Below, in pieces: positions 1 through 60,066 of a DNA stretch of 60,066 nt. Under the pieces are notes generated by a model. That model was not told the DNA's origin and made no database searches. It saw nothing but the letters and a program-made list of their open reading frames with translations. Numbering within the stretch: position 1 is the stretch's first letter; each line of letters begins with the position of its first letter. Source of the DNA: a virus (taxonomy: Duplodnaviria; Heunggongvirae; Uroviricota; Caudoviricetes); the IMG/VR virus record IMGVR_UViG_3300037851_000345, positions 1-60,066 of that record; one strand, written 5' to 3'. The translations under genes were made by a program, and so were the position numbers.

Positions 1-279
1 AAGGTTTGTCAACTTGTGGTTTACCAAGTCATTTGTTTCATACTTGATGTACTCATTCTCAATCTTAACAATACCCCTGTCCTTAAACAAATTGAGGTTA
101 TCCCCGTAATCGTATTCGATTTCAGTCGAAGTAGGGTCAAGAGTGCTTAAAAGATGCCGAGTTCTCGTAGTCGGGGTCAATTCTAGAGTTTCGTCTAGGT
201 AGAGTTCTACATCCTTCGGAGCAATTTTGAAGTGCGAAGGCAAGTACTTGCTGAGTAAGTTAACAAATTTGATAGACAT
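1..279 (-). CDS. Baseplate wedge protein, gp7-like position (partial, runs off the window)
   Basis: Manual translation MSIKFVNLLSKYLPSHFK...RGIVKIENEYIKYE. ATG directly follows the gp6 stop. Function inferred from synteny. Confidence 0.55.
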   Translation of the reverse strand, partial: MSIKFVNLLSKYLPSHFKIAPKDVELYLDETLELTPTTRTRHLLSTLDPTSTEIEYDYGDNLNLFKDRGIVKIENEYIKYETNDLVNHKLTNL

Positions 280-1782
280 TTACACCGCCGTTAGTGTCAG
301 AAATGTTGCTGTTGCTTTAACAGGAAACTCCGTTTCTTCGCACGAAATATTCTGCGTGGAGTAACTCACATCCGTTGTTCGTCTCATTTGTAAATAACAC
401 CAATCTACACAATCTAATTTCTCAATTTCATAAATCAGGTCGGAGTATTTTACAGTCGAGCCGAGCCTGCCGTAGTCTTTGAGGTAGGTTTCAATGGCTG
501 TCTGAATTTTCGCCCTAGTCGATGAATCCGTAAACCCTGAATACCTCTTGTACTCCACCTTGAACATAATCTCAATCGGGGAAGGAATGATATATTTGCG
601 ATGAACTGTGATGGAGCGTTTCTTCTTGATAAGTTCATCTACTGATTCGTAGTAGGATAAATAGTTCTCTCCGTTTGTTGTAGGCACAAGTGGCCCACCA
701 TCATCAGCCATCAGTAATAGGCCGATAGTGATTTGATTGAACTCCTTGAAGTTGGGTGGGTTTTTGTCCTCTTCAGAGAGAATGTAAACCTCTAGGATAT
801 TGGAGAAGTTTGCATTTATCATTGCCGTTATATCATCGTTAGTAATGGCTCTGTCCCCTGTGGTGTAGTACTTCGGAGCATTGGCACGTATGGATTCTAA
901 GTCTTCGGGGTCTCCGGCATTTAAAAATGAAGAACCCTGTGTAACGTAGAGTGTTACAGGGTTACTTTGTGTGTCGCTGATGGTGTCAAGTAATTGAGTG
1001 ATAGTGCCTTCATTGACGTTGCCGAACTTGCCGATGTTCAAATTGAAAACAAATTTGATGGTGGAACCTGTAGTTGGGATTTTTCCCAACTCTCCATCTC
1101 CGAATACGATACGAATAGCGTAGTCGGAATATTGCTCTGCGTAGTAGTCCGTATCATTGGCTGCGGCATTTACTAACGAATCGATTTCTGTCCACTCCAC
1201 ATCATCCACGTACACTTTCAGACCTGAGTATTCGTATTCCGAGTTCGGCCAGATGGCATCTCCTATGTAATAACTCTTGCTGTCGGAATTAAGAATGAAT
1301 TCCTGATTCTTGGAGCCATCTGAGATGTAGGAGATTTCCTTTTCAGTCCCCTGTACAACCTTGGCCGTGATTTCCGTCTCACCAGCGATAATTTCGTTTT
1401 CAAAGACGGTATAGAACAGAATATTATCTGTCGTGGCTAGGCGGGTTCCTTGTGGAATGACGATGTTGTTGGGTGCTGCATACTTCAGCCACAGCGTGAC
1501 CTCTCCGTGTGAGGGAACTGCTCTCTTGACCTTGTAGTTCAAGAGTTTGATGATTTTGAGCATATTTTCTTTTATCTGCACGGTGTCCAAATAGTTCTCG
1601 TTGGCAAGGACATTGATACGGTAGTTCAACAGATCAGCAACATAAGAGAACATACGAATAAGAGAACTACCTACTCCTGATTCAACCATATCCTTCCATC
1701 CTGGCAGTACTACCAACTTTGCGTTAAGTTCGGCACGGATTGTATCGAAATCGCCTGCTAACATATTGATGCGGTCAGCCAT
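280..1782 (-). CDS. gp6: Baseplate wedge subunit (T4 gp6 / baseplate J-like)
   Basis: DFDTIRAEL N-terminus, IVFGDGELGKIP, EDLESIRANAPKYY...RAITNDD motifs typical of gp6. Confidence 0.9.
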   Translation of the reverse strand: MADRINMLAGDFDTIRAELNAKLVVLPGWKDMVESGVGSSLIRMFSYVADLLNYRINVLANENYLDTVQIKENMLKIIKLLNYKVKRAVPSHGEVTLWLKYAAPNNIVIPQGTRLATTDNILFYTVFENEIIAGETEITAKVVQGTEKEISYISDGSKNQEFILNSDSKSYYIGDAIWPNSEYEYSGLKVYVDDVEWTEIDSLVNAAANDTDYYAEQYSDYAIRIVFGDGELGKIPTTGSTIKFVFNLNIGKFGNVNEGTITQLLDTISDTQSNPVTLYVTQGSSFLNAGDPEDLESIRANAPKYYTTGDRAITNDDITAMINANFSNILEVYILSEEDKNPPNFKEFNQITIGLLLMADDGGPLVPTTNGENYLSYYESVDELIKKKRSITVHRKYIIPSPIEIMFKVEYKRYSGFTDSSTRAKIQTAIETYLKDYGRLGSTVKYSDLIYEIEKLDCVDWCYLQMRRTTDVSYSTQNISCEETEFPVKATATFLTLTAV

Positions 1783-1783
1783 T

Positions 1784-2215
1784 TTATCTTACCTCACTTG
1801 AATTACTTAACAAAAATTCCTCACGAAATAACTGATTAGGTCCCATTACCTTGATACTAAAAACCATGTCTAGTTTTAAAGTACCAACGGGATTGTTGAT
1901 TTCGTATCGGAAGTCAACTATATTTACTCTATTTTCCCATCTCTGCACATCAGAAATCAGCGTCTCCCGTAAAGACTCTACAGTACCAACAGTCAACTGT
2001 TCGAATTGGAACTCATAAATTGAACAACCGAAGTCAATCAAGCCGATAAGTTCCCCCTTTTTTGTATACAGGATATTGCGGATGGATTGCACGATGGCAT
2101 CGTAGTTTGTTACACTTTTCAGGTCCCCTTGAAAGAATTGGAAATTCTTTTGGACGTCCTTGTCGATAACAATACTGTTGTTGTAATAATTGGTTAGTGT
2201 CTTTGCGTCTGCCAT
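1784..2215 (-). CDS. gp25: Baseplate wedge / sheath initiator (gp25 family)
   Basis: AIVQSIRNILYTKKGE...DFGCSI...WENRV matches the GPW/gp25 pattern. Confidence 0.9.
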   Translation of the reverse strand: MADAKTLTNYYNNSIVIDKDVQKNFQFFQGDLKSVTNYDAIVQSIRNILYTKKGELIGLIDFGCSIYEFQFEQLTVGTVESLRETLISDVQRWENRVNIVDFRYEINNPVGTLKLDMVFSIKVMGPNQLFREEFLLSNSSEVR

Positions 2216-2223
2216 GTTTATTC

Positions 2224-2397
2224 TTATTCTGGTGTTATATTAAACCCTTCTATTGTATCTACTGCAATTTTACGAATATAATTTCTAAATTGTTGGTCTA
2301 TTACTTCCCCATCAATAATAAGGTCTGGCTGCTGCCCTGCCGCTTCCTTTACCATTGCCGCAACATCAGATTTAATTTTCGGTTCAAATTTCCCCAT
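2224..2397 (-). CDS. Small hypothetical protein (57 aa, MGKFEPKIKSD...)
   Basis: Manual translation. GAGGGG SD and TAAATA upstream; fills the gap between gp5 and gp25. Confidence 0.55.
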   Translation of the reverse strand: MGKFEPKIKSDVAAMVKEAAGQQPDLIIDGEVIDQQFRNYIRKIAVDTIEGFNITPE

Positions 2398-2416
2398 TTA
2401 TATTACCCCTCTATAT

Positions 2417-4246
2417 TTATCCTTCGCCCTTTGCAGCACCTTCAATATTGATATTTTCATTTGCTCCCATAACAGGAATAGCGTCTAACCCAGTAGTTTT
2501 TAAAATAGATTTTAAAAGTGGTTTAGTATTTACGGCCCAGGCATAAATTTGAGTACAAAAACTTGCAGCAAGTGGAGGAGTTGATGGAGGTGGTGGCACA
2601 GATAATTTATCCACGAGTGTTTTAATTGATACGATTACAGCGTTAAAAGAATCAAAATAATCTTGTGCATCCTTTTTTTCTTTATCGCTTAAAATGGGTA
2701 GCCAACCATTCATTCCCCCTGTAACCTTTGAACCATCACTACTAATAATAGGGGAGCCAAATTTAACCCCCTCATTTGCTTCCGTTGTGCCTTCTCTTGT
2801 TGATAAACCTGTTTCTGTTTGTATCGTTACGCTTTTTCCCGCAATTGAAACACCATCCATCTTCGACCTGATACCGACAGGTCCTAATGAACCCAAAGAT
2901 GCACTACGATTGCCGCCGCACCACAATGACCCATCAGCCTGAATGGAGAGAGACGTATCAACTACTTCGATAGCGCAAGGAACAAATGCACCTTCTCCCG
3001 TTCCACCTGATTGTCTTCCGTAAGCCCTAATCCTGAATGAACCTTCCGTCCAAATACTGAGACCATGCCAACCGACACGAGAAAATTCTAGACCACTTTC
3101 ACCGTAGTTAAAATCAAGCCTCAATCTCTCGTACAAATCATTATCATCCATTTCAATTGTCGATTTTCCATCGTAACTCAGCCAAGTGAACTGCTTGTAG
3201 TATTTGCGATTCTTTATCTTCATTGTTGCAAATGGCGAAGGTTTAATGCGGCAGTAACCTCCCATTTCTTCAGAGTGAATTCCTAATGAATCTTTTGTAT
3301 ATGCTACGCTGAATAATTCGGGGTCGGTATAAATCCACGGAGATGAAGGAATAAATGTCCAACTCTTCGGACTTGCATTTGCGAACATCCCCGCATCAGG
3401 GGCCCAAATATCCTTGTTTAAACAACGGTTGACCGTCCACCACGTCCAACTCTTATATCTTTTCAGGTACGTGCGGCGGATGTTGTCGGGGAATGGGGCT
3501 AACCCCTTCTTTAAATCGGCTTCAGTTATCATCCTCCAGCCACCGTAGATGGCCTTCCAATTCGTAGTATTGGTTCCTGTCTCCCGTAGTTCATACCACG
3601 GATAAACGGCTTGACCTGATGGAAAAGGACAAGCCCCGTAAGCAGGGTCTCTTCCTGTTACCCACAAAAATTCACCCTCTGCAATTTGACTAGTATCAAT
3701 CGGCTCTAATCCTTCAAAGGTTCGTCCCCAAGTGTTTTCCTTTGTCAAAACATCGTAGTGCGAAGATGTATCTTTAAGAATAGTGTGTTTGTCAGTTTCT
3801 ACGGCATTCACAGTACGCAAAGCCGACTTGTAAGTTTCTACGTCAGTAATTGCTGAAAAATTGTACGATGCTTTTCCACCAAGTCCCGTGTACGATGAAG
3901 GCTCTGGAGTTGTAGTTCCTAAGTTTGCCGCAAATTTTTCGTACCCGACATCCGTACCCACATCAAGCCCTGCATAGATTGTGCCTAGATAAATTGGACG
4001 AAAAATATCGCCGCCTTCGAAGAACAGCCAAATCACATCGTTCACGTTTGGATACGTTACTAGGCCATCTCTGAATTGTAACTCGCACCACGGTTGGCTC
4101 TCGTTCGGGATATCGTCCGTCAGCCCGAAAATCAGGATTTGTATCCTGTTGAGACTTATCGGGTCATCTAGGGACACAACCTTGGCACGATAAAAGTTGC
4201 TTCGTTGTGTGTCCTCTAGGGATTTGATGGAATCAATATCAAACAT
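2417..4246 (-). CDS. gp5: Baseplate central spike, gp5/Vgr OB-fold protein
   Basis: YRAKVVSLDDP..LNRIQI...PW...VIWLFFEGGDIFRPIYLG OB fold. No lysozyme domain evident. Confidence 0.8.
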   Translation of the reverse strand: MFDIDSIKSLEDTQRSNFYRAKVVSLDDPISLNRIQILIFGLTDDIPNESQPWCELQFRDGLVTYPNVNDVIWLFFEGGDIFRPIYLGTIYAGLDVGTDVGYEKFAANLGTTTPEPSSYTGLGGKASYNFSAITDVETYKSALRTVNAVETDKHTILKDTSSHYDVLTKENTWGRTFEGLEPIDTSQIAEGEFLWVTGRDPAYGACPFPSGQAVYPWYELRETGTNTTNWKAIYGGWRMITEADLKKGLAPFPDNIRRTYLKRYKSWTWWTVNRCLNKDIWAPDAGMFANASPKSWTFIPSSPWIYTDPELFSVAYTKDSLGIHSEEMGGYCRIKPSPFATMKIKNRKYYKQFTWLSYDGKSTIEMDDNDLYERLRLDFNYGESGLEFSRVGWHGLSIWTEGSFRIRAYGRQSGGTGEGAFVPCAIEVVDTSLSIQADGSLWCGGNRSASLGSLGPVGIRSKMDGVSIAGKSVTIQTETGLSTREGTTEANEGVKFGSPIISSDGSKVTGGMNGWLPILSDKEKKDAQDYFDSFNAVIVSIKTLVDKLSVPPPPSTPPLAASFCTQIYAWAVNTKPLLKSILKTTGLDAIPVMGANENINIEGAAKGEG

Positions 4247-4249
4247 CGT

Positions 4250-5524
4250 TTATTCTCCTACCTTCACGTAATAATCTTCAGGAAGCGTTCCAATCCCGAT
4301 TCTCGTCAACTTCAACAGCAAGGAATCTCCAGGGTAGATGTAGGACATCGACTTCAAGAGCCACCCTCCGTTCAATTCAGACCACGTTTCCATATCGGAG
4401 ATGGGGAATTCCACGCTGACCATTTCCCCGATTGCGAAATCCATCATCTCCGTCAGCATCTTGACTTCAAGTTCCAAGGTAAAGTTGAACATCTGCGAGT
4501 AGTACAGCCTGTCTGCAAACGCCTTTAATCCTAGAGGATTGTCGAGCGGGGTGTAATACGTCTTAACGTTACCTGTTACGAAGTCCTTGGAAAACGGGAT
4601 TGAGATGGCCTGGCCGCCCACGCTTACGGACATCGTTTTCACGTTTGAAACCGTTTCGGGCTTGTCGATGTACTCTGAGTGTTCGATGTATCGGGCATTG
4701 GGTTTGTACCAAATCGAATCGTACTCCTTCTCCAAAAGGTTGAATCCCATCACCTTCTTCTCGTGGCCTGTGATGAAATTGGTGAAGGCGTTGAACGGAG
4801 AAAGCCTGAACTTGGCAACATCGTAGGAATCGCTAAGGTCTGTAATTTGCAAGTGAGGTGTTTTGTCGGTAACGTCAACAAATAACTTACTGACAGGTAC
4901 GAAATTCAATCCCTTGCGATTGATGAAGAACACGAATGCTCCCGTGCCGTCAGGGGTCATGGCATAGTTGCAGAGTTTGCGGATGACCTTCATCGGGTCT
5001 CTACTGTAAGGAATGTAGAGATTGCTGAACCCCTGGTCCTTCAACGGGGCAGTATTTTCAATGTTGATTTTAAAGTCCTTTGTCTCTTCAATTCCCAAAG
5101 TCTCTAGAAAATTCTTCAAGAGGTCTGAAATTTTCTTAACTTCTCCCGTCTTGAAGTAGTGGGATTTTTGGTTCTTCAGGATGGAATCGTAGGTCTTGTC
5201 GATGGCAATAATTTTAAGGGTTTGTGCCGCTACAGGCTTTGGTTCGGCTCCCAAAGACCCTACCGATTTAATCCTAAAACTTTTCTGCGTCATCTTGAAG
5301 CGGTCATTGTCAAATTCTTCGATGATGAGTTCCTCATCCCCGAAAAGGTTTTTGCGAAGCAAGTCATAGGCATTATCCCTTAAATCAAATTCAATTGTGG
5401 GGAACCCTAAGTTGATATCTTCTACGTAGCGAAAGTTTTGAAAATGAAAATCGTCTAGGGAAATCTCGTTCTTGGTTCCTTTGATTTTTATTTTTGGGGA
5501 TTCGCCTAGACCTTGTAATAACAT
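4250..5524 (-). CDS. Baseplate hub protein (gp27-like)
   Basis: Position between gp53 and gp5; C-terminal IGEMVSV...LNGGWLLKSM is typical of hub proteins. Confidence 0.6.
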   Translation of the reverse strand: MLLQGLGESPKIKIKGTKNEISLDDFHFQNFRYVEDINLGFPTIEFDLRDNAYDLLRKNLFGDEELIIEEFDNDRFKMTQKSFRIKSVGSLGAEPKPVAAQTLKIIAIDKTYDSILKNQKSHYFKTGEVKKISDLLKNFLETLGIEETKDFKINIENTAPLKDQGFSNLYIPYSRDPMKVIRKLCNYAMTPDGTGAFVFFINRKGLNFVPVSKLFVDVTDKTPHLQITDLSDSYDVAKFRLSPFNAFTNFITGHEKKVMGFNLLEKEYDSIWYKPNARYIEHSEYIDKPETVSNVKTMSVSVGGQAISIPFSKDFVTGNVKTYYTPLDNPLGLKAFADRLYYSQMFNFTLELEVKMLTEMMDFAIGEMVSVEFPISDMETWSELNGGWLLKSMSYIYPGDSLLLKLTRIGIGTLPEDYYVKVGE

Positions 5525-5910
5525 TAGCGGTATTGTAACCTCTGTCTCTTTTTCTGAAGTGCTATATTGACCTTGGAAAGTGAAGGAACTTCGATTATTT
5601 TTCCAATTTCAAGTTCAAATGGGTCGGTAATTTCATTGAAGCGCAGAACAAGCCAAGCGAGTGTTTCATCACCGTAGGCGATGTAGGCCACCCTGTCAGG
5701 ACGGTACTGCATTTCTTGATTGATGGTGAAGAATTGCGAATCTTCATTTACTCCTTTTTCGATATCCAATTCCATATCCACGTTCTGAAAATAGTTGTTG
5801 TTGGCTTCATCCTTGTATATGATTCCATCCAATTTGGTGTAGGAGTATCGTACTTTGTTGTTGAAAAAATCTAGGATGTTTTTTGTTGTTTTTGTGTATG
5901 TATATTTCAT
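5524..5910 (-). CDS. gp53: Baseplate wedge protein, gp53 / LysM-like
   Basis: RPDRVAYIAYGDETLAWLVLRFNEITDPFELEIGKIIEVP. Start reassigned to ATG 5910. Confidence 0.8.
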   Translation of the reverse strand: MKYTYTKTTKNILDFFNNKVRYSYTKLDGIIYKDEANNNYFQNVDMELDIEKGVNEDSQFFTINQEMQYRPDRVAYIAYGDETLAWLVLRFNEITDPFELEIGKIIEVPSLSKVNIALQKKRQRLQYR

Positions 5911-5911
5911 A

Positions 5912-6664
5912 TTATTTTGATGGCTCCCAAGATTTAAAAATATTTTGTATTTCCTTTCTAGCAATTATTCTCGAAACCATAAAATCAAAATCATATATTC
6001 CAAGAAGAGGTTCAAACCCCATTGAATAAGGTGGTTTGATTTGCATAGTAACATTATTACAAAGACATGGACCAAAGACCATTTTTCCTGTTCCGTATTC
6101 AGCATCAGGTTGCCCATCTTTACTTACAGGAAAATAATGAACCTTTACAATCATGGGGCCAGCACCAACATTAATTCCAGGGCCATATTCTGGAGAAACC
6201 GCTTCTAATATTTTTTGATAATCTGCCATAATTTCGTTATTTGAATTTGCAATTTGAAACATTGAAAGTTTAAACCCAATAGGTTTTGTCCCTTGCCAAT
6301 AATAGGGACTATTTAAAATGAGACTAGATTGTTTTCCTAAACCTAAACCGACATATCCATAAACACCAGCACTACCTTGAAGGGAATCTATAAATCCTTT
6401 AGTCGAAACAACTAATTCATTAAATTGTCCAAGTATTCCTCCTGCTAAATTTAATGAAGAATCAAAATCATTTCTATAATCTATAGTTAGCCCATTTTCA
6501 GAAATAAACCCACACAATCTATGCCAAGGTTCTCCACCAGCACCTGTAACAAGACTATATCCAGACTGTCCTTGTCCTTTTTCAGTTGCTTGTGTATTAT
6601 AAAATTCTATTCTAACATTTGAAGATTTTTTATAATCCGTAATTTCAGAAGGCCAACTTCCCAT
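5912..6664 (-). CDS. Putative baseplate-tube junction protein (gp48/54-like)
   Basis: Synteny between tape measure and gp53; tube-fold-like SPYYWQGTKPIGFKL and FGPCLCNNVTM. Confidence 0.45.
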   Translation of the reverse strand: MGSWPSEITDYKKSSNVRIEFYNTQATEKGQGQSGYSLVTGAGGEPWHRLCGFISENGLTIDYRNDFDSSLNLAGGILGQFNELVVSTKGFIDSLQGSAGVYGYVGLGLGKQSSLILNSPYYWQGTKPIGFKLSMFQIANSNNEIMADYQKILEAVSPEYGPGINVGAGPMIVKVHYFPVSKDGQPDAEYGTGKMVFGPCLCNNVTMQIKPPYSMGFEPLLGIYDFDFMVSRIIARKEIQNIFKSWEPSK

Positions 6665-9241
6665 TTAATATCCTCCACTAAACTGCGTCATCAAAGCATA
6701 CATATTTGTCATTAAAGTATCGGATGGAAAGACACTCTCTTTCTGAGTGAAGTTCCCTGATCCTGGAGTAAGAGATTTTGCAGGGGATGGGGCAATCTTC
6801 CCTTTCTCTTCCGTCTTCTGTTGATTTTTTGTTTCCTTTCTACCCGTTTCCAATTCGCGTTTGATTTCTGTCAAAAGTTTGACCATCTGTTCTGAATTTG
6901 CGGATTCTTTCTTGGCTTCTCCTTGTTGCAAGCCTTTGACTGCTTTGCCAGGTGCATCTTTTGCAAATGCGTAGGACACATCCTTGATTGCTCCTGATGC
7001 CATTTCCGAAACCTTCTTACCCATTTCGGCATACTGCATCATCGCACTAATCGCTTTTGGCTTGTCTACGATAAGTCCTTCGTTCTTGTGGAAATCCAAG
7101 TGGCCTTCTTTTGGAGCGTCCTTGATGTAAGCCCCTTTCTGGGCCTGAATGTGCCAAGTTTCCCATTCACCACTTCTAGTTTTTGCGGCAGGGAATTTGA
7201 AACCGTACTTCTGAATTAACCCTAGCGAAACCATATCAGCCACATCACTAGAATTCATGTCTACGGCTTTAGGGTTCGGCGGTCCGTGAGGCGAACGTCC
7301 AGGCTTTGCTGCACGATTAGGCATTTCCCGATACACTCTCTCTTGTTCTTCAAGACTGCGAAATCCTGAGTTAATTTGCGTTTTCTTACCCGTTAATTTG
7401 AAGCGTTCAGCAATCATCGCTTCCAATCTAGTCTTAAAAGGAAGAGGGGTGATATCAACGGTTGAGTCTTTCAGGACGTACGCACCCTTGATAACTGAAC
7501 TACCATACGTCTTTATATCTTCATCTTGATTCTTCTTTTCGGACTCTGATTTTTTAGGACTGAAGAGGTTCTTGACAGCCGACCCCAACTTCTTGACGGT
7601 CTTATCCACCCCCGGTGCCATCGTGGGGGTTATTCCTGGTGGGAGTACAGAGTCAAATTTTCCCTTTACCTTATCCCATTGGTCTTTATTCAGTACTGCA
7701 TATTTTTCGCCGTCGTGGATGGTGATATTTTCCATTCCCTTTGCTTCACGGAATAAGTCAGTTGTCTTTGAAGGGGTTCCTGTTCCTGCAGTACCTTGGG
7801 CAAAGAATTTTTTTTGTTTTTTTTCTTTAATCTCTACATTTTTCTTTATTATTTCCTGTTCTTCTTTATTGAGTTTATTCCATTTTTCTTTGTCTGCCAT
7901 AAGGGTTTTTAATTTATTACCACGAATTCCTGTTTTTTCCAATATAGATTCTAAACTTGCTCCCATTATCTTTGAATGTTCACTTAATCCTGTTTTCATC
8001 TCACTCATTTTATCATAAAAATCTTGTTTCGGTGAAAGAGAATCTACGAGTTTACCTGTCCACTTGGTTGCTACATCGGTCAATTTATTAAATGATTCAC
8101 GGGAAACCAAACCTAGTGTAAGACCTGAAAGAATTCCGCTTGATAGGTTTTTAGCAACATTGACTATTGCACTATCTGTGCCTTCTTTCTTTGCTACTTT
8201 TCCGAACTCTGATATCCCTGCTGTTAGACCTTTGATACCGCCGATGAGTCCGCTGATGCCTAGACCTGACTTGATAAGTTTCGTTCCAACACCACCCTTC
8301 GTCCCGCCTAGAAATTTTCCCACAGGCGACTTAAAGACCTTTTTTAAAAACTTCGATTTGTTTAAAATTTTGCTGAGTTTTGATGGTTTGGATTTTTTGA
8401 GCAGAGCTTTACCCATTTTCGATTTCTTAAATGCCGTGCCTAACTTCGATTTACCCAAGATAGTAGATAATCCTTCCTTCAAGAAACCAGGCATGATTTT
8501 TCCAAGCAAGCCCGCAATAGCCGCAGCCCCCATCTTTGCTATTTGCATCATCAGTTTGAACTTTTCCCACTTCTGATACCAACTGAAGAATTTTAACTGT
8601 TCTACCAATGCAGTTTGAGTTGCGTTGGCTGTTCTTTTCCCTGATGCTTTTGTATCAAATTGAAATTCATCCCTTTCCCGTTGTTCCTGTTTTCTTGACA
8701 TTCGGGCTGAATCTCCACCTACTGCTTTTACTCCTTCTTCTACAATTTTTCCTGCTGTTTTTCTTTTTGTAGCTGTGGTGGTTGCTTCGGCCTGTTTCTT
8801 GATTTCGTTCATCGTTGTAGAGAATTTGTTGAGTGCCGTGAGCAAGCCAGGGGTAAAAACCTTTTCTAAAGTCTTCGTGAGTTTGTCAGTCTTTTCAGTA
8901 ACGGCCTTGAACCCTCTTTTCTCTAGTTTCTCTTTTTCTTCGGCGGCTTTCGTCTGTTCTTTTTGTAGTTTCTTGTAGTGGTCCCGTTCTGCTTTGATTT
9001 GGTCTTCGAAGATTTGCTTACGAATTCTCATAAGCCGTTGATGTGATTCTAGTTTTTTCTTCAGTTCTTCGGAATTGAAATCCGTTACGATTTTGAGTTT
9101 CTTGTCCTGAAATTTTTTCTCGTTCTTCAAGAACGTGTCGAAACTGCTTTGCAGAGAACTATCTAGGCTTGTTTGTTTCTTTTTCCAAGCCTGATATTCG
9201 TCTGTTGGAATATCTTTTAACGGAATTTGTTGTGGAGCCAT
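6665..9241 (-). CDS. Tape-measure/hub protein with M15-family peptidoglycan peptidase domain
   Basis: Lys-rich coiled coil and Gly/Lys amphipathic region; INSGFRS...AAKPGRSPHG...AVD...ETWH is an M15 Zn-peptidase signature. Confidence 0.7.
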   Translation of the reverse strand: MAPQQIPLKDIPTDEYQAWKKKQTSLDSSLQSSFDTFLKNEKKFQDKKLKIVTDFNSEELKKKLESHQRLMRIRKQIFEDQIKAERDHYKKLQKEQTKAAEEKEKLEKRGFKAVTEKTDKLTKTLEKVFTPGLLTALNKFSTTMNEIKKQAEATTTATKRKTAGKIVEEGVKAVGGDSARMSRKQEQRERDEFQFDTKASGKRTANATQTALVEQLKFFSWYQKWEKFKLMMQIAKMGAAAIAGLLGKIMPGFLKEGLSTILGKSKLGTAFKKSKMGKALLKKSKPSKLSKILNKSKFLKKVFKSPVGKFLGGTKGGVGTKLIKSGLGISGLIGGIKGLTAGISEFGKVAKKEGTDSAIVNVAKNLSSGILSGLTLGLVSRESFNKLTDVATKWTGKLVDSLSPKQDFYDKMSEMKTGLSEHSKIMGASLESILEKTGIRGNKLKTLMADKEKWNKLNKEEQEIIKKNVEIKEKKQKKFFAQGTAGTGTPSKTTDLFREAKGMENITIHDGEKYAVLNKDQWDKVKGKFDSVLPPGITPTMAPGVDKTVKKLGSAVKNLFSPKKSESEKKNQDEDIKTYGSSVIKGAYVLKDSTVDITPLPFKTRLEAMIAERFKLTGKKTQINSGFRSLEEQERVYREMPNRAAKPGRSPHGPPNPKAVDMNSSDVADMVSLGLIQKYGFKFPAAKTRSGEWETWHIQAQKGAYIKDAPKEGHLDFHKNEGLIVDKPKAISAMMQYAEMGKKVSEMASGAIKDVSYAFAKDAPGKAVKGLQQGEAKKESANSEQMVKLLTEIKRELETGRKETKNQQKTEEKGKIAPSPAKSLTPGSGNFTQKESVFPSDTLMTNMYALMTQFSGGY

Positions 9242-9318
9242 ATTTTTAGAATCCTTATCGAACGAACTGAAAGCCTTCGCTACTATTTATTGTTGCGGAC
9301 GTGGTGGTAAAATCAAAT

Positions 9319-9528
9319 TTAGACCAAGCGCTGTTGCTCCTTCGGTTCCTCTGTTTTCTTGGTTTTGTACAGGATATCGAGTAGAATAATCCTGTCGTTA
9401 ATCGATAATTCCAAAATGTCGTTGATGCCGCCTACGTGTCCCAAATAACAGAGGTTAAATATCTCTGTCAGAAGGTCTCTGTAACGTGCAACTAAGAAAT
9501 TGGCATTATATTGTAATCCGAAAAAAGT
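9319..9528 (-). CDS. Start-less ORF, probable frameshift extension of the tail chaperone (gp51/GT-like)
   Basis: 69 open codons beginning at the T6 run at the end of 9506..10444; no start codon near the 5' end. Confidence 0.65.
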   Translation of the reverse strand, partial: TFFGLQYNANFLVARYRDLLTEIFNLCYLGHVGGINDILELSINDRIILLDILYKTKKTEEPKEQQRLV

Positions 9529-10444
9529 TCAGAGGTTCCAACTCCATCTGGCCCCCCTTACCACACTCGCTACAGTAGTATTCCTTGTTGAGTTTGTAGC
9601 CGTATGCCGTACTCGTTTTTTCGTTGTAGAAGTCGATGACTACCTTCAAATCCGAAGGCAAGAGGTTTTCAAGCAACTTGATAACTTCTAAGAAATTATC
9701 AAACAATACAGCCTTGCCACCCACTTCCACTTTTTCCGTTGCGAGTGAGATGGACACAAGCAAACGGGTTAACACATCAGCCGACAGGGACTTGGTGGCC
9801 TTGTCGATTTCTTTCAGGGTCTTGAGGGTTGTGAACTTCAGGAACCATGTGATTCCCGATGTCGGCAATACAACCTTGAAGGGATACTCAAGGTCGAACG
9901 GAACAGAAGTCAAAACAAGGTCTTCCTTGTTCAACTTCATCGACAGTTTGTGGTTGTTCTCATCCGTTACGTTGATGTCCTTCTCGCCTGGGAAGGTGAT
10001 GGCAGACAACTCCACTAAGATGAAGTCTTGGTCGAACGTGGTCAGGTTTTCAAAGTCGAAAGCCGCCAGCCCTTCGAACTTCGCGCACTTACGAATCACG
10101 TTCAGGATGGAGTTCTCCTTCGAAGAGAACATCTCCTTGATGAGGATTTTCTCGTCCTCTGTTGTCATTTCTCTCAGTTTGATGTTGCTTGGGTAGCCGC
10201 ACTTCCCATTGGATGGCAACTGAAATTCAAACCAAACTGTTTCTCGTTTTTGCTTATCCTTCAATGACTTGATGACATTCTGGATGTGGTTCTCAGGCAA
10301 CTGACTCAACCTGTCGAACTCGCCTAAATCCGTTGGTGGTACAAACGGAATCATCGGTGGGGTCGGTTGTGCGGTTGGTGGAGTAGGTACTTTCTGATTC
10401 GGCACTTTTTCCTGTGCCACTTTTTGTAGTGTTTTTGGGTCCAT
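9506..10444 (-). CDS. gp26: Baseplate hub assembly / tail chaperone (gp26-like)
   Basis: LPSNGKCGY...LREMTTEDEKIL, CSECG Zn knuckle and C-terminal NFF; directly upstream of the tape measure. Confidence 0.75.
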   Translation of the reverse strand: MDPKTLQKVAQEKVPNQKVPTPPTAQPTPPMIPFVPPTDLGEFDRLSQLPENHIQNVIKSLKDKQKRETVWFEFQLPSNGKCGYPSNIKLREMTTEDEKILIKEMFSSKENSILNVIRKCAKFEGLAAFDFENLTTFDQDFILVELSAITFPGEKDINVTDENNHKLSMKLNKEDLVLTSVPFDLEYPFKVVLPTSGITWFLKFTTLKTLKEIDKATKSLSADVLTRLLVSISLATEKVEVGGKAVLFDNFLEVIKLLENLLPSDLKVVIDFYNEKTSTAYGYKLNKEYYCSECGKGGQMELEPLNFFRITI

Positions 10445-10494
10445 TTATAAATGTTCCTCCTTTTTGCTTGGACAATGATATTTAGGGAAAACTC

Positions 10495-11118
10495 TTAAAA
10501 TCCTACGTTTAGATTACTTACTGCGTTTGAAACCGCTCCGACTGCTAGTTGTGCGGCAGAGAGTGATTCAAAGTAATCAATCGAAAGAGTTACGGGAAAG
10601 GTGGCGATGGCTTCTGTGGAATAATCCAATGCGATTTGTCCGACTTCTTTAGGCCAAATCCCATGAAGGATGTATCCCCTCATTCCTACAGAGGATTCTA
10701 CACTGACTAAATCTCCATTCGTGAGCATGATAATCAGTCCTGTTCTCTTGTAACTGCCGCTGTCCCCTAGAGCAGACGATGCGCCTGTCTTGACGTTGTA
10801 CACCTTGTCCCGCCAAAGTTGGAAATAGGTGTGAGCGGCATTGATGGCATCATCACGAACGGTTACATTCCAATCCTGAAAATCCGTCTTTCCAGCCACT
10901 TTGGATTTACTAGCCTGCCATCCTAAGGAAATGGCTGTTGTGGAAGCCACTGGAGTAGCCGAGGCTGAAAGTAATTCGGTGATAACAGCCCCCGCTATCG
11001 AACCAATGGCTTTACCATCGAAAATCATAATGCGGAACAGGTAGGCACGATGGAGGTCAAGATATTTATTCAAAGCACCTTGAAATTCGGAAGGCTTCAT
11101 CGGCACAAGCGTACTCAT
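10495..11118 (-). CDS. Tail tube protein paralog (gp19-like)
   Basis: FQDWNVTVRDD...GIWPKEVGQIALDY...FPVTLSIDYF. Confidence 0.8.
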   Translation of the reverse strand: MSTLVPMKPSEFQGALNKYLDLHRAYLFRIMIFDGKAIGSIAGAVITELLSASATPVASTTAISLGWQASKSKVAGKTDFQDWNVTVRDDAINAAHTYFQLWRDKVYNVKTGASSALGDSGSYKRTGLIIMLTNGDLVSVESSVGMRGYILHGIWPKEVGQIALDYSTEAIATFPVTLSIDYFESLSAAQLAVGAVSNAVSNLNVGF

Positions 11119-11119
11119 T

Positions 11120-11677
11120 TTATTCTGCCTCCCCTACCCCTTTCACTTCAAAGTAATCCATCGCAAGGGTTACGCCGAAGGTGGCGATGTTATCGTCATC
11201 GTAACTGAGTGTCGTAGCCTGAATTTCCATCGGCCATACGCCATACAGGACGTAAGCCCGATAGAGGGAGGAGCCTGTAGGTGGTATCAATTTCACAACT
11301 GCAACCCGCTTGTACCTATCCACGGATGGCTTCGTAATCTTCGGCCAAATACTAAGCCTCCAAGCGTGAAAATATTTGAACGCTTCTCCTGTCGAGTTAT
11401 CCCTGACAGTAACTTGCCATTGTTGCGGTAGTGTTCGCCCCGCTTGTTTTATTTGTGTGTGTAAGTAGTCTACACGTTGGTCAGTTGTTGTCATCACAGG
11501 TGTTGCCGTGTTGGAAATCCAGTAAAATGGCTCAGAACTGCTTTCTCCCCCGACAAAATAAACAGAGAACAAATAAGTTCTGAAGTAGTCCTTTGAAGTG
11601 GCAAGTTCGTTGAAGTTCTTGACAGTTAATATCTTCTCATCAACACTTAGGTTCTTGAAGATGTCTAGAAAACTCAT
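11120..11677 (-). CDS. Tail tube protein paralog (gp19-like)
   Basis: WQVTVRD...GVWPMEIQATTLSY...FGVTLAMDYF. Confidence 0.8.
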   Translation of the reverse strand: MSFLDIFKNLSVDEKILTVKNFNELATSKDYFRTYLFSVYFVGGESSSEPFYWISNTATPVMTTTDQRVDYLHTQIKQAGRTLPQQWQVTVRDNSTGEAFKYFHAWRLSIWPKITKPSVDRYKRVAVVKLIPPTGSSLYRAYVLYGVWPMEIQATTLSYDDDNIATFGVTLAMDYFEVKGVGEAE

Positions 11678-11678
11678 T

Positions 11679-12326
11679 TTATGCCTTTTTGTACGGCATT
11701 ATAAATCTGTCAAAAGCAAATTCCACGCTGTAGGTTACGATGCCATCGTCCGCATAATTAAGATTTGCGCCGCTAATGCTTACAGGAAATGCCCCTTCCA
11801 AGGTGAAACTTGAATTTGGAACTTCGTTTGCCATCTCGTCTAAAAGAATAAGGCTGACTGATTTCTTGTATTTTTTAGGAATGTTTGATGTCCGATTATC
11901 GGTGTTGTAGCCTGCTAGTTGCCAATCGTAAAAATATTTATAGGTAGTCCTGCCTTGGGGACCTCCACCTTTAGGAACCCAAGTTTGATAAGACAGATTT
12001 AAAAGGGGTACTGTAATCGTCTTCCATTCCTTTTCTTCCGCTGTGGAAGCCACAGCATTTGAATCAAGTCGAAATGTAGCACTCCAATTTTGATACGTTA
12101 CTTTAGTTTGAATCTTCAACTCGCTGTTATAAAAAGGGATAGCCTGAACCGTGGACTGCATAACAGGAAATGCTGTTGAGGCTGTACATAATTCAAATGC
12201 ATCTTGAGATTTTAGAGAAACGTTGTCAAGGTCTATGTTTGGAAGGATTATTCGGAACAGGTAAGACTTTTGATATTGGATGCCATCTATGATTGAACCA
12301 AAACTAGTGGGTGAAAGTCTTTCCAT
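11679..12326 (-). CDS. Tail tube protein paralog (gp19/gp54-like)
   Basis: YQNWSATFRLD...GAFPVSISGANLNY...YSVEFAFD. Confidence 0.75.
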   Translation of the reverse strand: MERLSPTSFGSIIDGIQYQKSYLFRIILPNIDLDNVSLKSQDAFELCTASTAFPVMQSTVQAIPFYNSELKIQTKVTYQNWSATFRLDSNAVASTAEEKEWKTITVPLLNLSYQTWVPKGGGPQGRTTYKYFYDWQLAGYNTDNRTSNIPKKYKKSVSLILLDEMANEVPNSSFTLEGAFPVSISGANLNYADDGIVTYSVEFAFDRFIMPYKKA

Positions 12327-12364
12327 TGTTTAACAGCCTTAACAACATTTCAAAAATTTATCAA

Positions 12365-12907
12365 TTACAGAGGGATTGGCACAAACTCGTCATAGTTCAT
12401 CGTAATCGGAAACGTGATGATGCCTTCTGTTGCGTAATCCAAGGTTATTTGACCAATCGACCCTGGCCAGGCGTTGACTAACTTGTACCCTCTCTTCTGT
12501 TCACCACGATTGTTTAACAGATAAAGGTCGCAAGAGTATTTGTAATCCCGTGGAATACTAGACTGACCCGAACTAGTCTCATAAACTAGTCTGCGCCAAG
12601 ATTTGAAATAGTTATAGGCTAGCGAGGTTGCATCATCTCTGACGGTAACTGACCATTCTGCGTATTTAGTCTGTCCACCAAGTTTGATTTCGGAATTCAT
12701 CCAAGGCACGTTGATAACGCCTGTGGTTTCTACAGGAGATTGCGAAGATGCTATAAAATAACTGATAAGAGAGGCATCACTAACCCCAGGAATGGGCATC
12801 AGGATAACCTGAAACAAATACTGACGATGGTAGTCTGTTGACGGTCCATTTGTCCCTATTGTCTTTGTAAAAAACGACCCCGGTGAAATTACAGGTGTAT
12901 CAGCCAT
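12365..12907 (-). CDS. gp19: Major tail tube protein
   Basis: Immediately after the sheath; YAEWSVTVRDD...NAWPGSIGQITLDY...FPITMNYD. Confidence 0.85.
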   Translation of the reverse strand: MADTPVISPGSFFTKTIGTNGPSTDYHRQYLFQVILMPIPGVSDASLISYFIASSQSPVETTGVINVPWMNSEIKLGGQTKYAEWSVTVRDDATSLAYNYFKSWRRLVYETSSGQSSIPRDYKYSCDLYLLNNRGEQKRGYKLVNAWPGSIGQITLDYATEGIITFPITMNYDEFVPIPL

Positions 12908-12919
12908 GTTGTACTCTCC

Positions 12920-15625
12920 TTATGCATTGTTAATGATAGACGAAATATCATCCTTAGTTACTGTGAAGTTGAAGATGATGTATTCAGCAGTAAAGACTGG
13001 CTTCACGTAAACCTCAACGATAATTTGACCCTGAGCAATCGTCTGATTGGTGTTGTTGGTGCTGTCGCAGATTACTCTGTAGTCTTCGATACCGTTTCTT
13101 GCCCTGATTGAGTCAAGATAAGGTTCCACGGTACGAACGATTCTCAATCTCGTATCAAAAGTGTTCGGTTCAAACAAGAAAGCCTTCATTGAGTTCTTGA
13201 TATCCTTCTCCATCTTCAACATCAGTCTGCGAATAGGAAGTTTATTGAAGGCCGATGAACCCGTATACATCGTCTTAATACCGAATACAACTGGGCCGGA
13301 ACCATCGTTGATGCATGGGTTGATGCCTGCGGCATAAAGAGTTTCGAACTCGCCGTTGTCAATATCCTGTTCAAGTTCCACAACTTCGTTCAACATACCA
13401 CGGTTGTACCCTGCGGTAGCATACCAAGGGTCTCTAATCAGGTCGGTCTTGACAATCAACGGAGTTACCTGAATTGCAGGCGGGAGAGAGACCAACGAAC
13501 CCGTGAAAGAGTCCAAAACCTTCGAACCGTTAGCGTAAATTGCTGAGTAGGTCGAACTACCCAAGAGGTTCTTGTAGCGAACCATGTCGGTTACTTCCAA
13601 GCCCCAAGGAATATTCAAGATACCCACGCAGTCCTTTCTTGTCTCACAGATTGCCTTGATATTGGCCTGAACTGCGAGCGATTGGTTTCCACCAGCCGAG
13701 ATAAGGTCGATGTCAACCTCGTTCGTGTTGGCAAACAGGTTGTAGCCTGCCAAAATTTTATATTCCCTTACTTGCGGAACCACGTAAACACCGCCTGACA
13801 TATTTGTGGACGGGCCATCGGTTCCACCCGTGAGGAAGAAGCGTTCAATTGATTGCGGAACGTAGGTGCAAGTTACTGCTCCTGTTAGAGCATCGATTGA
13901 GTTATAACCACCACCCACAACGCAAGTGTAGTTAGGATTCATAAACACACGAATCCACTTCGAATTGTCATTCACAAGGTCGGTAATAAACATTGTTTTG
14001 CCCCAGAAATCGACCTTAGTAGGAATCAACGAGCAAAGGAATTGCTCTTCGATTTGGCCTGTAGCCGCGCTTTCAACGATAATCAGCAATTCGTCATCGG
14101 TTGTCGGGGCATAATTTACCTTGTTCTTGAAATAAGGAACAGTACTTGACGAATCCCAATCGTTGTGATTGTAGACCGTTACCCGAATCTCGTCATTTGC
14201 CCAAGCACCACATGAACGAGCATAGATATTCATAAAGATTGGTAGTTCACTTGGGTCTGTGATACCCCCACCCTTAATTGGGTAACCATTTTCATCATAT
14301 TTGGTAGCATCCCAACCGTCAAAGTTGGTGTACATTGGTAGTGTATAGGTTCCCATACCACCGTAGAATGGGTCAAGAAGCATACAAGCCCAATTACCAT
14401 CAATTCCTGCTGGAGTCGTTGCGGTAAAATTGACAGTCTGTGTTCTGAGTGATTCGCTGAATTCAGTATTGATGGAACGGACTACCCGTTCTGAATTTAA
14501 TGCATCTCCGAACTTTACAGTCTTACCAATAATGAATTGACCATACTTCATACCGTCAAAGGCAACTGTTATACTACCACCACCTGAAACAACGTTTCCA
14601 CAAACGACTGGGCAAATAAGGTTGACGTATCTTGTTGGTTCTGGATGTCTTTTGACCGTATTAGTATTACCACCAACAAGGGCACAAGTTCCTGCTCCTG
14701 TTCCTGTTGGAATAGTAAGCGCTTCAGGGACAAAAGTACCAAGAACAGGGTCAATGTACCACAACCTGTTAGTGTTGTCGTATCCCCTCAAAATACCTGT
14801 ATGGGTTGCCGCGCCATTCTGAACCACTTTTCCGATATCCGAAGCAACGCAGTTTGTGTAGCCAAAAGGACTCATCGTAAGAACCGTTGTGAGGTTCTGT
14901 GGGATGTTGCCCCCGTTGACAGCCGTTACTTGGAAAGTGTAAGAGGTTTTATTGATAACCCAATAATCCGTACCTGTGAAAAGACCATTGGTGCTTGCAG
15001 TAAATCTTACGTTCTGACCATTCTGCATCCCATGTGGGTCTGTAGTTGTTAATTTGTCTGTTGATACGTTAATAGTTACGGCCTGGCCCCAAGTTCCGAT
15101 AGTGATTGGGGTCGTACCGTTGATACCACGCTTACAACCACGAAGTGAAATGACTTCGCCTGCAGATGGCATATCGATTTCACGGTAGATGATGTATTCC
15201 GTATCCCCGTTGTAGTCCAAACGCACTAAGCCTGATTCCGGCCAACCGTAAACCGTTGGAACGCCTGAACCCGTAACATATTCGATGTCGAGAGACGTGT
15301 CGCTAGATGCAAGAGTATCTTCGATTTGATAGTAGGAGTCGATACCGCTTGTCAAGCCTGCGAAGTTGAATTGGTCGGTTGCACGAACAACGAGCAACTT
15401 ATTGCCGCCGTACTTGAAGAAGAACCGTGCGAAGAAATCGAGATAGCCACTATCCTGACCGAATATTGCTACGTAGTCAGAATAATTGGTCATCAGTACA
15501 ACTTCGTTGGCTGGGCCTTTGGAAGAACTGCCGACAATACCCGTAATGGTAGTCGGACCTTCGGTGATGTACTGAGACTTGTCGTACTCGTTGATGTAAA
15601 TATCTGGTTTAATATATTCTGCCAT
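12920..15625 (-). CDS. gp18: Contractile tail sheath protein
   Basis: PDIYINEYD..., KGPAN, PWYATAGYNRG, IRRLML..., LFEPN, YVKPVFTAEYIIFNF. Confidence 0.97.
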   Translation of the reverse strand: MAEYIKPDIYINEYDKSQYITEGPTTITGIVGSSSKGPANEVVLMTNYSDYVAIFGQDSGYLDFFARFFFKYGGNKLLVVRATDQFNFAGLTSGIDSYYQIEDTLASSDTSLDIEYVTGSGVPTVYGWPESGLVRLDYNGDTEYIIYREIDMPSAGEVISLRGCKRGINGTTPITIGTWGQAVTINVSTDKLTTTDPHGMQNGQNVRFTASTNGLFTGTDYWVINKTSYTFQVTAVNGGNIPQNLTTVLTMSPFGYTNCVASDIGKVVQNGAATHTGILRGYDNTNRLWYIDPVLGTFVPEALTIPTGTGAGTCALVGGNTNTVKRHPEPTRYVNLICPVVCGNVVSGGGSITVAFDGMKYGQFIIGKTVKFGDALNSERVVRSINTEFSESLRTQTVNFTATTPAGIDGNWACMLLDPFYGGMGTYTLPMYTNFDGWDATKYDENGYPIKGGGITDPSELPIFMNIYARSCGAWANDEIRVTVYNHNDWDSSSTVPYFKNKVNYAPTTDDELLIIVESAATGQIEEQFLCSLIPTKVDFWGKTMFITDLVNDNSKWIRVFMNPNYTCVVGGGYNSIDALTGAVTCTYVPQSIERFFLTGGTDGPSTNMSGGVYVVPQVREYKILAGYNLFANTNEVDIDLISAGGNQSLAVQANIKAICETRKDCVGILNIPWGLEVTDMVRYKNLLGSSTYSAIYANGSKVLDSFTGSLVSLPPAIQVTPLIVKTDLIRDPWYATAGYNRGMLNEVVELEQDIDNGEFETLYAAGINPCINDGSGPVVFGIKTMYTGSSAFNKLPIRRLMLKMEKDIKNSMKAFLFEPNTFDTRLRIVRTVEPYLDSIRARNGIEDYRVICDSTNNTNQTIAQGQIIVEVYVKPVFTAEYIIFNFTVTKDDISSIINNA

Positions 15626-15636
15626 AATGGTTCTCC

Positions 15637-15939
15637 TTATGCGCTATATGTTCCCGCTGTCAAGGTAACGGATACTTTGGTTTTGTCGTAGCCAAAATCC
15701 TGAATCAAGATTTTGGTCAACGGATTGCCGTCTTCGATGGGGAGATTGAGAATATTCTCTGTTACGGCAATCTCTGTCCCTGGAGCATCGGGGTCTGGCT
15801 CATGGTAGTTGTAAGTAACGAAAGTGCAACCTGCAGGAATCTGAATTGCGAGGGATGTTTCATCCGTCCAATTCGTGTAGGTTACGGTTTGGATACTTGA
15901 ACTCTTATTTACAACTGTAATCTTAGCCTCAGCAGTCAT
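15637..15939 (-). CDS. Hypothetical virion protein
   Basis: ORF in the tail operon; GGAGGG SD before ATG 15939. Confidence 0.6.
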   Translation of the reverse strand: MTAEAKITVVNKSSSIQTVTYTNWTDETSLAIQIPAGCTFVTYNYHEPDPDAPGTEIAVTENILNLPIEDGNPLTKILIQDFGYDKTKVSVTLTAGTYSA

Positions 15940-15977
15940 TTTACCCTCCAAAAACAATATAGTTTCTTCATCTGCTT

Positions 15978-16586
15978 TTATTTATTGTTTTGCTTATTTC
16001 CCTTTATCCAATTTTCCTCAGCCCACATTGGTTGAAGATTTGTGTAATGACAAGCCTTTAAGAATTCTTCTTTATTTTGAAGATTGAAAAAGTCTAAAGG
16101 AATAATGTGGTCAATATGCCATCCATTCCAAGTCCAATTATCCCAAGTCATTCCTTTTTGAAATTTAGACTCCAAATAAATTTTGAGTTCAGGGATAGAA
16201 CAGCCTAGGTCGTGAACTGCGGAACCTGATTTAGAACCATTTTTTATTGCTCTCCATAATCTACTCCGTAAACCGTGAGAAAGTTTAAAGTTTAAATCTG
16301 TTTTTAATTTACTCCTTATATATTTGTTTCTTGTATCTTTATGATTAGAATTATATTCTTTTACTTTATTTTTTATTGTTTCTTTATTATCTTTGTAATA
16401 TCTTTGTTTTGTTATTTTTATTTTTTCTTTGTTATTTTTTTGGTAAGTTTGTTTATCTTCTTTATACTTTTGATAATGTTTTTTGGCCTTTAATTTTTTT
16501 TCTTCTTTATGAATTTTATCATAGATTTTTTGTCTTTTATTTTTTGCAAGTCTTCTTTCTTCTTCCGTAAAATATTTTTTATACAT
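15978..16586 (-). CDS. HNH homing endonuclease
   Basis: LGCS..L..YLE.KF..GMTW.N..GWHIDHIIP...HYTNLQPMWA.EN..K; AT-rich insertion between gp15 and the sheath region. Confidence 0.9.
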   Translation of the reverse strand: MYKKYFTEEERRLAKNKRQKIYDKIHKEEKKLKAKKHYQKYKEDKQTYQKNNKEKIKITKQRYYKDNKETIKNKVKEYNSNHKDTRNKYIRSKLKTDLNFKLSHGLRSRLWRAIKNGSKSGSAVHDLGCSIPELKIYLESKFQKGMTWDNWTWNGWHIDHIIPLDFFNLQNKEEFLKACHYTNLQPMWAEENWIKGNKQNNK

Positions 16587-17731
16587 TACAGGATTCCTGA
16601 AATACCATCAACTTTCCACTCCGAATATCCTGAGTAGCCTGTCCATGCTTCTGAATATCCGCTAGTGCCAGGAGTACCACTAGCCCACAAGAGATGACTG
16701 TATCCTGACCAACCCGTATCTGCCTCTTTGAACGGGTCGTAAGGTTCGCACAAGACAGTTACACCCGCAGACGAAAGACCGACTCGCAAAGGTTCCTTCA
16801 TCAAGAACGTCTGTTTTTCCGTGTTGAATTTTACGATGACCTTGCCGTTGGAATATCCTGACCATCCTGAAGTCGTGCCGTTGTCGTAGTAGGCAGAAAC
16901 CCCCGAATATCCTGATGGCACGTCCACCACCACACCCGTATGATTGTAGTGCGCCCCTGTCAGCAGTTGTCCTAGTTGTACAACGAACAGCGGGTTCGCC
17001 GTGTAAATTACTTCACGGATTGTCGGGTCGGCAACAATTCCGACTTGCGAAAGCCCAGCGTGGGTCGAGTATTCTTTGTAGTTGGTGATGATTTCTTTAA
17101 CCATCCCGTAGGCCTCGTATGCCTCACGAACCAACCAACTTTCGATTTGGAACGTAACGGGGACGGCGAGAATATCTCTACGACCTTCGGCGGGATATTC
17201 GTAATTGAATGAGAAATTAGGCGGCGAAGTAATCACCACCCAATGCGACAGAGTTATCTCTTCGGGAAAAATTGGATGCTTCGTATAGTAAACACGATGG
17301 TAGTTGAACATCGGCACAATTTGCTCTATCAACTGCATGATATCTTCTTGATACTTGGCATAGATGTTCATGGTGATAGTGTAGTTCCACGGCATCGGCA
17401 GCAGGTTGTCGTAGTCCACTCCCGAACGCCCACCCGTCAGATGCAGGGTCTTCTCTGCAAAGGCGCGGGTCTTATCATGTTCCATCCCCGTCAATTCAAA
17501 ATGGAGCATCGGCATCTGAACCGTGCGCTGAACTGTTTCTCCCCTAGAGTTGACGTAGGAACTTCTTTCGATGGGGCCAAACATGATAGGAACGGTTATT
17601 TCTGAATCGGGCAGTCCTGTCGTTTCATCGAATTTCTTGACCTTCATCTGTGGGAATAGGTTAAGAAAACCGATGAGCATATTTTTAATGTTCTTGTTGT
17701 AGTACCAAATATTACTGCCCCATTGAAGCAT
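16586..17731 (-). CDS. gp15: Tail sheath stabilizer / terminator with SGYSG-rich C-terminal extension
   Basis: IKNMLIGFLNLF...VPIMFGP...PMPWNY...QLIEQIVPMF. Confidence 0.85.
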   Translation of the reverse strand: MLQWGSNIWYYNKNIKNMLIGFLNLFPQMKVKKFDETTGLPDSEITVPIMFGPIERSSYVNSRGETVQRTVQMPMLHFELTGMEHDKTRAFAEKTLHLTGGRSGVDYDNLLPMPWNYTITMNIYAKYQEDIMQLIEQIVPMFNYHRVYYTKHPIFPEEITLSHWVVITSPPNFSFNYEYPAEGRRDILAVPVTFQIESWLVREAYEAYGMVKEIITNYKEYSTHAGLSQVGIVADPTIREVIYTANPLFVVQLGQLLTGAHYNHTGVVVDVPSGYSGVSAYYDNGTTSGWSGYSNGKVIVKFNTEKQTFLMKEPLRVGLSSAGVTVLCEPYDPFKEADTGWSGYSHLLWASGTPGTSGYSEAWTGYSGYSEWKVDGISGIL

Positions 17732-17743
17732 TAGTTAGTCCTC

Positions 17744-18025
17744 TTATTTATAAAGGTCGCAAATTGTATCATCACCAACTTCTAAAATTGCGTCTGTGTC
17801 GTAATTTAAAGTTTCTGGTTCTATATCCCCATAAAGAGCCATACAAATTGGGGCAGAAAACCAACCATCATTAAAGTGTTTACAATTAGGACAACTTTTA
17901 ACATCACGAAAATGATTTATTTTTTTAAAGGCTTTTTCTGAAATTTCTTTTCGGCTTACACCCACCAATATTTTCTTTTTATCCTTTGTCCCGTACTTCC
18001 GAATATCCTCTTTGGTGAGTTTCAT
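17744..18025 (-). CDS. Hypothetical protein, MKLTxEDIxKYGT family, Cys-rich
   Basis: N-terminus shared with ORFs at 40125 and 40408; GGAG SD. Confidence 0.7.
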   Translation of the reverse strand: MKLTKEDIRKYGTKDKKKILVGVSRKEISEKAFKKINHFRDVKSCPNCKHFNDGWFSAPICMALYGDIEPETLNYDTDAILEVGDDTICDLYK

Positions 18026-18034
18026 CTACTCCTC

Positions 18035-18271
18035 CTATAAATTCTTCAGCCTTGCAAACAACTCCCACTTTGTGCAACCTTGATTTGCCTTCCTCTTGGT
18101 GTTCCACCAGCCGCTCTTCCGATGACCGCAAATTCCCATCTCCTCTGCGCCTGCACCTTCGACCACGATGAAGGATGGATTCCAGATGGAGTCCAACTTA
18201 CGGCAACCGTACCAATAGTTACATGTTCCGCAGTATTTTTGCTGTCTACTAAATTTATAAATCGCCATCAA
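18035..18271 (-). CDS. Small Cys-rich hypothetical protein
   Basis: CxxC...C...C pattern; first gene of the leftward operon. Confidence 0.6.
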   Translation of the reverse strand: MMAIYKFSRQQKYCGTCNYWYGCRKLDSIWNPSFIVVEGAGAEEMGICGHRKSGWWNTKRKANQGCTKWELFARLKNL

Positions 18272-18311
18272 TACTATTTATGTTAAAACATAAATAAGAG
18301 TGGAGAACAAT

Positions 18312-19007
18312 ATGACTAAATTCAAAGTGATAGAGACTGAGAAGAAAATAACTGAGGCTGGAAAAGTTGCACCGACTATAGGTGCAGGATTTACGGCTTT
18401 AACAAATTTGGCATCAGCATTTGGAATAAAAACTCAGGCCATATCAACTATCAAGGGTCTTTATAAAGATTTCAAAAATATATTTACAGCGGCAAAAACA
18501 AGAAAATATACAGACGATGAACAAAAAGTAATAAAGGCACTTAGAGGTGGAAATTTCAACAAATTTATCGAAGCCATATATAATCAAAAATTCAAACCGC
18601 AACAACCACAACAAACTACGGTAGACAAACCACATCAAGATGTTGGATTAAGTGATAAGGTTAATAAAAATGAGTCTACTTTAACAGAAGCAATATCAAC
18701 ACCTGAATTGACTGATGAAGAACAAAATTTTTATTCAGCGGTGGGTCTTCCGAAAGACAAAACTACCAAAACCATTAAAAAATTGATTTCTTATTTTGTA
18801 CAAGATAGGTCATATCTTAATCCTACAAATATGGATGCGCAAAACTTTACAAAATATTTTCTTCAATATTTGGGTGATTACAGTCGAATAATGTCGAATC
18901 CTAGGGAAACAGATTACATCAATGGGTTGTTTGTCAAAAAAGAGAAAAATCAATTAACACCACAGGAAGAAAAACAATTAAATGCTTGGGTACAAGGTCA
19001 GAGATAA
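18312..19007 (+). CDS. Hypothetical protein, possible internal head protein
   Basis: TAAATA at 18291, GGAG SD, ITE/LTE motifs resembling prohead protease sites. Confidence 0.6.
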   Translation: MTKFKVIETEKKITEAGKVAPTIGAGFTALTNLASAFGIKTQAISTIKGLYKDFKNIFTAAKTRKYTDDEQKVIKALRGGNFNKFIEAIYNQKFKPQQPQQTTVDKPHQDVGLSDKVNKNESTLTEAISTPELTDEEQNFYSAVGLPKDKTTKTIKKLISYFVQDRSYLNPTNMDAQNFTKYFLQYLGDYSRIMSNPRETDYINGLFVKKEKNQLTPQEEKQLNAWVQGQR

Positions 19008-19840
19008 TGCAAGCAAAAATTCTCCACGAATCCATCATCGACCCAGCGCAGGAATCTGAAAATCCCTACGTTTGGCGAAACGGAAAAATCAATCCGCTGA
19101 TTCGTGTAAAAATCGTTGACATCCTCAACGAGTTAAAAATCGTTTGGAGGGAGTTGACAATCGTGGGTTCCATCACAGGTAAATTTTGGAGCCACGAATC
19201 CGATATCGATTGCACCGTGTTCTGCGATGTCGCTGTTGAAACGTTGGAAAAATACCGCAAACTCACAAGGGTCATCAACGAGCGCAACTTCTTCGGGCCG
19301 TTTCCAATCAACTTCTACTTCCGCACGGACGAAGTGAAGGACTTGGACACCTTGGCTGACGGCATCTACGATTTGCTTCAGGATAAGTGGGTGAAGGAAC
19401 CCGCCGACATAGATGAAGTGGAGGAAGTACTGGCCAATCCTAAGAAACTCGCGGGACGAATTGCAAAGCGTCTTGATACTCAGTTAGATGATGTAGCGGA
19501 GATGACACAGAAGTTGGTGGATGATTACAAGAACGGCGGGGACTTCGAAGAAAAATTGAACTTGCTTCAATTGGAATTGGATGATTACATCAACTCCTTG
19601 GATGCCATCCACAAGAAGCGAGTGGACGAGTTCCAAAAGAGTTTGGAAGGGACGGACTTGGGTATCGTGCGTAAGTATCGCAGCCGCAACTTCCTTCCTT
19701 GGAATATTTGCTATAAACTCCTTGTTAAATGGCTCTATTTTAAATGGTCCTCTATCTTCCGCGATGAACTTAAAGATGGGGAACTAAAACGTTCCGAATT
19801 AAAAGATTTAATGAGACGTTTTGTTCGATATTGGATATAA
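19007..19840 (+). CDS. Pol-beta-superfamily nucleotidyltransferase-domain protein
   Basis: IVGSITGKFWSHESDIDCTV (GS...DxD) motif, GIYDLLQDKW. Start set at the TAATG overlap. Confidence 0.75.
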   Translation: MQAKILHESIIDPAQESENPYVWRNGKINPLIRVKIVDILNELKIVWRELTIVGSITGKFWSHESDIDCTVFCDVAVETLEKYRKLTRVINERNFFGPFPINFYFRTDEVKDLDTLADGIYDLLQDKWVKEPADIDEVEEVLANPKKLAGRIAKRLDTQLDDVAEMTQKLVDDYKNGGDFEEKLNLLQLELDDYINSLDAIHKKRVDEFQKSLEGTDLGIVRKYRSRNFLPWNICYKLLVKWLYFKWSSIFRDELKDGELKRSELKDLMRRFVRYWI

Positions 19841-19856
19841 AATTTTAACAAAAATA

Positions 19857-19956
19857 CTAAATAATAGTGTAGGGACAAGGAGTAATTACCCCTTTAGAAA
19901 ACTCCGATTTTTCTAAATTACCTACACTATTTTAATCCATCGGAGGTATTAAAATG
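19857..19956 (+). ncRNA. Repeated structured leader, copy 1 (late promoter + 3-way junction + RBS pseudoknot)
   Basis: P1 AATAGTGTAGG/CCTACACTATT; loop CTCCGAT complementary to ATCGGAG (19939-45). Confidence 0.8.
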
Positions 19957-20160
19957 AATCAAAAATATTTTACAGAAGAAGAACGAAAGGAAGCCCAAAA
20001 ACAATCACGGGAAAAATGGGCGAGTTAAAATTCAAATTATAATGAAGACTATTATCAAAAAATAAAGAAGAAATAAAAAACAGACAAATGAAATATTACA
20101 GGGCAAAGGGGATATTGCCCAGAACCAAATTAACAGAAGAAGAAAGAAAAAATAGAAAAA
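19954..20160 (+). pseudogene. Degenerate endonuclease gene (N-terminus like the HNH at 15978..16586)
   Basis: MNQKYFTEEERKEAQK* versus MYKKYFTEEERRLAK; early stop and frameshifts. Confidence 0.65.
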
Positions 20161-20290
20161 CAAGTATGCAATCTATGTTATGGATGATACAGGAGAAATG
20201 GAAGCCTATAATGCTGCCGATGATTTCATAAAACCCGAAACCGTGATTAAGAAATTCGGATTACAAGACTACATCAAGCCAAGAAACTAG

Positions 20291-20309
20291 GTGTGGTATA
20301 ATTAAGGTA
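20291..20309 (+). promoter_or_regulatory. Extended -10 promoter class GTRTGRTANAATTAARG
   Basis: Recurs at 39205, 40790, 42666, 47954 and 49963. Confidence 0.7.
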
Positions 20310-20311
20310 GA

Positions 20312-20887
20312 ATGAAGTTCAAATTTTCTGAGCCTGAATATACGAAGGAAATGGAAAATTGGTTCGTCAAACGAACCCAAGCCCACATAAAATCGGTACA
20401 GAATTACTGCAAGAAAATCGAAAACTACGACCCTAAGAAATTCAAGGGACTAGTCGAAACCGCACGTTGGCACGATTCTAGCAAGTTCAGGGAACCCGAA
20501 AGAACCCCGTACATCTTTACCACTTGGATGTACAGGTGCAAGAATTTAACCCCCCCTGTTCCCTACACGCCGCCCGAAGAAATGAAGAAGCCGATGGACG
20601 AGGCAACGGCGCACCACATTAAAAACAACTCTCATCATCCTGAGTATTGGACGGATATCACGGCAAACTTGGTAAACCCCGACGCAAGAGACGAAGCCTC
20701 TCAGGTGATTGATGCCACAAAAATGAGTACTTTGGCAATCGGCGAAATGGTGGCTGATTGGTTTTCCGTTGCGAAGGAACGACACAATACTGTTAAATCT
20801 TGGGCCGACAAAAACACAAACAAAAGATGGATGTTCACCCCCGAACAAACCGAATTAATCTACGAACTAATAAATAACATTAGATAG
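20312..20887 (+). CDS. HD-like protein (DUF5662-like)
   Basis: HIKSVQ...HDSSKF...HHIKNNSHHPEYW...EMVADW. Confidence 0.7.
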   Translation: MKFKFSEPEYTKEMENWFVKRTQAHIKSVQNYCKKIENYDPKKFKGLVETARWHDSSKFREPERTPYIFTTWMYRCKNLTPPVPYTPPEEMKKPMDEATAHHIKNNSHHPEYWTDITANLVNPDARDEASQVIDATKMSTLAIGEMVADWFSVAKERHNTVKSWADKNTNKRWMFTPEQTELIYELINNIR

Positions 20888-20899
20888 CGAGGTAAAAAA

Positions 20900-21298
20900 A
20901 TGACCGAACGAGCGAAAATCGCATCGGCACACAGGGATAAAAAACGAATTTTCGCCCCCGAAATTCCCAAACCGAAAAGCCACAACAAGAGTGAAAAGGT
21001 ATGGTATCTTCAGTACCGCTACACGGAAGAAGTGTGGGAAAAAATGATGGCTGAAGATAAAAGGAGAGAGGAAGAATTTGGTAACAAACGCTGGATGCCG
21101 TGGGTTTGGACAGTCGGAAAAAATAATGATTGGGTGAGAGAGGGAAAATATTACGAAAAAGAAGCCGCTGAGGTTGTGATGAATCAGCAATTGAAGCATC
21201 AAAAAGAACACAATTGGGGTTGGAACCACGAGTATCGAATCATCCACAAGGACGATTTACAAAAGGAGAAAAATGAAAAAAAGATGTTGGCAGTGTAA
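20900..21298 (+). CDS. Hypothetical protein
   Basis: ORF with GAGG SD. Confidence 0.65.
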   Translation: MTERAKIASAHRDKKRIFAPEIPKPKSHNKSEKVWYLQYRYTEEVWEKMMAEDKRREEEFGNKRWMPWVWTVGKNNDWVREGKYYEKEAAEVVMNQQLKHQKEHNWGWNHEYRIIHKDDLQKEKNEKKMLAV

Positions 21299-21461
21299 TG
21301 GCTCAAAATTTTGGTGGGAATCTCAATCAAATATTGGTAGTGACCCCTTGCCTGGAGTTTATAAAACTTGTCCAATTTGTCACGGAGAGGGGGTAATTAA
21401 AGAAAGAGAAAATTTAGATAAAACAAAGGAGAAAAATGGACGGAAGAGAAATAAAATTTAG
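21273..21461 (+). CDS. Small DnaJ-type Zn-finger protein
   Basis: CWQCNGS...CPICHGEG. Confidence 0.6.
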   Translation: MKKRCWQCNGSKFWWESQSNIGSDPLPGVYKTCPICHGEGVIKERENLDKTKEKNGRKRNKI

Positions 21462-21891
21462 GTATTGGGATTCAGTGGCAGGGAAAATGTTTGACGATGA
21501 TGCGTTCGAAACCAACAATCTCCCTAGTGATGTCGAAGTGATGCAGTACACAGGCCTTAAAGACAAGAATGGGAAAGAGATTTATGAGGGCGATGTTGTC
21601 AAGACTGATCCTGACCATCCAGCCCTTAGATTGAAATCACCCAACTGGGATAGGGAACGAAAGGAAAAAGACTACAGGCTAGAATACACAAAAGGACAGG
21701 TAATGTGGCAGAATTCAGGGTGGTGGATTGGGGAGTATTATCTAGGAGCAGTAGAGATGAACGAGTTTGCCCTGTGTAATTGTTGCCCATGCGGGTTGGA
21801 AATTATCGGGAACGCTTTTGAAAATCCTGATTTAGTAAAGTTTGTGGAGAAAAATGAAAAAGTACAAAACAGTAACGAAGAAAGTAAGTGA
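21436..21891 (+). CDS. YopX family protein
   Basis: REIKFR.WD...MQYTGLKDKNGKEIYEGDVV...EIIGNAFENPDL. Confidence 0.9.
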   Translation: MDGREIKFRYWDSVAGKMFDDDAFETNNLPSDVEVMQYTGLKDKNGKEIYEGDVVKTDPDHPALRLKSPNWDRERKEKDYRLEYTKGQVMWQNSGWWIGEYYLGAVEMNEFALCNCCPCGLEIIGNAFENPDLVKFVEKNEKVQNSNEESK

Positions 21892-22111
21892 GTTGGATTC
21901 TGTAAAATGCGATTTTTGCGGGAAGATTCGTTCGTGGGATATTTCTCTAGGGAAGACGGAATTTATAGAAGCGCAAAATTTCGTACACATCGAAAAGACG
22001 AATCACTATGGTTCCATCCTTGGAGACACGTTGTTGGATAATGAGAAAATCGAACTAGATATTTGTGAAGAGTGCTTCAAGAAGTATATTCTTGATAAGA
22101 TAAAGGAGTAG
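21854..22111 (+). CDS. Hypothetical Zn-ribbon protein
   Basis: CDFCG...DICEECF. Confidence 0.65.
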   Translation: MKKYKTVTKKVSELDSVKCDFCGKIRSWDISLGKTEFIEAQNFVHIEKTNHYGSILGDTLLDNEKIELDICEECFKKYILDKIKE

Positions 22112-22168
22112 AAAAGTGAAAGAATGAAATTATGGTAGCAAAAAGAAAAGGTATTAAAGGAGAATAAG

Positions 22169-22384
22169 ATGGTAAGTGTTTATTTGAAGGAAAAGGAAAA
22201 TTTTGAGTCGTTGTTGAGAAGGTTTAAAAAGAAGGTGACTGACGAGCGTATCGTTACGAACTATCGTGAGCGCACGTACTTTCTGAAGCCGTCCCAAAAA
22301 AGGAGGCTGTATGAAAAAGAGAAACAAAAGAAAATCAGAAAAGCAAATGCTAGAAGAACAGCAGATGCTATTAAAGAACTTTAA
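22169..22384 (+). CDS. rpsU: 30S ribosomal protein bS21 (phage-encoded)
   Basis: V.LKEKENFESLLRRFKKKV....IV..YRER.YF.KPS.KRR is the bS21 signature. Confidence 0.93.
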   Translation: MVSVYLKEKENFESLLRRFKKKVTDERIVTNYRERTYFLKPSQKRRLYEKEKQKKIRKANARRTADAIKEL

Positions 22385-22613
22385 TTCTCATGAGACAGAC
22401 GGAATCAAGCAACTTATAAAAGAACTGCACAAAATTCGCAAGGTGGACGTTAGCAGGGAAGACTTTCTTACTGTTGAAAAACAAATTGAATACATAACCG
22501 AACAGCAGTTCTACTACGTAGGAGATTTCATCATTGAAATGGGATGGATGTTGGACAGGGGAAAGGTGGAAACTTTTTGGAAATACCTACAATTGGAATT
22601 TAGCCCTAAATAG
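22365..22613 (+). CDS. Hypothetical protein
   Basis: ORF overlapping the 3' end of rpsU; start uncertain. Confidence 0.5.
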   Translation: MLLKNFNSHETDGIKQLIKELHKIRKVDVSREDFLTVEKQIEYITEQQFYYVGDFIIEMGWMLDRGKVETFWKYLQLEFSPK

Positions 22614-22622
22614 GAATGTAAG

Positions 22623-22930
22623 ATGGGTACTATTTATATTACCACTAATTTAATTAATCAAAAACAATATGTGGGCAAACCACAATGAATTTTGAAAAAA
22701 GAAAAAATAGCATACGTATCCAAACAGTTGTCGATGTTTTTATGGAAGTATCAAAAAATATGGAATTAACAATTTCAAATGGATTCATTTTGATTGTCTA
22801 TATGTGGTAACGAAAATCATCAATATGGGAAAACAGGAGAAAATAGTCCTAATTGGGGACGAAAAATACAACAGAAACATTGGAAAAAATGAAACAAGCA
22901 AGATTAAAATATTGGGAAAATAAAAGGAGG
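22623..22930 (+). pseudogene. Degenerate GIY-YIG homing endonuclease
   Basis: MGTIYITTNLINQKQYVGK then frameshifts; remnants such as SIKKYGINNFKW and GENSPNWG; CTAAATA upstream. Confidence 0.8.
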
Positions 22931-22937
22931 ATAGAGA

Positions 22938-23690
22938 ATGGCTGAAAATGATAATTGGACACTAGAAAACCCAGATGATAATATGTGGGGAGAAATGTTT
23001 TCTGATGAATTAGACCGTGAAAGATGGCGTACTAATTTTGGCAAGGATTCAGAAGCGGCTGAAACAGCAAGTTATTGGCGTGATTTAGTGCCTGGAATTG
23101 AACCTTCTGTTGCGGCAATTTATCACAAAGAAGGGTTAACCCCTTATGAAATTGGAGACTATCAACAAGCAGGCATCACCGATTACAAAGAAGTACTTGG
23201 ATGGCACGGAGTTAACGCACAACCCGAAGTGGCTTTGGCCTTCAGGGAAAAAGGCGTAAATTCCGATACTTACGCCAAGTGGTCGAAAATCGGGATACAA
23301 GACCCCGACATGATGATTCGGTTCTCCGAGGACTACAAACTAGACCTGACTCAGTTGGAGAAGTTTGTTCGTCCCCTGCTCGACAGCAAGGCTCTTGAAC
23401 TCGCTGACGTTCCGAAGTGGTTGGAAGCAGGCGTGGTTCTGCAAGAGTTGCAGAGTTGGTTGGAAGCAGGCTTTAAATATCCTTCGTTGGTGAAGGCTTG
23501 GAAGTCGCTGAGAATGAAGCCCGATGATGCGAAGAAGTGGGAAGAGATCGTAATTTATCCCCGTGAAGCCGCAAGGTGGATTGGGGCGGGATATAAGAAC
23601 GTAGAGGACGTGGCAGGCCTGATTAAACAGGGATACCATTCCCCCGAAGAGATTGATGCTGAAGCTGAGAACTTGGTCGTGAAGGGTTAA
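22938..23690 (+). CDS. Hypothetical protein with short W-x-x-x-G helical repeats
   Basis: Repeating KWLEAG/SWLEAG/RWIGAG units; strong SD. Confidence 0.7.
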   Translation: MAENDNWTLENPDDNMWGEMFSDELDRERWRTNFGKDSEAAETASYWRDLVPGIEPSVAAIYHKEGLTPYEIGDYQQAGITDYKEVLGWHGVNAQPEVALAFREKGVNSDTYAKWSKIGIQDPDMMIRFSEDYKLDLTQLEKFVRPLLDSKALELADVPKWLEAGVVLQELQSWLEAGFKYPSLVKAWKSLRMKPDDAKKWEEIVIYPREAARWIGAGYKNVEDVAGLIKQGYHSPEEIDAEAENLVVKG

Positions 23691-23691
23691 A

Positions 23692-24015
23692 ATGGCTTTC
23701 CACGTCAATCAAAAGCGTTTGCTGAAAGAAGAAAAAGAAAACGGTGCAGCAAACGTAACCTATTACGAAGGCAAATGCATGACGTGTGAGCATAGCCCTG
23801 ACAGGGAAAGCAGAGCAGCTTGCCCTAGGGCTGACTTTTTCTCTGTTACTTCCTACATTTCACGGACAGCAAGGGTTAAAACTACCACTCACCTCTGCAA
23901 GAATTGGATACTTTGCTCAGAAATCACATCTTGCTTCAAGAAAAACGCATCTACGGAGACACAAACTGCCCCGCAAAATACTTTTAAAGGTAAATTTCAG
24001 AAAAACAATAAATAA
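23692..24015 (+). CDS. Cys-rich hypothetical protein
   Basis: CMTC...C...C pattern; in-operon ORF. Confidence 0.6.
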   Translation: MAFHVNQKRLLKEEKENGAANVTYYEGKCMTCEHSPDRESRAACPRADFFSVTSYISRTARVKTTTHLCKNWILCSEITSCFKKNASTETQTAPQNTFKGKFQKNNK

Positions 24016-24050
24016 AAGTAGATTCAAAACAGTTTAAAAAGGAGTTCTTG

Positions 24051-25325
24051 ATGAACGAGAAAATTACTATCTTAATTCCGAGTTGCGGAGTCAATTTTGA
24101 AGGCGCTCTCAAACCCTGTATCGAAAGTCTGTTGTTTACTACAGACCTGAAAGTAAAAAATGAACTCTTGTTGATGATGAACGGAATGAAGGACGAGAAA
24201 AAATTCGATACTTTTATCAACCCCCTCATCGATGCGGGTAATCAAATTGACTACGTTTGGTCTAATAAGCCTCTTGGCTACGTGGGTGCGATTAATACAG
24301 GATTGAGACATATTTTTTCACAAAAAGAAACACCTGACTATGTGCTGTTCCTGAACGATGACGTTACCGTACACACAATCGCTTTGTTTGAAGAGATGAA
24401 GGCGAAGTTCCAAGAAGACCCGCTATTGGGTTTGGTCGGCGCAAAGTCCCTACCGTGTCCAATTACGGGCGTGGACTTCCCGTTGGGGTGGTGCGTTCTT
24501 ATCAAGAAGGAAGTGTTCGAAAAAATTGGCTACCTTGATACTGCTTTCGGCATCGGATATGGAGACGATACGGACTTCGCCATCAAAGCTATCAAAGCAG
24601 GCTACCATGTATTTTCCTACGTCAATGGCTACGACAAGAAACTGAAAAAGTCGGTTGGAAATTTTGGCGCGGCGCACTTGGGCGAAGGCACGATGCACTC
24701 AGGCGAGTTTTTCTCGTTGGAAGATTGGGACAAACAGACGGCAAAGAACAGAGGCTTGCTTGCACAGCGATATTGGGAGCGGGTACACGTAATCGTTCCC
24801 GTCTACAAACGCTACGCCAAACTACAAAAGGCCTTGAACGGATTGCGGAACCAATGGTACACCAACCTTGTTGTTCACGTTGTTTCTGACGGGGACGATA
24901 ACGGGGTAAAGGCAATTGTCGAAACGTACAAGGCGGCGTGGGGACAACAGCAATTTGCGCCTGAGATTGAGTACAGTTTCGTGGAACCTCCAGAAAGAGG
25001 ATACGGGGGACTTCCTCGTAAAAGTATTTTAGATTCATTAGAAAGTGCCAAAAATGAATGGGTTTGTTTCGTAGATAGTGATAATAGTGTCAACCCCGAC
25101 TACATTTTAAAACTATGGCAGGCTACTTTTTTGAAACCAGAAATAGGAATGGCTATCTGTAAAATTAATCATATTGAGCAAGGAAATCGAGTAATTCCAG
25201 AGCCTGAATTTTGGGAAAAAATAGAATGGTCTCATATTGATAGTTTAAACGCTTTTGTACGTCTTGATATTGCTAAAAAACACGCAGATAAGTGGATACA
25301 CGATAAAAAAAGAACAATAATTTAA
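24051..25325 (+). CDS. Glycosyltransferase with two GT2 domains (second one C-terminally truncated)
   Basis: ITILIP...LFLNDD...GYLD..FG.GYGDDTD; VHVIVPVYKR...CFVDSDN...HIDSL. Confidence 0.9.
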   Translation: MNEKITILIPSCGVNFEGALKPCIESLLFTTDLKVKNELLLMMNGMKDEKKFDTFINPLIDAGNQIDYVWSNKPLGYVGAINTGLRHIFSQKETPDYVLFLNDDVTVHTIALFEEMKAKFQEDPLLGLVGAKSLPCPITGVDFPLGWCVLIKKEVFEKIGYLDTAFGIGYGDDTDFAIKAIKAGYHVFSYVNGYDKKLKKSVGNFGAAHLGEGTMHSGEFFSLEDWDKQTAKNRGLLAQRYWERVHVIVPVYKRYAKLQKALNGLRNQWYTNLVVHVVSDGDDNGVKAIVETYKAAWGQQQFAPEIEYSFVEPPERGYGGLPRKSILDSLESAKNEWVCFVDSDNSVNPDYILKLWQATFLKPEIGMAICKINHIEQGNRVIPEPEFWEKIEWSHIDSLNAFVRLDIAKKHADKWIHDKKRTII

Positions 25326-25335
25326 TATGATAACA

Positions 25336-25439
25336 CTAAATAATAGTGAGAGACAGGGTTCGCTACCTTTTCAAAATGCTTATCCCACTTTGAATCATCT
25401 CACTATTTTAAATTTGACTTGGATAAGGGGTTGAAGATG
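25336..25439 (+). ncRNA. Repeated structured leader, copy 2
   Basis: P1 AATAGTGAGA/TCTCACTATT; loop CTTATCC complementary to GGATAAG (25421-27). Confidence 0.8.
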
Positions 25440-25553
25440 AATCAAAAAGTTGGGACGATTTATGTGGCTACCAATCTAATCAATGAGAAGCAATATGTTG
25501 GACAGACAACTCAAAAATTGAACGACAGGAAAATATTTAGAGGTAAAAAATGA
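25437..25553 (+). pseudogene. 38-aa GIY-YIG N-terminal stub, stop overlaps the next ATG
   Basis: MNQKVGTIYVATNLINEKQYVGQTTQKLNDRKIFRGKK*. Confidence 0.8.
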
Positions 25554-28500
25554 TAGAAAAAAATAATCAATCACCAGTAATAAGTGGAATTGTTACACAT
25601 GATTATCAGTTTATTAAATCTTGTGCCGAAGAAACAAAAGTTGAATGGGTGGACGAAGTGCTTGGTTCACACGGACAGGAAATGAACGTCCTTGTCGTGG
25701 CTGTCTGCTACAACGAGGAAAAGATGATTCCGTTCTTCTTACGGCACTACGAGAAGATTGCTGAGAAAATTTTGGTCTTTGATGGCGGCAGTACCGACAA
25801 AAGTTTGGAACTTTTGAAGGCAAACCCGAAAGTCTCAATCGTTTCAGTCCCGAACAGCAAGATGAACAACTTGGAACTGATGAAAATTCGCAACGAGGGA
25901 TGGAAGCCGTACCGACACGACTACGATTGGGTCATCGTGTGCGACATCGATGAGTTCTTGTGGCACAAGGATTTGAAGGGGAAACTAGAAGAGTTCCGCA
26001 AGGCAAGGATCACAGTTCCTGCCGTTACAGGCTACCAAATGACGGCAGAAGCCTTCCCTGACAACAACCCGCTGACACAGATTTACGACCACTTCAACGA
26101 GGGATACCCTGACCCCGAACACCTGAACAAGTCGATGATTTTTAACCCGAACTGCGTGGACATCAGGTACGAGATGGGTTGCCACAAGGCCAATCCAATC
26201 GGAGTAGTCAGTTACTCATCCGAATCGCTCTACCTTTTCCACTACAAGTACGTGGGCTACGAAGAGTTCATCGGACGCAACAAGATGTTGGCGGCAAGAG
26301 TTAGCGATGAGGACAAGAAGAATAATTGGGCATTCCACTACGCAAGAGATGCACAGATGTCCTTTAAGGACTTCAGAGAAATCGTGCAGAAGGGTGCGCC
26401 AATAATCAACGACTCTCCTGTTATCAACCCGTTACTTTCACGCAAGGATTTAAAGGCACAAAACGCTGGCGTGTTCAGGGAGATTATTGAACTAAACGAG
26501 TACCGTGTTTCCAAGAAAGACTTCACAAACAAGAACGTGATTGACGTAGGTGCGAATATCGGCGTGTTTACCCTGCTTGCGAACGAGTATGGGGCAGAAA
26601 GAATTGTCGCAGTCGAACCAAATACGCCGACCTTGGAAGTCCTGAAGAAGAACACGGCGGGTCGGGGAATAATGGTACTCGACAAGGCCGCTGGAAAAAA
26701 GGGCGGCGAGCATGTACAGATGGTGATGCGTCCTGAGTTCTGTGCGACAGACGGCAGAATATTCTCGCAGAGTGCGCCGACAGGGATTGAAACCATCGGC
26801 CTAGACCACTTGGTTTCGCTCGTAGATGACGGCAAGCCGATTCTGCTGAAGGTGGACTGCGAGGGTGCGGAATACGACCTGTTCTACGGAGCAAGTCTGA
26901 AGGCGTTGAGTAAGATTCAGACGATTGTGATGGAAGCCCACGAAAATATCTACCGCACGGAAGGACAGACGGGGCTTATCGACAAGTTACGCCATTACCT
27001 GACGAGTTTGGGATTTGAGGAAAAATATTTTTACTCTGTAGGCGAACAGGTGAAGATGATCCGCTTCGACAGGGTGAATCCGATTGAAGACAATATCACC
27101 GTTGTGATTTCGGCATTCAACCGCCCTGAACTTTTGAAAGACCAAGTAGAAGCCATCCGAAAGCAGACGCTTCAGCCGAAGGAAATTATCGTGTGGCTCA
27201 CGAAGTCGAAGCACTACGAGAACGAAAAGTGGGTCGAAACAAAATTCGAAATTCCTGAAGGAGTTACGCTCGTTTCAACGGAAAAAGACCTGACGCTTCC
27301 CGCACGATTTGCCGCGACGCTATTTGCCAAGACAAACTACGTGCTATTGCTTGATGACGATGTGTTTCCTGCCGAGGGCTACTTGGAAGAGACTCTGAAA
27401 GTGTCGAAGCGTGAGAACGCGGTCGTGTCAGCCTACGGGATGCTCTACAACAGGCGTGGGTTGAATGATGGCGAGGCAGACCGCTACGGAGACCACGGCA
27501 CGAAAACGAATGACCCTATCGAAGTCGATGTGGGTGGACACAGTTGGTTCGGCAAGAAGGAGTGGTTCTCACTCTTCTTTCGTGAGCCTGCACTCTCTCC
27601 GACTGAGGGAGACGATTTACACTTTTCCTACATCCTGAAGAAGTACACCGACATCAGGACGATTGTTTCTGCGATGCCCGAAGACAACAAGTTCATTTGG
27701 TCGAACACCAATTCCGATGCGGGGATGGGATTCAGGGCTTTACACGCACGGAAGTGGGACGATGTGAAAATATGGACTGACCCGACCAAGACGAGTTGGG
27801 GAGTCGAAGACAAGGACTACTTGGAAAAGAACCTAAAGGCCTTCCAAGCAAGACGGCAACAAATGATGAACCGCTACCGAGCCGAAAAGAAATGGGAACC
27901 TCTACAGGCACAAAAGGTGGTGGAAGAACAGAAAATCGAAGTTACGGTAGATATCGCTACCAAGAATCGCTACTTTTCCACGTTGCCGACAACACTGTTG
28001 TCCGTGATGATGCAGACGTACCCGATTAAGAAAATCATCATCGTGGATGATTCCGACCCTGAGAAAGACGGCAAGATGAAAGACCTACGCCAAAACCCGA
28101 TGTACCAATACCTGTTCAGTATGATTTCCAAGAAGGGAATCGAATGGGAAGTAGTTTTCGGCGTTCACAAGGGACAACACCACAGCCACCAAATCGTGAT
28201 GGACAGGGCAAAGACCGATTTCATTTGGCGTTTGGACGATGACGAGTACGCCGAGCCGAATGTGTTGGAAGAGTTGGTCAGTCAAATGAACAGCGGTGTA
28301 GGACTTGTAGCAGGACTAGTTCTAGACCCGATACAATCTCAGCAAGCACCGCCGAACTACTTCAACAACAACAGGCTTGCCGATATCAACACGAGGGAAA
28401 ACACCCAGTGGCTGATGCAACCGAAGGGTAAGACGATTGAAGTCGAACACCTCTACTCGTCCTTCTTGTACCGCAAGGTCGAGGACATCAAGTACTGCTT

Positions 28501-29005
28501 GGAATTGTCCCCTGCGGCGCATCGAGAGGAAACGCTGTTCAGTTACGAATATGTGCGTAAAGGATGGAAGGCATTGGTAACGACCTCAGCCGTAACATGG
28601 CACTTCCGCAACCCCGAAGGTGGTATCCGTTCCCATAACAATCCAGATTTTTGGTCAGGGGACGATAAGATTTTCCAACGCAAGTTGACAAGTTGGAGTG
28701 TCAACACCGAAGGCAAGAAGATGATAATTATTGACGCAGGGATTGGGGACACCATCGTGTTCATGCAGATAGTCCCTGAGTTGCTGAAGAAGTGGCCTAA
28801 CCTAGTCATCGGCACGTACTACTTCAGCCTATTCAAGAACTACGCAGTCGAACTCGTGCCGACTTGGACGGCAAAGGACATTATGGGTGAGAAACTTGCC
28901 GAGACGCAAAACGTGTATCGCTACCTGTGGCAAGAATCAGACAAGGGACGCAAATTACACATCTTGGATGCCTACAAGGAAATGTTCATTGAGGAGAAAG
29001 CATGA
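25550..29005 (+). CDS. Multidomain glycan-synthesis protein: GT2 tail + GT2-like + FkbM methyltransferase + GT2 + GT2 + GT9-like N-lobe
   Basis: VCYNEE..IPFFLRHY/CDIDEF; VIDVGANIG...LKVDCEGAE; LLLDDD; WRLDDDE; DAGIGDT. Confidence 0.9.
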   Translation: MIEKNNQSPVISGIVTHDYQFIKSCAEETKVEWVDEVLGSHGQEMNVLVVAVCYNEEKMIPFFLRHYEKIAEKILVFDGGSTDKSLELLKANPKVSIVSVPNSKMNNLELMKIRNEGWKPYRHDYDWVIVCDIDEFLWHKDLKGKLEEFRKARITVPAVTGYQMTAEAFPDNNPLTQIYDHFNEGYPDPEHLNKSMIFNPNCVDIRYEMGCHKANPIGVVSYSSESLYLFHYKYVGYEEFIGRNKMLAARVSDEDKKNNWAFHYARDAQMSFKDFREIVQKGAPIINDSPVINPLLSRKDLKAQNAGVFREIIELNEYRVSKKDFTNKNVIDVGANIGVFTLLANEYGAERIVAVEPNTPTLEVLKKNTAGRGIMVLDKAAGKKGGEHVQMVMRPEFCATDGRIFSQSAPTGIETIGLDHLVSLVDDGKPILLKVDCEGAEYDLFYGASLKALSKIQTIVMEAHENIYRTEGQTGLIDKLRHYLTSLGFEEKYFYSVGEQVKMIRFDRVNPIEDNITVVISAFNRPELLKDQVEAIRKQTLQPKEIIVWLTKSKHYENEKWVETKFEIPEGVTLVSTEKDLTLPARFAATLFAKTNYVLLLDDDVFPAEGYLEETLKVSKRENAVVSAYGMLYNRRGLNDGEADRYGDHGTKTNDPIEVDVGGHSWFGKKEWFSLFFREPALSPTEGDDLHFSYILKKYTDIRTIVSAMPEDNKFIWSNTNSDAGMGFRALHARKWDDVKIWTDPTKTSWGVEDKDYLEKNLKAFQARRQQMMNRYRAEKKWEPLQAQKVVEEQKIEVTVDIATKNRYFSTLPTTLLSVMMQTYPIKKIIIVDDSDPEKDGKMKDLRQNPMYQYLFSMISKKGIEWEVVFGVHKGQHHSHQIVMDRAKTDFIWRLDDDEYAEPNVLEELVSQMNSGVGLVAGLVLDPIQSQQAPPNYFNNNRLADINTRENTQWLMQPKGKTIEVEHLYSSFLYRKVEDIKYCLELSPAAHREETLFSYEYVRKGWKALVTTSAVTWHFRNPEGGIRSHNNPDFWSGDDKIFQRKLTSWSVNTEGKKMIIIDAGIGDTIVFMQIVPELLKKWPNLVIGTYYFSLFKNYAVELVPTWTAKDIMGEKLAETQNVYRYLWQESDKGRKLHILDAYKEMFIEEKA

Positions 29006-29259
29006 TAACAATACCAAAAGAAGAGTTTGTGAGTTGTGCTAAACGATTCATCGAAGACCCGACTCTACAGAAAATAGAAACACACGAATTCGTTTTTATC
29101 AGGCCTAACGGAGTTATCACGGTCAAGTTTAAACAATTTAAAGGGCTTTCGGGCTACTTTACGATGGAGGAATTTAACAACGAAGAGACGTTGATGACAA
29201 TTTTAAAAACACTAGAAACAGAAATGAACAAGAGAGAAACAAGTGAAAACACTAAATAA
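29002..29259 (+). CDS. Hypothetical protein
   Basis: ATGA overlap with the upstream gene; GAGGAG SD. Confidence 0.6.
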   Translation: MITIPKEEFVSCAKRFIEDPTLQKIETHEFVFIRPNGVITVKFKQFKGLSGYFTMEEFNNEETLMTILKTLETEMNKRETSENTK

Positions 29260-29351
29260 TAGTGAAGGACAGGAGATGAAACCCTTTTTAAGATGCTCCT
29301 ATCATCTTAAATTATTTCACTACTATTTCAGTTCATAGGAGGAACTAAATG
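29252..29351 (+). ncRNA. Repeated structured leader, copy 3
   Basis: P1 TAGTGAAG/TTTCACTA; P3 TTTAAGATG/CATCTTAAA; loop CTCCTAT complementary to ATAGGAG (29335-41). Confidence 0.8.
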
Positions 29352-29450
29352 GAAGAAAAACTTAGAACAATCTACGTAGCCACCAATCTAAAGAATGGAA
29401 AACAATATGTGGGGCAGACAGTTAAACCCTTAAAAGAAAGAATAAAATGA
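29349..29450 (+). pseudogene. 33-aa GIY-YIG N-terminal stub, stop overlaps the next ATG
   Basis: MEEKLRTIYVATNLKNGKQYVGQTVKPLKERIK*. Confidence 0.8.
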
Positions 29451-29938
29451 GTCAAAAAATTATTTTAATATCCTGTTGGAGTAAACCACTTCGAGACGGA
29501 AAATGGAACGCAAAATCACCTGATAAATCCTGGTGGATAAAAGTAGTAAAGTTGTTGAAAGAAAAGGGGTACATAGTTTGGCAAGCATTACAGGGATCAG
29601 AAATTAAATTAAACCTTGTTGACCGACATCTGCACGATATGGATTTGTGGGCATTAGGTGAGCAAATCAAAAAATGCGATTGTTGGATTTCGCCAGATAA
29701 TTTCTTCCACCATTTCGCCCTATTGGAATTTAAGAAGCCTGGCATCGTGATTTGGAGTCAATCTGACCCAACTATTTTTGGACATCCCGAAAATATCAAC
29801 TTGCTAAAGGACAAAAAGTACCTTCGGGCAAAGCAGATGGAGATGTGGGAAGCCGCTACTTACAATAAGGAAGCGTTTGTCGAGCCTGAAACTGTACTAA
29901 CAGAAATTGAGAAACTGCTAAATAGAGAAGGAGAATAA
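29447..29938 (+). CDS. GT9 (heptosyltransferase-like) C-terminal-lobe protein
   Basis: K.W...VV..L...IKKCDCWISPDNFFHHFA...KPGIVIWSQSDP..FGHPENINL. Confidence 0.75.
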   Translation: MSQKIILISCWSKPLRDGKWNAKSPDKSWWIKVVKLLKEKGYIVWQALQGSEIKLNLVDRHLHDMDLWALGEQIKKCDCWISPDNFFHHFALLEFKKPGIVIWSQSDPTIFGHPENINLLKDKKYLRAKQMEMWEAATYNKEAFVEPETVLTEIEKLLNREGE

Positions 29939-29940
29939 AG

Positions 29941-30168
29941 ATGAACAAGGAAATTTTAGAGAAACAAATCATTGAGTACAGGAATGAATTGAAGCTTACT
30001 GCCGACAATCGGGACAAGATGTCGCAAATGCTGAACCAACAGGAAATAAAGATTCAGCAGTTACTAGGAGCGATTTCGGCGATCGAACGGCTCTTGAAAG
30101 AGGAGGAGAAACCAAATGTCGAAACTGAAGGCCACGCCAACCACACCGAAGGCAAAACTTTTAATTGA
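29941..30168 (+). CDS. Small coiled-coil protein
   Basis: QQLLGAISAIERLL coiled coil; SD present. Confidence 0.65.
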   Translation: MNKEILEKQIIEYRNELKLTADNRDKMSQMLNQQEIKIQQLLGAISAIERLLKEEEKPNVETEGHANHTEGKTFN

Positions 30169-30253
30169 GACCTTAACCACAGAAGATAAAATTCGTCTAG
30201 AAGAAGAGAAAAAGAAGAAGAAAGAAAAATAACAGAATTCTTTGATTCCACTT

Positions 30254-30286
30254 CTCATAAATAGTATCAGGAGAACTATTTATGAG
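30254..30286 (+). promoter_or_regulatory. Late promoter inside a perfect 12-bp hairpin that buries the start codon
   Basis: CTCATAAATAGT / ACTATTTATGAG. Confidence 0.7.
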
Positions 30287-30635
30287 TAAGCCAACTTTAT
30301 ATAATATAGATTTATTACAGGGTGATGATTATTCTTGGGGATTTTCGTTCGTTGCCAACGATGTTCCTCTAGACATTACGGGTTGGACGATTTACTTCAC
30401 AATAAAGCGGTACGTTACCGACCCTGATGTATCGGCACTCATCCAAAAAATAATCACCTCTCACACCGACCCTGTTAACGGGAAAAGTGCGTTAAATTTA
30501 AGCCACACGGACACGGACTCTCTACCCGAAGGGGTATTTGTCTACGACATTCAAATTAAGACTTCAGGCGGCGAAATTCACACCATCTACAAAGGACAGG
30601 TGAAGGTATCTGTTGATGTAACCCAAACCTACTAA
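30282..30635 (+). CDS. BppU-N-like tail fibre adaptor
   Basis: QGDD...DITGWTIYFTIK...LSHTDT...YDIQI...GQVKV..DVT; paralog of 36916. Confidence 0.7.
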   Translation: MSKPTLYNIDLLQGDDYSWGFSFVANDVPLDITGWTIYFTIKRYVTDPDVSALIQKIITSHTDPVNGKSALNLSHTDTDSLPEGVFVYDIQIKTSGGEIHTIYKGQVKVSVDVTQTY

Positions 30636-30638
30636 ACC

Positions 30639-32996
30639 ATGAGCCAAGAAATTATAAACGTAACTTACATTAATTCGCTAGACCAACCAGTTCTCGTTAA
30701 ATTCACGGAACAAGGCTTGTCAGGTTATTCGGGAATAAGTGGACATTCGGGTATATCGGGCTTTAGTGGCGAATCGATATCAGGATTAAGTGGATATTCG
30801 GGAGCATTTGCAGGAAGTGGAACTTCAGGATACTTACCAAAATTTACAGGAATAAACTCTTTAACCAATTCACCTCTTTTTTCTACAGATGGAACGAATA
30901 CCTCTAGTAGCGGATACATTACTGCAAAAAATATTATTAGTGATAATGTTTCTACGTATAATGTCGGATTAGGAATTGATATTTTATCTTTCAATTCTTA
31001 CGGAGATTTTAATGTTGGTATGGGGGCATTTTCTCTAGCATTTGGTTATAGTGGGGGAAATGGTATAGGAATAGGTTCAACAAGTTTAGCAGGAGGATTA
31101 GGTTCTTATAATATAGGATTGGGGTATGGTGCTGGCCAAAATATAAAAGGTAATGGATATAATAATTGTATTGGATTTGCAACATTATCTTTTGGTTCTG
31201 GAACTTATAATAACGCACTAGGATATTATGCCTTATTAGGTAGTTCTGGAAGTTATAATATTGGTATAGGGTGGAATGCCATTTATCAAAATAAAGGGGA
31301 TGAAAATATTGGAATCGGGGCTAATGTTCTCCAAATAAATACTGGAAGTTATAATACCGCAGTTGGTGGGCATGGTCTATATGGAGCATCAGGGACTAAT
31401 AATACCGCAATGGGTCATAAGGCAGGATATTATACCCCAACGGGATATAATAGACCAAATAAAGATAATCTTTATTTAGGAGCAAGCGGGCGAGCTTTGA
31501 ATAGTGGCGGAAGCAATGAAATAATAATTGGCGCGCATACAATAGGATATGGTAGTAATACTGCGACTTTAGGTAATACGAATATTACAGATACAATACT
31601 TCGAGGAACGGTACATATGCCTATGGTAGAAATAACAACTGGCGCCGTTTCGGGATATGTATTGATGTCTGATGCAACAGGAAGTGGGTGGTGGGTCGAC
31701 CCTTCGACCGTTCCTGGAACAAGTGGATATTCGGGCTTTAGCGGGGTATCTGGTTATAGTGGTGAATCAGGTTGGTCTGGTGTGTCGGGCTTCTCAGGCA
31801 TTGCAGTTTCAACCACAGGCACATCGGGATACTTGGCAAAATTTATTTCAAGTACGGAGATTACTAACGGACCTGTTTATATTGACGGGAATAATAGGGT
31901 TGGGATTGGGACAACTACACCTGAAAATTATGTAGATGTTTATAAACCTGGTGTATCCACAATAAGAGCAAAATCAACAGATGTAACTTCCTCTTCTTAT
32001 GGGGGAGTGAGGTTTGAAGCAGATAGTGCTGGAGCAGGATTATACACCCATAGTTCAGGAAGAACTGCTCTAACAAGATACGGTATTGCGTCTTTAGCAA
32101 GTTGGACAGAAATAGCACAAGTAACTGGAAATGGATTAATACTAAGCACATATACAAACAATAAACCAATTGTATTAGGGACAAACAATCTTGAAAGAAT
32201 GAGAATATTGGGTTCAGGGGAAGTCGGCATCGGCACAACCGCGCCCACGGGAAAACTACATACAGTTGAAAGCACATATGCGGCCTCTACTTTATTTGAA
32301 AGAAATGGACAAACTACAGATTCTTCAAAATCAGTTGTCAGGGTTAAAGCAACGAAAACAACGAATATGGCAGATGGGTTTGGTTCAAATATTATCTTCT
32401 GTATACAGGATAATGCGGGAGTAGAAAACGGTATTGCTGAGTTTGGAGCAGTTAGAAGTGGAGCAGATGATACAGGTGACTTCATAATGACCACCTATCT
32501 ATCTGGAACCTCTTACGAAAGAATGAGAATATTAGGGGCTAATGGATATGTCGGCATCGGCACAACAGCACCTGACAAAAAACTTGAAATCAATTCCGCA
32601 ACAGGTGATTGTCTCAGACTTACTTACAATGATAGTGATGGGAATGCTACTTACTATTCCGACTTCGCCGTATCTTCGGAGGGAGCATTAACAGTAACCC
32701 CGATTACCACCGTAACTCTACAACACGGCCAAATCCGCAAGATCACTACCGTCGATGACACCTACACAATTCTCGCAACTGATTACACCGTTGTTTGCAA
32801 CAAGGCAACTGACTTCACGGTAACACTACCAACGGCAACTGTCGGTCAAGTCTTCAACATCAAAAACATCAACACAGGGGTTGTAACAGTATCTCTAGCG
32901 GGGGATACGATAGACGGAGAGGCTTCACAAACAATTGACCAATGGGAGTGTTTGGTGGTGCAGTGTAGTGCCGCTAACACTTGGATAATTTTATAA
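30639..32996 (+). CDS. Tail fibre protein with Gly-X-Ser repeats, YadA-like N-x-x-x-G repeats and GIGTT repeats
   Basis: SGYSGISG tracts, NIGIG/NTAVG repeats, three VGIGTT units, C-terminal VTLP...KNI domain. Confidence 0.85.
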   Translation: MSQEIINVTYINSLDQPVLVKFTEQGLSGYSGISGHSGISGFSGESISGLSGYSGAFAGSGTSGYLPKFTGINSLTNSPLFSTDGTNTSSSGYITAKNIISDNVSTYNVGLGIDILSFNSYGDFNVGMGAFSLAFGYSGGNGIGIGSTSLAGGLGSYNIGLGYGAGQNIKGNGYNNCIGFATLSFGSGTYNNALGYYALLGSSGSYNIGIGWNAIYQNKGDENIGIGANVLQINTGSYNTAVGGHGLYGASGTNNTAMGHKAGYYTPTGYNRPNKDNLYLGASGRALNSGGSNEIIIGAHTIGYGSNTATLGNTNITDTILRGTVHMPMVEITTGAVSGYVLMSDATGSGWWVDPSTVPGTSGYSGFSGVSGYSGESGWSGVSGFSGIAVSTTGTSGYLAKFISSTEITNGPVYIDGNNRVGIGTTTPENYVDVYKPGVSTIRAKSTDVTSSSYGGVRFEADSAGAGLYTHSSGRTALTRYGIASLASWTEIAQVTGNGLILSTYTNNKPIVLGTNNLERMRILGSGEVGIGTTAPTGKLHTVESTYAASTLFERNGQTTDSSKSVVRVKATKTTNMADGFGSNIIFCIQDNAGVENGIAEFGAVRSGADDTGDFIMTTYLSGTSYERMRILGANGYVGIGTTAPDKKLEINSATGDCLRLTYNDSDGNATYYSDFAVSSEGALTVTPITTVTLQHGQIRKITTVDDTYTILATDYTVVCNKATDFTVTLPTATVGQVFNIKNINTGVVTVSLAGDTIDGEASQTIDQWECLVVQCSAANTWIIL

Positions 32997-33006
32997 GGAG
33001 ACAACA

Positions 33007-34356
33007 ATGAGTCAATGGAGACATATTCAACAAGACGTAAACGTAGATGCAAACAACAGTTCCACTACGAATCTTACGGCAGGGAATAGTTACACCTTTA
33101 CAGGAATAGGCACATCTACTTTAGGCGTGGCCGCACTTCAATGGAATTTGAAAACTGACCAAAATGCAACCGTCTATATCGAACAATCGGACGATAATAC
33201 GAATTGGGACATTTCAGACTTGTTCGCTTATTACTATTCCAAAGGTGCAGAAGGTAATACCGTTCAAGCAATTTCAAATTATTGGCGAATAAGAGTTGTT
33301 CTGACAGGAACAACAGATACGACTTACTTCAGGTTGAATGCCGTACTTTGTCCAATTGCTGACCCTCTACCACGCAGTTTAAATTCCTACGAACGTTTGA
33401 AAACAAGCACAGGAATTGTAGACGAAGAAACAGGCAACCGTGTAGAGGTGGATGCTTTGGGGTCGCTAAAAACGGTAGCCCCTGTCAGACTAATAGGAAC
33501 TATTTTTGCAGGAACAACAAAAGACACAAACTTCTGGACAGAAACAGTAACAGGCTCAGGAGTGATAACACAAGCAGGAGAAATTCTTCTTTCGACAGGG
33601 GAGACTGCCGATTCTACCGTAACTTATACTAGCGTAAGAAAGGCAAGAAAGGTTACAGGGGCAAGCAACCAGTTCAGAGCGGTAGCAAGGTTAGCAAGTG
33701 CTTTGGATGCGGATAATATTCGTCGTTTAGGTTGTTACGATGCGAATGATGGATTTTTCTTCCAAGTCAACGGCACAACGTTCGGGGTGGGGAGTAGAAA
33801 AGGTGGAGTAGATACAATCGTCACTTCGGGAAGTTTTAACGGCAACTACGGAGCAAGCGTAACGATGGACACAAGCATCAAAAGACTTGTGATTGATTAC
33901 GACCACTTATCTACCAAATTTTCCGTGAACGGTATAATATTGCATACGATTACAGGAACTACAACAGCATTAACAAACACTCTTAACTTAGGTATAAAAA
34001 TGGAGAACATCAACTCCAATGGCAATATTACCAACAACACCTTTTATGTCAGGTTTGCCTGTATTATGCGATTGGGAGAACTAATTACCGAGTCAACTTA
34101 CGCACACATTTCAGGTGTTGCCGCAACTAGAATTTTAAAGTATGGGGCGGGAATACTACATAGTATCTCCTACAACAACACATCGGGAACGTCCTTGACA
34201 ATCTATGACAACACAGCGGCATCAGGAAACGTAATAGGCATCGTCACCACGGCTTCAGCAGCACTAGGGGTGTGGAAATATGACGTACCTTTTTATAACG
34301 GATTGACTATAGTTACCGTGGGTAACGATTTAGATGCGACAATTATCTATGAATAA
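33007..34356 (+). CDS. Putative tail-associated structural / lectin-like protein
   Basis: Thr/Gly-rich beta protein within the fibre cluster. Confidence 0.6.
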   Translation: MSQWRHIQQDVNVDANNSSTTNLTAGNSYTFTGIGTSTLGVAALQWNLKTDQNATVYIEQSDDNTNWDISDLFAYYYSKGAEGNTVQAISNYWRIRVVLTGTTDTTYFRLNAVLCPIADPLPRSLNSYERLKTSTGIVDEETGNRVEVDALGSLKTVAPVRLIGTIFAGTTKDTNFWTETVTGSGVITQAGEILLSTGETADSTVTYTSVRKARKVTGASNQFRAVARLASALDADNIRRLGCYDANDGFFFQVNGTTFGVGSRKGGVDTIVTSGSFNGNYGASVTMDTSIKRLVIDYDHLSTKFSVNGIILHTITGTTTALTNTLNLGIKMENINSNGNITNNTFYVRFACIMRLGELITESTYAHISGVAATRILKYGAGILHSISYNNTSGTSLTIYDNTAASGNVIGIVTTASAALGVWKYDVPFYNGLTIVTVGNDLDATIIYE

Positions 34357-34395
34357 TATAATAAATAAATTAACCTTTATTAAAAGGACACACTA

Positions 34396-34899
34396 ATGCC
34401 TGAAACCATACTTAGAACAAATTTTGTAGAAGGACAACCTATTAACGTTAAAATAGAAGAAAAACCTACTGATTTTATAGTAACTTTCACGGAACAAGGC
34501 TTATCAGGATATTCAGGAATAAGTGGACATTCGGGTATATCAGGATACAGCGGAGTTAGTGGATATAGTGGAGTCTCAGGATATTCTGCATATTCAGGCA
34601 TATCAGGATTTTCGGGAATATCAGGTAATTTAGGTTTATCAGGAATTTCAGGGTATGACCCTTCACAAGCGCCCCTTGATCACGATTGGGTGTTGGGAAA
34701 TTACGGTTTAATTTCAACGGCAAACGGAACAATTACAAGAGATGGGGATGGATTCATCTCTTCAATTACGTTGCCAAGCAGAACTCTGATATTCACAAGG
34801 GATGGAGATGGATACATCAGCATGATTTCGGACGGAACGAGGACTTGGACTTTCACAAGAAATATAGAACATCAAATAACTTCTTGGGCGGTAATATAA
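34396..34899 (+). CDS. Short Gly-X-Ser (collagen-like) fibre protein with YD-like repeats
   Basis: About 17 mostly SGx triplets; TRDGDG repeats; N-terminus related to 30639. Confidence 0.75.
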   Translation: MPETILRTNFVEGQPINVKIEEKPTDFIVTFTEQGLSGYSGISGHSGISGYSGVSGYSGVSGYSAYSGISGFSGISGNLGLSGISGYDPSQAPLDHDWVLGNYGLISTANGTITRDGDGFISSITLPSRTLIFTRDGDGYISMISDGTRTWTFTRNIEHQITSWAVI

Positions 34900-34900
34900 A

Positions 34901-36901
34901 ATGGCCGCATACACCTCTGTCAAGTCTGGCAATTGGAATGACCCTACGACATGGGGGAGTGCCTCATATCCGTCCGTGGCAGGCGACACGGCGGACATCA
35001 CCGCTGGCCATGAGGTGATTTATAATGTCAATTCAGCGGTGCAACTTGGGGCGATAAGTATTTTCGGAGTGCTTCGATGTTCACGCATGATGAATACACT
35101 TTTGGCTATTGGTGGGAATAATTCTATAACAATTCAAAATGGAGCGACCTTTGATTGGGGAACGATAGTCAGCCCTATTCCAGCGGCTTATACGGCTATT
35201 ATTGAACTTGCGCCAGTATCAAATGGCGACGGCAGTTTAGTATCGAGTGCATTGACACCCATTATTTCAATAGTTGGAGACCCGCTTTATAAACCAATAA
35301 AAAAAACAACCCTTGCATCAAATTGGACTGCTGGGAAAACCATTACTGTTATTGGAGATATGACGGCGGCGTGGGCCATAGGTGATGAAATTCTTGTCGA
35401 AAAATATATCTATGTGTCGTCCCCTCATTTGAACGGGGTCTTTAAAGGAACAATCGCTGGGATGGTTTTAAATGGGGCAAACACAGATATTACTTTTAAT
35501 GAAGCATTTTCTATCACCTGTTATGCTGGTGGCTTAGTTATCAATTTAAACCTTGGAAATGTCATCATCCGAAAAGTGTCAGCACAAACCGGGGTGGGGC
35601 AATTCAATACTACAGCCGCCCCACAAGTTCAACTTGGAGGGCAAACAATAAGCACCCGTCCGATAATTAGGGAATGCGTTTTTCTTGGAATGTATCTTGT
35701 TATTACGCATAGCGCTGATGTCGAAAATTGCTTGAACCGGAACTCTCATATCGGTTTTTTTTATGCGACACAAGGGGCCTATTTTAAAAATTGCATTATT
35801 GCTATGAATAACCAAGCGGGGCAAGGGGCATATAATTCAATAGTTGAAAATTTGATCGTTATTTCCTGTAACTCATTTTATTACAATACCTATTCAACCT
35901 TTTTGAATTGTTTTTTTCTATCCATAAATACAATGGCCGATGCGTTTAGGGAAAGTGAAATCACAGATAGTGTTATCAGGGGATGCGATATATTCGCTTC
36001 CGGTGGGTCAAGGAATTTATTTAAGAGATGTAGTTTTTATAACAATAATTCCGCTTCAAGTTTTGGCGGCAATAGTAAATATGAAAATTGTAATTTTGGT
36101 TATGATGAATATGGGGCTATTGCCAAAAATGGCTCAGGCGATGGGAACATGGCGGTGCCGAATTATTCATCTTTTTTTCGTTCTTGCAAAGTCATATGGG
36201 GAAATTCTGCCTCTAATCCATCGGTGTCGGGCGGTAATTCCCCGATATGGAATAATTCAAAAATACCGCTTTTATCTTATGAGCATATCGGGCAAATTGA
36301 AAATGATAATTATGCTTATGGGGCTTTCGGATACTTCAGGACTGATGCGATTAAATATCTTGCGACCCGTTCATTGAAAATAACCCCACTTTCAAATTGT
36401 GGTCAGTTGGGTTATTTAACATCAATGGGCGTATGTCGCTTTCAGCCGATTGAATGGACAGAAAATAATGTCCCCGCCTCAGTCCAAAATAGGCGGGTCT
36501 ATGTTCAAGGGGCGGGATGGAGCGTTTTCCCGACATCGGCGCAACTCTATCTGGAGGTTGAATACTACGATGCGGCTGGTGCATGGACAACTACCACGCT
36601 CAAAAGCACAGAGGTCATCACCGCAAACGGCGCTTGGAAGGAATTGACAGTTCAATTTACTCCGGGTCGGATCGGGCCTGTGACCTATAGGATTGTCCTT
36701 GCGAAGTACGAAGCGGGCGCATTGATTTATCTTGACCACGCGCTTTACTATTCGGCGACGGCATTTGTAGAGGCGGCGTTCGACTGGGGAAAATCTGTAC
36801 TACCAAGTGATGCGGGTATAAATATGAGAAAAATTGACGATACTCAAACTTTAGCGATTTTACAACTAACATCAGGAACTAATATTCCCATGGACTTATA
36901 A
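34901..36901 (+). CDS. Putative tailspike / receptor-binding protein (G8-like N-terminus, right-handed beta-helix)
   Basis: SVKSGNWNDPTTW...GDT..I..GH.V; Asn/Cys ladder repeats; codon style differs from neighbours. Confidence 0.7.
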   Translation: MAAYTSVKSGNWNDPTTWGSASYPSVAGDTADITAGHEVIYNVNSAVQLGAISIFGVLRCSRMMNTLLAIGGNNSITIQNGATFDWGTIVSPIPAAYTAIIELAPVSNGDGSLVSSALTPIISIVGDPLYKPIKKTTLASNWTAGKTITVIGDMTAAWAIGDEILVEKYIYVSSPHLNGVFKGTIAGMVLNGANTDITFNEAFSITCYAGGLVINLNLGNVIIRKVSAQTGVGQFNTTAAPQVQLGGQTISTRPIIRECVFLGMYLVITHSADVENCLNRNSHIGFFYATQGAYFKNCIIAMNNQAGQGAYNSIVENLIVISCNSFYYNTYSTFLNCFFLSINTMADAFRESEITDSVIRGCDIFASGGSRNLFKRCSFYNNNSASSFGGNSKYENCNFGYDEYGAIAKNGSGDGNMAVPNYSSFFRSCKVIWGNSASNPSVSGGNSPIWNNSKIPLLSYEHIGQIENDNYAYGAFGYFRTDAIKYLATRSLKITPLSNCGQLGYLTSMGVCRFQPIEWTENNVPASVQNRRVYVQGAGWSVFPTSAQLYLEVEYYDAAGAWTTTTLKSTEVITANGAWKELTVQFTPGRIGPVTYRIVLAKYEAGALIYLDHALYYSATAFVEAAFDWGKSVLPSDAGINMRKIDDTQTLAILQLTSGTNIPMDL

Positions 36902-36915
36902 GAATAAATAAAAAT

Positions 36916-37269
36916 ATGGGCAGACCAGCAAGATACAATGTTGACTTAGTTCGGGGAGACAGCAAGACATACAAGTTGACTTTTACGAATGCCATCAACC
37001 AATCAATCGACATCACAAGTTGGATTATCTACTACACTGTCAAAAAGACTGCGGCTGATTTGGATACTGATGCCGTCATCCGCAAGACCATCACGATTCA
37101 TACCGACCCGACCCACGGCATTACCAATATCGAGTTAGAAAATACTGACACTCAAAACTTGGATACAATAATTTATTGGCATGATGTCCAGATAAACATT
37201 GCTGGAAAAATTAATACAATTTGTATAGGCCAACTTAACGTAATTGCTGATGTCACGAGGACACATTAA
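36916..37269 (+). CDS. BppU-N-like tail fibre adaptor (paralog of 30282)
   Basis: RGDS...DITSWIIYYTVKK...HTDPTHG...DVT. Confidence 0.7.
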   Translation: MGRPARYNVDLVRGDSKTYKLTFTNAINQSIDITSWIIYYTVKKTAADLDTDAVIRKTITIHTDPTHGITNIELENTDTQNLDTIIYWHDVQINIAGKINTICIGQLNVIADVTRTH

Positions 37270-37301
37270 TATCTGAAAATGAAATAATAAATAGAGGTAG
37301 A

Positions 37302-37433
37302 ATGAGAATAACAACACGAGCCGCAATCCGAATTGCCGTCAGGGTTAAGTCCTTATGGGTCTGTCAAATCACGACTAGACCATCAATTCGGTTTGCCGTC
37401 AGGCTGACGGGATTGAGTTACAGTAAATTCTAG
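37302..37433 (+). CDS. 43-aa basic peptide with internal duplication
   Basis: ITTRAAIRIAVR / ITTRPSIRFAVR; GAGG SD and TAAATA upstream. Confidence 0.5.
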   Translation: MRITTRAAIRIAVRVKSLWVCQITTRPSIRFAVRLTGLSYSKF

Positions 37434-37442
37434 GAGGTTAAT

Positions 37443-37829
37443 ATGGCAGGCAATACATTTAGGATGAATGAAACTGTAGTTATAGATATAGAAATTGAAG
37501 GCATCGATACCTCTATCTCCGATGTGAACATCGATATCCGTAGTAGCGTCTCAAACGCCTATGCTGTTTCAGGTGTTACGATGGAAGAGATTGGCAACCA
37601 AAAGTATCGCTATTTTTGGGATACGAGATTGGGCTACTCAGGGACATCGGGGTGGTCAACCTACTCTGCTTACAACAACCCTTTGCCTGGCGGGCCCATC
37701 ATCTACTCAGGTTGGTCGGGAAGTAGCGGCTACTCCGCAGGGGTCTCAGGGCTTTACAACGTAACACTCACCGCAAGAGACTCTAACAATCACGTGGGTT
37801 ACGAAGAATTTATAATCAGAATCGGGTAG
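37443..37829 (+). CDS. Ig-like virion protein with an SG-rich insertion
   Basis: YRYFWDT...YSGTSGWS..YSGWSGSSGYS...GLYNVTLTA. Confidence 0.65.
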   Translation: MAGNTFRMNETVVIDIEIEGIDTSISDVNIDIRSSVSNAYAVSGVTMEEIGNQKYRYFWDTRLGYSGTSGWSTYSAYNNPLPGGPIIYSGWSGSSGYSAGVSGLYNVTLTARDSNNHVGYEEFIIRIG

Positions 37830-37833
37830 AAAA

Positions 37834-37932
37834 ATGTCGAAAAGTCATTTAGGAAAAAGAATTTCTGAAAAAACAGAATTTAAAAAAGGTAACATCCCAT
37901 GGAATGAAGGTTTTAAATTAAAACAGGAGTAA
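37834..37932 (+). pseudogene. NUMOD3-like C-terminal fragment of a homing endonuclease
   Basis: MSKSHLGKRISEKTEFKKGNIPWNEG. Confidence 0.65.
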
Positions 37933-37935
37933 CAA

Positions 37936-39192
37936 ATGGGATTTTGGTTGTTTGAAGATATTCGTTTGAAAGTCTTTGAAGAGGTTATAAATCTTCTTCT
38001 AGAAAATAAACAAGAATTATTGTTTGAAGATAGTAATGTGCTGAAACATTTAACACATTTGGAAGATTTAGTTCTTGATGGAAAGGAAAAATTTATAAAC
38101 ACAATCAGAGGTTTGTTACGAATTGGTCATCAACATGAGGGTAGTGATGATACATTAGTGGTAGAAAAGATTGACGGCGCACCAGCTTTATTTTTCTTAA
38201 AAGACCCACGTAATAATGAGTTTGGTGTTAGTACCAAAAGTATTGGTTCTAAAACACAAAAAATTGCGCACTCTAGTAAAGAAATTAGAAATTTATTTGA
38301 TAAAGAGGGATTACAAATCAAACTAGAAGCCGCTCTCATTTATTTAAAGGGTTTAAATCTCAATAATTATGCTTTCCAAGGGGACGTGTTGTTCACCCGT
38401 GAGGACGTGCGCAAGCGGAGAATCAAAGGCAAGGACTACCTGACCTTCACACCGAACGTCCTGATGTACGCCGTTGCAATTGACTCTAACTCCGAACTCT
38501 ACAAAAAGGTAGCAAGTTCAGAGTTCGGCCTTGTCGTTCACACAATTTATAAAATCGAAAAGGACGGCGAGGGGATGAAACTCACCCAAGTACGCAACCC
38601 GCAAGTGATTTACAACTTGGTTAAACAGGCTGAGGACGTACAGGGGTTGTTTATGACCCACCCCTTCCACCCACAAATCAAATTGGAAGTTGCTAAAGAG
38701 GATATCAAGAAAATTGAGGAGTTGCTAGCGGAGTTGGAAAAGACGAGTTACAAGAGTCCATCACCTTTTACCAAGCAGTTGTTCGCCCGATTTGTCAACG
38801 CCATGATTAGGGAGAATTGGCCTGTCAGTTGGGAAGGATTTAACTCTTGGGTGCAACAAGATATGAACACAGAGATGGTGAAGAAAAAAACGAAAAAAGG
38901 ACAAGACGCTGTGGAAGAAAAATACGTCAAGGTACACGAAGAGATAGACGGTCCTTCCTTCAGAAATTTCTTGAAGGCATATCTTACCGCCTTGGAAATC
39001 AAAAAGATATTTTTACAAGTGTTCGGTAAAGTGCAGTCCAAGTTGGGGGCAACCTTCTTCGGGCAAGAATTGACGGGACCAGAAGGATTTGTGTTAAGTG
39101 CTGATGATGGGATTGTAAAGTTAGTGGATAGGACTGTTTTTTCTAGACAAAATTTCCTTTTTGGTAGTTTTAATTTAAAAAATAAACCTTAA
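37936..39192 (+). CDS. Conserved T4-like phage protein (DUF6267-like, KxDG ligase/nucleotidyltransferase-like motifs)
   Basis: HLTHLEDL...EKIDGAPA...QGDVLF...EGFV...KLVDR..FS..NF. Confidence 0.75.
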   Translation: MGFWLFEDIRLKVFEEVINLLLENKQELLFEDSNVLKHLTHLEDLVLDGKEKFINTIRGLLRIGHQHEGSDDTLVVEKIDGAPALFFLKDPRNNEFGVSTKSIGSKTQKIAHSSKEIRNLFDKEGLQIKLEAALIYLKGLNLNNYAFQGDVLFTREDVRKRRIKGKDYLTFTPNVLMYAVAIDSNSELYKKVASSEFGLVVHTIYKIEKDGEGMKLTQVRNPQVIYNLVKQAEDVQGLFMTHPFHPQIKLEVAKEDIKKIEELLAELEKTSYKSPSPFTKQLFARFVNAMIRENWPVSWEGFNSWVQQDMNTEMVKKKTKKGQDAVEEKYVKVHEEIDGPSFRNFLKAYLTALEIKKIFLQVFGKVQSKLGATFFGQELTGPEGFVLSADDGIVKLVDRTVFSRQNFLFGSFNLKNKP

Positions 39193-39225
39193 ATTACTCT
39201 CAAAGTGTGATAAAATTAAAGTAAG

Positions 39226-39820
39226 GGTTTGGTTTGAAATCAAATTTTACTTGAGGATTTATTTACGTTTTTGCAGTCAACGATAAAGGATACGTAGAAT
39301 ACACTACTCAACTAAAAAGAAGATTTAAAAGACACTTTAGAAAAGACAAAGAACTTTATTTTCACAGGTCATTAAAAATATTTTAAACCTAAAGATTTTT
39401 AATAATTGAAACCTATTTTGATGAAAAGAAAAAAGTTTTAACCCTTCTAAAAGAAAGAGAAATTTTTTGGGTGAAGGAATTGGGAATCCTTTGGCCTGAT
39501 GGTTGGAATTTAACAAAAGGTGGTGATGGTCTAATTGGATACACTCCAACCGAAGAAATCTTAGAAAAATTAAGAAAACCAAAACCATTAGGGTTCGCTG
39601 AAAAAGTGAGTAAACATCTTAAAGGTATTCCAAAAACAAAAAAACAAAAACGAAAAATTTCTGAAACAAAAAAACTCAAAAAATTCCTATTTGGAATAAA
39701 GGAACAAAGGGATTACAAGTGGCTTGGAACAAGGGGAAAAATGTCCTCAGTTTAGTGGGCCAAATAACCCCCAATTCGGTAAAAAGAGACCTGATTTAGC
39801 AGAAGAAAAGAAAAATCCCT
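39226..39820 (+). pseudogene. Degenerate GIY-YIG homing endonuclease
   Basis: *GFIYVFAVNDKGYVEYT..LKRRFKRH, REIFWVKEL...GWNLTKGGDG and NUMOD3-like remnants; stops and frameshifts. Confidence 0.8.
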
Positions 39821-39824
39821 TTCA

Positions 39825-39849
39825 CTCTAACCCTAAATAAAAGTTAGGG
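39825..39849 (+). promoter_or_regulatory. Late promoter in the loop of an RBS-occluding hairpin
   Basis: CTCTAAC-cctaaataaaa-GTTAGGG. Confidence 0.55.
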
Positions 39850-39861
39850 AGAAATAACAAG

Positions 39862-40068
39862 ATGAAGATGAAAAATATTGAACCTGAAAATATCTATCCT
39901 GTGTGTGGAACAGAAGAAATAGACCCTGTTGGACGGATTGAAAGCCAAGGAGATTTGAATGGATTAAGTGAATTGGAAGCCCGTGTGCCTTTTGAGTGTG
40001 AGAACGGTCATTCTTTTTACAAATATTACGACTTGGAATACGTAAAATCTGAAGAAATAATGGGTTAA
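39862..40068 (+). CDS. Small hypothetical protein
   Basis: ORF after a late promoter. Confidence 0.55.
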   Translation: MKMKNIEPENIYPVCGTEEIDPVGRIESQGDLNGLSELEARVPFECENGHSFYKYYDLEYVKSEEIMG

Positions 40069-40118
40069 AGGAACCCGTGATGAGGCTGAATCAATTCAAA
40101 AGAAATTACAAGCGGAGA

Positions 40119-40439
40119 TCGAAAATGAAACTAACTAGAGAAGATATTAAAAAGTATGGAACATTACTTGAACAAAAAATATTATTAGAAACACTTGAAA
40201 ATGATATTTTGTCTTTTTCCATAGACCGTAGTTGGAAAAATTATATAGAAAAGATTTTAAATAATTTTAAATCTAAAGGATACATAGATAGTTGGACAGA
40301 ATCGGAAATTTATACTTATATTCAATTCAAAATAAAAGGAAATTCAAAAAATCTTTCTAAAGTGAAAAAATATTTTGATGATATTAAAAACTCATAAGAG
40401 GTCGAAAATGAAACTAACTAGAGAAGATATTAAAAAGTA
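40119..40439 (+). repeat. 38-bp perfect direct repeat (40119-40156 / 40402-40439)
   Basis: tcgaaaatgaaactaactagagaagatattaaaaagta. Confidence 0.9.
40125..40397 (+). CDS. MKLTREDIKKYGT family protein
   Basis: GGAG SD; identical 38-bp start region to 40408. Confidence 0.7.
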   Translation: MKLTREDIKKYGTLLEQKILLETLENDILSFSIDRSWKNYIEKILNNFKSKGYIDSWTESEIYTYIQFKIKGNSKNLSKVKKYFDDIKNS

Positions 40440-40686
40440 CGGGACGAAAAAGGAATTAAAGGAAATTTTTGAAGATAATAAATTGACCACAGACGATGCA
40501 GTTGCACAGGTCAACGGGGCTATGATGGGTTGGTTGTCTCCCGAAGAAAGAAAAAATTTTACTGAAGATTACTTATTAACTCTCAAAGAAGAACTTGAAA
40601 AATTTATCAAAAGAGTAAATGAAGAATTAGAGTTTCTTTACGACAGGAGTATCAGAGAAAATAGAAAAATAAAATTCCGAGCATAA
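40408..40686 (+). CDS. MKLTREDIKKYGT family protein
   Basis: GAGG SD; identical 38-bp start region to 40125. Confidence 0.7.
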   Translation: MKLTREDIKKYGTKKELKEIFEDNKLTTDDAVAQVNGAMMGWLSPEERKNFTEDYLLTLKEELEKFIKRVNEELEFLYDRSIRENRKIKFRA

Positions 40687-40808
40687 GGGCTACTTTTCAG
40701 ACGGCTCACCCGTCTACATCGGGCATTACCGCTACTACCAGGACTCTTCGTTCTAAATCTTAGAACAGTTGTCCTATTTTTGTAACAAGGTGTGGTACAA
40801 TTAAGGTA

Positions 40809-42215
40809 ATGGGGAAAATTAAACAAAGTTACGAATTTTTACTAGACAAAAACAAGCCACTCCTGCCGCAACTGCGCAAGGTCAAACGGGCCTGTTTTGC
40901 ACCATACAAAAGTGATTTGTCCTTAATTAAGTGGGAGTGCGAGGCCTGTAGTGCAGGAAGAAAGTACAGCAGTTGTCTTTTCTACGAGGCTACACACCTT
41001 GATTGTTTTGCTGAGAAACTCAAAGAGATTCAAACAAACGAAATGATTAAACCGCCGAAGAAATTCCACCCCGATTCCGAACGACTCTGCTTCGGAAGAA
41101 CACCTTTGGAAAAAATCCTGAAAGGGACGTGGACTGTCGGTCAGCACAGGCAATCCGAGCCTACTTGGGTAGGCAGTCGGGAACATCAGGAGTGGAACAG
41201 GGAACATAAGGAAATCCAAAAGGACTTACCCTGCGAAAGCACGTGCAAGATGCGCAGGTGGTGCAGTTTCTACAACAACGGAGTGAACGTGCAACTCTGC
41301 CATACTGACATCACGGGTTACGATGAAGACGGGATCACCTACGAGCCGTACTCCGAAAAGTACGACAAGGGAATCCGTGTGGGTTCGTACTTGTATAAGC
41401 ACTTCGTCAAGCACTCTGTCGTGAAGGAACTGTCGCCCATCAAGAACGATGGGAGCAAGAAGAAATTGGACGAGTGGCAGTACAAAATCTACGAGAAGGT
41501 GTATAAGAAAACCCACATCAAGCCGAAAATAAAACTGAGTGTGATAAAATACGTGTTGGATGTCCTTGCGACCCAAGAAGAAGCAGGGGGATTGCTCCTG
41601 ACCTACTTGATAGGCAGGGCGGTAACGTTCAACCGAGAAAAGATGAGTGAGTACGACAACCTGAGAATTTGGTTCGACAAGCACCTAGGCACTTTGAAAC
41701 AAATGGAATTAGTCGGCACGTTGGAACAGACCACCGAACTGCAAAAGGTCAGGGAGATGGCTCAGAAGAATCAGACACTCCTGAGCGAGACTTCGTGGAA
41801 GGTTGTCGAAGTCAACCTGACGTACCTCTTGGAGTACATCAAGCAGAGGAAGTTGGAACTGTTCGACCCCTTCTACGAGTACTACCTGTCAATGGAGAAG
41901 AATCCATCCCGTGCGGAAATCGAGGAGCGGTTCAAAATCTCCCGCCCGACACAAGTGGTAATCGAACGCCGATTGGGAATCCGCAAGGACTTCCGCAACA
42001 AAGGCGCGGCGCAACTGTCAAACCTCTACCTAGTCAACCCCTACGCAGTAGGTGCGATTTTCAGGTACCTAAGTTTGGCAGAGACAGAAAAGAAATTGGA
42101 AAAAGTAAGAAAGATAAACAAGGAAAACGTACTGAGGAAAAATTCTAAAAAAATAAATACTAATAAGCAATTAGGAAAATTCGCAGAATTATACAAACAA
42201 CTAACAAGTAATTAA
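40809..42215 (+). CDS. Cys-rich protein with C-terminal winged HTH, candidate replication initiator
   Basis: PSRAEIEERFKISRPTQ...LGIRK...SNLYLV resembles an HTH_36 wHTH; precedes the largest non-coding gap in the window. Confidence 0.5.
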   Translation: MGKIKQSYEFLLDKNKPLLPQLRKVKRACFAPYKSDLSLIKWECEACSAGRKYSSCLFYEATHLDCFAEKLKEIQTNEMIKPPKKFHPDSERLCFGRTPLEKILKGTWTVGQHRQSEPTWVGSREHQEWNREHKEIQKDLPCESTCKMRRWCSFYNNGVNVQLCHTDITGYDEDGITYEPYSEKYDKGIRVGSYLYKHFVKHSVVKELSPIKNDGSKKKLDEWQYKIYEKVYKKTHIKPKIKLSVIKYVLDVLATQEEAGGLLLTYLIGRAVTFNREKMSEYDNLRIWFDKHLGTLKQMELVGTLEQTTELQKVREMAQKNQTLLSETSWKVVEVNLTYLLEYIKQRKLELFDPFYEYYLSMEKNPSRAEIEERFKISRPTQVVIERRLGIRKDFRNKGAAQLSNLYLVNPYAVGAIFRYLSLAETEKKLEKVRKINKENVLRKNSKKINTNKQLGKFAELYKQLTSN

Positions 42216-42233
42216 AGCCCGAAAAGATACACC

Positions 42234-42418
42234 GAAGGAGTGAGGAACTAAGCAAGCCTACTCAGGCGTGTCAATTTGGCAAAAGGAGCAGTCGATTTGT
42301 CAGGTTGGTGAATCGAAGCCCCTGTGGATTGTTTTTGCGTCCACAAACACGAGAAATGCCTTATTTTCACCCCTTTCCCCTAATTGTTGTAGTCCGCTTG
42401 TTAGTTCCTAACTCCTTT
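42234..42418. ncRNA. Candidate ~185-nt multibranch structured element
   Basis: About 22-bp closing stem 42234-57/42396-418 with three internal hairpins. Confidence 0.5.
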
Positions 42419-42489
42419 TGACTTGTTGTAAGTTTTAGAAAAATTTTTTAAAAGGGGTTCTAACGAATCAGCCGTTCAGCGACACCGAA

Positions 42490-42600
42490 AAAAAGAAAAA
42501 AGAAATGGGAAGTTAGAAGTCTACCTTCCTTCGGAAAGTTCAAATTTGTTCCCACGCCTTCGGCGGTCTCGCCTTCGGCTCGACTTTTTCTTTTCTAGAT
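42490..42600 (-). other. Cluster of three C-GAA-G triloop hairpins, candidate origin/priming site
   Basis: TTCC-TTC-GGAA (42526), CGCC-TTC-GGCG (42555), GCC-TTC-GGC (42571). Confidence 0.45.
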
Positions 42601-42693
42601 TTAAGTGGGGGTTTCTAACGGGTTTCGAGTTGTGTCTAATTAAATATTCACTAATTTGTTACGAAGTGTGGTAAAATTAAGGTAGGAGTAAAA

Positions 42694-43092
42694 ATGAAGA
42701 ACTTTTGGAACGAGATTTTACTTTTGTCGGGGATTTTGACCGTGTTCGTTTGCGCTACCCTGAACGTATCTTTGGGGTGGACGCTCCTGTACGTAACTGC
42801 CGTCCTGATGTTACCCATCGGTCATCGAGACTTCAAGGCAATTGAAGAAGAATGTAATGTTAAAGAAAGTTTGATAAAAAGATTTTGGGCTTGGTTCCGA
42901 AAGACCTACGATTGGCGGGACGTTCGTGATTTTATGATAATGCCCGTTGTCGTAGCAGTTTCGGCGGCTACCTTGGAATATTTTCTAAAACTAAATGAAA
43001 GAACGGTGTTGATAGGGATAGCGGTGGTTGCGGTTCCTGTTATTTTTATTCACGAGTGGAAAGATTACGACAAACACTTTCCGAAAAAGTAA
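42694..43092 (+). CDS. Membrane protein (about 4 TM)
   Basis: Hydrophobic segments; promoter at 42666; AGGAG SD. Confidence 0.7.
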   Translation: MKNFWNEILLLSGILTVFVCATLNVSLGWTLLYVTAVLMLPIGHRDFKAIEEECNVKESLIKRFWAWFRKTYDWRDVRDFMIMPVVVAVSAATLEYFLKLNERTVLIGIAVVAVPVIFIHEWKDYDKHFPKK

Positions 43093-43295
43093 ATGAAAAG
43101 AATAAAAAAATAGACACCTGAAAAAATACAGACGCGTTTTTTACGAAGAAACAAAACACATGACTCTTTCCCAATTGGGAGTTTTCAAATACTACGTAGA
43201 TAAAAAGGATATCCCTAGTTTTAGCAAACTGAGAAAAATTATCACCACAAACAGAAACAGCGACAAGTTCAGATTACTTTGTATCCTGAAAGGAC

Positions 43296-43324
43296 TTGAC
43301 AATCCTATTAAATTGTGATATAAG
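43296..43324 (+). promoter_or_regulatory. Sigma70-type early promoter
   Basis: TTGACA-17-TATAAG with TG extension; twin of the promoter at 43505. Confidence 0.7.
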
Positions 43325-43331
43325 TATAAGT

Positions 43332-43490
43332 ATGGGTATTTTGAAATGGTTTTGTGCCTTTTTTGGCGTATTTTTCGGCTCAATCGGGCTGATTTTCCTC
43401 TTTTCCAAGTATTTTTTAATTGCTTTTGCCTTCATTTTGGGGTCTTTAGGCTTTACGACAGCCTTTTTCGGCCTAAAAAAATTGCAGTAA
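43332..43490 (+). CDS. Small membrane protein (probably leaderless)
   Basis: MGILKWFCAFF..., 2 TM; ATG 7 nt after the -10. Confidence 0.55.
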   Translation: MGILKWFCAFFGVFFGSIGLIFLFSKYFLIAFAFILGSLGFTTAFFGLKKLQ

Positions 43491-43504
43491 AATCTTCCTG
43501 GGAC

Positions 43505-43533
43505 TTGACAAACCCCTCAAATTGTGATATCAT
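43505..43533 (+). promoter_or_regulatory. Sigma70-type early promoter
   Basis: TTGACA-17-TATCAT; ATG 6 nt downstream. Confidence 0.75.
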
Positions 43534-43539
43534 AAGAAT

Positions 43540-44880
43540 ATGATAAAAATTAAATTTATGCGCTATACGGCAAACGGGCCTGACGAAGTCATGATTGAGG
43601 TTCCGAGCGACAACGTGTGGTTGTCTTCAACCTACGACAAGAAGTCGTTGAATAAGCGCAATCGTGTGTGGGTTAGTAAGGGGATTAAGACTAATTTCGA
43701 TACTCACGTCATCGGCCCGATGCTGAATGACGATGATTTCGTGCGGTCTTACGTGCCAACTTGGGCTTTGAAAGGCCTGAGAAAATACACGAGCAACCTG
43801 TACGTTTTTTTCTACAACAGCGAAAATGGCAATGAAACCCCCGAACCGAAGGAGTCGATTACCAAGACCAAGAGGGCGAAGAAGGACAAGAAGGAGTGCA
43901 AGCCCCGTGAGAAGAAGGTCAATCCTGAAAAGGAAAAGAAAATGACCTTCAAAGCCTTGCGCAATAAACTGAATGGTAAAATCAAACTAACCAAGACTCT
44001 CCATCATTGGACTGACCCTGCGAAGATAGAGTATTTCAACAGTTCCCGTCAGAACGAAAAGGAGAATTTTGAAAAAGTTGTCCTGAACATCTTCAAGTCT
44101 TACAAGATTTATTTCGAAGAATTACTGACCTCTAGGAACATCCCTTTCTACATTGCCGCTGAGAACTACAAAGTCTACGACAACACCGGCCAAGGAGACT
44201 TGTCGATTATATACGTCCTTGTCAACAACACCGAGAATGTGCCTGTTGCCACGCTGAACAAGCAGTATTGGGAGAAAATCACGTTGGTGTGGAAGACGAA
44301 TACTAAAGTGGTAAATAGAGAAAACTATTGGGGGAAGAATCTTTGCATCAAGAATCTTTGCATCAAGAAAATCGGCATCGCGCTTGACAACGGATATATT
44401 CGCAAGAGTGATATCAAGTCGTTCAAGTCGATCCGTGAGACCTCTTTCACTGAGTTGACCAACAAAACGTTAGAAGTTAACAACACCTACTACGCCTCCA
44501 AAATCGAAGATTTCAAGGCTTTGAAAGGTCGTGTAGTGAACAACAAGGAACAGGAAAAAGAACTGAAGGATTTCATCACCACCAACATCATTCCTCACGT
44601 CGACGTGGATTACCTCGACGGTGAGGACCTTGAGTTTTCCAAAAAAGCTTTCAGGGTTATTTTTGGCAAAGAGAATTACCAGCGTATCGAATTTTTGGAT
44701 ATTCACATCTTTACCAATGATGTCGAGAAGCTGACGATTGATGTGGAATTCTTCGGCCACAGGACGGCCAGGGTTGCTACCGCAAGCGAAGCAATCGCCG
44801 TTATTAACAAGGTATTCGGCAACAAGGACGAGTTACAGACCGTAATAGGCGTGTTCAAGAAGGCTTGGGCGGTTTGTTAA
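43540..44880 (+). CDS. Hypothetical early protein
   Basis: 446-aa ORF; no recognisable family. Confidence 0.75.
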   Translation: MIKIKFMRYTANGPDEVMIEVPSDNVWLSSTYDKKSLNKRNRVWVSKGIKTNFDTHVIGPMLNDDDFVRSYVPTWALKGLRKYTSNLYVFFYNSENGNETPEPKESITKTKRAKKDKKECKPREKKVNPEKEKKMTFKALRNKLNGKIKLTKTLHHWTDPAKIEYFNSSRQNEKENFEKVVLNIFKSYKIYFEELLTSRNIPFYIAAENYKVYDNTGQGDLSIIYVLVNNTENVPVATLNKQYWEKITLVWKTNTKVVNRENYWGKNLCIKNLCIKKIGIALDNGYIRKSDIKSFKSIRETSFTELTNKTLEVNNTYYASKIEDFKALKGRVVNNKEQEKELKDFITTNIIPHVDVDYLDGEDLEFSKKAFRVIFGKENYQRIEFLDIHIFTNDVEKLTIDVEFFGHRTARVATASEAIAVINKVFGNKDELQTVIGVFKKAWAVC

Positions 44881-44894
44881 TAAAAAGAAGAAAA

Positions 44895-45110
44895 ATGGTA
44901 TTTAATATTTTACGAAAACTCTCAAGAATTGTAAGAGGTAAATGTGCCTGTTGTGGTAGCAATCAAAAGATTTTGATTTGCGACAAGTGCTTAGAGTCCC
45001 GTAATTGGGGTCGTGCGATAAAAGGCAATTGTCCTTATCCCGATGCCCTGATTGATTGGTTAAAGGTACTTAAACCCGATGCGTGGTTCGAAGCTTACAA
45101 GGTGAAGTAA
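44895..45110 (+). CDS. Small Zn-finger hypothetical protein
   Basis: CACCG...ICDKC. Confidence 0.55.
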   Translation: MVFNILRKLSRIVRGKCACCGSNQKILICDKCLESRNWGRAIKGNCPYPDALIDWLKVLKPDAWFEAYKVK

Positions 45111-45286
45111 TGATTAATGCGTGGTTCATTATTCCTGTGTTCACTGTGGGTTACTTCCTAGGGTGGCGCCGGGGTGAGTTCGTTGGGCAGGAAAAGGGGC
45201 GGGGTCAAGCGAAGGTTGTAGTTGATAAAGCCCTGAAAGAGTATAGGCTTGAACAATTGAAGGGGAGTAAGAGTGAGCAAGATTAA
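45110..45286 (+). CDS. Small membrane-anchored protein
   Basis: TAATG coupling; N-terminal TM. Confidence 0.55.
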   Translation: MINAWFIIPVFTVGYFLGWRRGEFVGQEKGRGQAKVVVDKALKEYRLEQLKGSKSEQD

Positions 45287-45479
45287 ACGATATTTGGCTA
45301 AGAGGAAGCAGAAACTCATTCAGGACATCATCCATTGGTTTTTAATGAGAGCGACCTTAGACGAAATGGGCATCTATTTCAAGATGATTCCGCTGTATAC
45401 CAAGATGGAATTACACGAGGAATACCCCCCATCTTGGTTAAAAGGTCAAGAACTCCTTGACAAGCGCATTTTAATATGA
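45273..45479 (+). CDS. Hypothetical protein
   Basis: GTG start with GGAG SD. Confidence 0.5.
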   Translation: MSKIKRYLAKRKQKLIQDIIHWFLMRATLDEMGIYFKMIPLYTKMELHEEYPPSWLKGQELLDKRILI

Positions 45480-45527
45480 TAGAATATAAGACGAAACTAG
45501 TTACAGTTCCTTTAAAAGGAGACTAAA

Positions 45528-45860
45528 ATGGGTAAACCCCTGATAAAGTTCGACAAGGACGAGCCTGAGATTCTTAAACGGTTCTACGAAAGGCTCAGGA
45601 CTACGCTGACAGAAGCGTATCACTACAAGCCCGAAGAGGCCGATTTTGAGGCCTACAGGTGGATTCTACAGAACACGAGCAAGCCCCCCAAGGACTACCT
45701 AAAAATCTTTTTCTGCGTCCCAGAGGGAGCCAGGAAGGCCATTTTGAGGCATCTAGGGTACAAATCTGAGACCGCCTTCAAGAAGAGTTTCAGCAAGCAA
45801 TTAAACGTGTATCGGCAGAGCATCTTCCGCAGGGAAGAGAAAGAGAACGCATGGGAATAA
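45528..45860 (+). CDS. Hypothetical protein
   Basis: AGGAG SD; TTGACA promoter at 45457. Confidence 0.7.
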   Translation: MGKPLIKFDKDEPEILKRFYERLRTTLTEAYHYKPEEADFEAYRWILQNTSKPPKDYLKIFFCVPEGARKAILRHLGYKSETAFKKSFSKQLNVYRQSIFRREEKENAWE

Positions 45861-45861
45861 A

Positions 45862-46065
45862 ATGGAATTTAAGACCGATAAAAGCCTAGTGTGTGAATTT
45901 TGTGGGCATGCCGTCAAGTACAGTTTTAACCCGACAAATAAGATGATTTTCTACATTTGCTCCAATGGTGAGTGTAGTAATGGTAAGAAAGTTGAGGCGG
46001 TTGCCTACGATTCCTTTCCCGATTGGGTCTGTATGAGATTGGGTAAAAAGATTTGGAGTGAATAA
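45862..46065 (+). CDS. Small Zn-ribbon protein
   Basis: CEFCG...CSNGEC. Confidence 0.6.
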   Translation: MEFKTDKSLVCEFCGHAVKYSFNPTNKMIFYICSNGECSNGKKVEAVAYDSFPDWVCMRLGKKIWSE

Positions 46066-46379
46066 TGAGGAAGTTTAAATTCAAGGATACTCAGCCGAAC
46101 ATCGAAAAACTGTACCGCTATGCCCTCTACAAGTTCCCTAGGCTGAGAAATCGCCTAGAGTACGATGAGTGGGGACAATTCGTGATGTACAGGAAGAACG
46201 AGGACACGACCATTTTCTACTACGTTCGAGCCACCACGAGTAACCTCAATTTTAACGTGTACAAGAAACAGGTCGCTAAACTCGACAAGCCGATTATCAA
46301 GGACTTTAAGCAGAGGGTTTACCCTGACGAGAAATTGATGATTGTGTTCGACAGGATTCTGAAGCCGCTTTCGGTCTAA
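46065..46379 (+). CDS. Hypothetical protein
   Basis: TAATG coupling. Confidence 0.65.
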   Translation: MRKFKFKDTQPNIEKLYRYALYKFPRLRNRLEYDEWGQFVMYRKNEDTTIFYYVRATTSNLNFNVYKKQVAKLDKPIIKDFKQRVYPDEKLMIVFDRILKPLSV

Positions 46380-46780
46380 GAATTAAGAGCCTTTATTTTC
46401 TCTTTCTTACTCTTCAATTGGCTTTCCAAGACCTTCGATTCTTCCTCAGCCTGAGCAACTTGGGTCTGTTTGTCCGAGAGCAAGGCCTTTACAAAGATGA
46501 GTAAGCGTTGACCCGCAATCTTACCACCACCCGATAAACCGACAATCACAATCCACGCCCCCAAGAACTCCCAAAGAGGTTCTTTCAGTTCACCCAAAAG
46601 GTTAAAGTGGATTAGAACAGGCAGAGAGGCCAATCCGAAAATAAGTGAAAGTAAAAACCCGTTAGGAATGTAAAGTTTGACTTTCGGATTCTTGATGACG
46701 TTATCCTTCAACCACCGCATAAACGTGGTGAAAGCCATTGTAAACAACGTTGCGATAATTATGCCTTCTGAAAGTATCAT
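46376..46780 (-). CDS. Holin-like membrane protein (3 TM, charged C-terminal tail)
   Basis: Three hydrophobic helices and a highly charged C-terminus. Start reassigned to 46780. Confidence 0.5.
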   Translation of the reverse strand: MILSEGIIIATLFTMAFTTFMRWLKDNVIKNPKVKLYIPNGFLLSLIFGLASLPVLIHFNLLGELKEPLWEFLGAWIVIVGLSGGGKIAGQRLLIFVKALLSDKQTQVAQAEEESKVLESQLKSKKEKIKALNS

Positions 46781-46791
46781 TTTACACCGCC

Positions 46792-47577
46792 TTATGCCAA
46801 TTGCTGAATGACTAGTGTTGCTCCCATATCCGCTGATGCCATGCCACGCCACCAAACACAAACATCGTAGGTCAAATCTCCTGAATAACTCTCACCTGTT
46901 CCAAGGATGATTCCTCTATTTAGGCCAGGATTAGTGGTGCTGTATTGATAGAATGTCGGTGGATGAAAACTGCGGTTGTTCTCGTAAGGAAGCGTTAGAT
47001 TCCTGATAAGCATTTCCTTGATTTGTTCCGCACCCGTATACGGCAAGGCCTGGGTTGTAATATCGAAGGTGTAGACGTTACCACCCACAAACGTTACGTC
47101 TGTAAGAACTGCATTGAGATAGGAGTGGTCGGAAATATTCATGTCTTGCGGACCGAAGGGTATCATCTCTAGGTACATATGATTTGGGTTTGCTCCTGTG
47201 GTCGGAGTAAATGCACCACCCGTATTGAGGGTGAAAAGCCCCGTAGCCGTATCGTAACCCAATCCGTATGCGGTAGCTGCCGCTAAGGCCGTAGTCCCGC
47301 AACCTATCGATTTGAACTTGTTGATGACATAGGCATTGAAGAAAATTTCGATTTGACAATCAGTCGTATTGTCGTTACCAATGCCCTGATTCTTCAAGTA
47401 AATGGACTCACGCCACGGCAGGATTTGCTCCCATCCGGGGTTTGCCACGTTACTTTCATCATAAAGTCCTGTTGCCCGACAAGCCATTGACCCAAAGTTT
47501 AAAGTAGTCCAGGCCATATCCGTAATCATGATGTTCTGAAGATACTGCCTCTCGTAATATCTGAATTTTTCTGTCAT
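46792..47577 (-). CDS. Hypothetical virion structural protein
   Basis: Thr/Gly-rich beta protein; GGAG SD. Confidence 0.65.
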   Translation of the reverse strand: MTEKFRYYERQYLQNIMITDMAWTTLNFGSMACRATGLYDESNVANPGWEQILPWRESIYLKNQGIGNDNTTDCQIEIFFNAYVINKFKSIGCGTTALAAATAYGLGYDTATGLFTLNTGGAFTPTTGANPNHMYLEMIPFGPQDMNISDHSYLNAVLTDVTFVGGNVYTFDITTQALPYTGAEQIKEMLIRNLTLPYENNRSFHPPTFYQYSTTNPGLNRGIILGTGESYSGDLTYDVCVWWRGMASADMGATLVIQQLA

Positions 47578-47593
47578 ATTTTATCTCCTAATT

Positions 47594-47947
47594 TTATTTA
47601 TTATTTAGGGTGATATTTGATATAATATCCAACCCCCTTTCTAAAAGATATTGAACCAACAGATTGAATTTTTCAACAACAATATCTGTTGAAAAATTTT
47701 CACTTGACTGCCATAAATCTGTATATTGAGAACCAGTCATTGAAATGTGTAAACCATTTTCATCAAAAGTAGAGCCGCCATTTGTATCCATATCCCAATT
47801 GTTATAATTAGGGTTGAATGTATTTTGACTGAAGACCCCATCACCGAAATTAATTAGATTTCTCCCTGAATAACCGTTTCTGCCACAACGGGGTTTAATG
47901 TTGTAAATAGACATTTGTAATTTCTCATATCTATTTATCTTTTTCAT
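47594..47947 (-). CDS. Hypothetical protein
   Basis: ORF in the minus-strand cassette; start may be the internal MSIY. Confidence 0.55.
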   Translation of the reverse strand: MKKINRYEKLQMSIYNIKPRCGRNGYSGRNLINFGDGVFSQNTFNPNYNNWDMDTNGGSTFDENGLHISMTGSQYTDLWQSSENFSTDIVVEKFNLLVQYLLERGLDIISNITLNNK

Positions 47948-47986
47948 AACAGAGTATGATATAATTTAGATGTAAAGGAATACTAA

Positions 47987-48310
47987 ATGAAAAAGAAAAG
48001 AATCTATAAAAAGTTAGTCAGGGACAACATCCCTGATATGATTATGGCGAATGAACAGGAACCTGAATTTTATATTTTTCCTGAACAGGATTTTGAGAAC
48101 GAATTGATACTCAAACTCCAAGAGGAATCAGGGGAATACTTGGAGAGCAAGAACCCTGAAGAACTCGCAGACATCTTAGAGGTGCTGTTAGAGTTGGCAA
48201 AGGTCAGGAATATCACGCTTGCTGAGATAGAAGCACTCAGACAAAAAAAATTGGCTGAACGTGGTGGCTTCTCCAAGCGTATATTCTTAGTAAAAGTAGA
48301 GGAGAAATAA
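47987..48310 (+). CDS. MazG-like nucleotide pyrophosphohydrolase
   Basis: YKKLVRDNIP...KLQEE..E...EELADILEV...R..K..ERGGF. Confidence 0.88.
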   Translation: MKKKRIYKKLVRDNIPDMIMANEQEPEFYIFPEQDFENELILKLQEESGEYLESKNPEELADILEVLLELAKVRNITLAEIEALRQKKLAERGGFSKRIFLVKVEEK

Positions 48311-48311
48311 A

Positions 48312-48488
48312 ATGAGTGATGAAAAAATCGAATTTAAAATTGGAGACGTTGTAGTTTTGAACAGCGGTGGTCCAGACATGAGTATCGTTTCTTTTGAGGA
48401 AGGGACTAAACTTCTTTGTTCTTGGGTATCGGATAATGGAAATTTTTCTGCTGTCTTTGATAGCAGATGTTTAACGAAGAAAAGATAG
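48312..48488 (+). CDS. YodC/DUF2158 family small protein
   Basis: FKIGDVVVLNSGGPDM...C.W...F...L (manual translation, 58 aa). Confidence 0.8.
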   Translation: MSDEKIEFKIGDVVVLNSGGPDMSIVSFEEGTKLLCSWVSDNGNFSAVFDSRCLTKKR

Positions 48489-48499
48489 GAGGGGTTTAA

Positions 48500-48712
48500 A
48501 TGAGCATAACCAAGGAAGAATTTTACGACAAGATTGATAAAATTCGTGAGATTGTGGATGGTTTGGGAGATAGTAATAATTACCTTAATGTGGACGAAGT
48601 ACTTCTTCTGTTAAATGAATTGAGGTCTGATGCTGAACAGGTGCTTCAAGATGAATACGACTTGGGGTTGAATCGTGGGTGGAACCATATTGATGAAGAA
48701 GAGCAGTTTTAA
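48500..48712 (+). CDS. Hypothetical protein
   Basis: Strong SD. Confidence 0.6.
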   Translation: MSITKEEFYDKIDKIREIVDGLGDSNNYLNVDEVLLLLNELRSDAEQVLQDEYDLGLNRGWNHIDEEEQF

Positions 48713-49158
48713 TGAGTAAAGAAGGACTTAGTTCTCAATTGCGTAATTTTTATGCCAAGACCAAGCGCCAGGTTAACCTAGGCGAAAGTGAGTTTGTCCT
48801 AGAGAATATCTTTGGTATTGAGAACATCAAAACGCTCGTGAACGAACAGTTCGAAGAGGTCTATCAAAACTTTTTCGTAACGCAAAAAATCGATACGACA
48901 AAGCGGGAACTGTTTTCCTATGCCGACATCTACGACTTCATCAACACCCTATTAAATATTGACCCAGACGACCTGATTATTTTTTTTACCCACAATGAAA
49001 TACTTGAATATACCTTGTCGTTGATGAACGTGTTAAACAGAGCCTTCAACAATTGGATTCAGAACAGGAAGAGTGGCTTTAGAAAAGGAACTAGGATTTT
49101 CTTGGAAATGGATTCCAAGGGGGTTCACCTGTACTTGAAGCCTGAGATAAAGACGTAA
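48712..49158 (+). CDS. Hypothetical protein
   Basis: TAATG coupling. Confidence 0.65.
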   Translation: MSKEGLSSQLRNFYAKTKRQVNLGESEFVLENIFGIENIKTLVNEQFEEVYQNFFVTQKIDTTKRELFSYADIYDFINTLLNIDPDDLIIFFTHNEILEYTLSLMNVLNRAFNNWIQNRKSGFRKGTRIFLEMDSKGVHLYLKPEIKT

Positions 49159-49394
49159 TGGGTTATAGGGTTATAATGCCTCCTAGTCCCGATGACGGCA
49201 GACCATCTACCGATGATGTATATGCCCAATTCAGTGACTATGTCGAGTTGAACGGCATGAGCCAACTTCTGAAAGATGCGAAAATGATTCTAAAAATATA
49301 CCCCGCTGTAAGGATGTTGCTGAAAAGAAATTATCCGCAAAACCAAGACCAAATTACGCTGTGGGAAAAATTACACGGGTATGATGTTACGTGA
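49158..49394 (+). CDS. Hypothetical protein
   Basis: TAATG coupling. Confidence 0.6.
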   Translation: MGYRVIMPPSPDDGRPSTDDVYAQFSDYVELNGMSQLLKDAKMILKIYPAVRMLLKRNYPQNQDQITLWEKLHGYDVT

Positions 49395-49407
49395 TAAGGA
49401 GAGTAAA

Positions 49408-49839
49408 ATGAAAATAGTTATCAATAAATGCTACGGCGGCTTTGGGCTGTCTTTTGCGGCTCAGAAGGAGTACTTGAAAAGGAAAGGCAAGCAAGCCTTC
49501 TTCTACGAACAAACTAAGTACAAACATAGGGACGGCAAGGACGAGTACACACGACTTGAAAAGATAAACAAAGAAACCTCATCGATAAGTACTTTTTGTT
49601 CTACAAAAGACCTAGGTAAAACCACAAAGAAATGGCCTAATCAAAAGGATAATTTTTACTACGGTGATATCGACAGAACTGACCCTGACCTAGTTGCAAT
49701 CATTGAGAAATTGGGCGATAAGGCAAACGGCCTGCTGGCTAAACTTAAAATTGTCGATATTCCTGACGGTGTAGGATATTCGATTGACAATTACGATGGC
49801 GTAGAGAGTATTCACGAAGCGCACGAAGTTTGGGGATAA
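49408..49839 (+). CDS. Conserved phage hypothetical protein
   Basis: KIVINKCYGGFGLS...RTDPDLV...LKIVDIPD...YDGVE. Confidence 0.75.
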   Translation: MKIVINKCYGGFGLSFAAQKEYLKRKGKQAFFYEQTKYKHRDGKDEYTRLEKINKETSSISTFCSTKDLGKTTKKWPNQKDNFYYGDIDRTDPDLVAIIEKLGDKANGLLAKLKIVDIPDGVGYSIDNYDGVESIHEAHEVWG

Positions 49840-49980
49840 ATTTAATGACACCACGTGAAGTTTTATTCGGTTGGGGAGTTTTTCTTATTGCTTATTTTGT
49901 TTCTTACTTTGTTGTTTGGCTAAGAATGTTATACAACAAAAAGAGGAAGAAATTGTAACCAAGTATGGTATAATTAAAGA

Positions 49981-50250
49981 ATGGGAAAGAAAAAAATAAT
50001 TCTGTTAGATAAAAAGCAACGAAGGTTGCCTAACTATAATAACGAATACACCGATGATGTCGAAAAGTATTGCGATGCGTGGCATAAACTCGCTGCCCCA
50101 ATAGAAAAATTTCTTGGTTTAGAATTGTCGGCTTTTGACCCTGATTTCAAGTTCATAGACGCCAAGGAAAAATACAAATTGATTGTTGAGCTGCCGCTGT
50201 GGTTTGTGGAGAAATTCAACGAAGCAATAAAAAAGGTAAAGAAGAAATGA
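49981..50250 (+). CDS. Hypothetical protein (probably leaderless)
   Basis: ATG 6 nt after TATAAT. Confidence 0.65.
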
Positions 50251-50525
50251 GAAAGGATATCAAGATAACTTACGATGGTGCTTATCCAAACTTATGTTCA
50301 GGAACACTAATCGTTAAAATCGGTGAACAAGAATGGACTTTTCCTGACTACTCCTTGTCGAGCGGCGGCTCTATTTCGTTCGATGAAGATTGGCAAGAAA
50401 ATGTTACAAGTGGCGAATGGTCTATTTCTGAGTGGCCTAAAGATTTTCCCGAAGATTTGAAAGAAGAAGTTTTGGACGCAATCAACGCAGAAATTCCTTG
50501 GGGATGTTGCGGCGGGTGTGTCTAA
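50247..50525 (+). CDS. Conserved phage hypothetical protein
   Basis: [11 protein letters not shown]...SGG...WGCCGGCV. Confidence 0.7.
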
Positions 50526-50537
50526 GGAGTAATTAGT

Positions 50538-51026
50538 TTGAAAAGTAAAGTAGCAAAGGATAGGTTTTATATTGAGTGTTCGTGTACTAGCCCCGACCAT
50601 CTTCTCGTGTTCGATTTTTGGGACTTCGGCAAGAAAGTCAATTACACGGAAATGTCGGCACAGTTCACAAGTCCCTATCACGATTCCTTTTGGAAACGGT
50701 TGGGATATTTTTTCAAGTACCTGTTCAACAAGGAGAGGTACTTAGGTACAAGCGATACCATCGTCTTCAACAAGAAAAATCTTGAACAGTTGAAAGAGGT
50801 CGTTGCGGAAATGGAACGGATACTCGATAAAGAGGAAAAGAAAAAGGAAGCAACCAAAACAAAAATACAAGATAAAAAAGAATCAGATTTTTTAGAGGCA
50901 CAAATAGGAACTTTGAACCAATTATTAGAACAGGCCAAAGAATTTAACGACCAAGTAGGTCTTATTCAGATACCAGAACAAATTAAAGAGGCCGAAGAAA
51001 AACTAAAAATTCTAAAACAAAAATAG
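50538..51026 (+). CDS. Hypothetical protein
   Basis: TTG start with AGGAG SD; CSC..DH motif. Confidence 0.65.
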   Translation: MKSKVAKDRFYIECSCTSPDHLLVFDFWDFGKKVNYTEMSAQFTSPYHDSFWKRLGYFFKYLFNKERYLGTSDTIVFNKKNLEQLKEVVAEMERILDKEEKKKEATKTKIQDKKESDFLEAQIGTLNQLLEQAKEFNDQVGLIQIPEQIKEAEEKLKILKQK

Positions 51027-51062
51027 TACTGAGGAAAAGTCAATAAAAAGGAGGAAAAATTT

Positions 51063-51953
51063 ATGGACATCAACAGTTTAGTAAGTAAGGAAGACATCAA
51101 GAAGGACCAGGAGAAGAAAGCTGCAGGGGGAGAAATGAGCGACAGCCGTTTTTGGCGCATCCCCGATGGTAAGTCAACCATCAGGCTTCTGCCACGGTTG
51201 GAGAACAAGATTCCGTACAAGACGGTATTTTCTCACCGCTACAACAGTAACGGCGAGAAGATTTTCGCAACTTGTATGCAGACCTTCGGCAAGAAGGACT
51301 GCCCAATCTGCAAGCAATCTTGGGCGATGTGGAACAAGGAAAACAAGGAAGTTAAGGACACGGGCTATCAAGTTCGCAAGTCCCCGCGCTTTCTGTACAA
51401 CTGCTACATCGTGAATGACCCTGAGAAGCCTGAGAACAATGGGACTATCAAAATCATTTCTGTCGGCAAGAAATTGCAGGATTTGATTTTGGAGAGTTTC
51501 AATTCGGAAGACTTGGGGAACGTGATTTTCGATGCCATCAACGGCGTTGATTTCGAAATCAACCGCAAGAAATCGGGAGACAACCCGAATTTTCCCGACT
51601 ACTCTTCATCCCGCTTCGTTTTCAGGAAGTACGCCGTGGTGAAGAATTGGGACGCTATCAAGGACAAACTCATCAACATCGATGAACTCATCAAGGAAGA
51701 GACCCCTGAAGAACTGAAGGAAAAATTCAAGTTCTTGGGGTTCGACTCCACCAGAACCACGCCCACGACTACGACGACAGCATCGAAGACTCAGCCCAAG
51801 CCAAAGGCAGAGGAGAAGAACCAGAAGCCTGAAGAGGAAGACATCAACATCGATGAATTGGAAGGTGACAACGGCGAGACCGATGAAGCAATTGACAAGG
51901 GGATTGATGATATCGAAGACATCGACATCGAAGATGAACTAGAGAAACTGTAA
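51063..51953 (+). CDS. gp32: Single-stranded DNA-binding protein
   Basis: DSRFW...IRLLP...C...G..DCPIC...VNDPEKPENNG...DYSSSRF; acidic tail. Confidence 0.93.
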   Translation: MDINSLVSKEDIKKDQEKKAAGGEMSDSRFWRIPDGKSTIRLLPRLENKIPYKTVFSHRYNSNGEKIFATCMQTFGKKDCPICKQSWAMWNKENKEVKDTGYQVRKSPRFLYNCYIVNDPEKPENNGTIKIISVGKKLQDLILESFNSEDLGNVIFDAINGVDFEINRKKSGDNPNFPDYSSSRFVFRKYAVVKNWDAIKDKLINIDELIKEETPEELKEKFKFLGFDSTRTTPTTTTTASKTQPKPKAEEKNQKPEEEDINIDELEGDNGETDEAIDKGIDDIEDIDIEDELEKL

Positions 51954-52096
51954 AAACGATTCGGCTTTGGATTACTGAGCCGTTGCCACGTAGTATCAAG
52001 TGCTAGCCACGAAAAGTACGGTGGGTAAGTATCAGTAATTGGGTGTTCGGCTCCGTTTCCCAAATAAAACGGGCATTTTATTTAAGGAGAACCAAA

Positions 52097-52336
52097 ATGA
52101 AACAGACAGCGAATTCATTGATTGAGTGGGGCAAACAGATTCACATTTCAGAGGAGATTTTTCGTACTTACGTCTTCCCTAACAAGGAAGAAGTCAGGAT
52201 CGATAAACCCCTGTACCTGATTATCTCTGACAACGGACACAGGGTGCTAGACCAAAACTACATTGCCCACTACATTCCCTACGGATGGATTCATCTTTAT
52301 TGGGAGAATTCCGATAAGAAGGAAGTATCACTTTAA
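52097..52336 (+). CDS. Conserved small phage protein
   Basis: ISEEIFRTYVFP...GHRVLD...HYIPYGWIHLYW; AGGAG SD. Confidence 0.7.
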   Translation: MKQTANSLIEWGKQIHISEEIFRTYVFPNKEEVRIDKPLYLIISDNGHRVLDQNYIAHYIPYGWIHLYWENSDKKEVSL

Positions 52337-52366
52337 TCATCAGGAGTCAAAGGGAGAACAGAAATA

Positions 52367-53401
52367 ATGTTAAAGAACGGAAGTGATAAACTGAAGAAAT
52401 TGGAAGAGAAGACCAACGGCAAGATGAAGGAAACGATCGCCGATTTGGTCAAGACATTAGAAGGCAACAACGCAGACGAAGTAGAAACAAAGGCTTGGAT
52501 TTCAACAGGAATTAAGGGTCTGAATTTCCTTTTGTCGGGAGACCCTGAGAAGGGTATACCCGTAGGTAAGGCCATTATTGTTGCAGGGGAACAGCAATCG
52601 GGCAAGTCGCTTTTGGGTGCACGTATTGCTGCTCACGCACAGAAGCAGGGATATATCCCGCTGTGGTTGGATTCGGAAAGCGCAAGCGACAAGCGATTCC
52701 TCGCCCGTCAAGGGTTGGACGTGAATGGCGTTGTCCATCGAGAGTTGGATACAGTAGAGGAGTTTCAATCAATCATCGTCAAGGCTTTGAACAAGGCCAA
52801 GGAGAAGGGGTTGAAACTATTCATCGTTCTTGACTCGTTGGGGGCATTGTCGGGGGCAAAGGAAATGGATGATGCCGACGCCGACAAAATGACACAGGAC
52901 ATGGGACTGAGAGCGAAGAATATCCGTACGGCTTTCAAGACCATCATCCACAAATTGAGAGATACAGATAGTTGCTTTTTTTGCATCAATCACCAATACA
53001 TTTCCCCAGGGTTTATCCCGAAGAAGGAAATGGGTGGAGGAATGGCGGCGTGGTACTTGGGGCAAATCGTCATTTACCTTACGAAGTTAAAAGGTGAGGA
53101 CGGAATATTCACACGAGTCAAGATGAAGTCGAAAAAGAACCGTGAGTTCATCGAAGGCCGAACGATTGAATTTGAGATTAACTTCCGTACCGGCATCGAT
53201 CCGAACGCAGGAATGGTTGACCTGTTCGAAGAGTTCGGAGTGATTAAGAAAAAGGGTGCATGGTATAATATTGACGGCGATGACAAGAGTTATCGTGAAG
53301 AAAATATTTTGACTGACGAAATACTTATGAAAAGATTACTTGTTATTCTGAAAGAGAAGGCAAAGGATTATTCATACAGCACCTTTACAATAAGCGAGTA
53401 A
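52367..53401 (+). CDS. uvsX: RecA-like recombinase
   Basis: ISTG..LN..LSG, GEQQSGKS Walker A, DSE, VLDSLG, INH.Y, KKGAWY. Confidence 0.95.
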   Translation: MLKNGSDKLKKLEEKTNGKMKETIADLVKTLEGNNADEVETKAWISTGIKGLNFLLSGDPEKGIPVGKAIIVAGEQQSGKSLLGARIAAHAQKQGYIPLWLDSESASDKRFLARQGLDVNGVVHRELDTVEEFQSIIVKALNKAKEKGLKLFIVLDSLGALSGAKEMDDADADKMTQDMGLRAKNIRTAFKTIIHKLRDTDSCFFCINHQYISPGFIPKKEMGGGMAAWYLGQIVIYLTKLKGEDGIFTRVKMKSKKNREFIEGRTIEFEINFRTGIDPNAGMVDLFEEFGVIKKKGAWYNIDGDDKSYREENILTDEILMKRLLVILKEKAKDYSYSTFTISE

Positions 53402-53402
53402 C

Positions 53403-54782
53403 ATGGATAACTACTCTCAAATATTCCTAAAAACGTTCATTTCGTTCAGCGAGTTCCGACAGTTGTTTCTGTCGAATTGGCAGTTCGATTATTTTGATAC
53501 AACCGAAGAAAGAATCCTGTACAGGATACTGAGAGCCTTTTGGGTACAAGCCCACAAGATTCCGACCAAGAAAGACGTACTGCTAGAGGTTACGACCAAA
53601 AGCAAGTACGAAAAAATAAGAGAGAAACTCGTTGAAGAGATTGAGGCTGTCTACGGCCTCGACCTCTCCGAGTATACCGAGTCGTTCATCCGAGACCAAT
53701 TCATTGACATCCTTCGCAAGAAGAAACTACAATCCACAGTCAAGAAGATTGTCGATGAAGTGAACAAGTCGGGCAAGGTGGACGAGTCGGCAATCAGGAA
53801 CGATATTGTGAAGTCGTTGGAAATCTCCGATGACCTTCAGGATATGGGTATCGACTATTTTGATACCGACTTGCCAGCCCGTATGAAAATCCTACAGGAA
53901 ATGCAAGTACAACATTTCAGCACAGGCTTCAGCGCAGACTTGGATGATGTGCTTAGGTTGAAACGTAAGACGGTAGTGGCAGTCTCCGCTCAGTTGGGTG
54001 TGGGTAAGTCCCTGTTCCTGAACAATCTAGCCGTCAATATTTCCCAATCGGGAGCCAACGTGCTGTACTTGTCGTTGGAAATGGACGCTTTTGATATCTC
54101 CAAGCGTTTAGACCGCATCGCCCTAGGATTCCACGAGGACGAGTACTTCAAGTCGGTAGACTTGGTTGACCAAAGAATGACAGAGACCAAGAAGGAATTT
54201 CCGAAGCATGGAAAACTATTCATCCGCAGTTACTCACCCCGAAGCCTGACCTCAATGCAAATCAGGGCGTTGCTAGAGCAGTACCGAATGAAGAACATTG
54301 GCATCGACCTGATTCTTGTGGATTACTTAACCCTGATGAGGCCCAACAAGGTAAGGAAAGATGACAGTATGTACATGAGGGGTAAGGATATCGCAGAGGA
54401 GTTGCAAGCCGTTGCCAAGGACGAACGTTGTCTTATTTTCACAGCCCTTCAGGTTAAATCCGAAGCCTACGGCAAAAATAAGCAAGGGTCGGAACTTATC
54501 TCTGAATCTCTCGCAATTCCGCAAATTTTGGATACTCTCATAAATATGGTAGAAATAATTATTGATGAGGGAGACCAAAAATTTTTCGTAATAAACTTCG
54601 AAAAGACAAGAGACTCAAAAAAGACAAACAGACGCATCTACCTAAAACTAAAAGACAATCTGCGCATCGTGGACACGACAGACGAGGAGAAAAAGAAATT
54701 GGAAGGCATCATAAACAAGAAGAAAGGGTTAACCCAACAGCAATCGAAACAGCAGTTTCAGACGGACTTGGAAGTGTTGTAA
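53403..54782 (+). CDS. gp41: DnaB-like replicative helicase
   Basis: AQLGVGKSLFL, YLSLEM, LVDYL, TALQ, ISES. Confidence 0.93.
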   Translation: MDNYSQIFLKTFISFSEFRQLFLSNWQFDYFDTTEERILYRILRAFWVQAHKIPTKKDVLLEVTTKSKYEKIREKLVEEIEAVYGLDLSEYTESFIRDQFIDILRKKKLQSTVKKIVDEVNKSGKVDESAIRNDIVKSLEISDDLQDMGIDYFDTDLPARMKILQEMQVQHFSTGFSADLDDVLRLKRKTVVAVSAQLGVGKSLFLNNLAVNISQSGANVLYLSLEMDAFDISKRLDRIALGFHEDEYFKSVDLVDQRMTETKKEFPKHGKLFIRSYSPRSLTSMQIRALLEQYRMKNIGIDLILVDYLTLMRPNKVRKDDSMYMRGKDIAEELQAVAKDERCLIFTALQVKSEAYGKNKQGSELISESLAIPQILDTLINMVEIIIDEGDQKFFVINFEKTRDSKKTNRRIYLKLKDNLRIVDTTDEEKKKLEGIINKKKGLTQQQSKQQFQTDLEVL

Positions 54783-55156
54783 TGGCAAAGAAGACGCCCT
54801 ACGTAACGAATGCTGAAATCCTGAACGAATTTGAAAAGTATTGGGATACAGGTAAAGTTTCAAACCGAATGGCTGAAATGATTTATCTGATAGCCTGTAA
54901 AATAGCTAATAGTAGGAACTTCTATGGATATCCCTTTAAAGAGGATATGATTCAGGAAGGAACGTTTCATGCTGTCAATAAAGGCATTTCAGGCTTTAAG
55001 AAGGGGAAGAAGAACCCGTTCTGCTACCTGTCAGTAATCATTCAGTTTAAGTACATCGAATACATCAAGAAAGAGAAGAGGAATATCGCTATCAAGGAAA
55101 TGGTTACGGAGAAATTAAAAGGCGATATTTTGGACGATATCAACAAGAGAAAGTAA
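54782..55156 (+). CDS. gp55: Late-transcription sigma factor
   Basis: YVTN.E...IA..IA...NFYGY.FKEDMIQEG...NPFCY...I..IKKEK. Confidence 0.9.
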   Translation: MAKKTPYVTNAEILNEFEKYWDTGKVSNRMAEMIYLIACKIANSRNFYGYPFKEDMIQEGTFHAVNKGISGFKKGKKNPFCYLSVIIQFKYIEYIKKEKRNIAIKEMVTEKLKGDILDDINKRK

Positions 55157-55157
55157 G

Positions 55158-55568
55158 ATGTTATTTGGAAGGAAAATATCGAGAAAAGAAGCCCTAGAAA
55201 TTTCCCGTAAAACTTTAGAAACTGCGGAAACAGAAAGAAAAAAGTTGGCCCAGGAAGACGCCGACCGAGGCATAAAGCCTTGTCAGGCATTTCTGAAATA
55301 TCCCAAAGATAAATGGCGGTTGATGTGGGTTCTTGACCGCGCAAGAACCGAACATCAAATGAGTGAGGTTTGTTTAGCAAAAGATTTTTGTGAAAATCCC
55401 TGTGGTAGATGGCAAGCCGAAAGGGTTGCCAATATCAAAAGGCTTGCAGGAATTTATCCTGCTGATAAGAATGTGGAAAACCTCAGACAGATGTTGGATA
55501 AAATAAGGAATATGAGTAATTACGAATACGAAGCGTTATACAACTCCTTGCCAAAAGAGGAAGAATGA
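55158..55568 (+). CDS. Hypothetical protein
   Basis: In-operon ORF. Confidence 0.6.
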   Translation: MLFGRKISRKEALEISRKTLETAETERKKLAQEDADRGIKPCQAFLKYPKDKWRLMWVLDRARTEHQMSEVCLAKDFCENPCGRWQAERVANIKRLAGIYPADKNVENLRQMLDKIRNMSNYEYEALYNSLPKEEE

Positions 55569-56587
55569 ATCTGTTAGTGTTTGCAGACTTGCACCTAGGG
55601 AAGAAATTAAGCAACGCCTATTTTCTAGACCTTGACTTGCAAGTGATTGACAGGATTTGCGAGGAAGTACAGCGGAGTTGCATCGATAAGATTATTTTCC
55701 TAGGCGATTTCTTTCACAACCGAAGTGAATCCACGCCGAGAGCGATGGGGGTGGCTAGGGAAATCTTGGACAAGTTGGATTGTCTAGGCATCCCTGTCAT
55801 TATGATTATCGGCAACCACGACCACTACTACAACAATAAGAAGGACGGCAACTACTACAGGATTTTCAAAGACCTGTTCCGCAACATCACCTTCGTGGAA
55901 TCGATGGGGAGAGACGCTGATTTGCTCTACGTGGGTTGGATGCAGACCCCTGAAGAAGAGTCGGCATACAAAGAACTATCCAAAAAATGCAAGTGGATTT
56001 TCGGACACTTTGAGTTCAAGGGGGCAGAAATGTCTGAGTACTACAAGACCACGGCAGGGTTAGAGAACGACAACCTCAATTCCTACATTTTCTCAGGACA
56101 CATCCATCAGCGTTCACAGCAGGGCAAACTACACTACATCGGTTCCCCGTACCCGCAGACGTGGCTAGCCCGTAATAGACACGACTACGGTTACTGCTTG
56201 GTGGATACCGATACGGAAGAAATTAAGTTCGTCGACTTGGGGTTGTACCATTTCAACGAGTATAAGTTACAAAATCTTTTAATGCGGATAGCAATGAACA
56301 AGGAATCGGTTAAGAAGGAAATGTTAAACAGCGAAACGAAGATAATAGTAGATGTTCCTTTAAATGAAAAACAATTTTCAGATATCAAAATATATTTGAA
56401 TACTTTTAAACCAAAAAATCTTTTAGTTGAAAAAGAAGAATTAATAATGAATTCCAATACACCATACACCAATTTACAGTTAAATACCCCAATGGAATTT
56501 ATTCAAGATTATATTTCTGGAATGAAAATAGAATCTTTACAAAAAAATAGAATTCTTGAAAAGGTAAAAAGAATTTTGGGTTCATAA
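55565..56587 (+). CDS. gp47: Mre11/SbcD-like recombination nuclease
   Basis: ADLHLG, LGDFF, GNHD, GHFE, SGHIH, YIGSP. Confidence 0.93.
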   Translation: MNLLVFADLHLGKKLSNAYFLDLDLQVIDRICEEVQRSCIDKIIFLGDFFHNRSESTPRAMGVAREILDKLDCLGIPVIMIIGNHDHYYNNKKDGNYYRIFKDLFRNITFVESMGRDADLLYVGWMQTPEEESAYKELSKKCKWIFGHFEFKGAEMSEYYKTTAGLENDNLNSYIFSGHIHQRSQQGKLHYIGSPYPQTWLARNRHDYGYCLVDTDTEEIKFVDLGLYHFNEYKLQNLLMRIAMNKESVKKEMLNSETKIIVDVPLNEKQFSDIKIYLNTFKPKNLLVEKEELIMNSNTPYTNLQLNTPMEFIQDYISGMKIESLQKNRILEKVKRILGS

Positions 56588-56595
56588 TGAAAATA

Positions 56596-56696
56596 ATAAA
56601 TAATAGTGAGAGACAGGGTTCGCCACCTTTTCGAAATGCTTGTACCATTTCGGATTATCTCACTAAAATTTTGACTTGTACAAGGAGTTGAAGATG
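56596..56696 (+). ncRNA. Repeated structured leader, copy 4
   Basis: P1 TAGTGAGA/TCTCACTA; loop CTTGTAC complementary to GTACAAG (56678-84). Confidence 0.8.
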
Positions 56697-57224
56697 GAAA
56701 AAGACGAAGAGAAAAAGATTTGGGGATTTATTTATCTATTTTCAATTGATGGGATTCGCATTCTCGAATCACATTATGATATTCTTAAAAATATTAAATC
56801 TTTTTTAAACAAAAGAGAAATATTTTGGATTGAAAAATTAAATACATTTGACCCCAAACAAGAAAAAGGATGGAATCTTAATAAAGGCGGTGGCACTCAA
56901 TTAGGATACAAACATAGAGAGGAAAGTAAAAATAAAATAAAAATAAATTCACCTAATCATTGTGGTGAAAAAAATCCAATGTTCGGCAAAAGAGGTAAAG
57001 ATAGTCCATCTTGGGGAAGAAAAAGACTAGACCTTTCAAAAAGAAATAAAGAACAACCAAAAAGAAAATCAGCAATTTTATTTTCTTCAGATGGAAAAAA
57101 ATATCAAATTTGTAATATAAAACTTTTTTGTGAAAAATATAAATTAAACCCAATTAATATACGTCGTGTTCTTCAAGGAAAACGAAATCATCATAAAGGT
57201 TGGATAGGGAAATATGTACAATGA
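56694..57224 (+). pseudogene. Internally deleted GIY-YIG homing endonuclease with NUMOD3-like DNA-binding tail
   Basis: GFIY present, but the YIG motif and catalytic-Arg helix are missing; REIFWI..LNT...GWNLNKGG, GEKNPMFGK, HHKGW are retained in frame. Confidence 0.75.
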
Positions 57225-57295
57225 TAAACAAAGGCTGTGGGTTAACAGACAGACAAAGGTTTTATGTTATAATGCATAAGGAATGTCTTTGACCT

Positions 57296-57463
57296 ATGAC
57301 TACTAAACATTGTGATGATTGTGAGTATCTCGACTTTGAAAAATTCTGTGCGTATGCTACTGCGGACGGCTGCCAACGACCTCAAAGCGGCCAGCCTATT
57401 CCTTGTAAATATGCAGAGGATTGTTGTGAATTTCTTCAAATGGAAAAACGAGACAACGCCTAA
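57296..57463 (+). CDS. Small Cys-rich protein (55 aa)
   Basis: MTTKHCDDCEY...C...C...C...CC (manual translation). Confidence 0.5.
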   Translation: MTTKHCDDCEYLDFEKFCAYATADGCQRPQSGQPIPCKYAEDCCEFLQMEKRDNA

Positions 57464-57467
57464 GATA

Positions 57468-58511
57468 ATGACAAACGAAATAATCGATTTCATCAAACGC
57501 CTGCTTCAATCGAAACACGGGAGTTTAGAGAAAGCCCGATACTCCCTGAGCCGTGAAGAAATCAATGCCCGTTGCCCTTATTGCTTGGATAGCCGCAAGA
57601 ACACTCACAAGCGCAGATTCTACTACAGCCTCAAAGACAACGTATTTTATTGCCACAACTGCGGACGCAAGGGGCCGTTCGCCAAACTTCTTAACGACTT
57701 CAAAAATCTTCCTACCGTTGACTACGATAAGTTGGAAAAGGAAGTCGGCCTGCAAAAAGTTAAGGACTTCATCGATGGAGAACACAAAGTCCAAGAACAG
57801 AAAGTACAGGAGGCCGAGTGGAGTTTGGAGTACCCTGACGGCGCAAGGCTCGACACGCTGTTCGAAAACAAGGTCTACAAGAAATTACCCCAAGAGGACA
57901 AACGGGCCTTATTCAAAGCCTGCAAGTACCTTCAGAAGCGTGGAGTGAAGAAGGAGTGGTACAGATACTTTTATTTTGTGTTCCCAGGCGAGGAACATGA
58001 CCAATACATTTTGACGCTGTTCGAATACAACGGCAGTTGGGTGTGGAGCGGAAGGAAGATTGACGCGAACCGCTCCGGTCCGAAGTACCTTCACGTACAA
58101 GGGTTTCCCTTTCATCACGCTTTAGGCTTCGCCAACGAAGTCAGCACCACAAAGGGCAGGGAATTATACGTGGTGGAGTCTTGGTTCAGCGCACTTGTCT
58201 TGAATCAGGTCAATCTTAACTCCGTGTGCGTGTTCGGCCTGCAGAATATGAGGCATAATCACCCACCGCTAGAGGCCTTCAAAAACAAGTACAACATTAT
58301 TTGGGTTCCCGACTGCGACGAAACCTTTTCGCAGTTCTACGAAATCAATAAGGACTTCGCACGGAAGATGCGGGTGGTGTATACGGTCTCCAAAGATGCG
58401 GGAGATTTGGCAGTTGAGAAGGGTGATAAATTTCGCAAGTGGTTCAAGTTTCTGAAGGTAGTCTCGTTGTATGACCTTTGTGCTTTAAACGAGATGAAGT
58501 TTTTTATTTAA
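57468..58511 (+). CDS. gp61: DNA primase
   Basis: RCPYCLDS...YCHNCG Zn finger, YLQKRG, PKY, YVVES, VPDCD TOPRIM, KDAGD. Start reassigned to 57468. Confidence 0.9.
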   Translation: MTNEIIDFIKRLLQSKHGSLEKARYSLSREEINARCPYCLDSRKNTHKRRFYYSLKDNVFYCHNCGRKGPFAKLLNDFKNLPTVDYDKLEKEVGLQKVKDFIDGEHKVQEQKVQEAEWSLEYPDGARLDTLFENKVYKKLPQEDKRALFKACKYLQKRGVKKEWYRYFYFVFPGEEHDQYILTLFEYNGSWVWSGRKIDANRSGPKYLHVQGFPFHHALGFANEVSTTKGRELYVVESWFSALVLNQVNLNSVCVFGLQNMRHNHPPLEAFKNKYNIIWVPDCDETFSQFYEINKDFARKMRVVYTVSKDAGDLAVEKGDKFRKWFKFLKVVSLYDLCALNEMKFFI

Positions 58512-58526
58512 TCCCTAAATAATAGT

Positions 58527-59255
58527 ATGAAGTTCATCATACTATCAGAAAGTCTAGCATCGGCATTAAAAAAATATGGGGATACTGTAGATGTAGAGGC
58601 ATATGCCGAAGCCGACCCAACACCAACCAAAAAATATGTAGAATTTCTTTGTAAACATAATGATGATATTTTGGAGATGTATGAAGGTACAGATGATTAC
58701 GACGTAATGTATGACATCATCGAATATATACTTAAAGAGTTTAATAAAATATCAAAAAACTTACCAAAAAAAGACATCAATCAATATAAAAAATGGGATG
58801 ATGTTGTTATCGCTATAGAAGAATATGAAACAAGGAAAGATAAACGAAACCCTATCAAAAAAATTCATCCCGAGTCAGAAGTAATTTTTGAAGATAAGGA
58901 TATAATTGTTATTCGTGTGGATTCTTGGGAAGCATCACGTCAATATGGTGCTGGCAAGTTTTGTATTGCCGCTGAAGATACTGATTATTGGTATCAATAC
59001 ACAGAAAATGGTGGTAAATTCTTTTATATTTTTAAAAAAAATAATATTCACCGACCTTACGTAATAGAAGTGAGGGCCGAGAAAAAATCTATATCATTCT
59101 ATGCTTGGAATTATTTAAATGATCCAATAAATGCAATTAGATTAATGGGTGATTTTGGTATCACTAAAAATTTACTTATTAAGCAATATCAAAAACATCC
59201 ACCAGAAGACATAGATACTAATTGGGAAGATATTAAAGACGGTATTCAATTATAG
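58527..59255 (+). CDS. Conserved large-phage protein, possible internal head protein
   Basis: KDINQYK...EASRQYGAGKFCI...Y...FFYI; CTAAATA directly upstream; ILSE motif. Confidence 0.65.
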   Translation: MKFIILSESLASALKKYGDTVDVEAYAEADPTPTKKYVEFLCKHNDDILEMYEGTDDYDVMYDIIEYILKEFNKISKNLPKKDINQYKKWDDVVIAIEEYETRKDKRNPIKKIHPESEVIFEDKDIIVIRVDSWEASRQYGAGKFCIAAEDTDYWYQYTENGGKFFYIFKKNNIHRPYVIEVRAEKKSISFYAWNYLNDPINAIRLMGDFGITKNLLIKQYQKHPPEDIDTNWEDIKDGIQL

Positions 59256-59281
59256 ATAAAGTTAGATTTCTAACAATTTTC

Positions 59282-59327
59282 ATAAATAATAGTGAGACTG
59301 CAAACGACAGGAGTAACTACAAAAATG
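59282..59327 (+). repeat. 5'-half remnant of the structured leader
   Basis: ATAAATAATAGTGAGA...GACAGGAGTAACTAC; P3 and the pseudoknot are missing. Confidence 0.55.
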
Positions 59328-59849
59328 GAAATCAAAATCGTTGTGAATGAAGAACTTATTAAGAACCCTTCAAAGTGGCTTTTAAAGAATTTTGAATTGG
59401 TCGAGGAAGACCAGAAAATGTTCGTGCGATATCCGATTGACCGTGCAAAAGAACTCAGGATATTTTTCAAGAACACGCTGTTGGAGCCTGAGAAGCGTGA
59501 ACACATCAAGAAGGTGTGGAAGCCTGACGGAGAGGGAATTGAAGAACTGTTGGAGTCTTTTTGGATTGTCAAGTCCTCATCGTCAGGGGTGTTGTTGTTT
59601 GTCCCTTACGAAACCGAGGCTAGCGACAAGTCAGGCGTGTTCGTCTTGACACTTTCAAAATCCTATTTCTACCCATCACCTTTGTACTTTAAGCGTAGCC
59701 ACATCACGGGTCAGGCAATTTCGTTGTTCTATTCGCTTCCGAAGAGCATTATTTTTTTGCTAGGGGAAGGAAGCGTCTCGTTGGTTTACAACAACGCAAA
59801 TTCCATCTCTCTGAAGAAATATATTGACGCTGATTCCGTGGGGAAGTAG
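59325..59849 (+). CDS. Hypothetical protein
   Basis: Long ORF; AGGAG from the remnant could serve as SD. Confidence 0.65.
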   Translation: MEIKIVVNEELIKNPSKWLLKNFELVEEDQKMFVRYPIDRAKELRIFFKNTLLEPEKREHIKKVWKPDGEGIEELLESFWIVKSSSSGVLLFVPYETEASDKSGVFVLTLSKSYFYPSPLYFKRSHITGQAISLFYSLPKSIIFLLGEGSVSLVYNNANSISLKKYIDADSVGK

Positions 59850-59860
59850 TTTTTAGTTTT

Positions 59861-59886
59861 CTCCAAATCCCTAAATACATTTGGAG
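59861..59886 (+). promoter_or_regulatory. Late promoter in the loop of an SD-occluding hairpin
   Basis: CTCCAAAT-ccctaaatac-ATTTGGAG. Confidence 0.7.
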
Positions 59887-59897
59887 GGATTTGAAAA

Positions 59898-60066
59898 ATG
59901 CAATCCATACGGGATATTATCGACACTAAACTTTCTTTAGGTTTTAGTTATTTTTATGGGATTCAAAACGGGGAGGGATATCTCCGCAGGATGCTTCACA
60001 CGAATCCTTCTCTAGAGGCAATTTACTCGCAACTCAGAGACGATATCCAATTTGTTTCCGAAGCCG
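59898..60066 (+). CDS. Hypothetical late protein (partial)
   Basis: MQSIRDIIDTKL... open to the window end. Confidence 0.55.
   Translation, partial: MQSIRDIIDTKLSLGFSYFYGIQNGEGYLRRMLHTNPSLEAIYSQLRDDIQFVSEA

Follow-up and report, generated by a model that had tools for sequence, protein, structure and literature searches.

Background

Homing endonucleases need low and late expression if they are to spread without harming the phage, and to our knowledge the control of homing-endonuclease genes (HEGs) has until now been known only as ad hoc hairpins. The T4 genes of I-TevI, segB and mobE are regulated by structures that sequester the ribosome binding site (RBS), combined with late promoters (PMC2988022). 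Hairpins of this T4 family (I-TevI, I-TevII, I-TevIII, segB and Aeh1 mobE; PMC2988022) are simple and gene-specific, and transcripts that begin at the late start lack the strand pairing with the Shine-Dalgarno sequence (SD). In the cobalamin riboswitch, a four-way junction closed by P1 and containing a B12 box is followed, after a short single-stranded linker, by a hairpin with the RBS in its loop, and the RBS is occluded by a loop-loop helix (L5-L13) with a junction arm; this kissing loop is imperfect and ligand-dependent, and when made perfectly complementary it closes independently of ligand (PMC5028336). T4-type phages also carry PeSL cassettes, repeated promoter-plus-structure modules that border variable genes and are associated with modular shuffling of genes, which consist of an early sigma-70-type promoter and a terminator-like stem-loop and have been discussed as recombination substrates (PMC2839356, PMC4122927).

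The leader element described here is a folded mRNA 5' region of about 90 nt that precedes HEGs in an uncultivated clade of T4-like phages. Like the T4-family hairpins, it is a cis RNA structure in which the RBS of a HEG is paired within local mRNA structure, with a late promoter immediately upstream and with stronger repression predicted for read-through RNA; unlike them, it is a conserved multi-copy family with a three-way junction and a kissing loop, is common to four nuclease groups, and is predicted to keep the SD partner in its late transcript, from which only the outer 4 nt of P1 would be lost. With the cobalamin riboswitch it shares the closing P1, the short linker and a kissing loop between a junction arm and an RBS-presenting hairpin, but its junction is small and three-way, its loop-loop helix is a perfect 6-7 bp, it has no known ligand, and it has no match in Rfam (RF00174 and its clan included). 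It differs from PeSL cassettes in its late-type TAAATA promoter, in having its structure aimed at the RBS, and in having no terminator, an intrinsic one after P1 being ruled out as no U-tract is conserved there. HEARO, the omega RNA of IscB (RF02033), is a large guide RNA of a transposon-encoded HNH nuclease; it too is a structured RNA adjoining an HNH-type nuclease gene, whereas the leader is a 5' UTR acting on the RBS and has no match in Rfam.

A family of leaders preceding homing-endonuclease genes

The window, that is, the whole stretch of DNA that was analysed (60,066 nt), contains four copies of the leader (Table 1). The sequence-only reading had placed four copies here, each with P1, GAC, P2, P3, TYA and the 3' strand of P1, and all of these were found, with one A.C mismatch in P3 of copy 2. 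Extended beyond these copies, a covariance-model search identified 7 leaders in the 223-kb T4-like phage genome and, once related IMG/VR contigs were added (the large contig IMGVR 3300014204_000109 being covered in part), 58 distinct elements in total. This recurrence of the architecture is far above chance. In 596 Gb of prokaryote genomes the promoter-plus-P1 pattern occurs at 33 places, none of which fits the covariance model; these matches are due to chance and can be used as a control.

Among distant T4-like contigs, 14 of the 16 searched have no leader copy. A phage with a gp47 just 27% identical has two divergent copies, both of which keep the junction, GAC and P4, with loop contacts of 6 bp or 10 bp that differ in sequence. 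A junction-like match with GAC and AUUA was also noted in a 543-kb phage, where it precedes a non-HEG ORF and the loop contact is unconvincing.

The whole window has no match in Rfam 15 at gathering thresholds, and permissive scans of copies 1, 4 and 5 returned chance-level matches only (E 0.2-10, 12-19 bits). Searches for tRNA and tmRNA found none, neither the leader nor an 8-kb stretch had a DNA match among GenBank phages, and no description of the RNA was found in the literature. The cores of the hammerhead, pistol, purine and glutamine riboswitch RNAs were rejected on the junction sequences and the lack of an Rfam match. The leader is a previously undescribed RNA family, as had been suspected from the sequence, of a regulatory kind that is already known.

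Table 1. Leader copies and associated genes in the window; each TAAATA box begins at the first coordinate of its row.
Feature	Position	Strand	Remarks
TAAATA late-type box, copy 1	19858..19863	+	predicted start G 19869
Leader, copy 1	19864..19956	+	ATG 19954
P1, copy 1	19865-19873/19921-19929	+	GAC 19874-19876
P3, copy 1	19893-19901/19909-19917	+	L3 19902-19908
P4, copy 1	19931-19938/19946-19953	+	L4 (7-mer) 19939-19945
EndoVII-like (HNH superfamily) HEG remnant, 24 codons	19954..20028	+	MNQKYFTEEERK start, common to full-length genes in relatives
Box and leader, copy 2	25337..25439	+	L3 25379-25385, L4 25421-25427, ATG 25437
P3, copy 2	25370-25378/25386-25394	+	one A.C mismatch
P4, copy 2	25413-25420/25428-25435	+	
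GIY-YIG stub, 38 codons	25437..25553	+	TGA overlaps ATG of 1151-aa glycosyltransferase/methyltransferase gene
Box and leader, copy 3	29253..29351	+	L3 29296-29302, L4 29335-29341, ATG 29349
P3, copy 3	29287-29295/29303-29311	+	
P4, copy 3	29327-29334/29342-29349	+	
GIY-YIG stub, 33 codons	29349..29450	+	ATGA overlap with next gene (29447)
gp55-like late sigma factor	54782..55156	+	context: supports TAAATA as T4-type late promoter
Box and leader, copy 4	56597..56696	+	best-scoring member; L3 56639-56645, L4 56678-56684, ATG 56694
P3, copy 4	56630-56638/56646-56654	+	
P4, copy 4	56670-56677/56685-56692	+	
GIY-YIG-group HEG, 176 aa, with I-HmuI NUMOD-like domain	56694..57224	+	TGA overlaps ATG of next gene

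Three-way junction and kissing loop

P1, P2 and P3 form a three-way junction in which GAC and UYA are the joining strands. RNAalifold recovers all three helices unaided, and single-sequence minimum free energy (MFE) folds give the junction plus a 3' hairpin with the 7-mer as its loop. The covariation of P1 and P3 claimed from the window copies, in which P3 consists of 9 bp and a 7-nt loop, is borne out by the 58-element family: P1 has five covarying pairs, and in P3, of which 99.4% is paired, eight of the nine pairs show compensatory changes. Frequent G.U pairs and much weaker covariance-model scores on the minus strand fit a plus-sense RNA. Against the many compensatory substitutions in the helices, UYA is near-invariant, the U-A first pair of P3 is near-invariant to invariant, and GAC is kept by 57 of 58 elements as well as by the distant copies, a conservation of unpaired core nucleotides like that of riboswitch sensor domains. 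The apex of P2 varies freely.

The loop of P3 (L3) had been described as the exact complement of a 7-mer overlapping the SD, and this holds for all four window copies (CTCCGAT/ATCGGAG, CTTATCC/GGATAAG, CTCCTAT/ATAGGAG and CTTGTAC/GTACAAG), in which the ATG follows 7-9 nt past the 7-mer. Of the 55 elements of the family that could be scored, 52 contain a 6-7-nt stretch downstream of L3 that is perfectly complementary to it, with 44 different loop sequences, and the mean complement of mismatched pairs (loop i against tail j) is 3.4 nt; the covariation of loop and RBS predicted for homologues is genuine. The target of L3 covers the 5' half of the SD, ends 7-11 nt ahead of the start codon and overlaps the SD by 2-5 nt in 54 of 56 elements, and L3 itself begins with CU or CC, mimicking the anti-SD. 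These observations support the proposal of a structured cis-acting leader with its P3 loop pairing to the SD region.

The AT-rich segment of 7-13 nt ahead of the 7-mer, previously taken for a plain linker, is not one: it pairs with the spacer between the SD and the ATG to form a fourth hairpin (P4), of which the 7-mer is the loop (L4) and of which the 3' strand carries the remaining SD and the spacer. Since this pairing makes the 7-mer a hairpin loop, the L3 contact is a loop-loop (kissing-loop) contact. P4 cells are paired at 87%, whereas 1000 shuffles gave 72% (at most 76%) and sliding the strands by one gave 60%, the high background being due to the compositional bias of both strands. When the 3' part was folded by MFE, 41 of 55 elements presented the 7-mer as a hairpin loop. 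The model-based alignment loses its register 3' of P1, so RNAalifold did not recover P4 from it, and pairing in P4 was instead counted on loop-anchored flanks. As modelled, a full P4 of 8-9 bp together with a 7-bp loop-loop helix, a 9-bp P3 and a full P1 on a linker of 1-6 nt may be sterically tight, so that the outer pairs of P4 may belong to an alternative state.

Late promoter and predicted transcript start

The TAAATA box stands directly ahead of 57 of the 58 elements and is integral to them. In T4, late promoters precede the start by about one helical turn (PMC2988020). Four genes of the 223-kb genome have their ATG exactly 5 nt past TAAATA, with no space for an SD, which places the late start at the sixth nucleotide after the box, a position drawn from these leaderless-looking genes and the analogy with T4. 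In the leaders this nucleotide corresponds to the conserved G of TAGTG (56 of 57 elements), and the predicted start falls within the 5' strand of P1 and not upstream of it, so the view that the late promoter precedes the entire structure had to be revised. A transcript from this start would lack the four outermost nucleotides on the 5' side of P1, and for an RNA beginning there the predicted probability of the inner P1 pairs is 0.48 instead of 0.90. L3, some 35 nt beyond the predicted start, would be retained in the late RNA.

Nuclease genes and cassette mobility

The 46 full-length ORFs downstream of leaders belong to four groups: GIY-YIG (20), EndoVII-like HNH (18), DUF7487/DUF559 (7) and zinc-finger HNH (1). 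The association with unrelated nuclease families noted by the sequence-only reading is correct, but their number is four and not two. The ORF of copy 4 clusters with the GIY-YIG genes, and the stub of copy 1 is an EndoVII/HNH-type remnant. Close relatives differ in the presence or absence of cassettes and in their positions; the closest relative does not have the copy 4 cassette at the same site, the whole of it being absent, and in the HEG-less allele the leader is entirely absent. Promoter, leader and HEG travel together as one mobile cassette. The possibility that the stubs of copies 2 and 3 are ancient regulators of glycosyltransferase genes was ruled out: in relatives the junction corresponding to copy 2 carries no cassette, which identifies the copy 2 stub as a recent relic.

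Proposed mechanism and alternatives

On balance, the leader probably functions as a cis-acting translational throttle in a self-contained mobile cassette of late promoter, leader and HEG, acting most strongly on read-through RNA. The RNA would fold as the three-way junction and then, after 1-6 nt, as the P4 hairpin, whose 6-7-nt loop would comprise the 5' half of the SD with the nucleotides preceding it and whose 3' strand would comprise what remains of the SD along with the spacer to the start codon. L3 would pair with the whole P4 loop, locking the complete RBS in a P3-kissing-P4 stack and holding nuclease translation low. The perfect complementarity of the loop-loop helix speaks for constitutive docking, and the closed state is therefore probably the default. 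Read-through RNA from co-oriented upstream genes would contain the full P1 of 8-9 bp and be the most tightly closed form, whereas RNA from the cassette's own late promoter, starting at the conserved G within P1, would have a P1 of 4-5 bp and a looser scaffold that may permit limited late translation. Because L3, the partner of the SD, would be retained in the late RNA, the shortened P1 may fail to open the structure.

The near-invariant GAC and UYA are conserved beyond what a passive scaffold would require, a hint of a bound factor, and the invariant junction nucleotides speak for a specific contact. A responsive switch, in which the junction senses a small molecule or a phage or host protein whose binding stabilises or breaks the kissing loop, and by which the HEG cassettes form a regulon, is conceivable but rather unlikely. 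It would fit the invariance of GAC, UYA and the first P3 pair amid compensatory helix changes; the use of one leader type by four unrelated nuclease groups suggests a common factor and argues against autoregulation by each nuclease; and the topology of junction, P1, short linker and RBS hairpin kissing an aptamer loop matches the regulatory domain of the cobalamin riboswitch. However, no alternative, mutually exclusive fold was found in silico, the P2 apex is free to vary, Rfam has no match, no candidate ligand or protein is known, and the loop-loop helix is perfect, a state that abolishes ligand dependence in the cobalamin system (PMC5028336). The more specific proposal that the junction binds, as an aptamer, either a protein encoded by the phage or a metabolite of the infection state, with the kissing loop turning on all HEG cassettes at once, is a shade more doubtful.

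It is improbable that the leader chiefly stabilises the 5' end of the mRNA or signals its processing, with P1 at +1 protecting the late transcript and SD pairing secondary. In the shortened P1, base pairing begins at the predicted +1, and leaders with intact loop complementarity persist before dead HEG stubs that run into downstream genes, as such a role would have it, but the best-supported contact, the most variable and yet compensated, falls on the SD, which stabilisation would not need, and copy 7 is decaying along with its HEG (its box is now TGAATA, and one P3 G-C is now G.U).

Action at the DNA level, with the inverted repeats serving as a nuclease recognition or operator site or a recombination hotspot, is very improbable. 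I-TevI binds an operator overlapping its late promoter (PMC2988022), and the cassettes occupy variable intergenic sites; against this, the G.U pairs and strand asymmetry fit RNA, the same leader serves four unrelated nuclease groups, the HEG-less allele has no leader that could be the target, and DNA binding does not explain nested helices and a loop-loop contact exactly on the SD. Least probable of all is action in trans, the junction with its exposed loop being an antisense RNA on matching RBS hairpins of other cassettes or co-infecting genomes: loops within each genome examined are all distinct (11/11, 10/10, 7/7 and 5/5) and identical loops recur between genomes, but greater divergence among paralogues than among orthologues is expected in any case, selection for distinctness is not clearly beyond what paralogy predicts, and the cis partner, always 30-40 nt away, will outcompete pairing in trans.

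Conclusions

One portable RNA module with near-textbook covariation moves with four nuclease groups as a promoter-leader-gene cassette. As a translational throttle, the leader would be a clean natural kissing-loop lock on the RBS outside riboswitches. It is usable as a marker for free-standing HEG cassettes in metagenomic phages, and its naturally orthogonal loop pairs, at least 44 in number, could serve as parts for translational control. If the junction binds a factor, the selfish genes would be under coordinated control by the phage; the aptamer reading, if true, would imply a dedicated regulon of selfish genes in which each cassette has its own orthogonal loop address.

Anatomy and extent of the leader family

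The four window copies of the leader, a folded RNA of about 90 nt lying 5' of homing-endonuclease genes (HEGs), were re-read, and the anatomy described in the sequence-only reading was exact to the letter at every site. Each copy has a TAAATA box, a helix P1 starting TAGTG, an invariant GAC, a short P2, then P3 (9 bp, 7-nt loop), TYA and the 3' strand of P1; about 10 nt past this strand stands a 7-mer exactly complementary to the P3 loop, and an ATG comes 7-9 nt later. The three-way junction is the minimum-energy structure for copies 1, 2, 4 and 5 in single-sequence folding, and copy 3 forms a different helix in place of P2 and P3.

Within a complete IMG/VR genome (222,974 bp, terminal repeats, 41% G+C), the window makes up the first 60 kb. 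Judged by its predicted proteins, the phage is a very distant T4-like myovirus, with a tail sheath 27-32% identical to those of isolates and with UvsX-, gp41-, gp47- and primase-like proteins. Its gp55-like late sigma factor has only 124 aa and is directly followed by a 136-aa ORF without a PHROG match; the alignment of T4 gp55 at window 54782-55568 spans both frames (two stops).

Searched with a covariance model derived from the copies, this genome yields seven (see table), and each of the three outside the window has a complementary loop pair of its own. IMG/VR was scanned with a sequence pattern and then searched with the model, which gave 94 matches, 58 of them distinct, with up to 11 elements on a single 89-kb fragment; as a control, prokaryote genomes (596 Gb) gave 33 matches to the same pattern, and none fits the covariance model. 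Two divergent copies were found in one of 16 distant T4-like contigs searched, that of a phage whose gp47 is 27% identical; both retain P1, GAC, P2, P3 and the ribosome-binding-site (RBS) hairpin P4, and their loop contacts, of 6 or 10 bp, are unrelated in sequence. Nothing resembling the element was found among GenBank phages, neither gathering nor permissive thresholds gave an Rfam match, in line with the sequence-only reading, which did not recognise the RNA as a known family, and the literature search yielded the known T4 hairpins only, with no description of the element itself.

Features of the phage genome associated with the leader
Feature	Scale	Position	Remarks
Leader copy 1	window	19857	
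Leader copy 2	window	25336	
Leader copy 3	window	29252	
Leader copy 4	window	56596	
Further leader copies	genome	95972, 121420, 171001	
GIY-YIG stub	window	25437-25553	38 codons; ATGA overlap with next gene at end
GIY-YIG stub	window	29349-29450	33 codons; ATGA overlap with next gene at end
gp55-like late sigma factor	window	54782-55156	
Gene with 5-nt box-to-ATG distance	window	58516-58529	
Genes with 5-nt box-to-ATG distance	genome	91451, 132657, 153611	

Three less complete likenesses were also noted. The partial copy at genome 123948-124010 (L002) has the box, the P1 5' strand, GAC and P2, and diverges after that, without the P1 3' strand or a loop contact. The stretch at window 22545-22660 (GGACAGGGG...) resembles a degenerate leader 5' of another GIY-YIG remnant (MGTIYITTNLIN...); it has no TAAATA box, is a weak model match (E ~1) and keeps neither P3 nor the loop contact. 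In a 543-kb IMG/VR phage (L177 1501-1604, minus strand), a three-way junction whose joining strands are again GAC and AUUA directly follows TAAATA, 5' of a 93-aa non-nuclease ORF; a loop contact was sought there, and none was convincing.

Covariation and the loop-loop contact

Pairing in P3 is 99.4%, and eight of its nine pairs show compensatory changes; P1 has double changes in five pairs, and RNAalifold yields the same P1, P2 and P3. All five whole-structure measures beat 500 of 500 shuffles and collapse once the partners are slid. The covariation between loop and RBS that had been proposed from four copies extends to the family: in 52 of 55 scorable elements, with 44 different loops, the P3 loop (L3) has a downstream Watson-Crick complement of 6-7 nt without a mismatch, as against a mean of 3.4 nt when each loop was matched to tails from elements other than its own, where 7 nt was reached only 4 times in 2,928 pairings. 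The target ends 7-11 nt 5' of the start codon and overlaps the Shine-Dalgarno sequence (SD) by 2-5 nt in 54 of 56 elements; the P3 loop starts CU or CC, and is therefore an anti-SD mimic. The element is a real, abundant, phylogenetically supported new RNA family.

What had been called an AT-rich linker is not one: its final 8 nt base-pair with the 8 nt after the 6-7-mer, which comprise the 3' half of the SD and the spacer (pairing counted outward from the 6-7-mer). In this weak, G.U-rich helix, P4, pairing reaches 87% of cells, whereas 1000 shuffles give 72% (maximum 76%, a high compositional background) and a slide by one gives 60%; an excess is also seen when Watson-Crick pairs alone are counted. 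A-U to G-C exchanges occur in several columns, and the 6-7-mer is a hairpin loop (L4) in 41 of 55 elements when the 3' part is folded alone, as was already visible in whole-copy minimum-energy folds. P4, and with it the enclosure of the entire RBS from SD to start codon within L4 and P4, is supported, not proven. Since P4 would make the 6-7-mer a hairpin loop, the contact would be a kissing loop, L3-L4.

Promoter and predicted transcription start

TAAATA lies immediately 5' of 57 of the 58 elements, the exception being a decaying copy with TGAATA, and the extended motif (A/C)(A/C)TAAATA(A/G)TAGT is also found 5' of genes without a leader. In four such genes the distance from TAAATA to the ATG is exactly 5 nt (TAAATAATAGTATG or TAAATAATAATATG), with no SD and no room for one. 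They look like leaderless late mRNAs starting at the sixth nucleotide, and would calibrate the late start, in agreement with the spacing of one helical turn between T4 late promoters and the start downstream of them (PMC2988020). The sixth nucleotide after the box is G in 56 of 57 leaders. With this predicted start the cassette's own RNA would lack UAGU, the outer 5' strand of P1, so the claim that the whole structure lies downstream of the late promoter would not hold; in a nested thermodynamic model, the pair probability of inner P1 falls from 0.90 to 0.48. Upstream genes have the same orientation, their ends being no more than about 10-15 nt from the box, and read-through RNA with full P1 is therefore expected. 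A start inside P1 would bring the element closer to the T4 HEG paradigm (PMC2988022), from which it would differ in that the SD partner is kept and the scaffold alone weakened.

At window 59283-59328, the promoter TAAATAATAGTGAGAC... is followed by GACAGGAG, which serves as SD of the next gene; the arrangement resembles a leader collapsed by deletion, and the ortholog's 5' region differs in the closest relative (L109 6130-6260). At genome 150698-150730 (L003), a zinc-finger HNH-type gene follows the same promoter motif with a short unstructured leader, so the element is not used by every HEG of the phage.

Downstream nucleases and cassette mobility

Four groups account for the 46 full-length ORFs downstream of elements: GIY-YIG (20 ORFs), EndoVII-like HNH (18), DUF7487/DUF559 (7) and zinc-finger HNH (1). 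This widens the association with unrelated nuclease families from the two first noticed; P2 apex types recur across these groups. In this genome only copy 4 and the copy at 171001 precede full-length ORFs, the remaining five ORFs being stubs of 15-50 codons. In the closest relative (gp47 87% identical), leader and HEG are both missing after gp47, the site of copy 4 here, and a cassette follows the primase gene instead. Depending on the genome, leaders with the loop CTTATCC and a GIY-YIG gene occupy one of three neighbouring junctions. The copy 2 junction is without a cassette in three relatives (L016, L017, L064), which makes its stub a recent relic and not a conserved regulator. Thus, from their presence or absence and shifting junctions among relatives, promoter, leader and HEG move as one unit.

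A putative translational lock

The interpretation adopted here is that the element would act in cis as a translational lock: the junction would present L3 to L4, burying the SD and spacer. The closed state would be the default, given a loop-loop helix without mismatches (mean duplex energy -7.9 kcal/mol). The env8 cobalamin riboswitch has the same P1-linker-RBS-hairpin topology, and its perfected kissing loop gives ligand-independent closure (PMC5028336). The invariant GAC and near-invariant UYA are at odds with a purely passive lock and suggest a specific tertiary or intermolecular contact; for this reason a protein- or ligand-responsive switch, although unlikely, keeps an appreciable share of the probability. 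As a lock, the element would be tightly repressive in read-through transcripts and would allow leaky late expression from RNA of the cassette's own promoter. The family falls within a known kind of regulation, the occlusion of the RBS in phage HEG mRNAs. What is new is its architecture, its multi-copy modular use and the mobility of its cassette.
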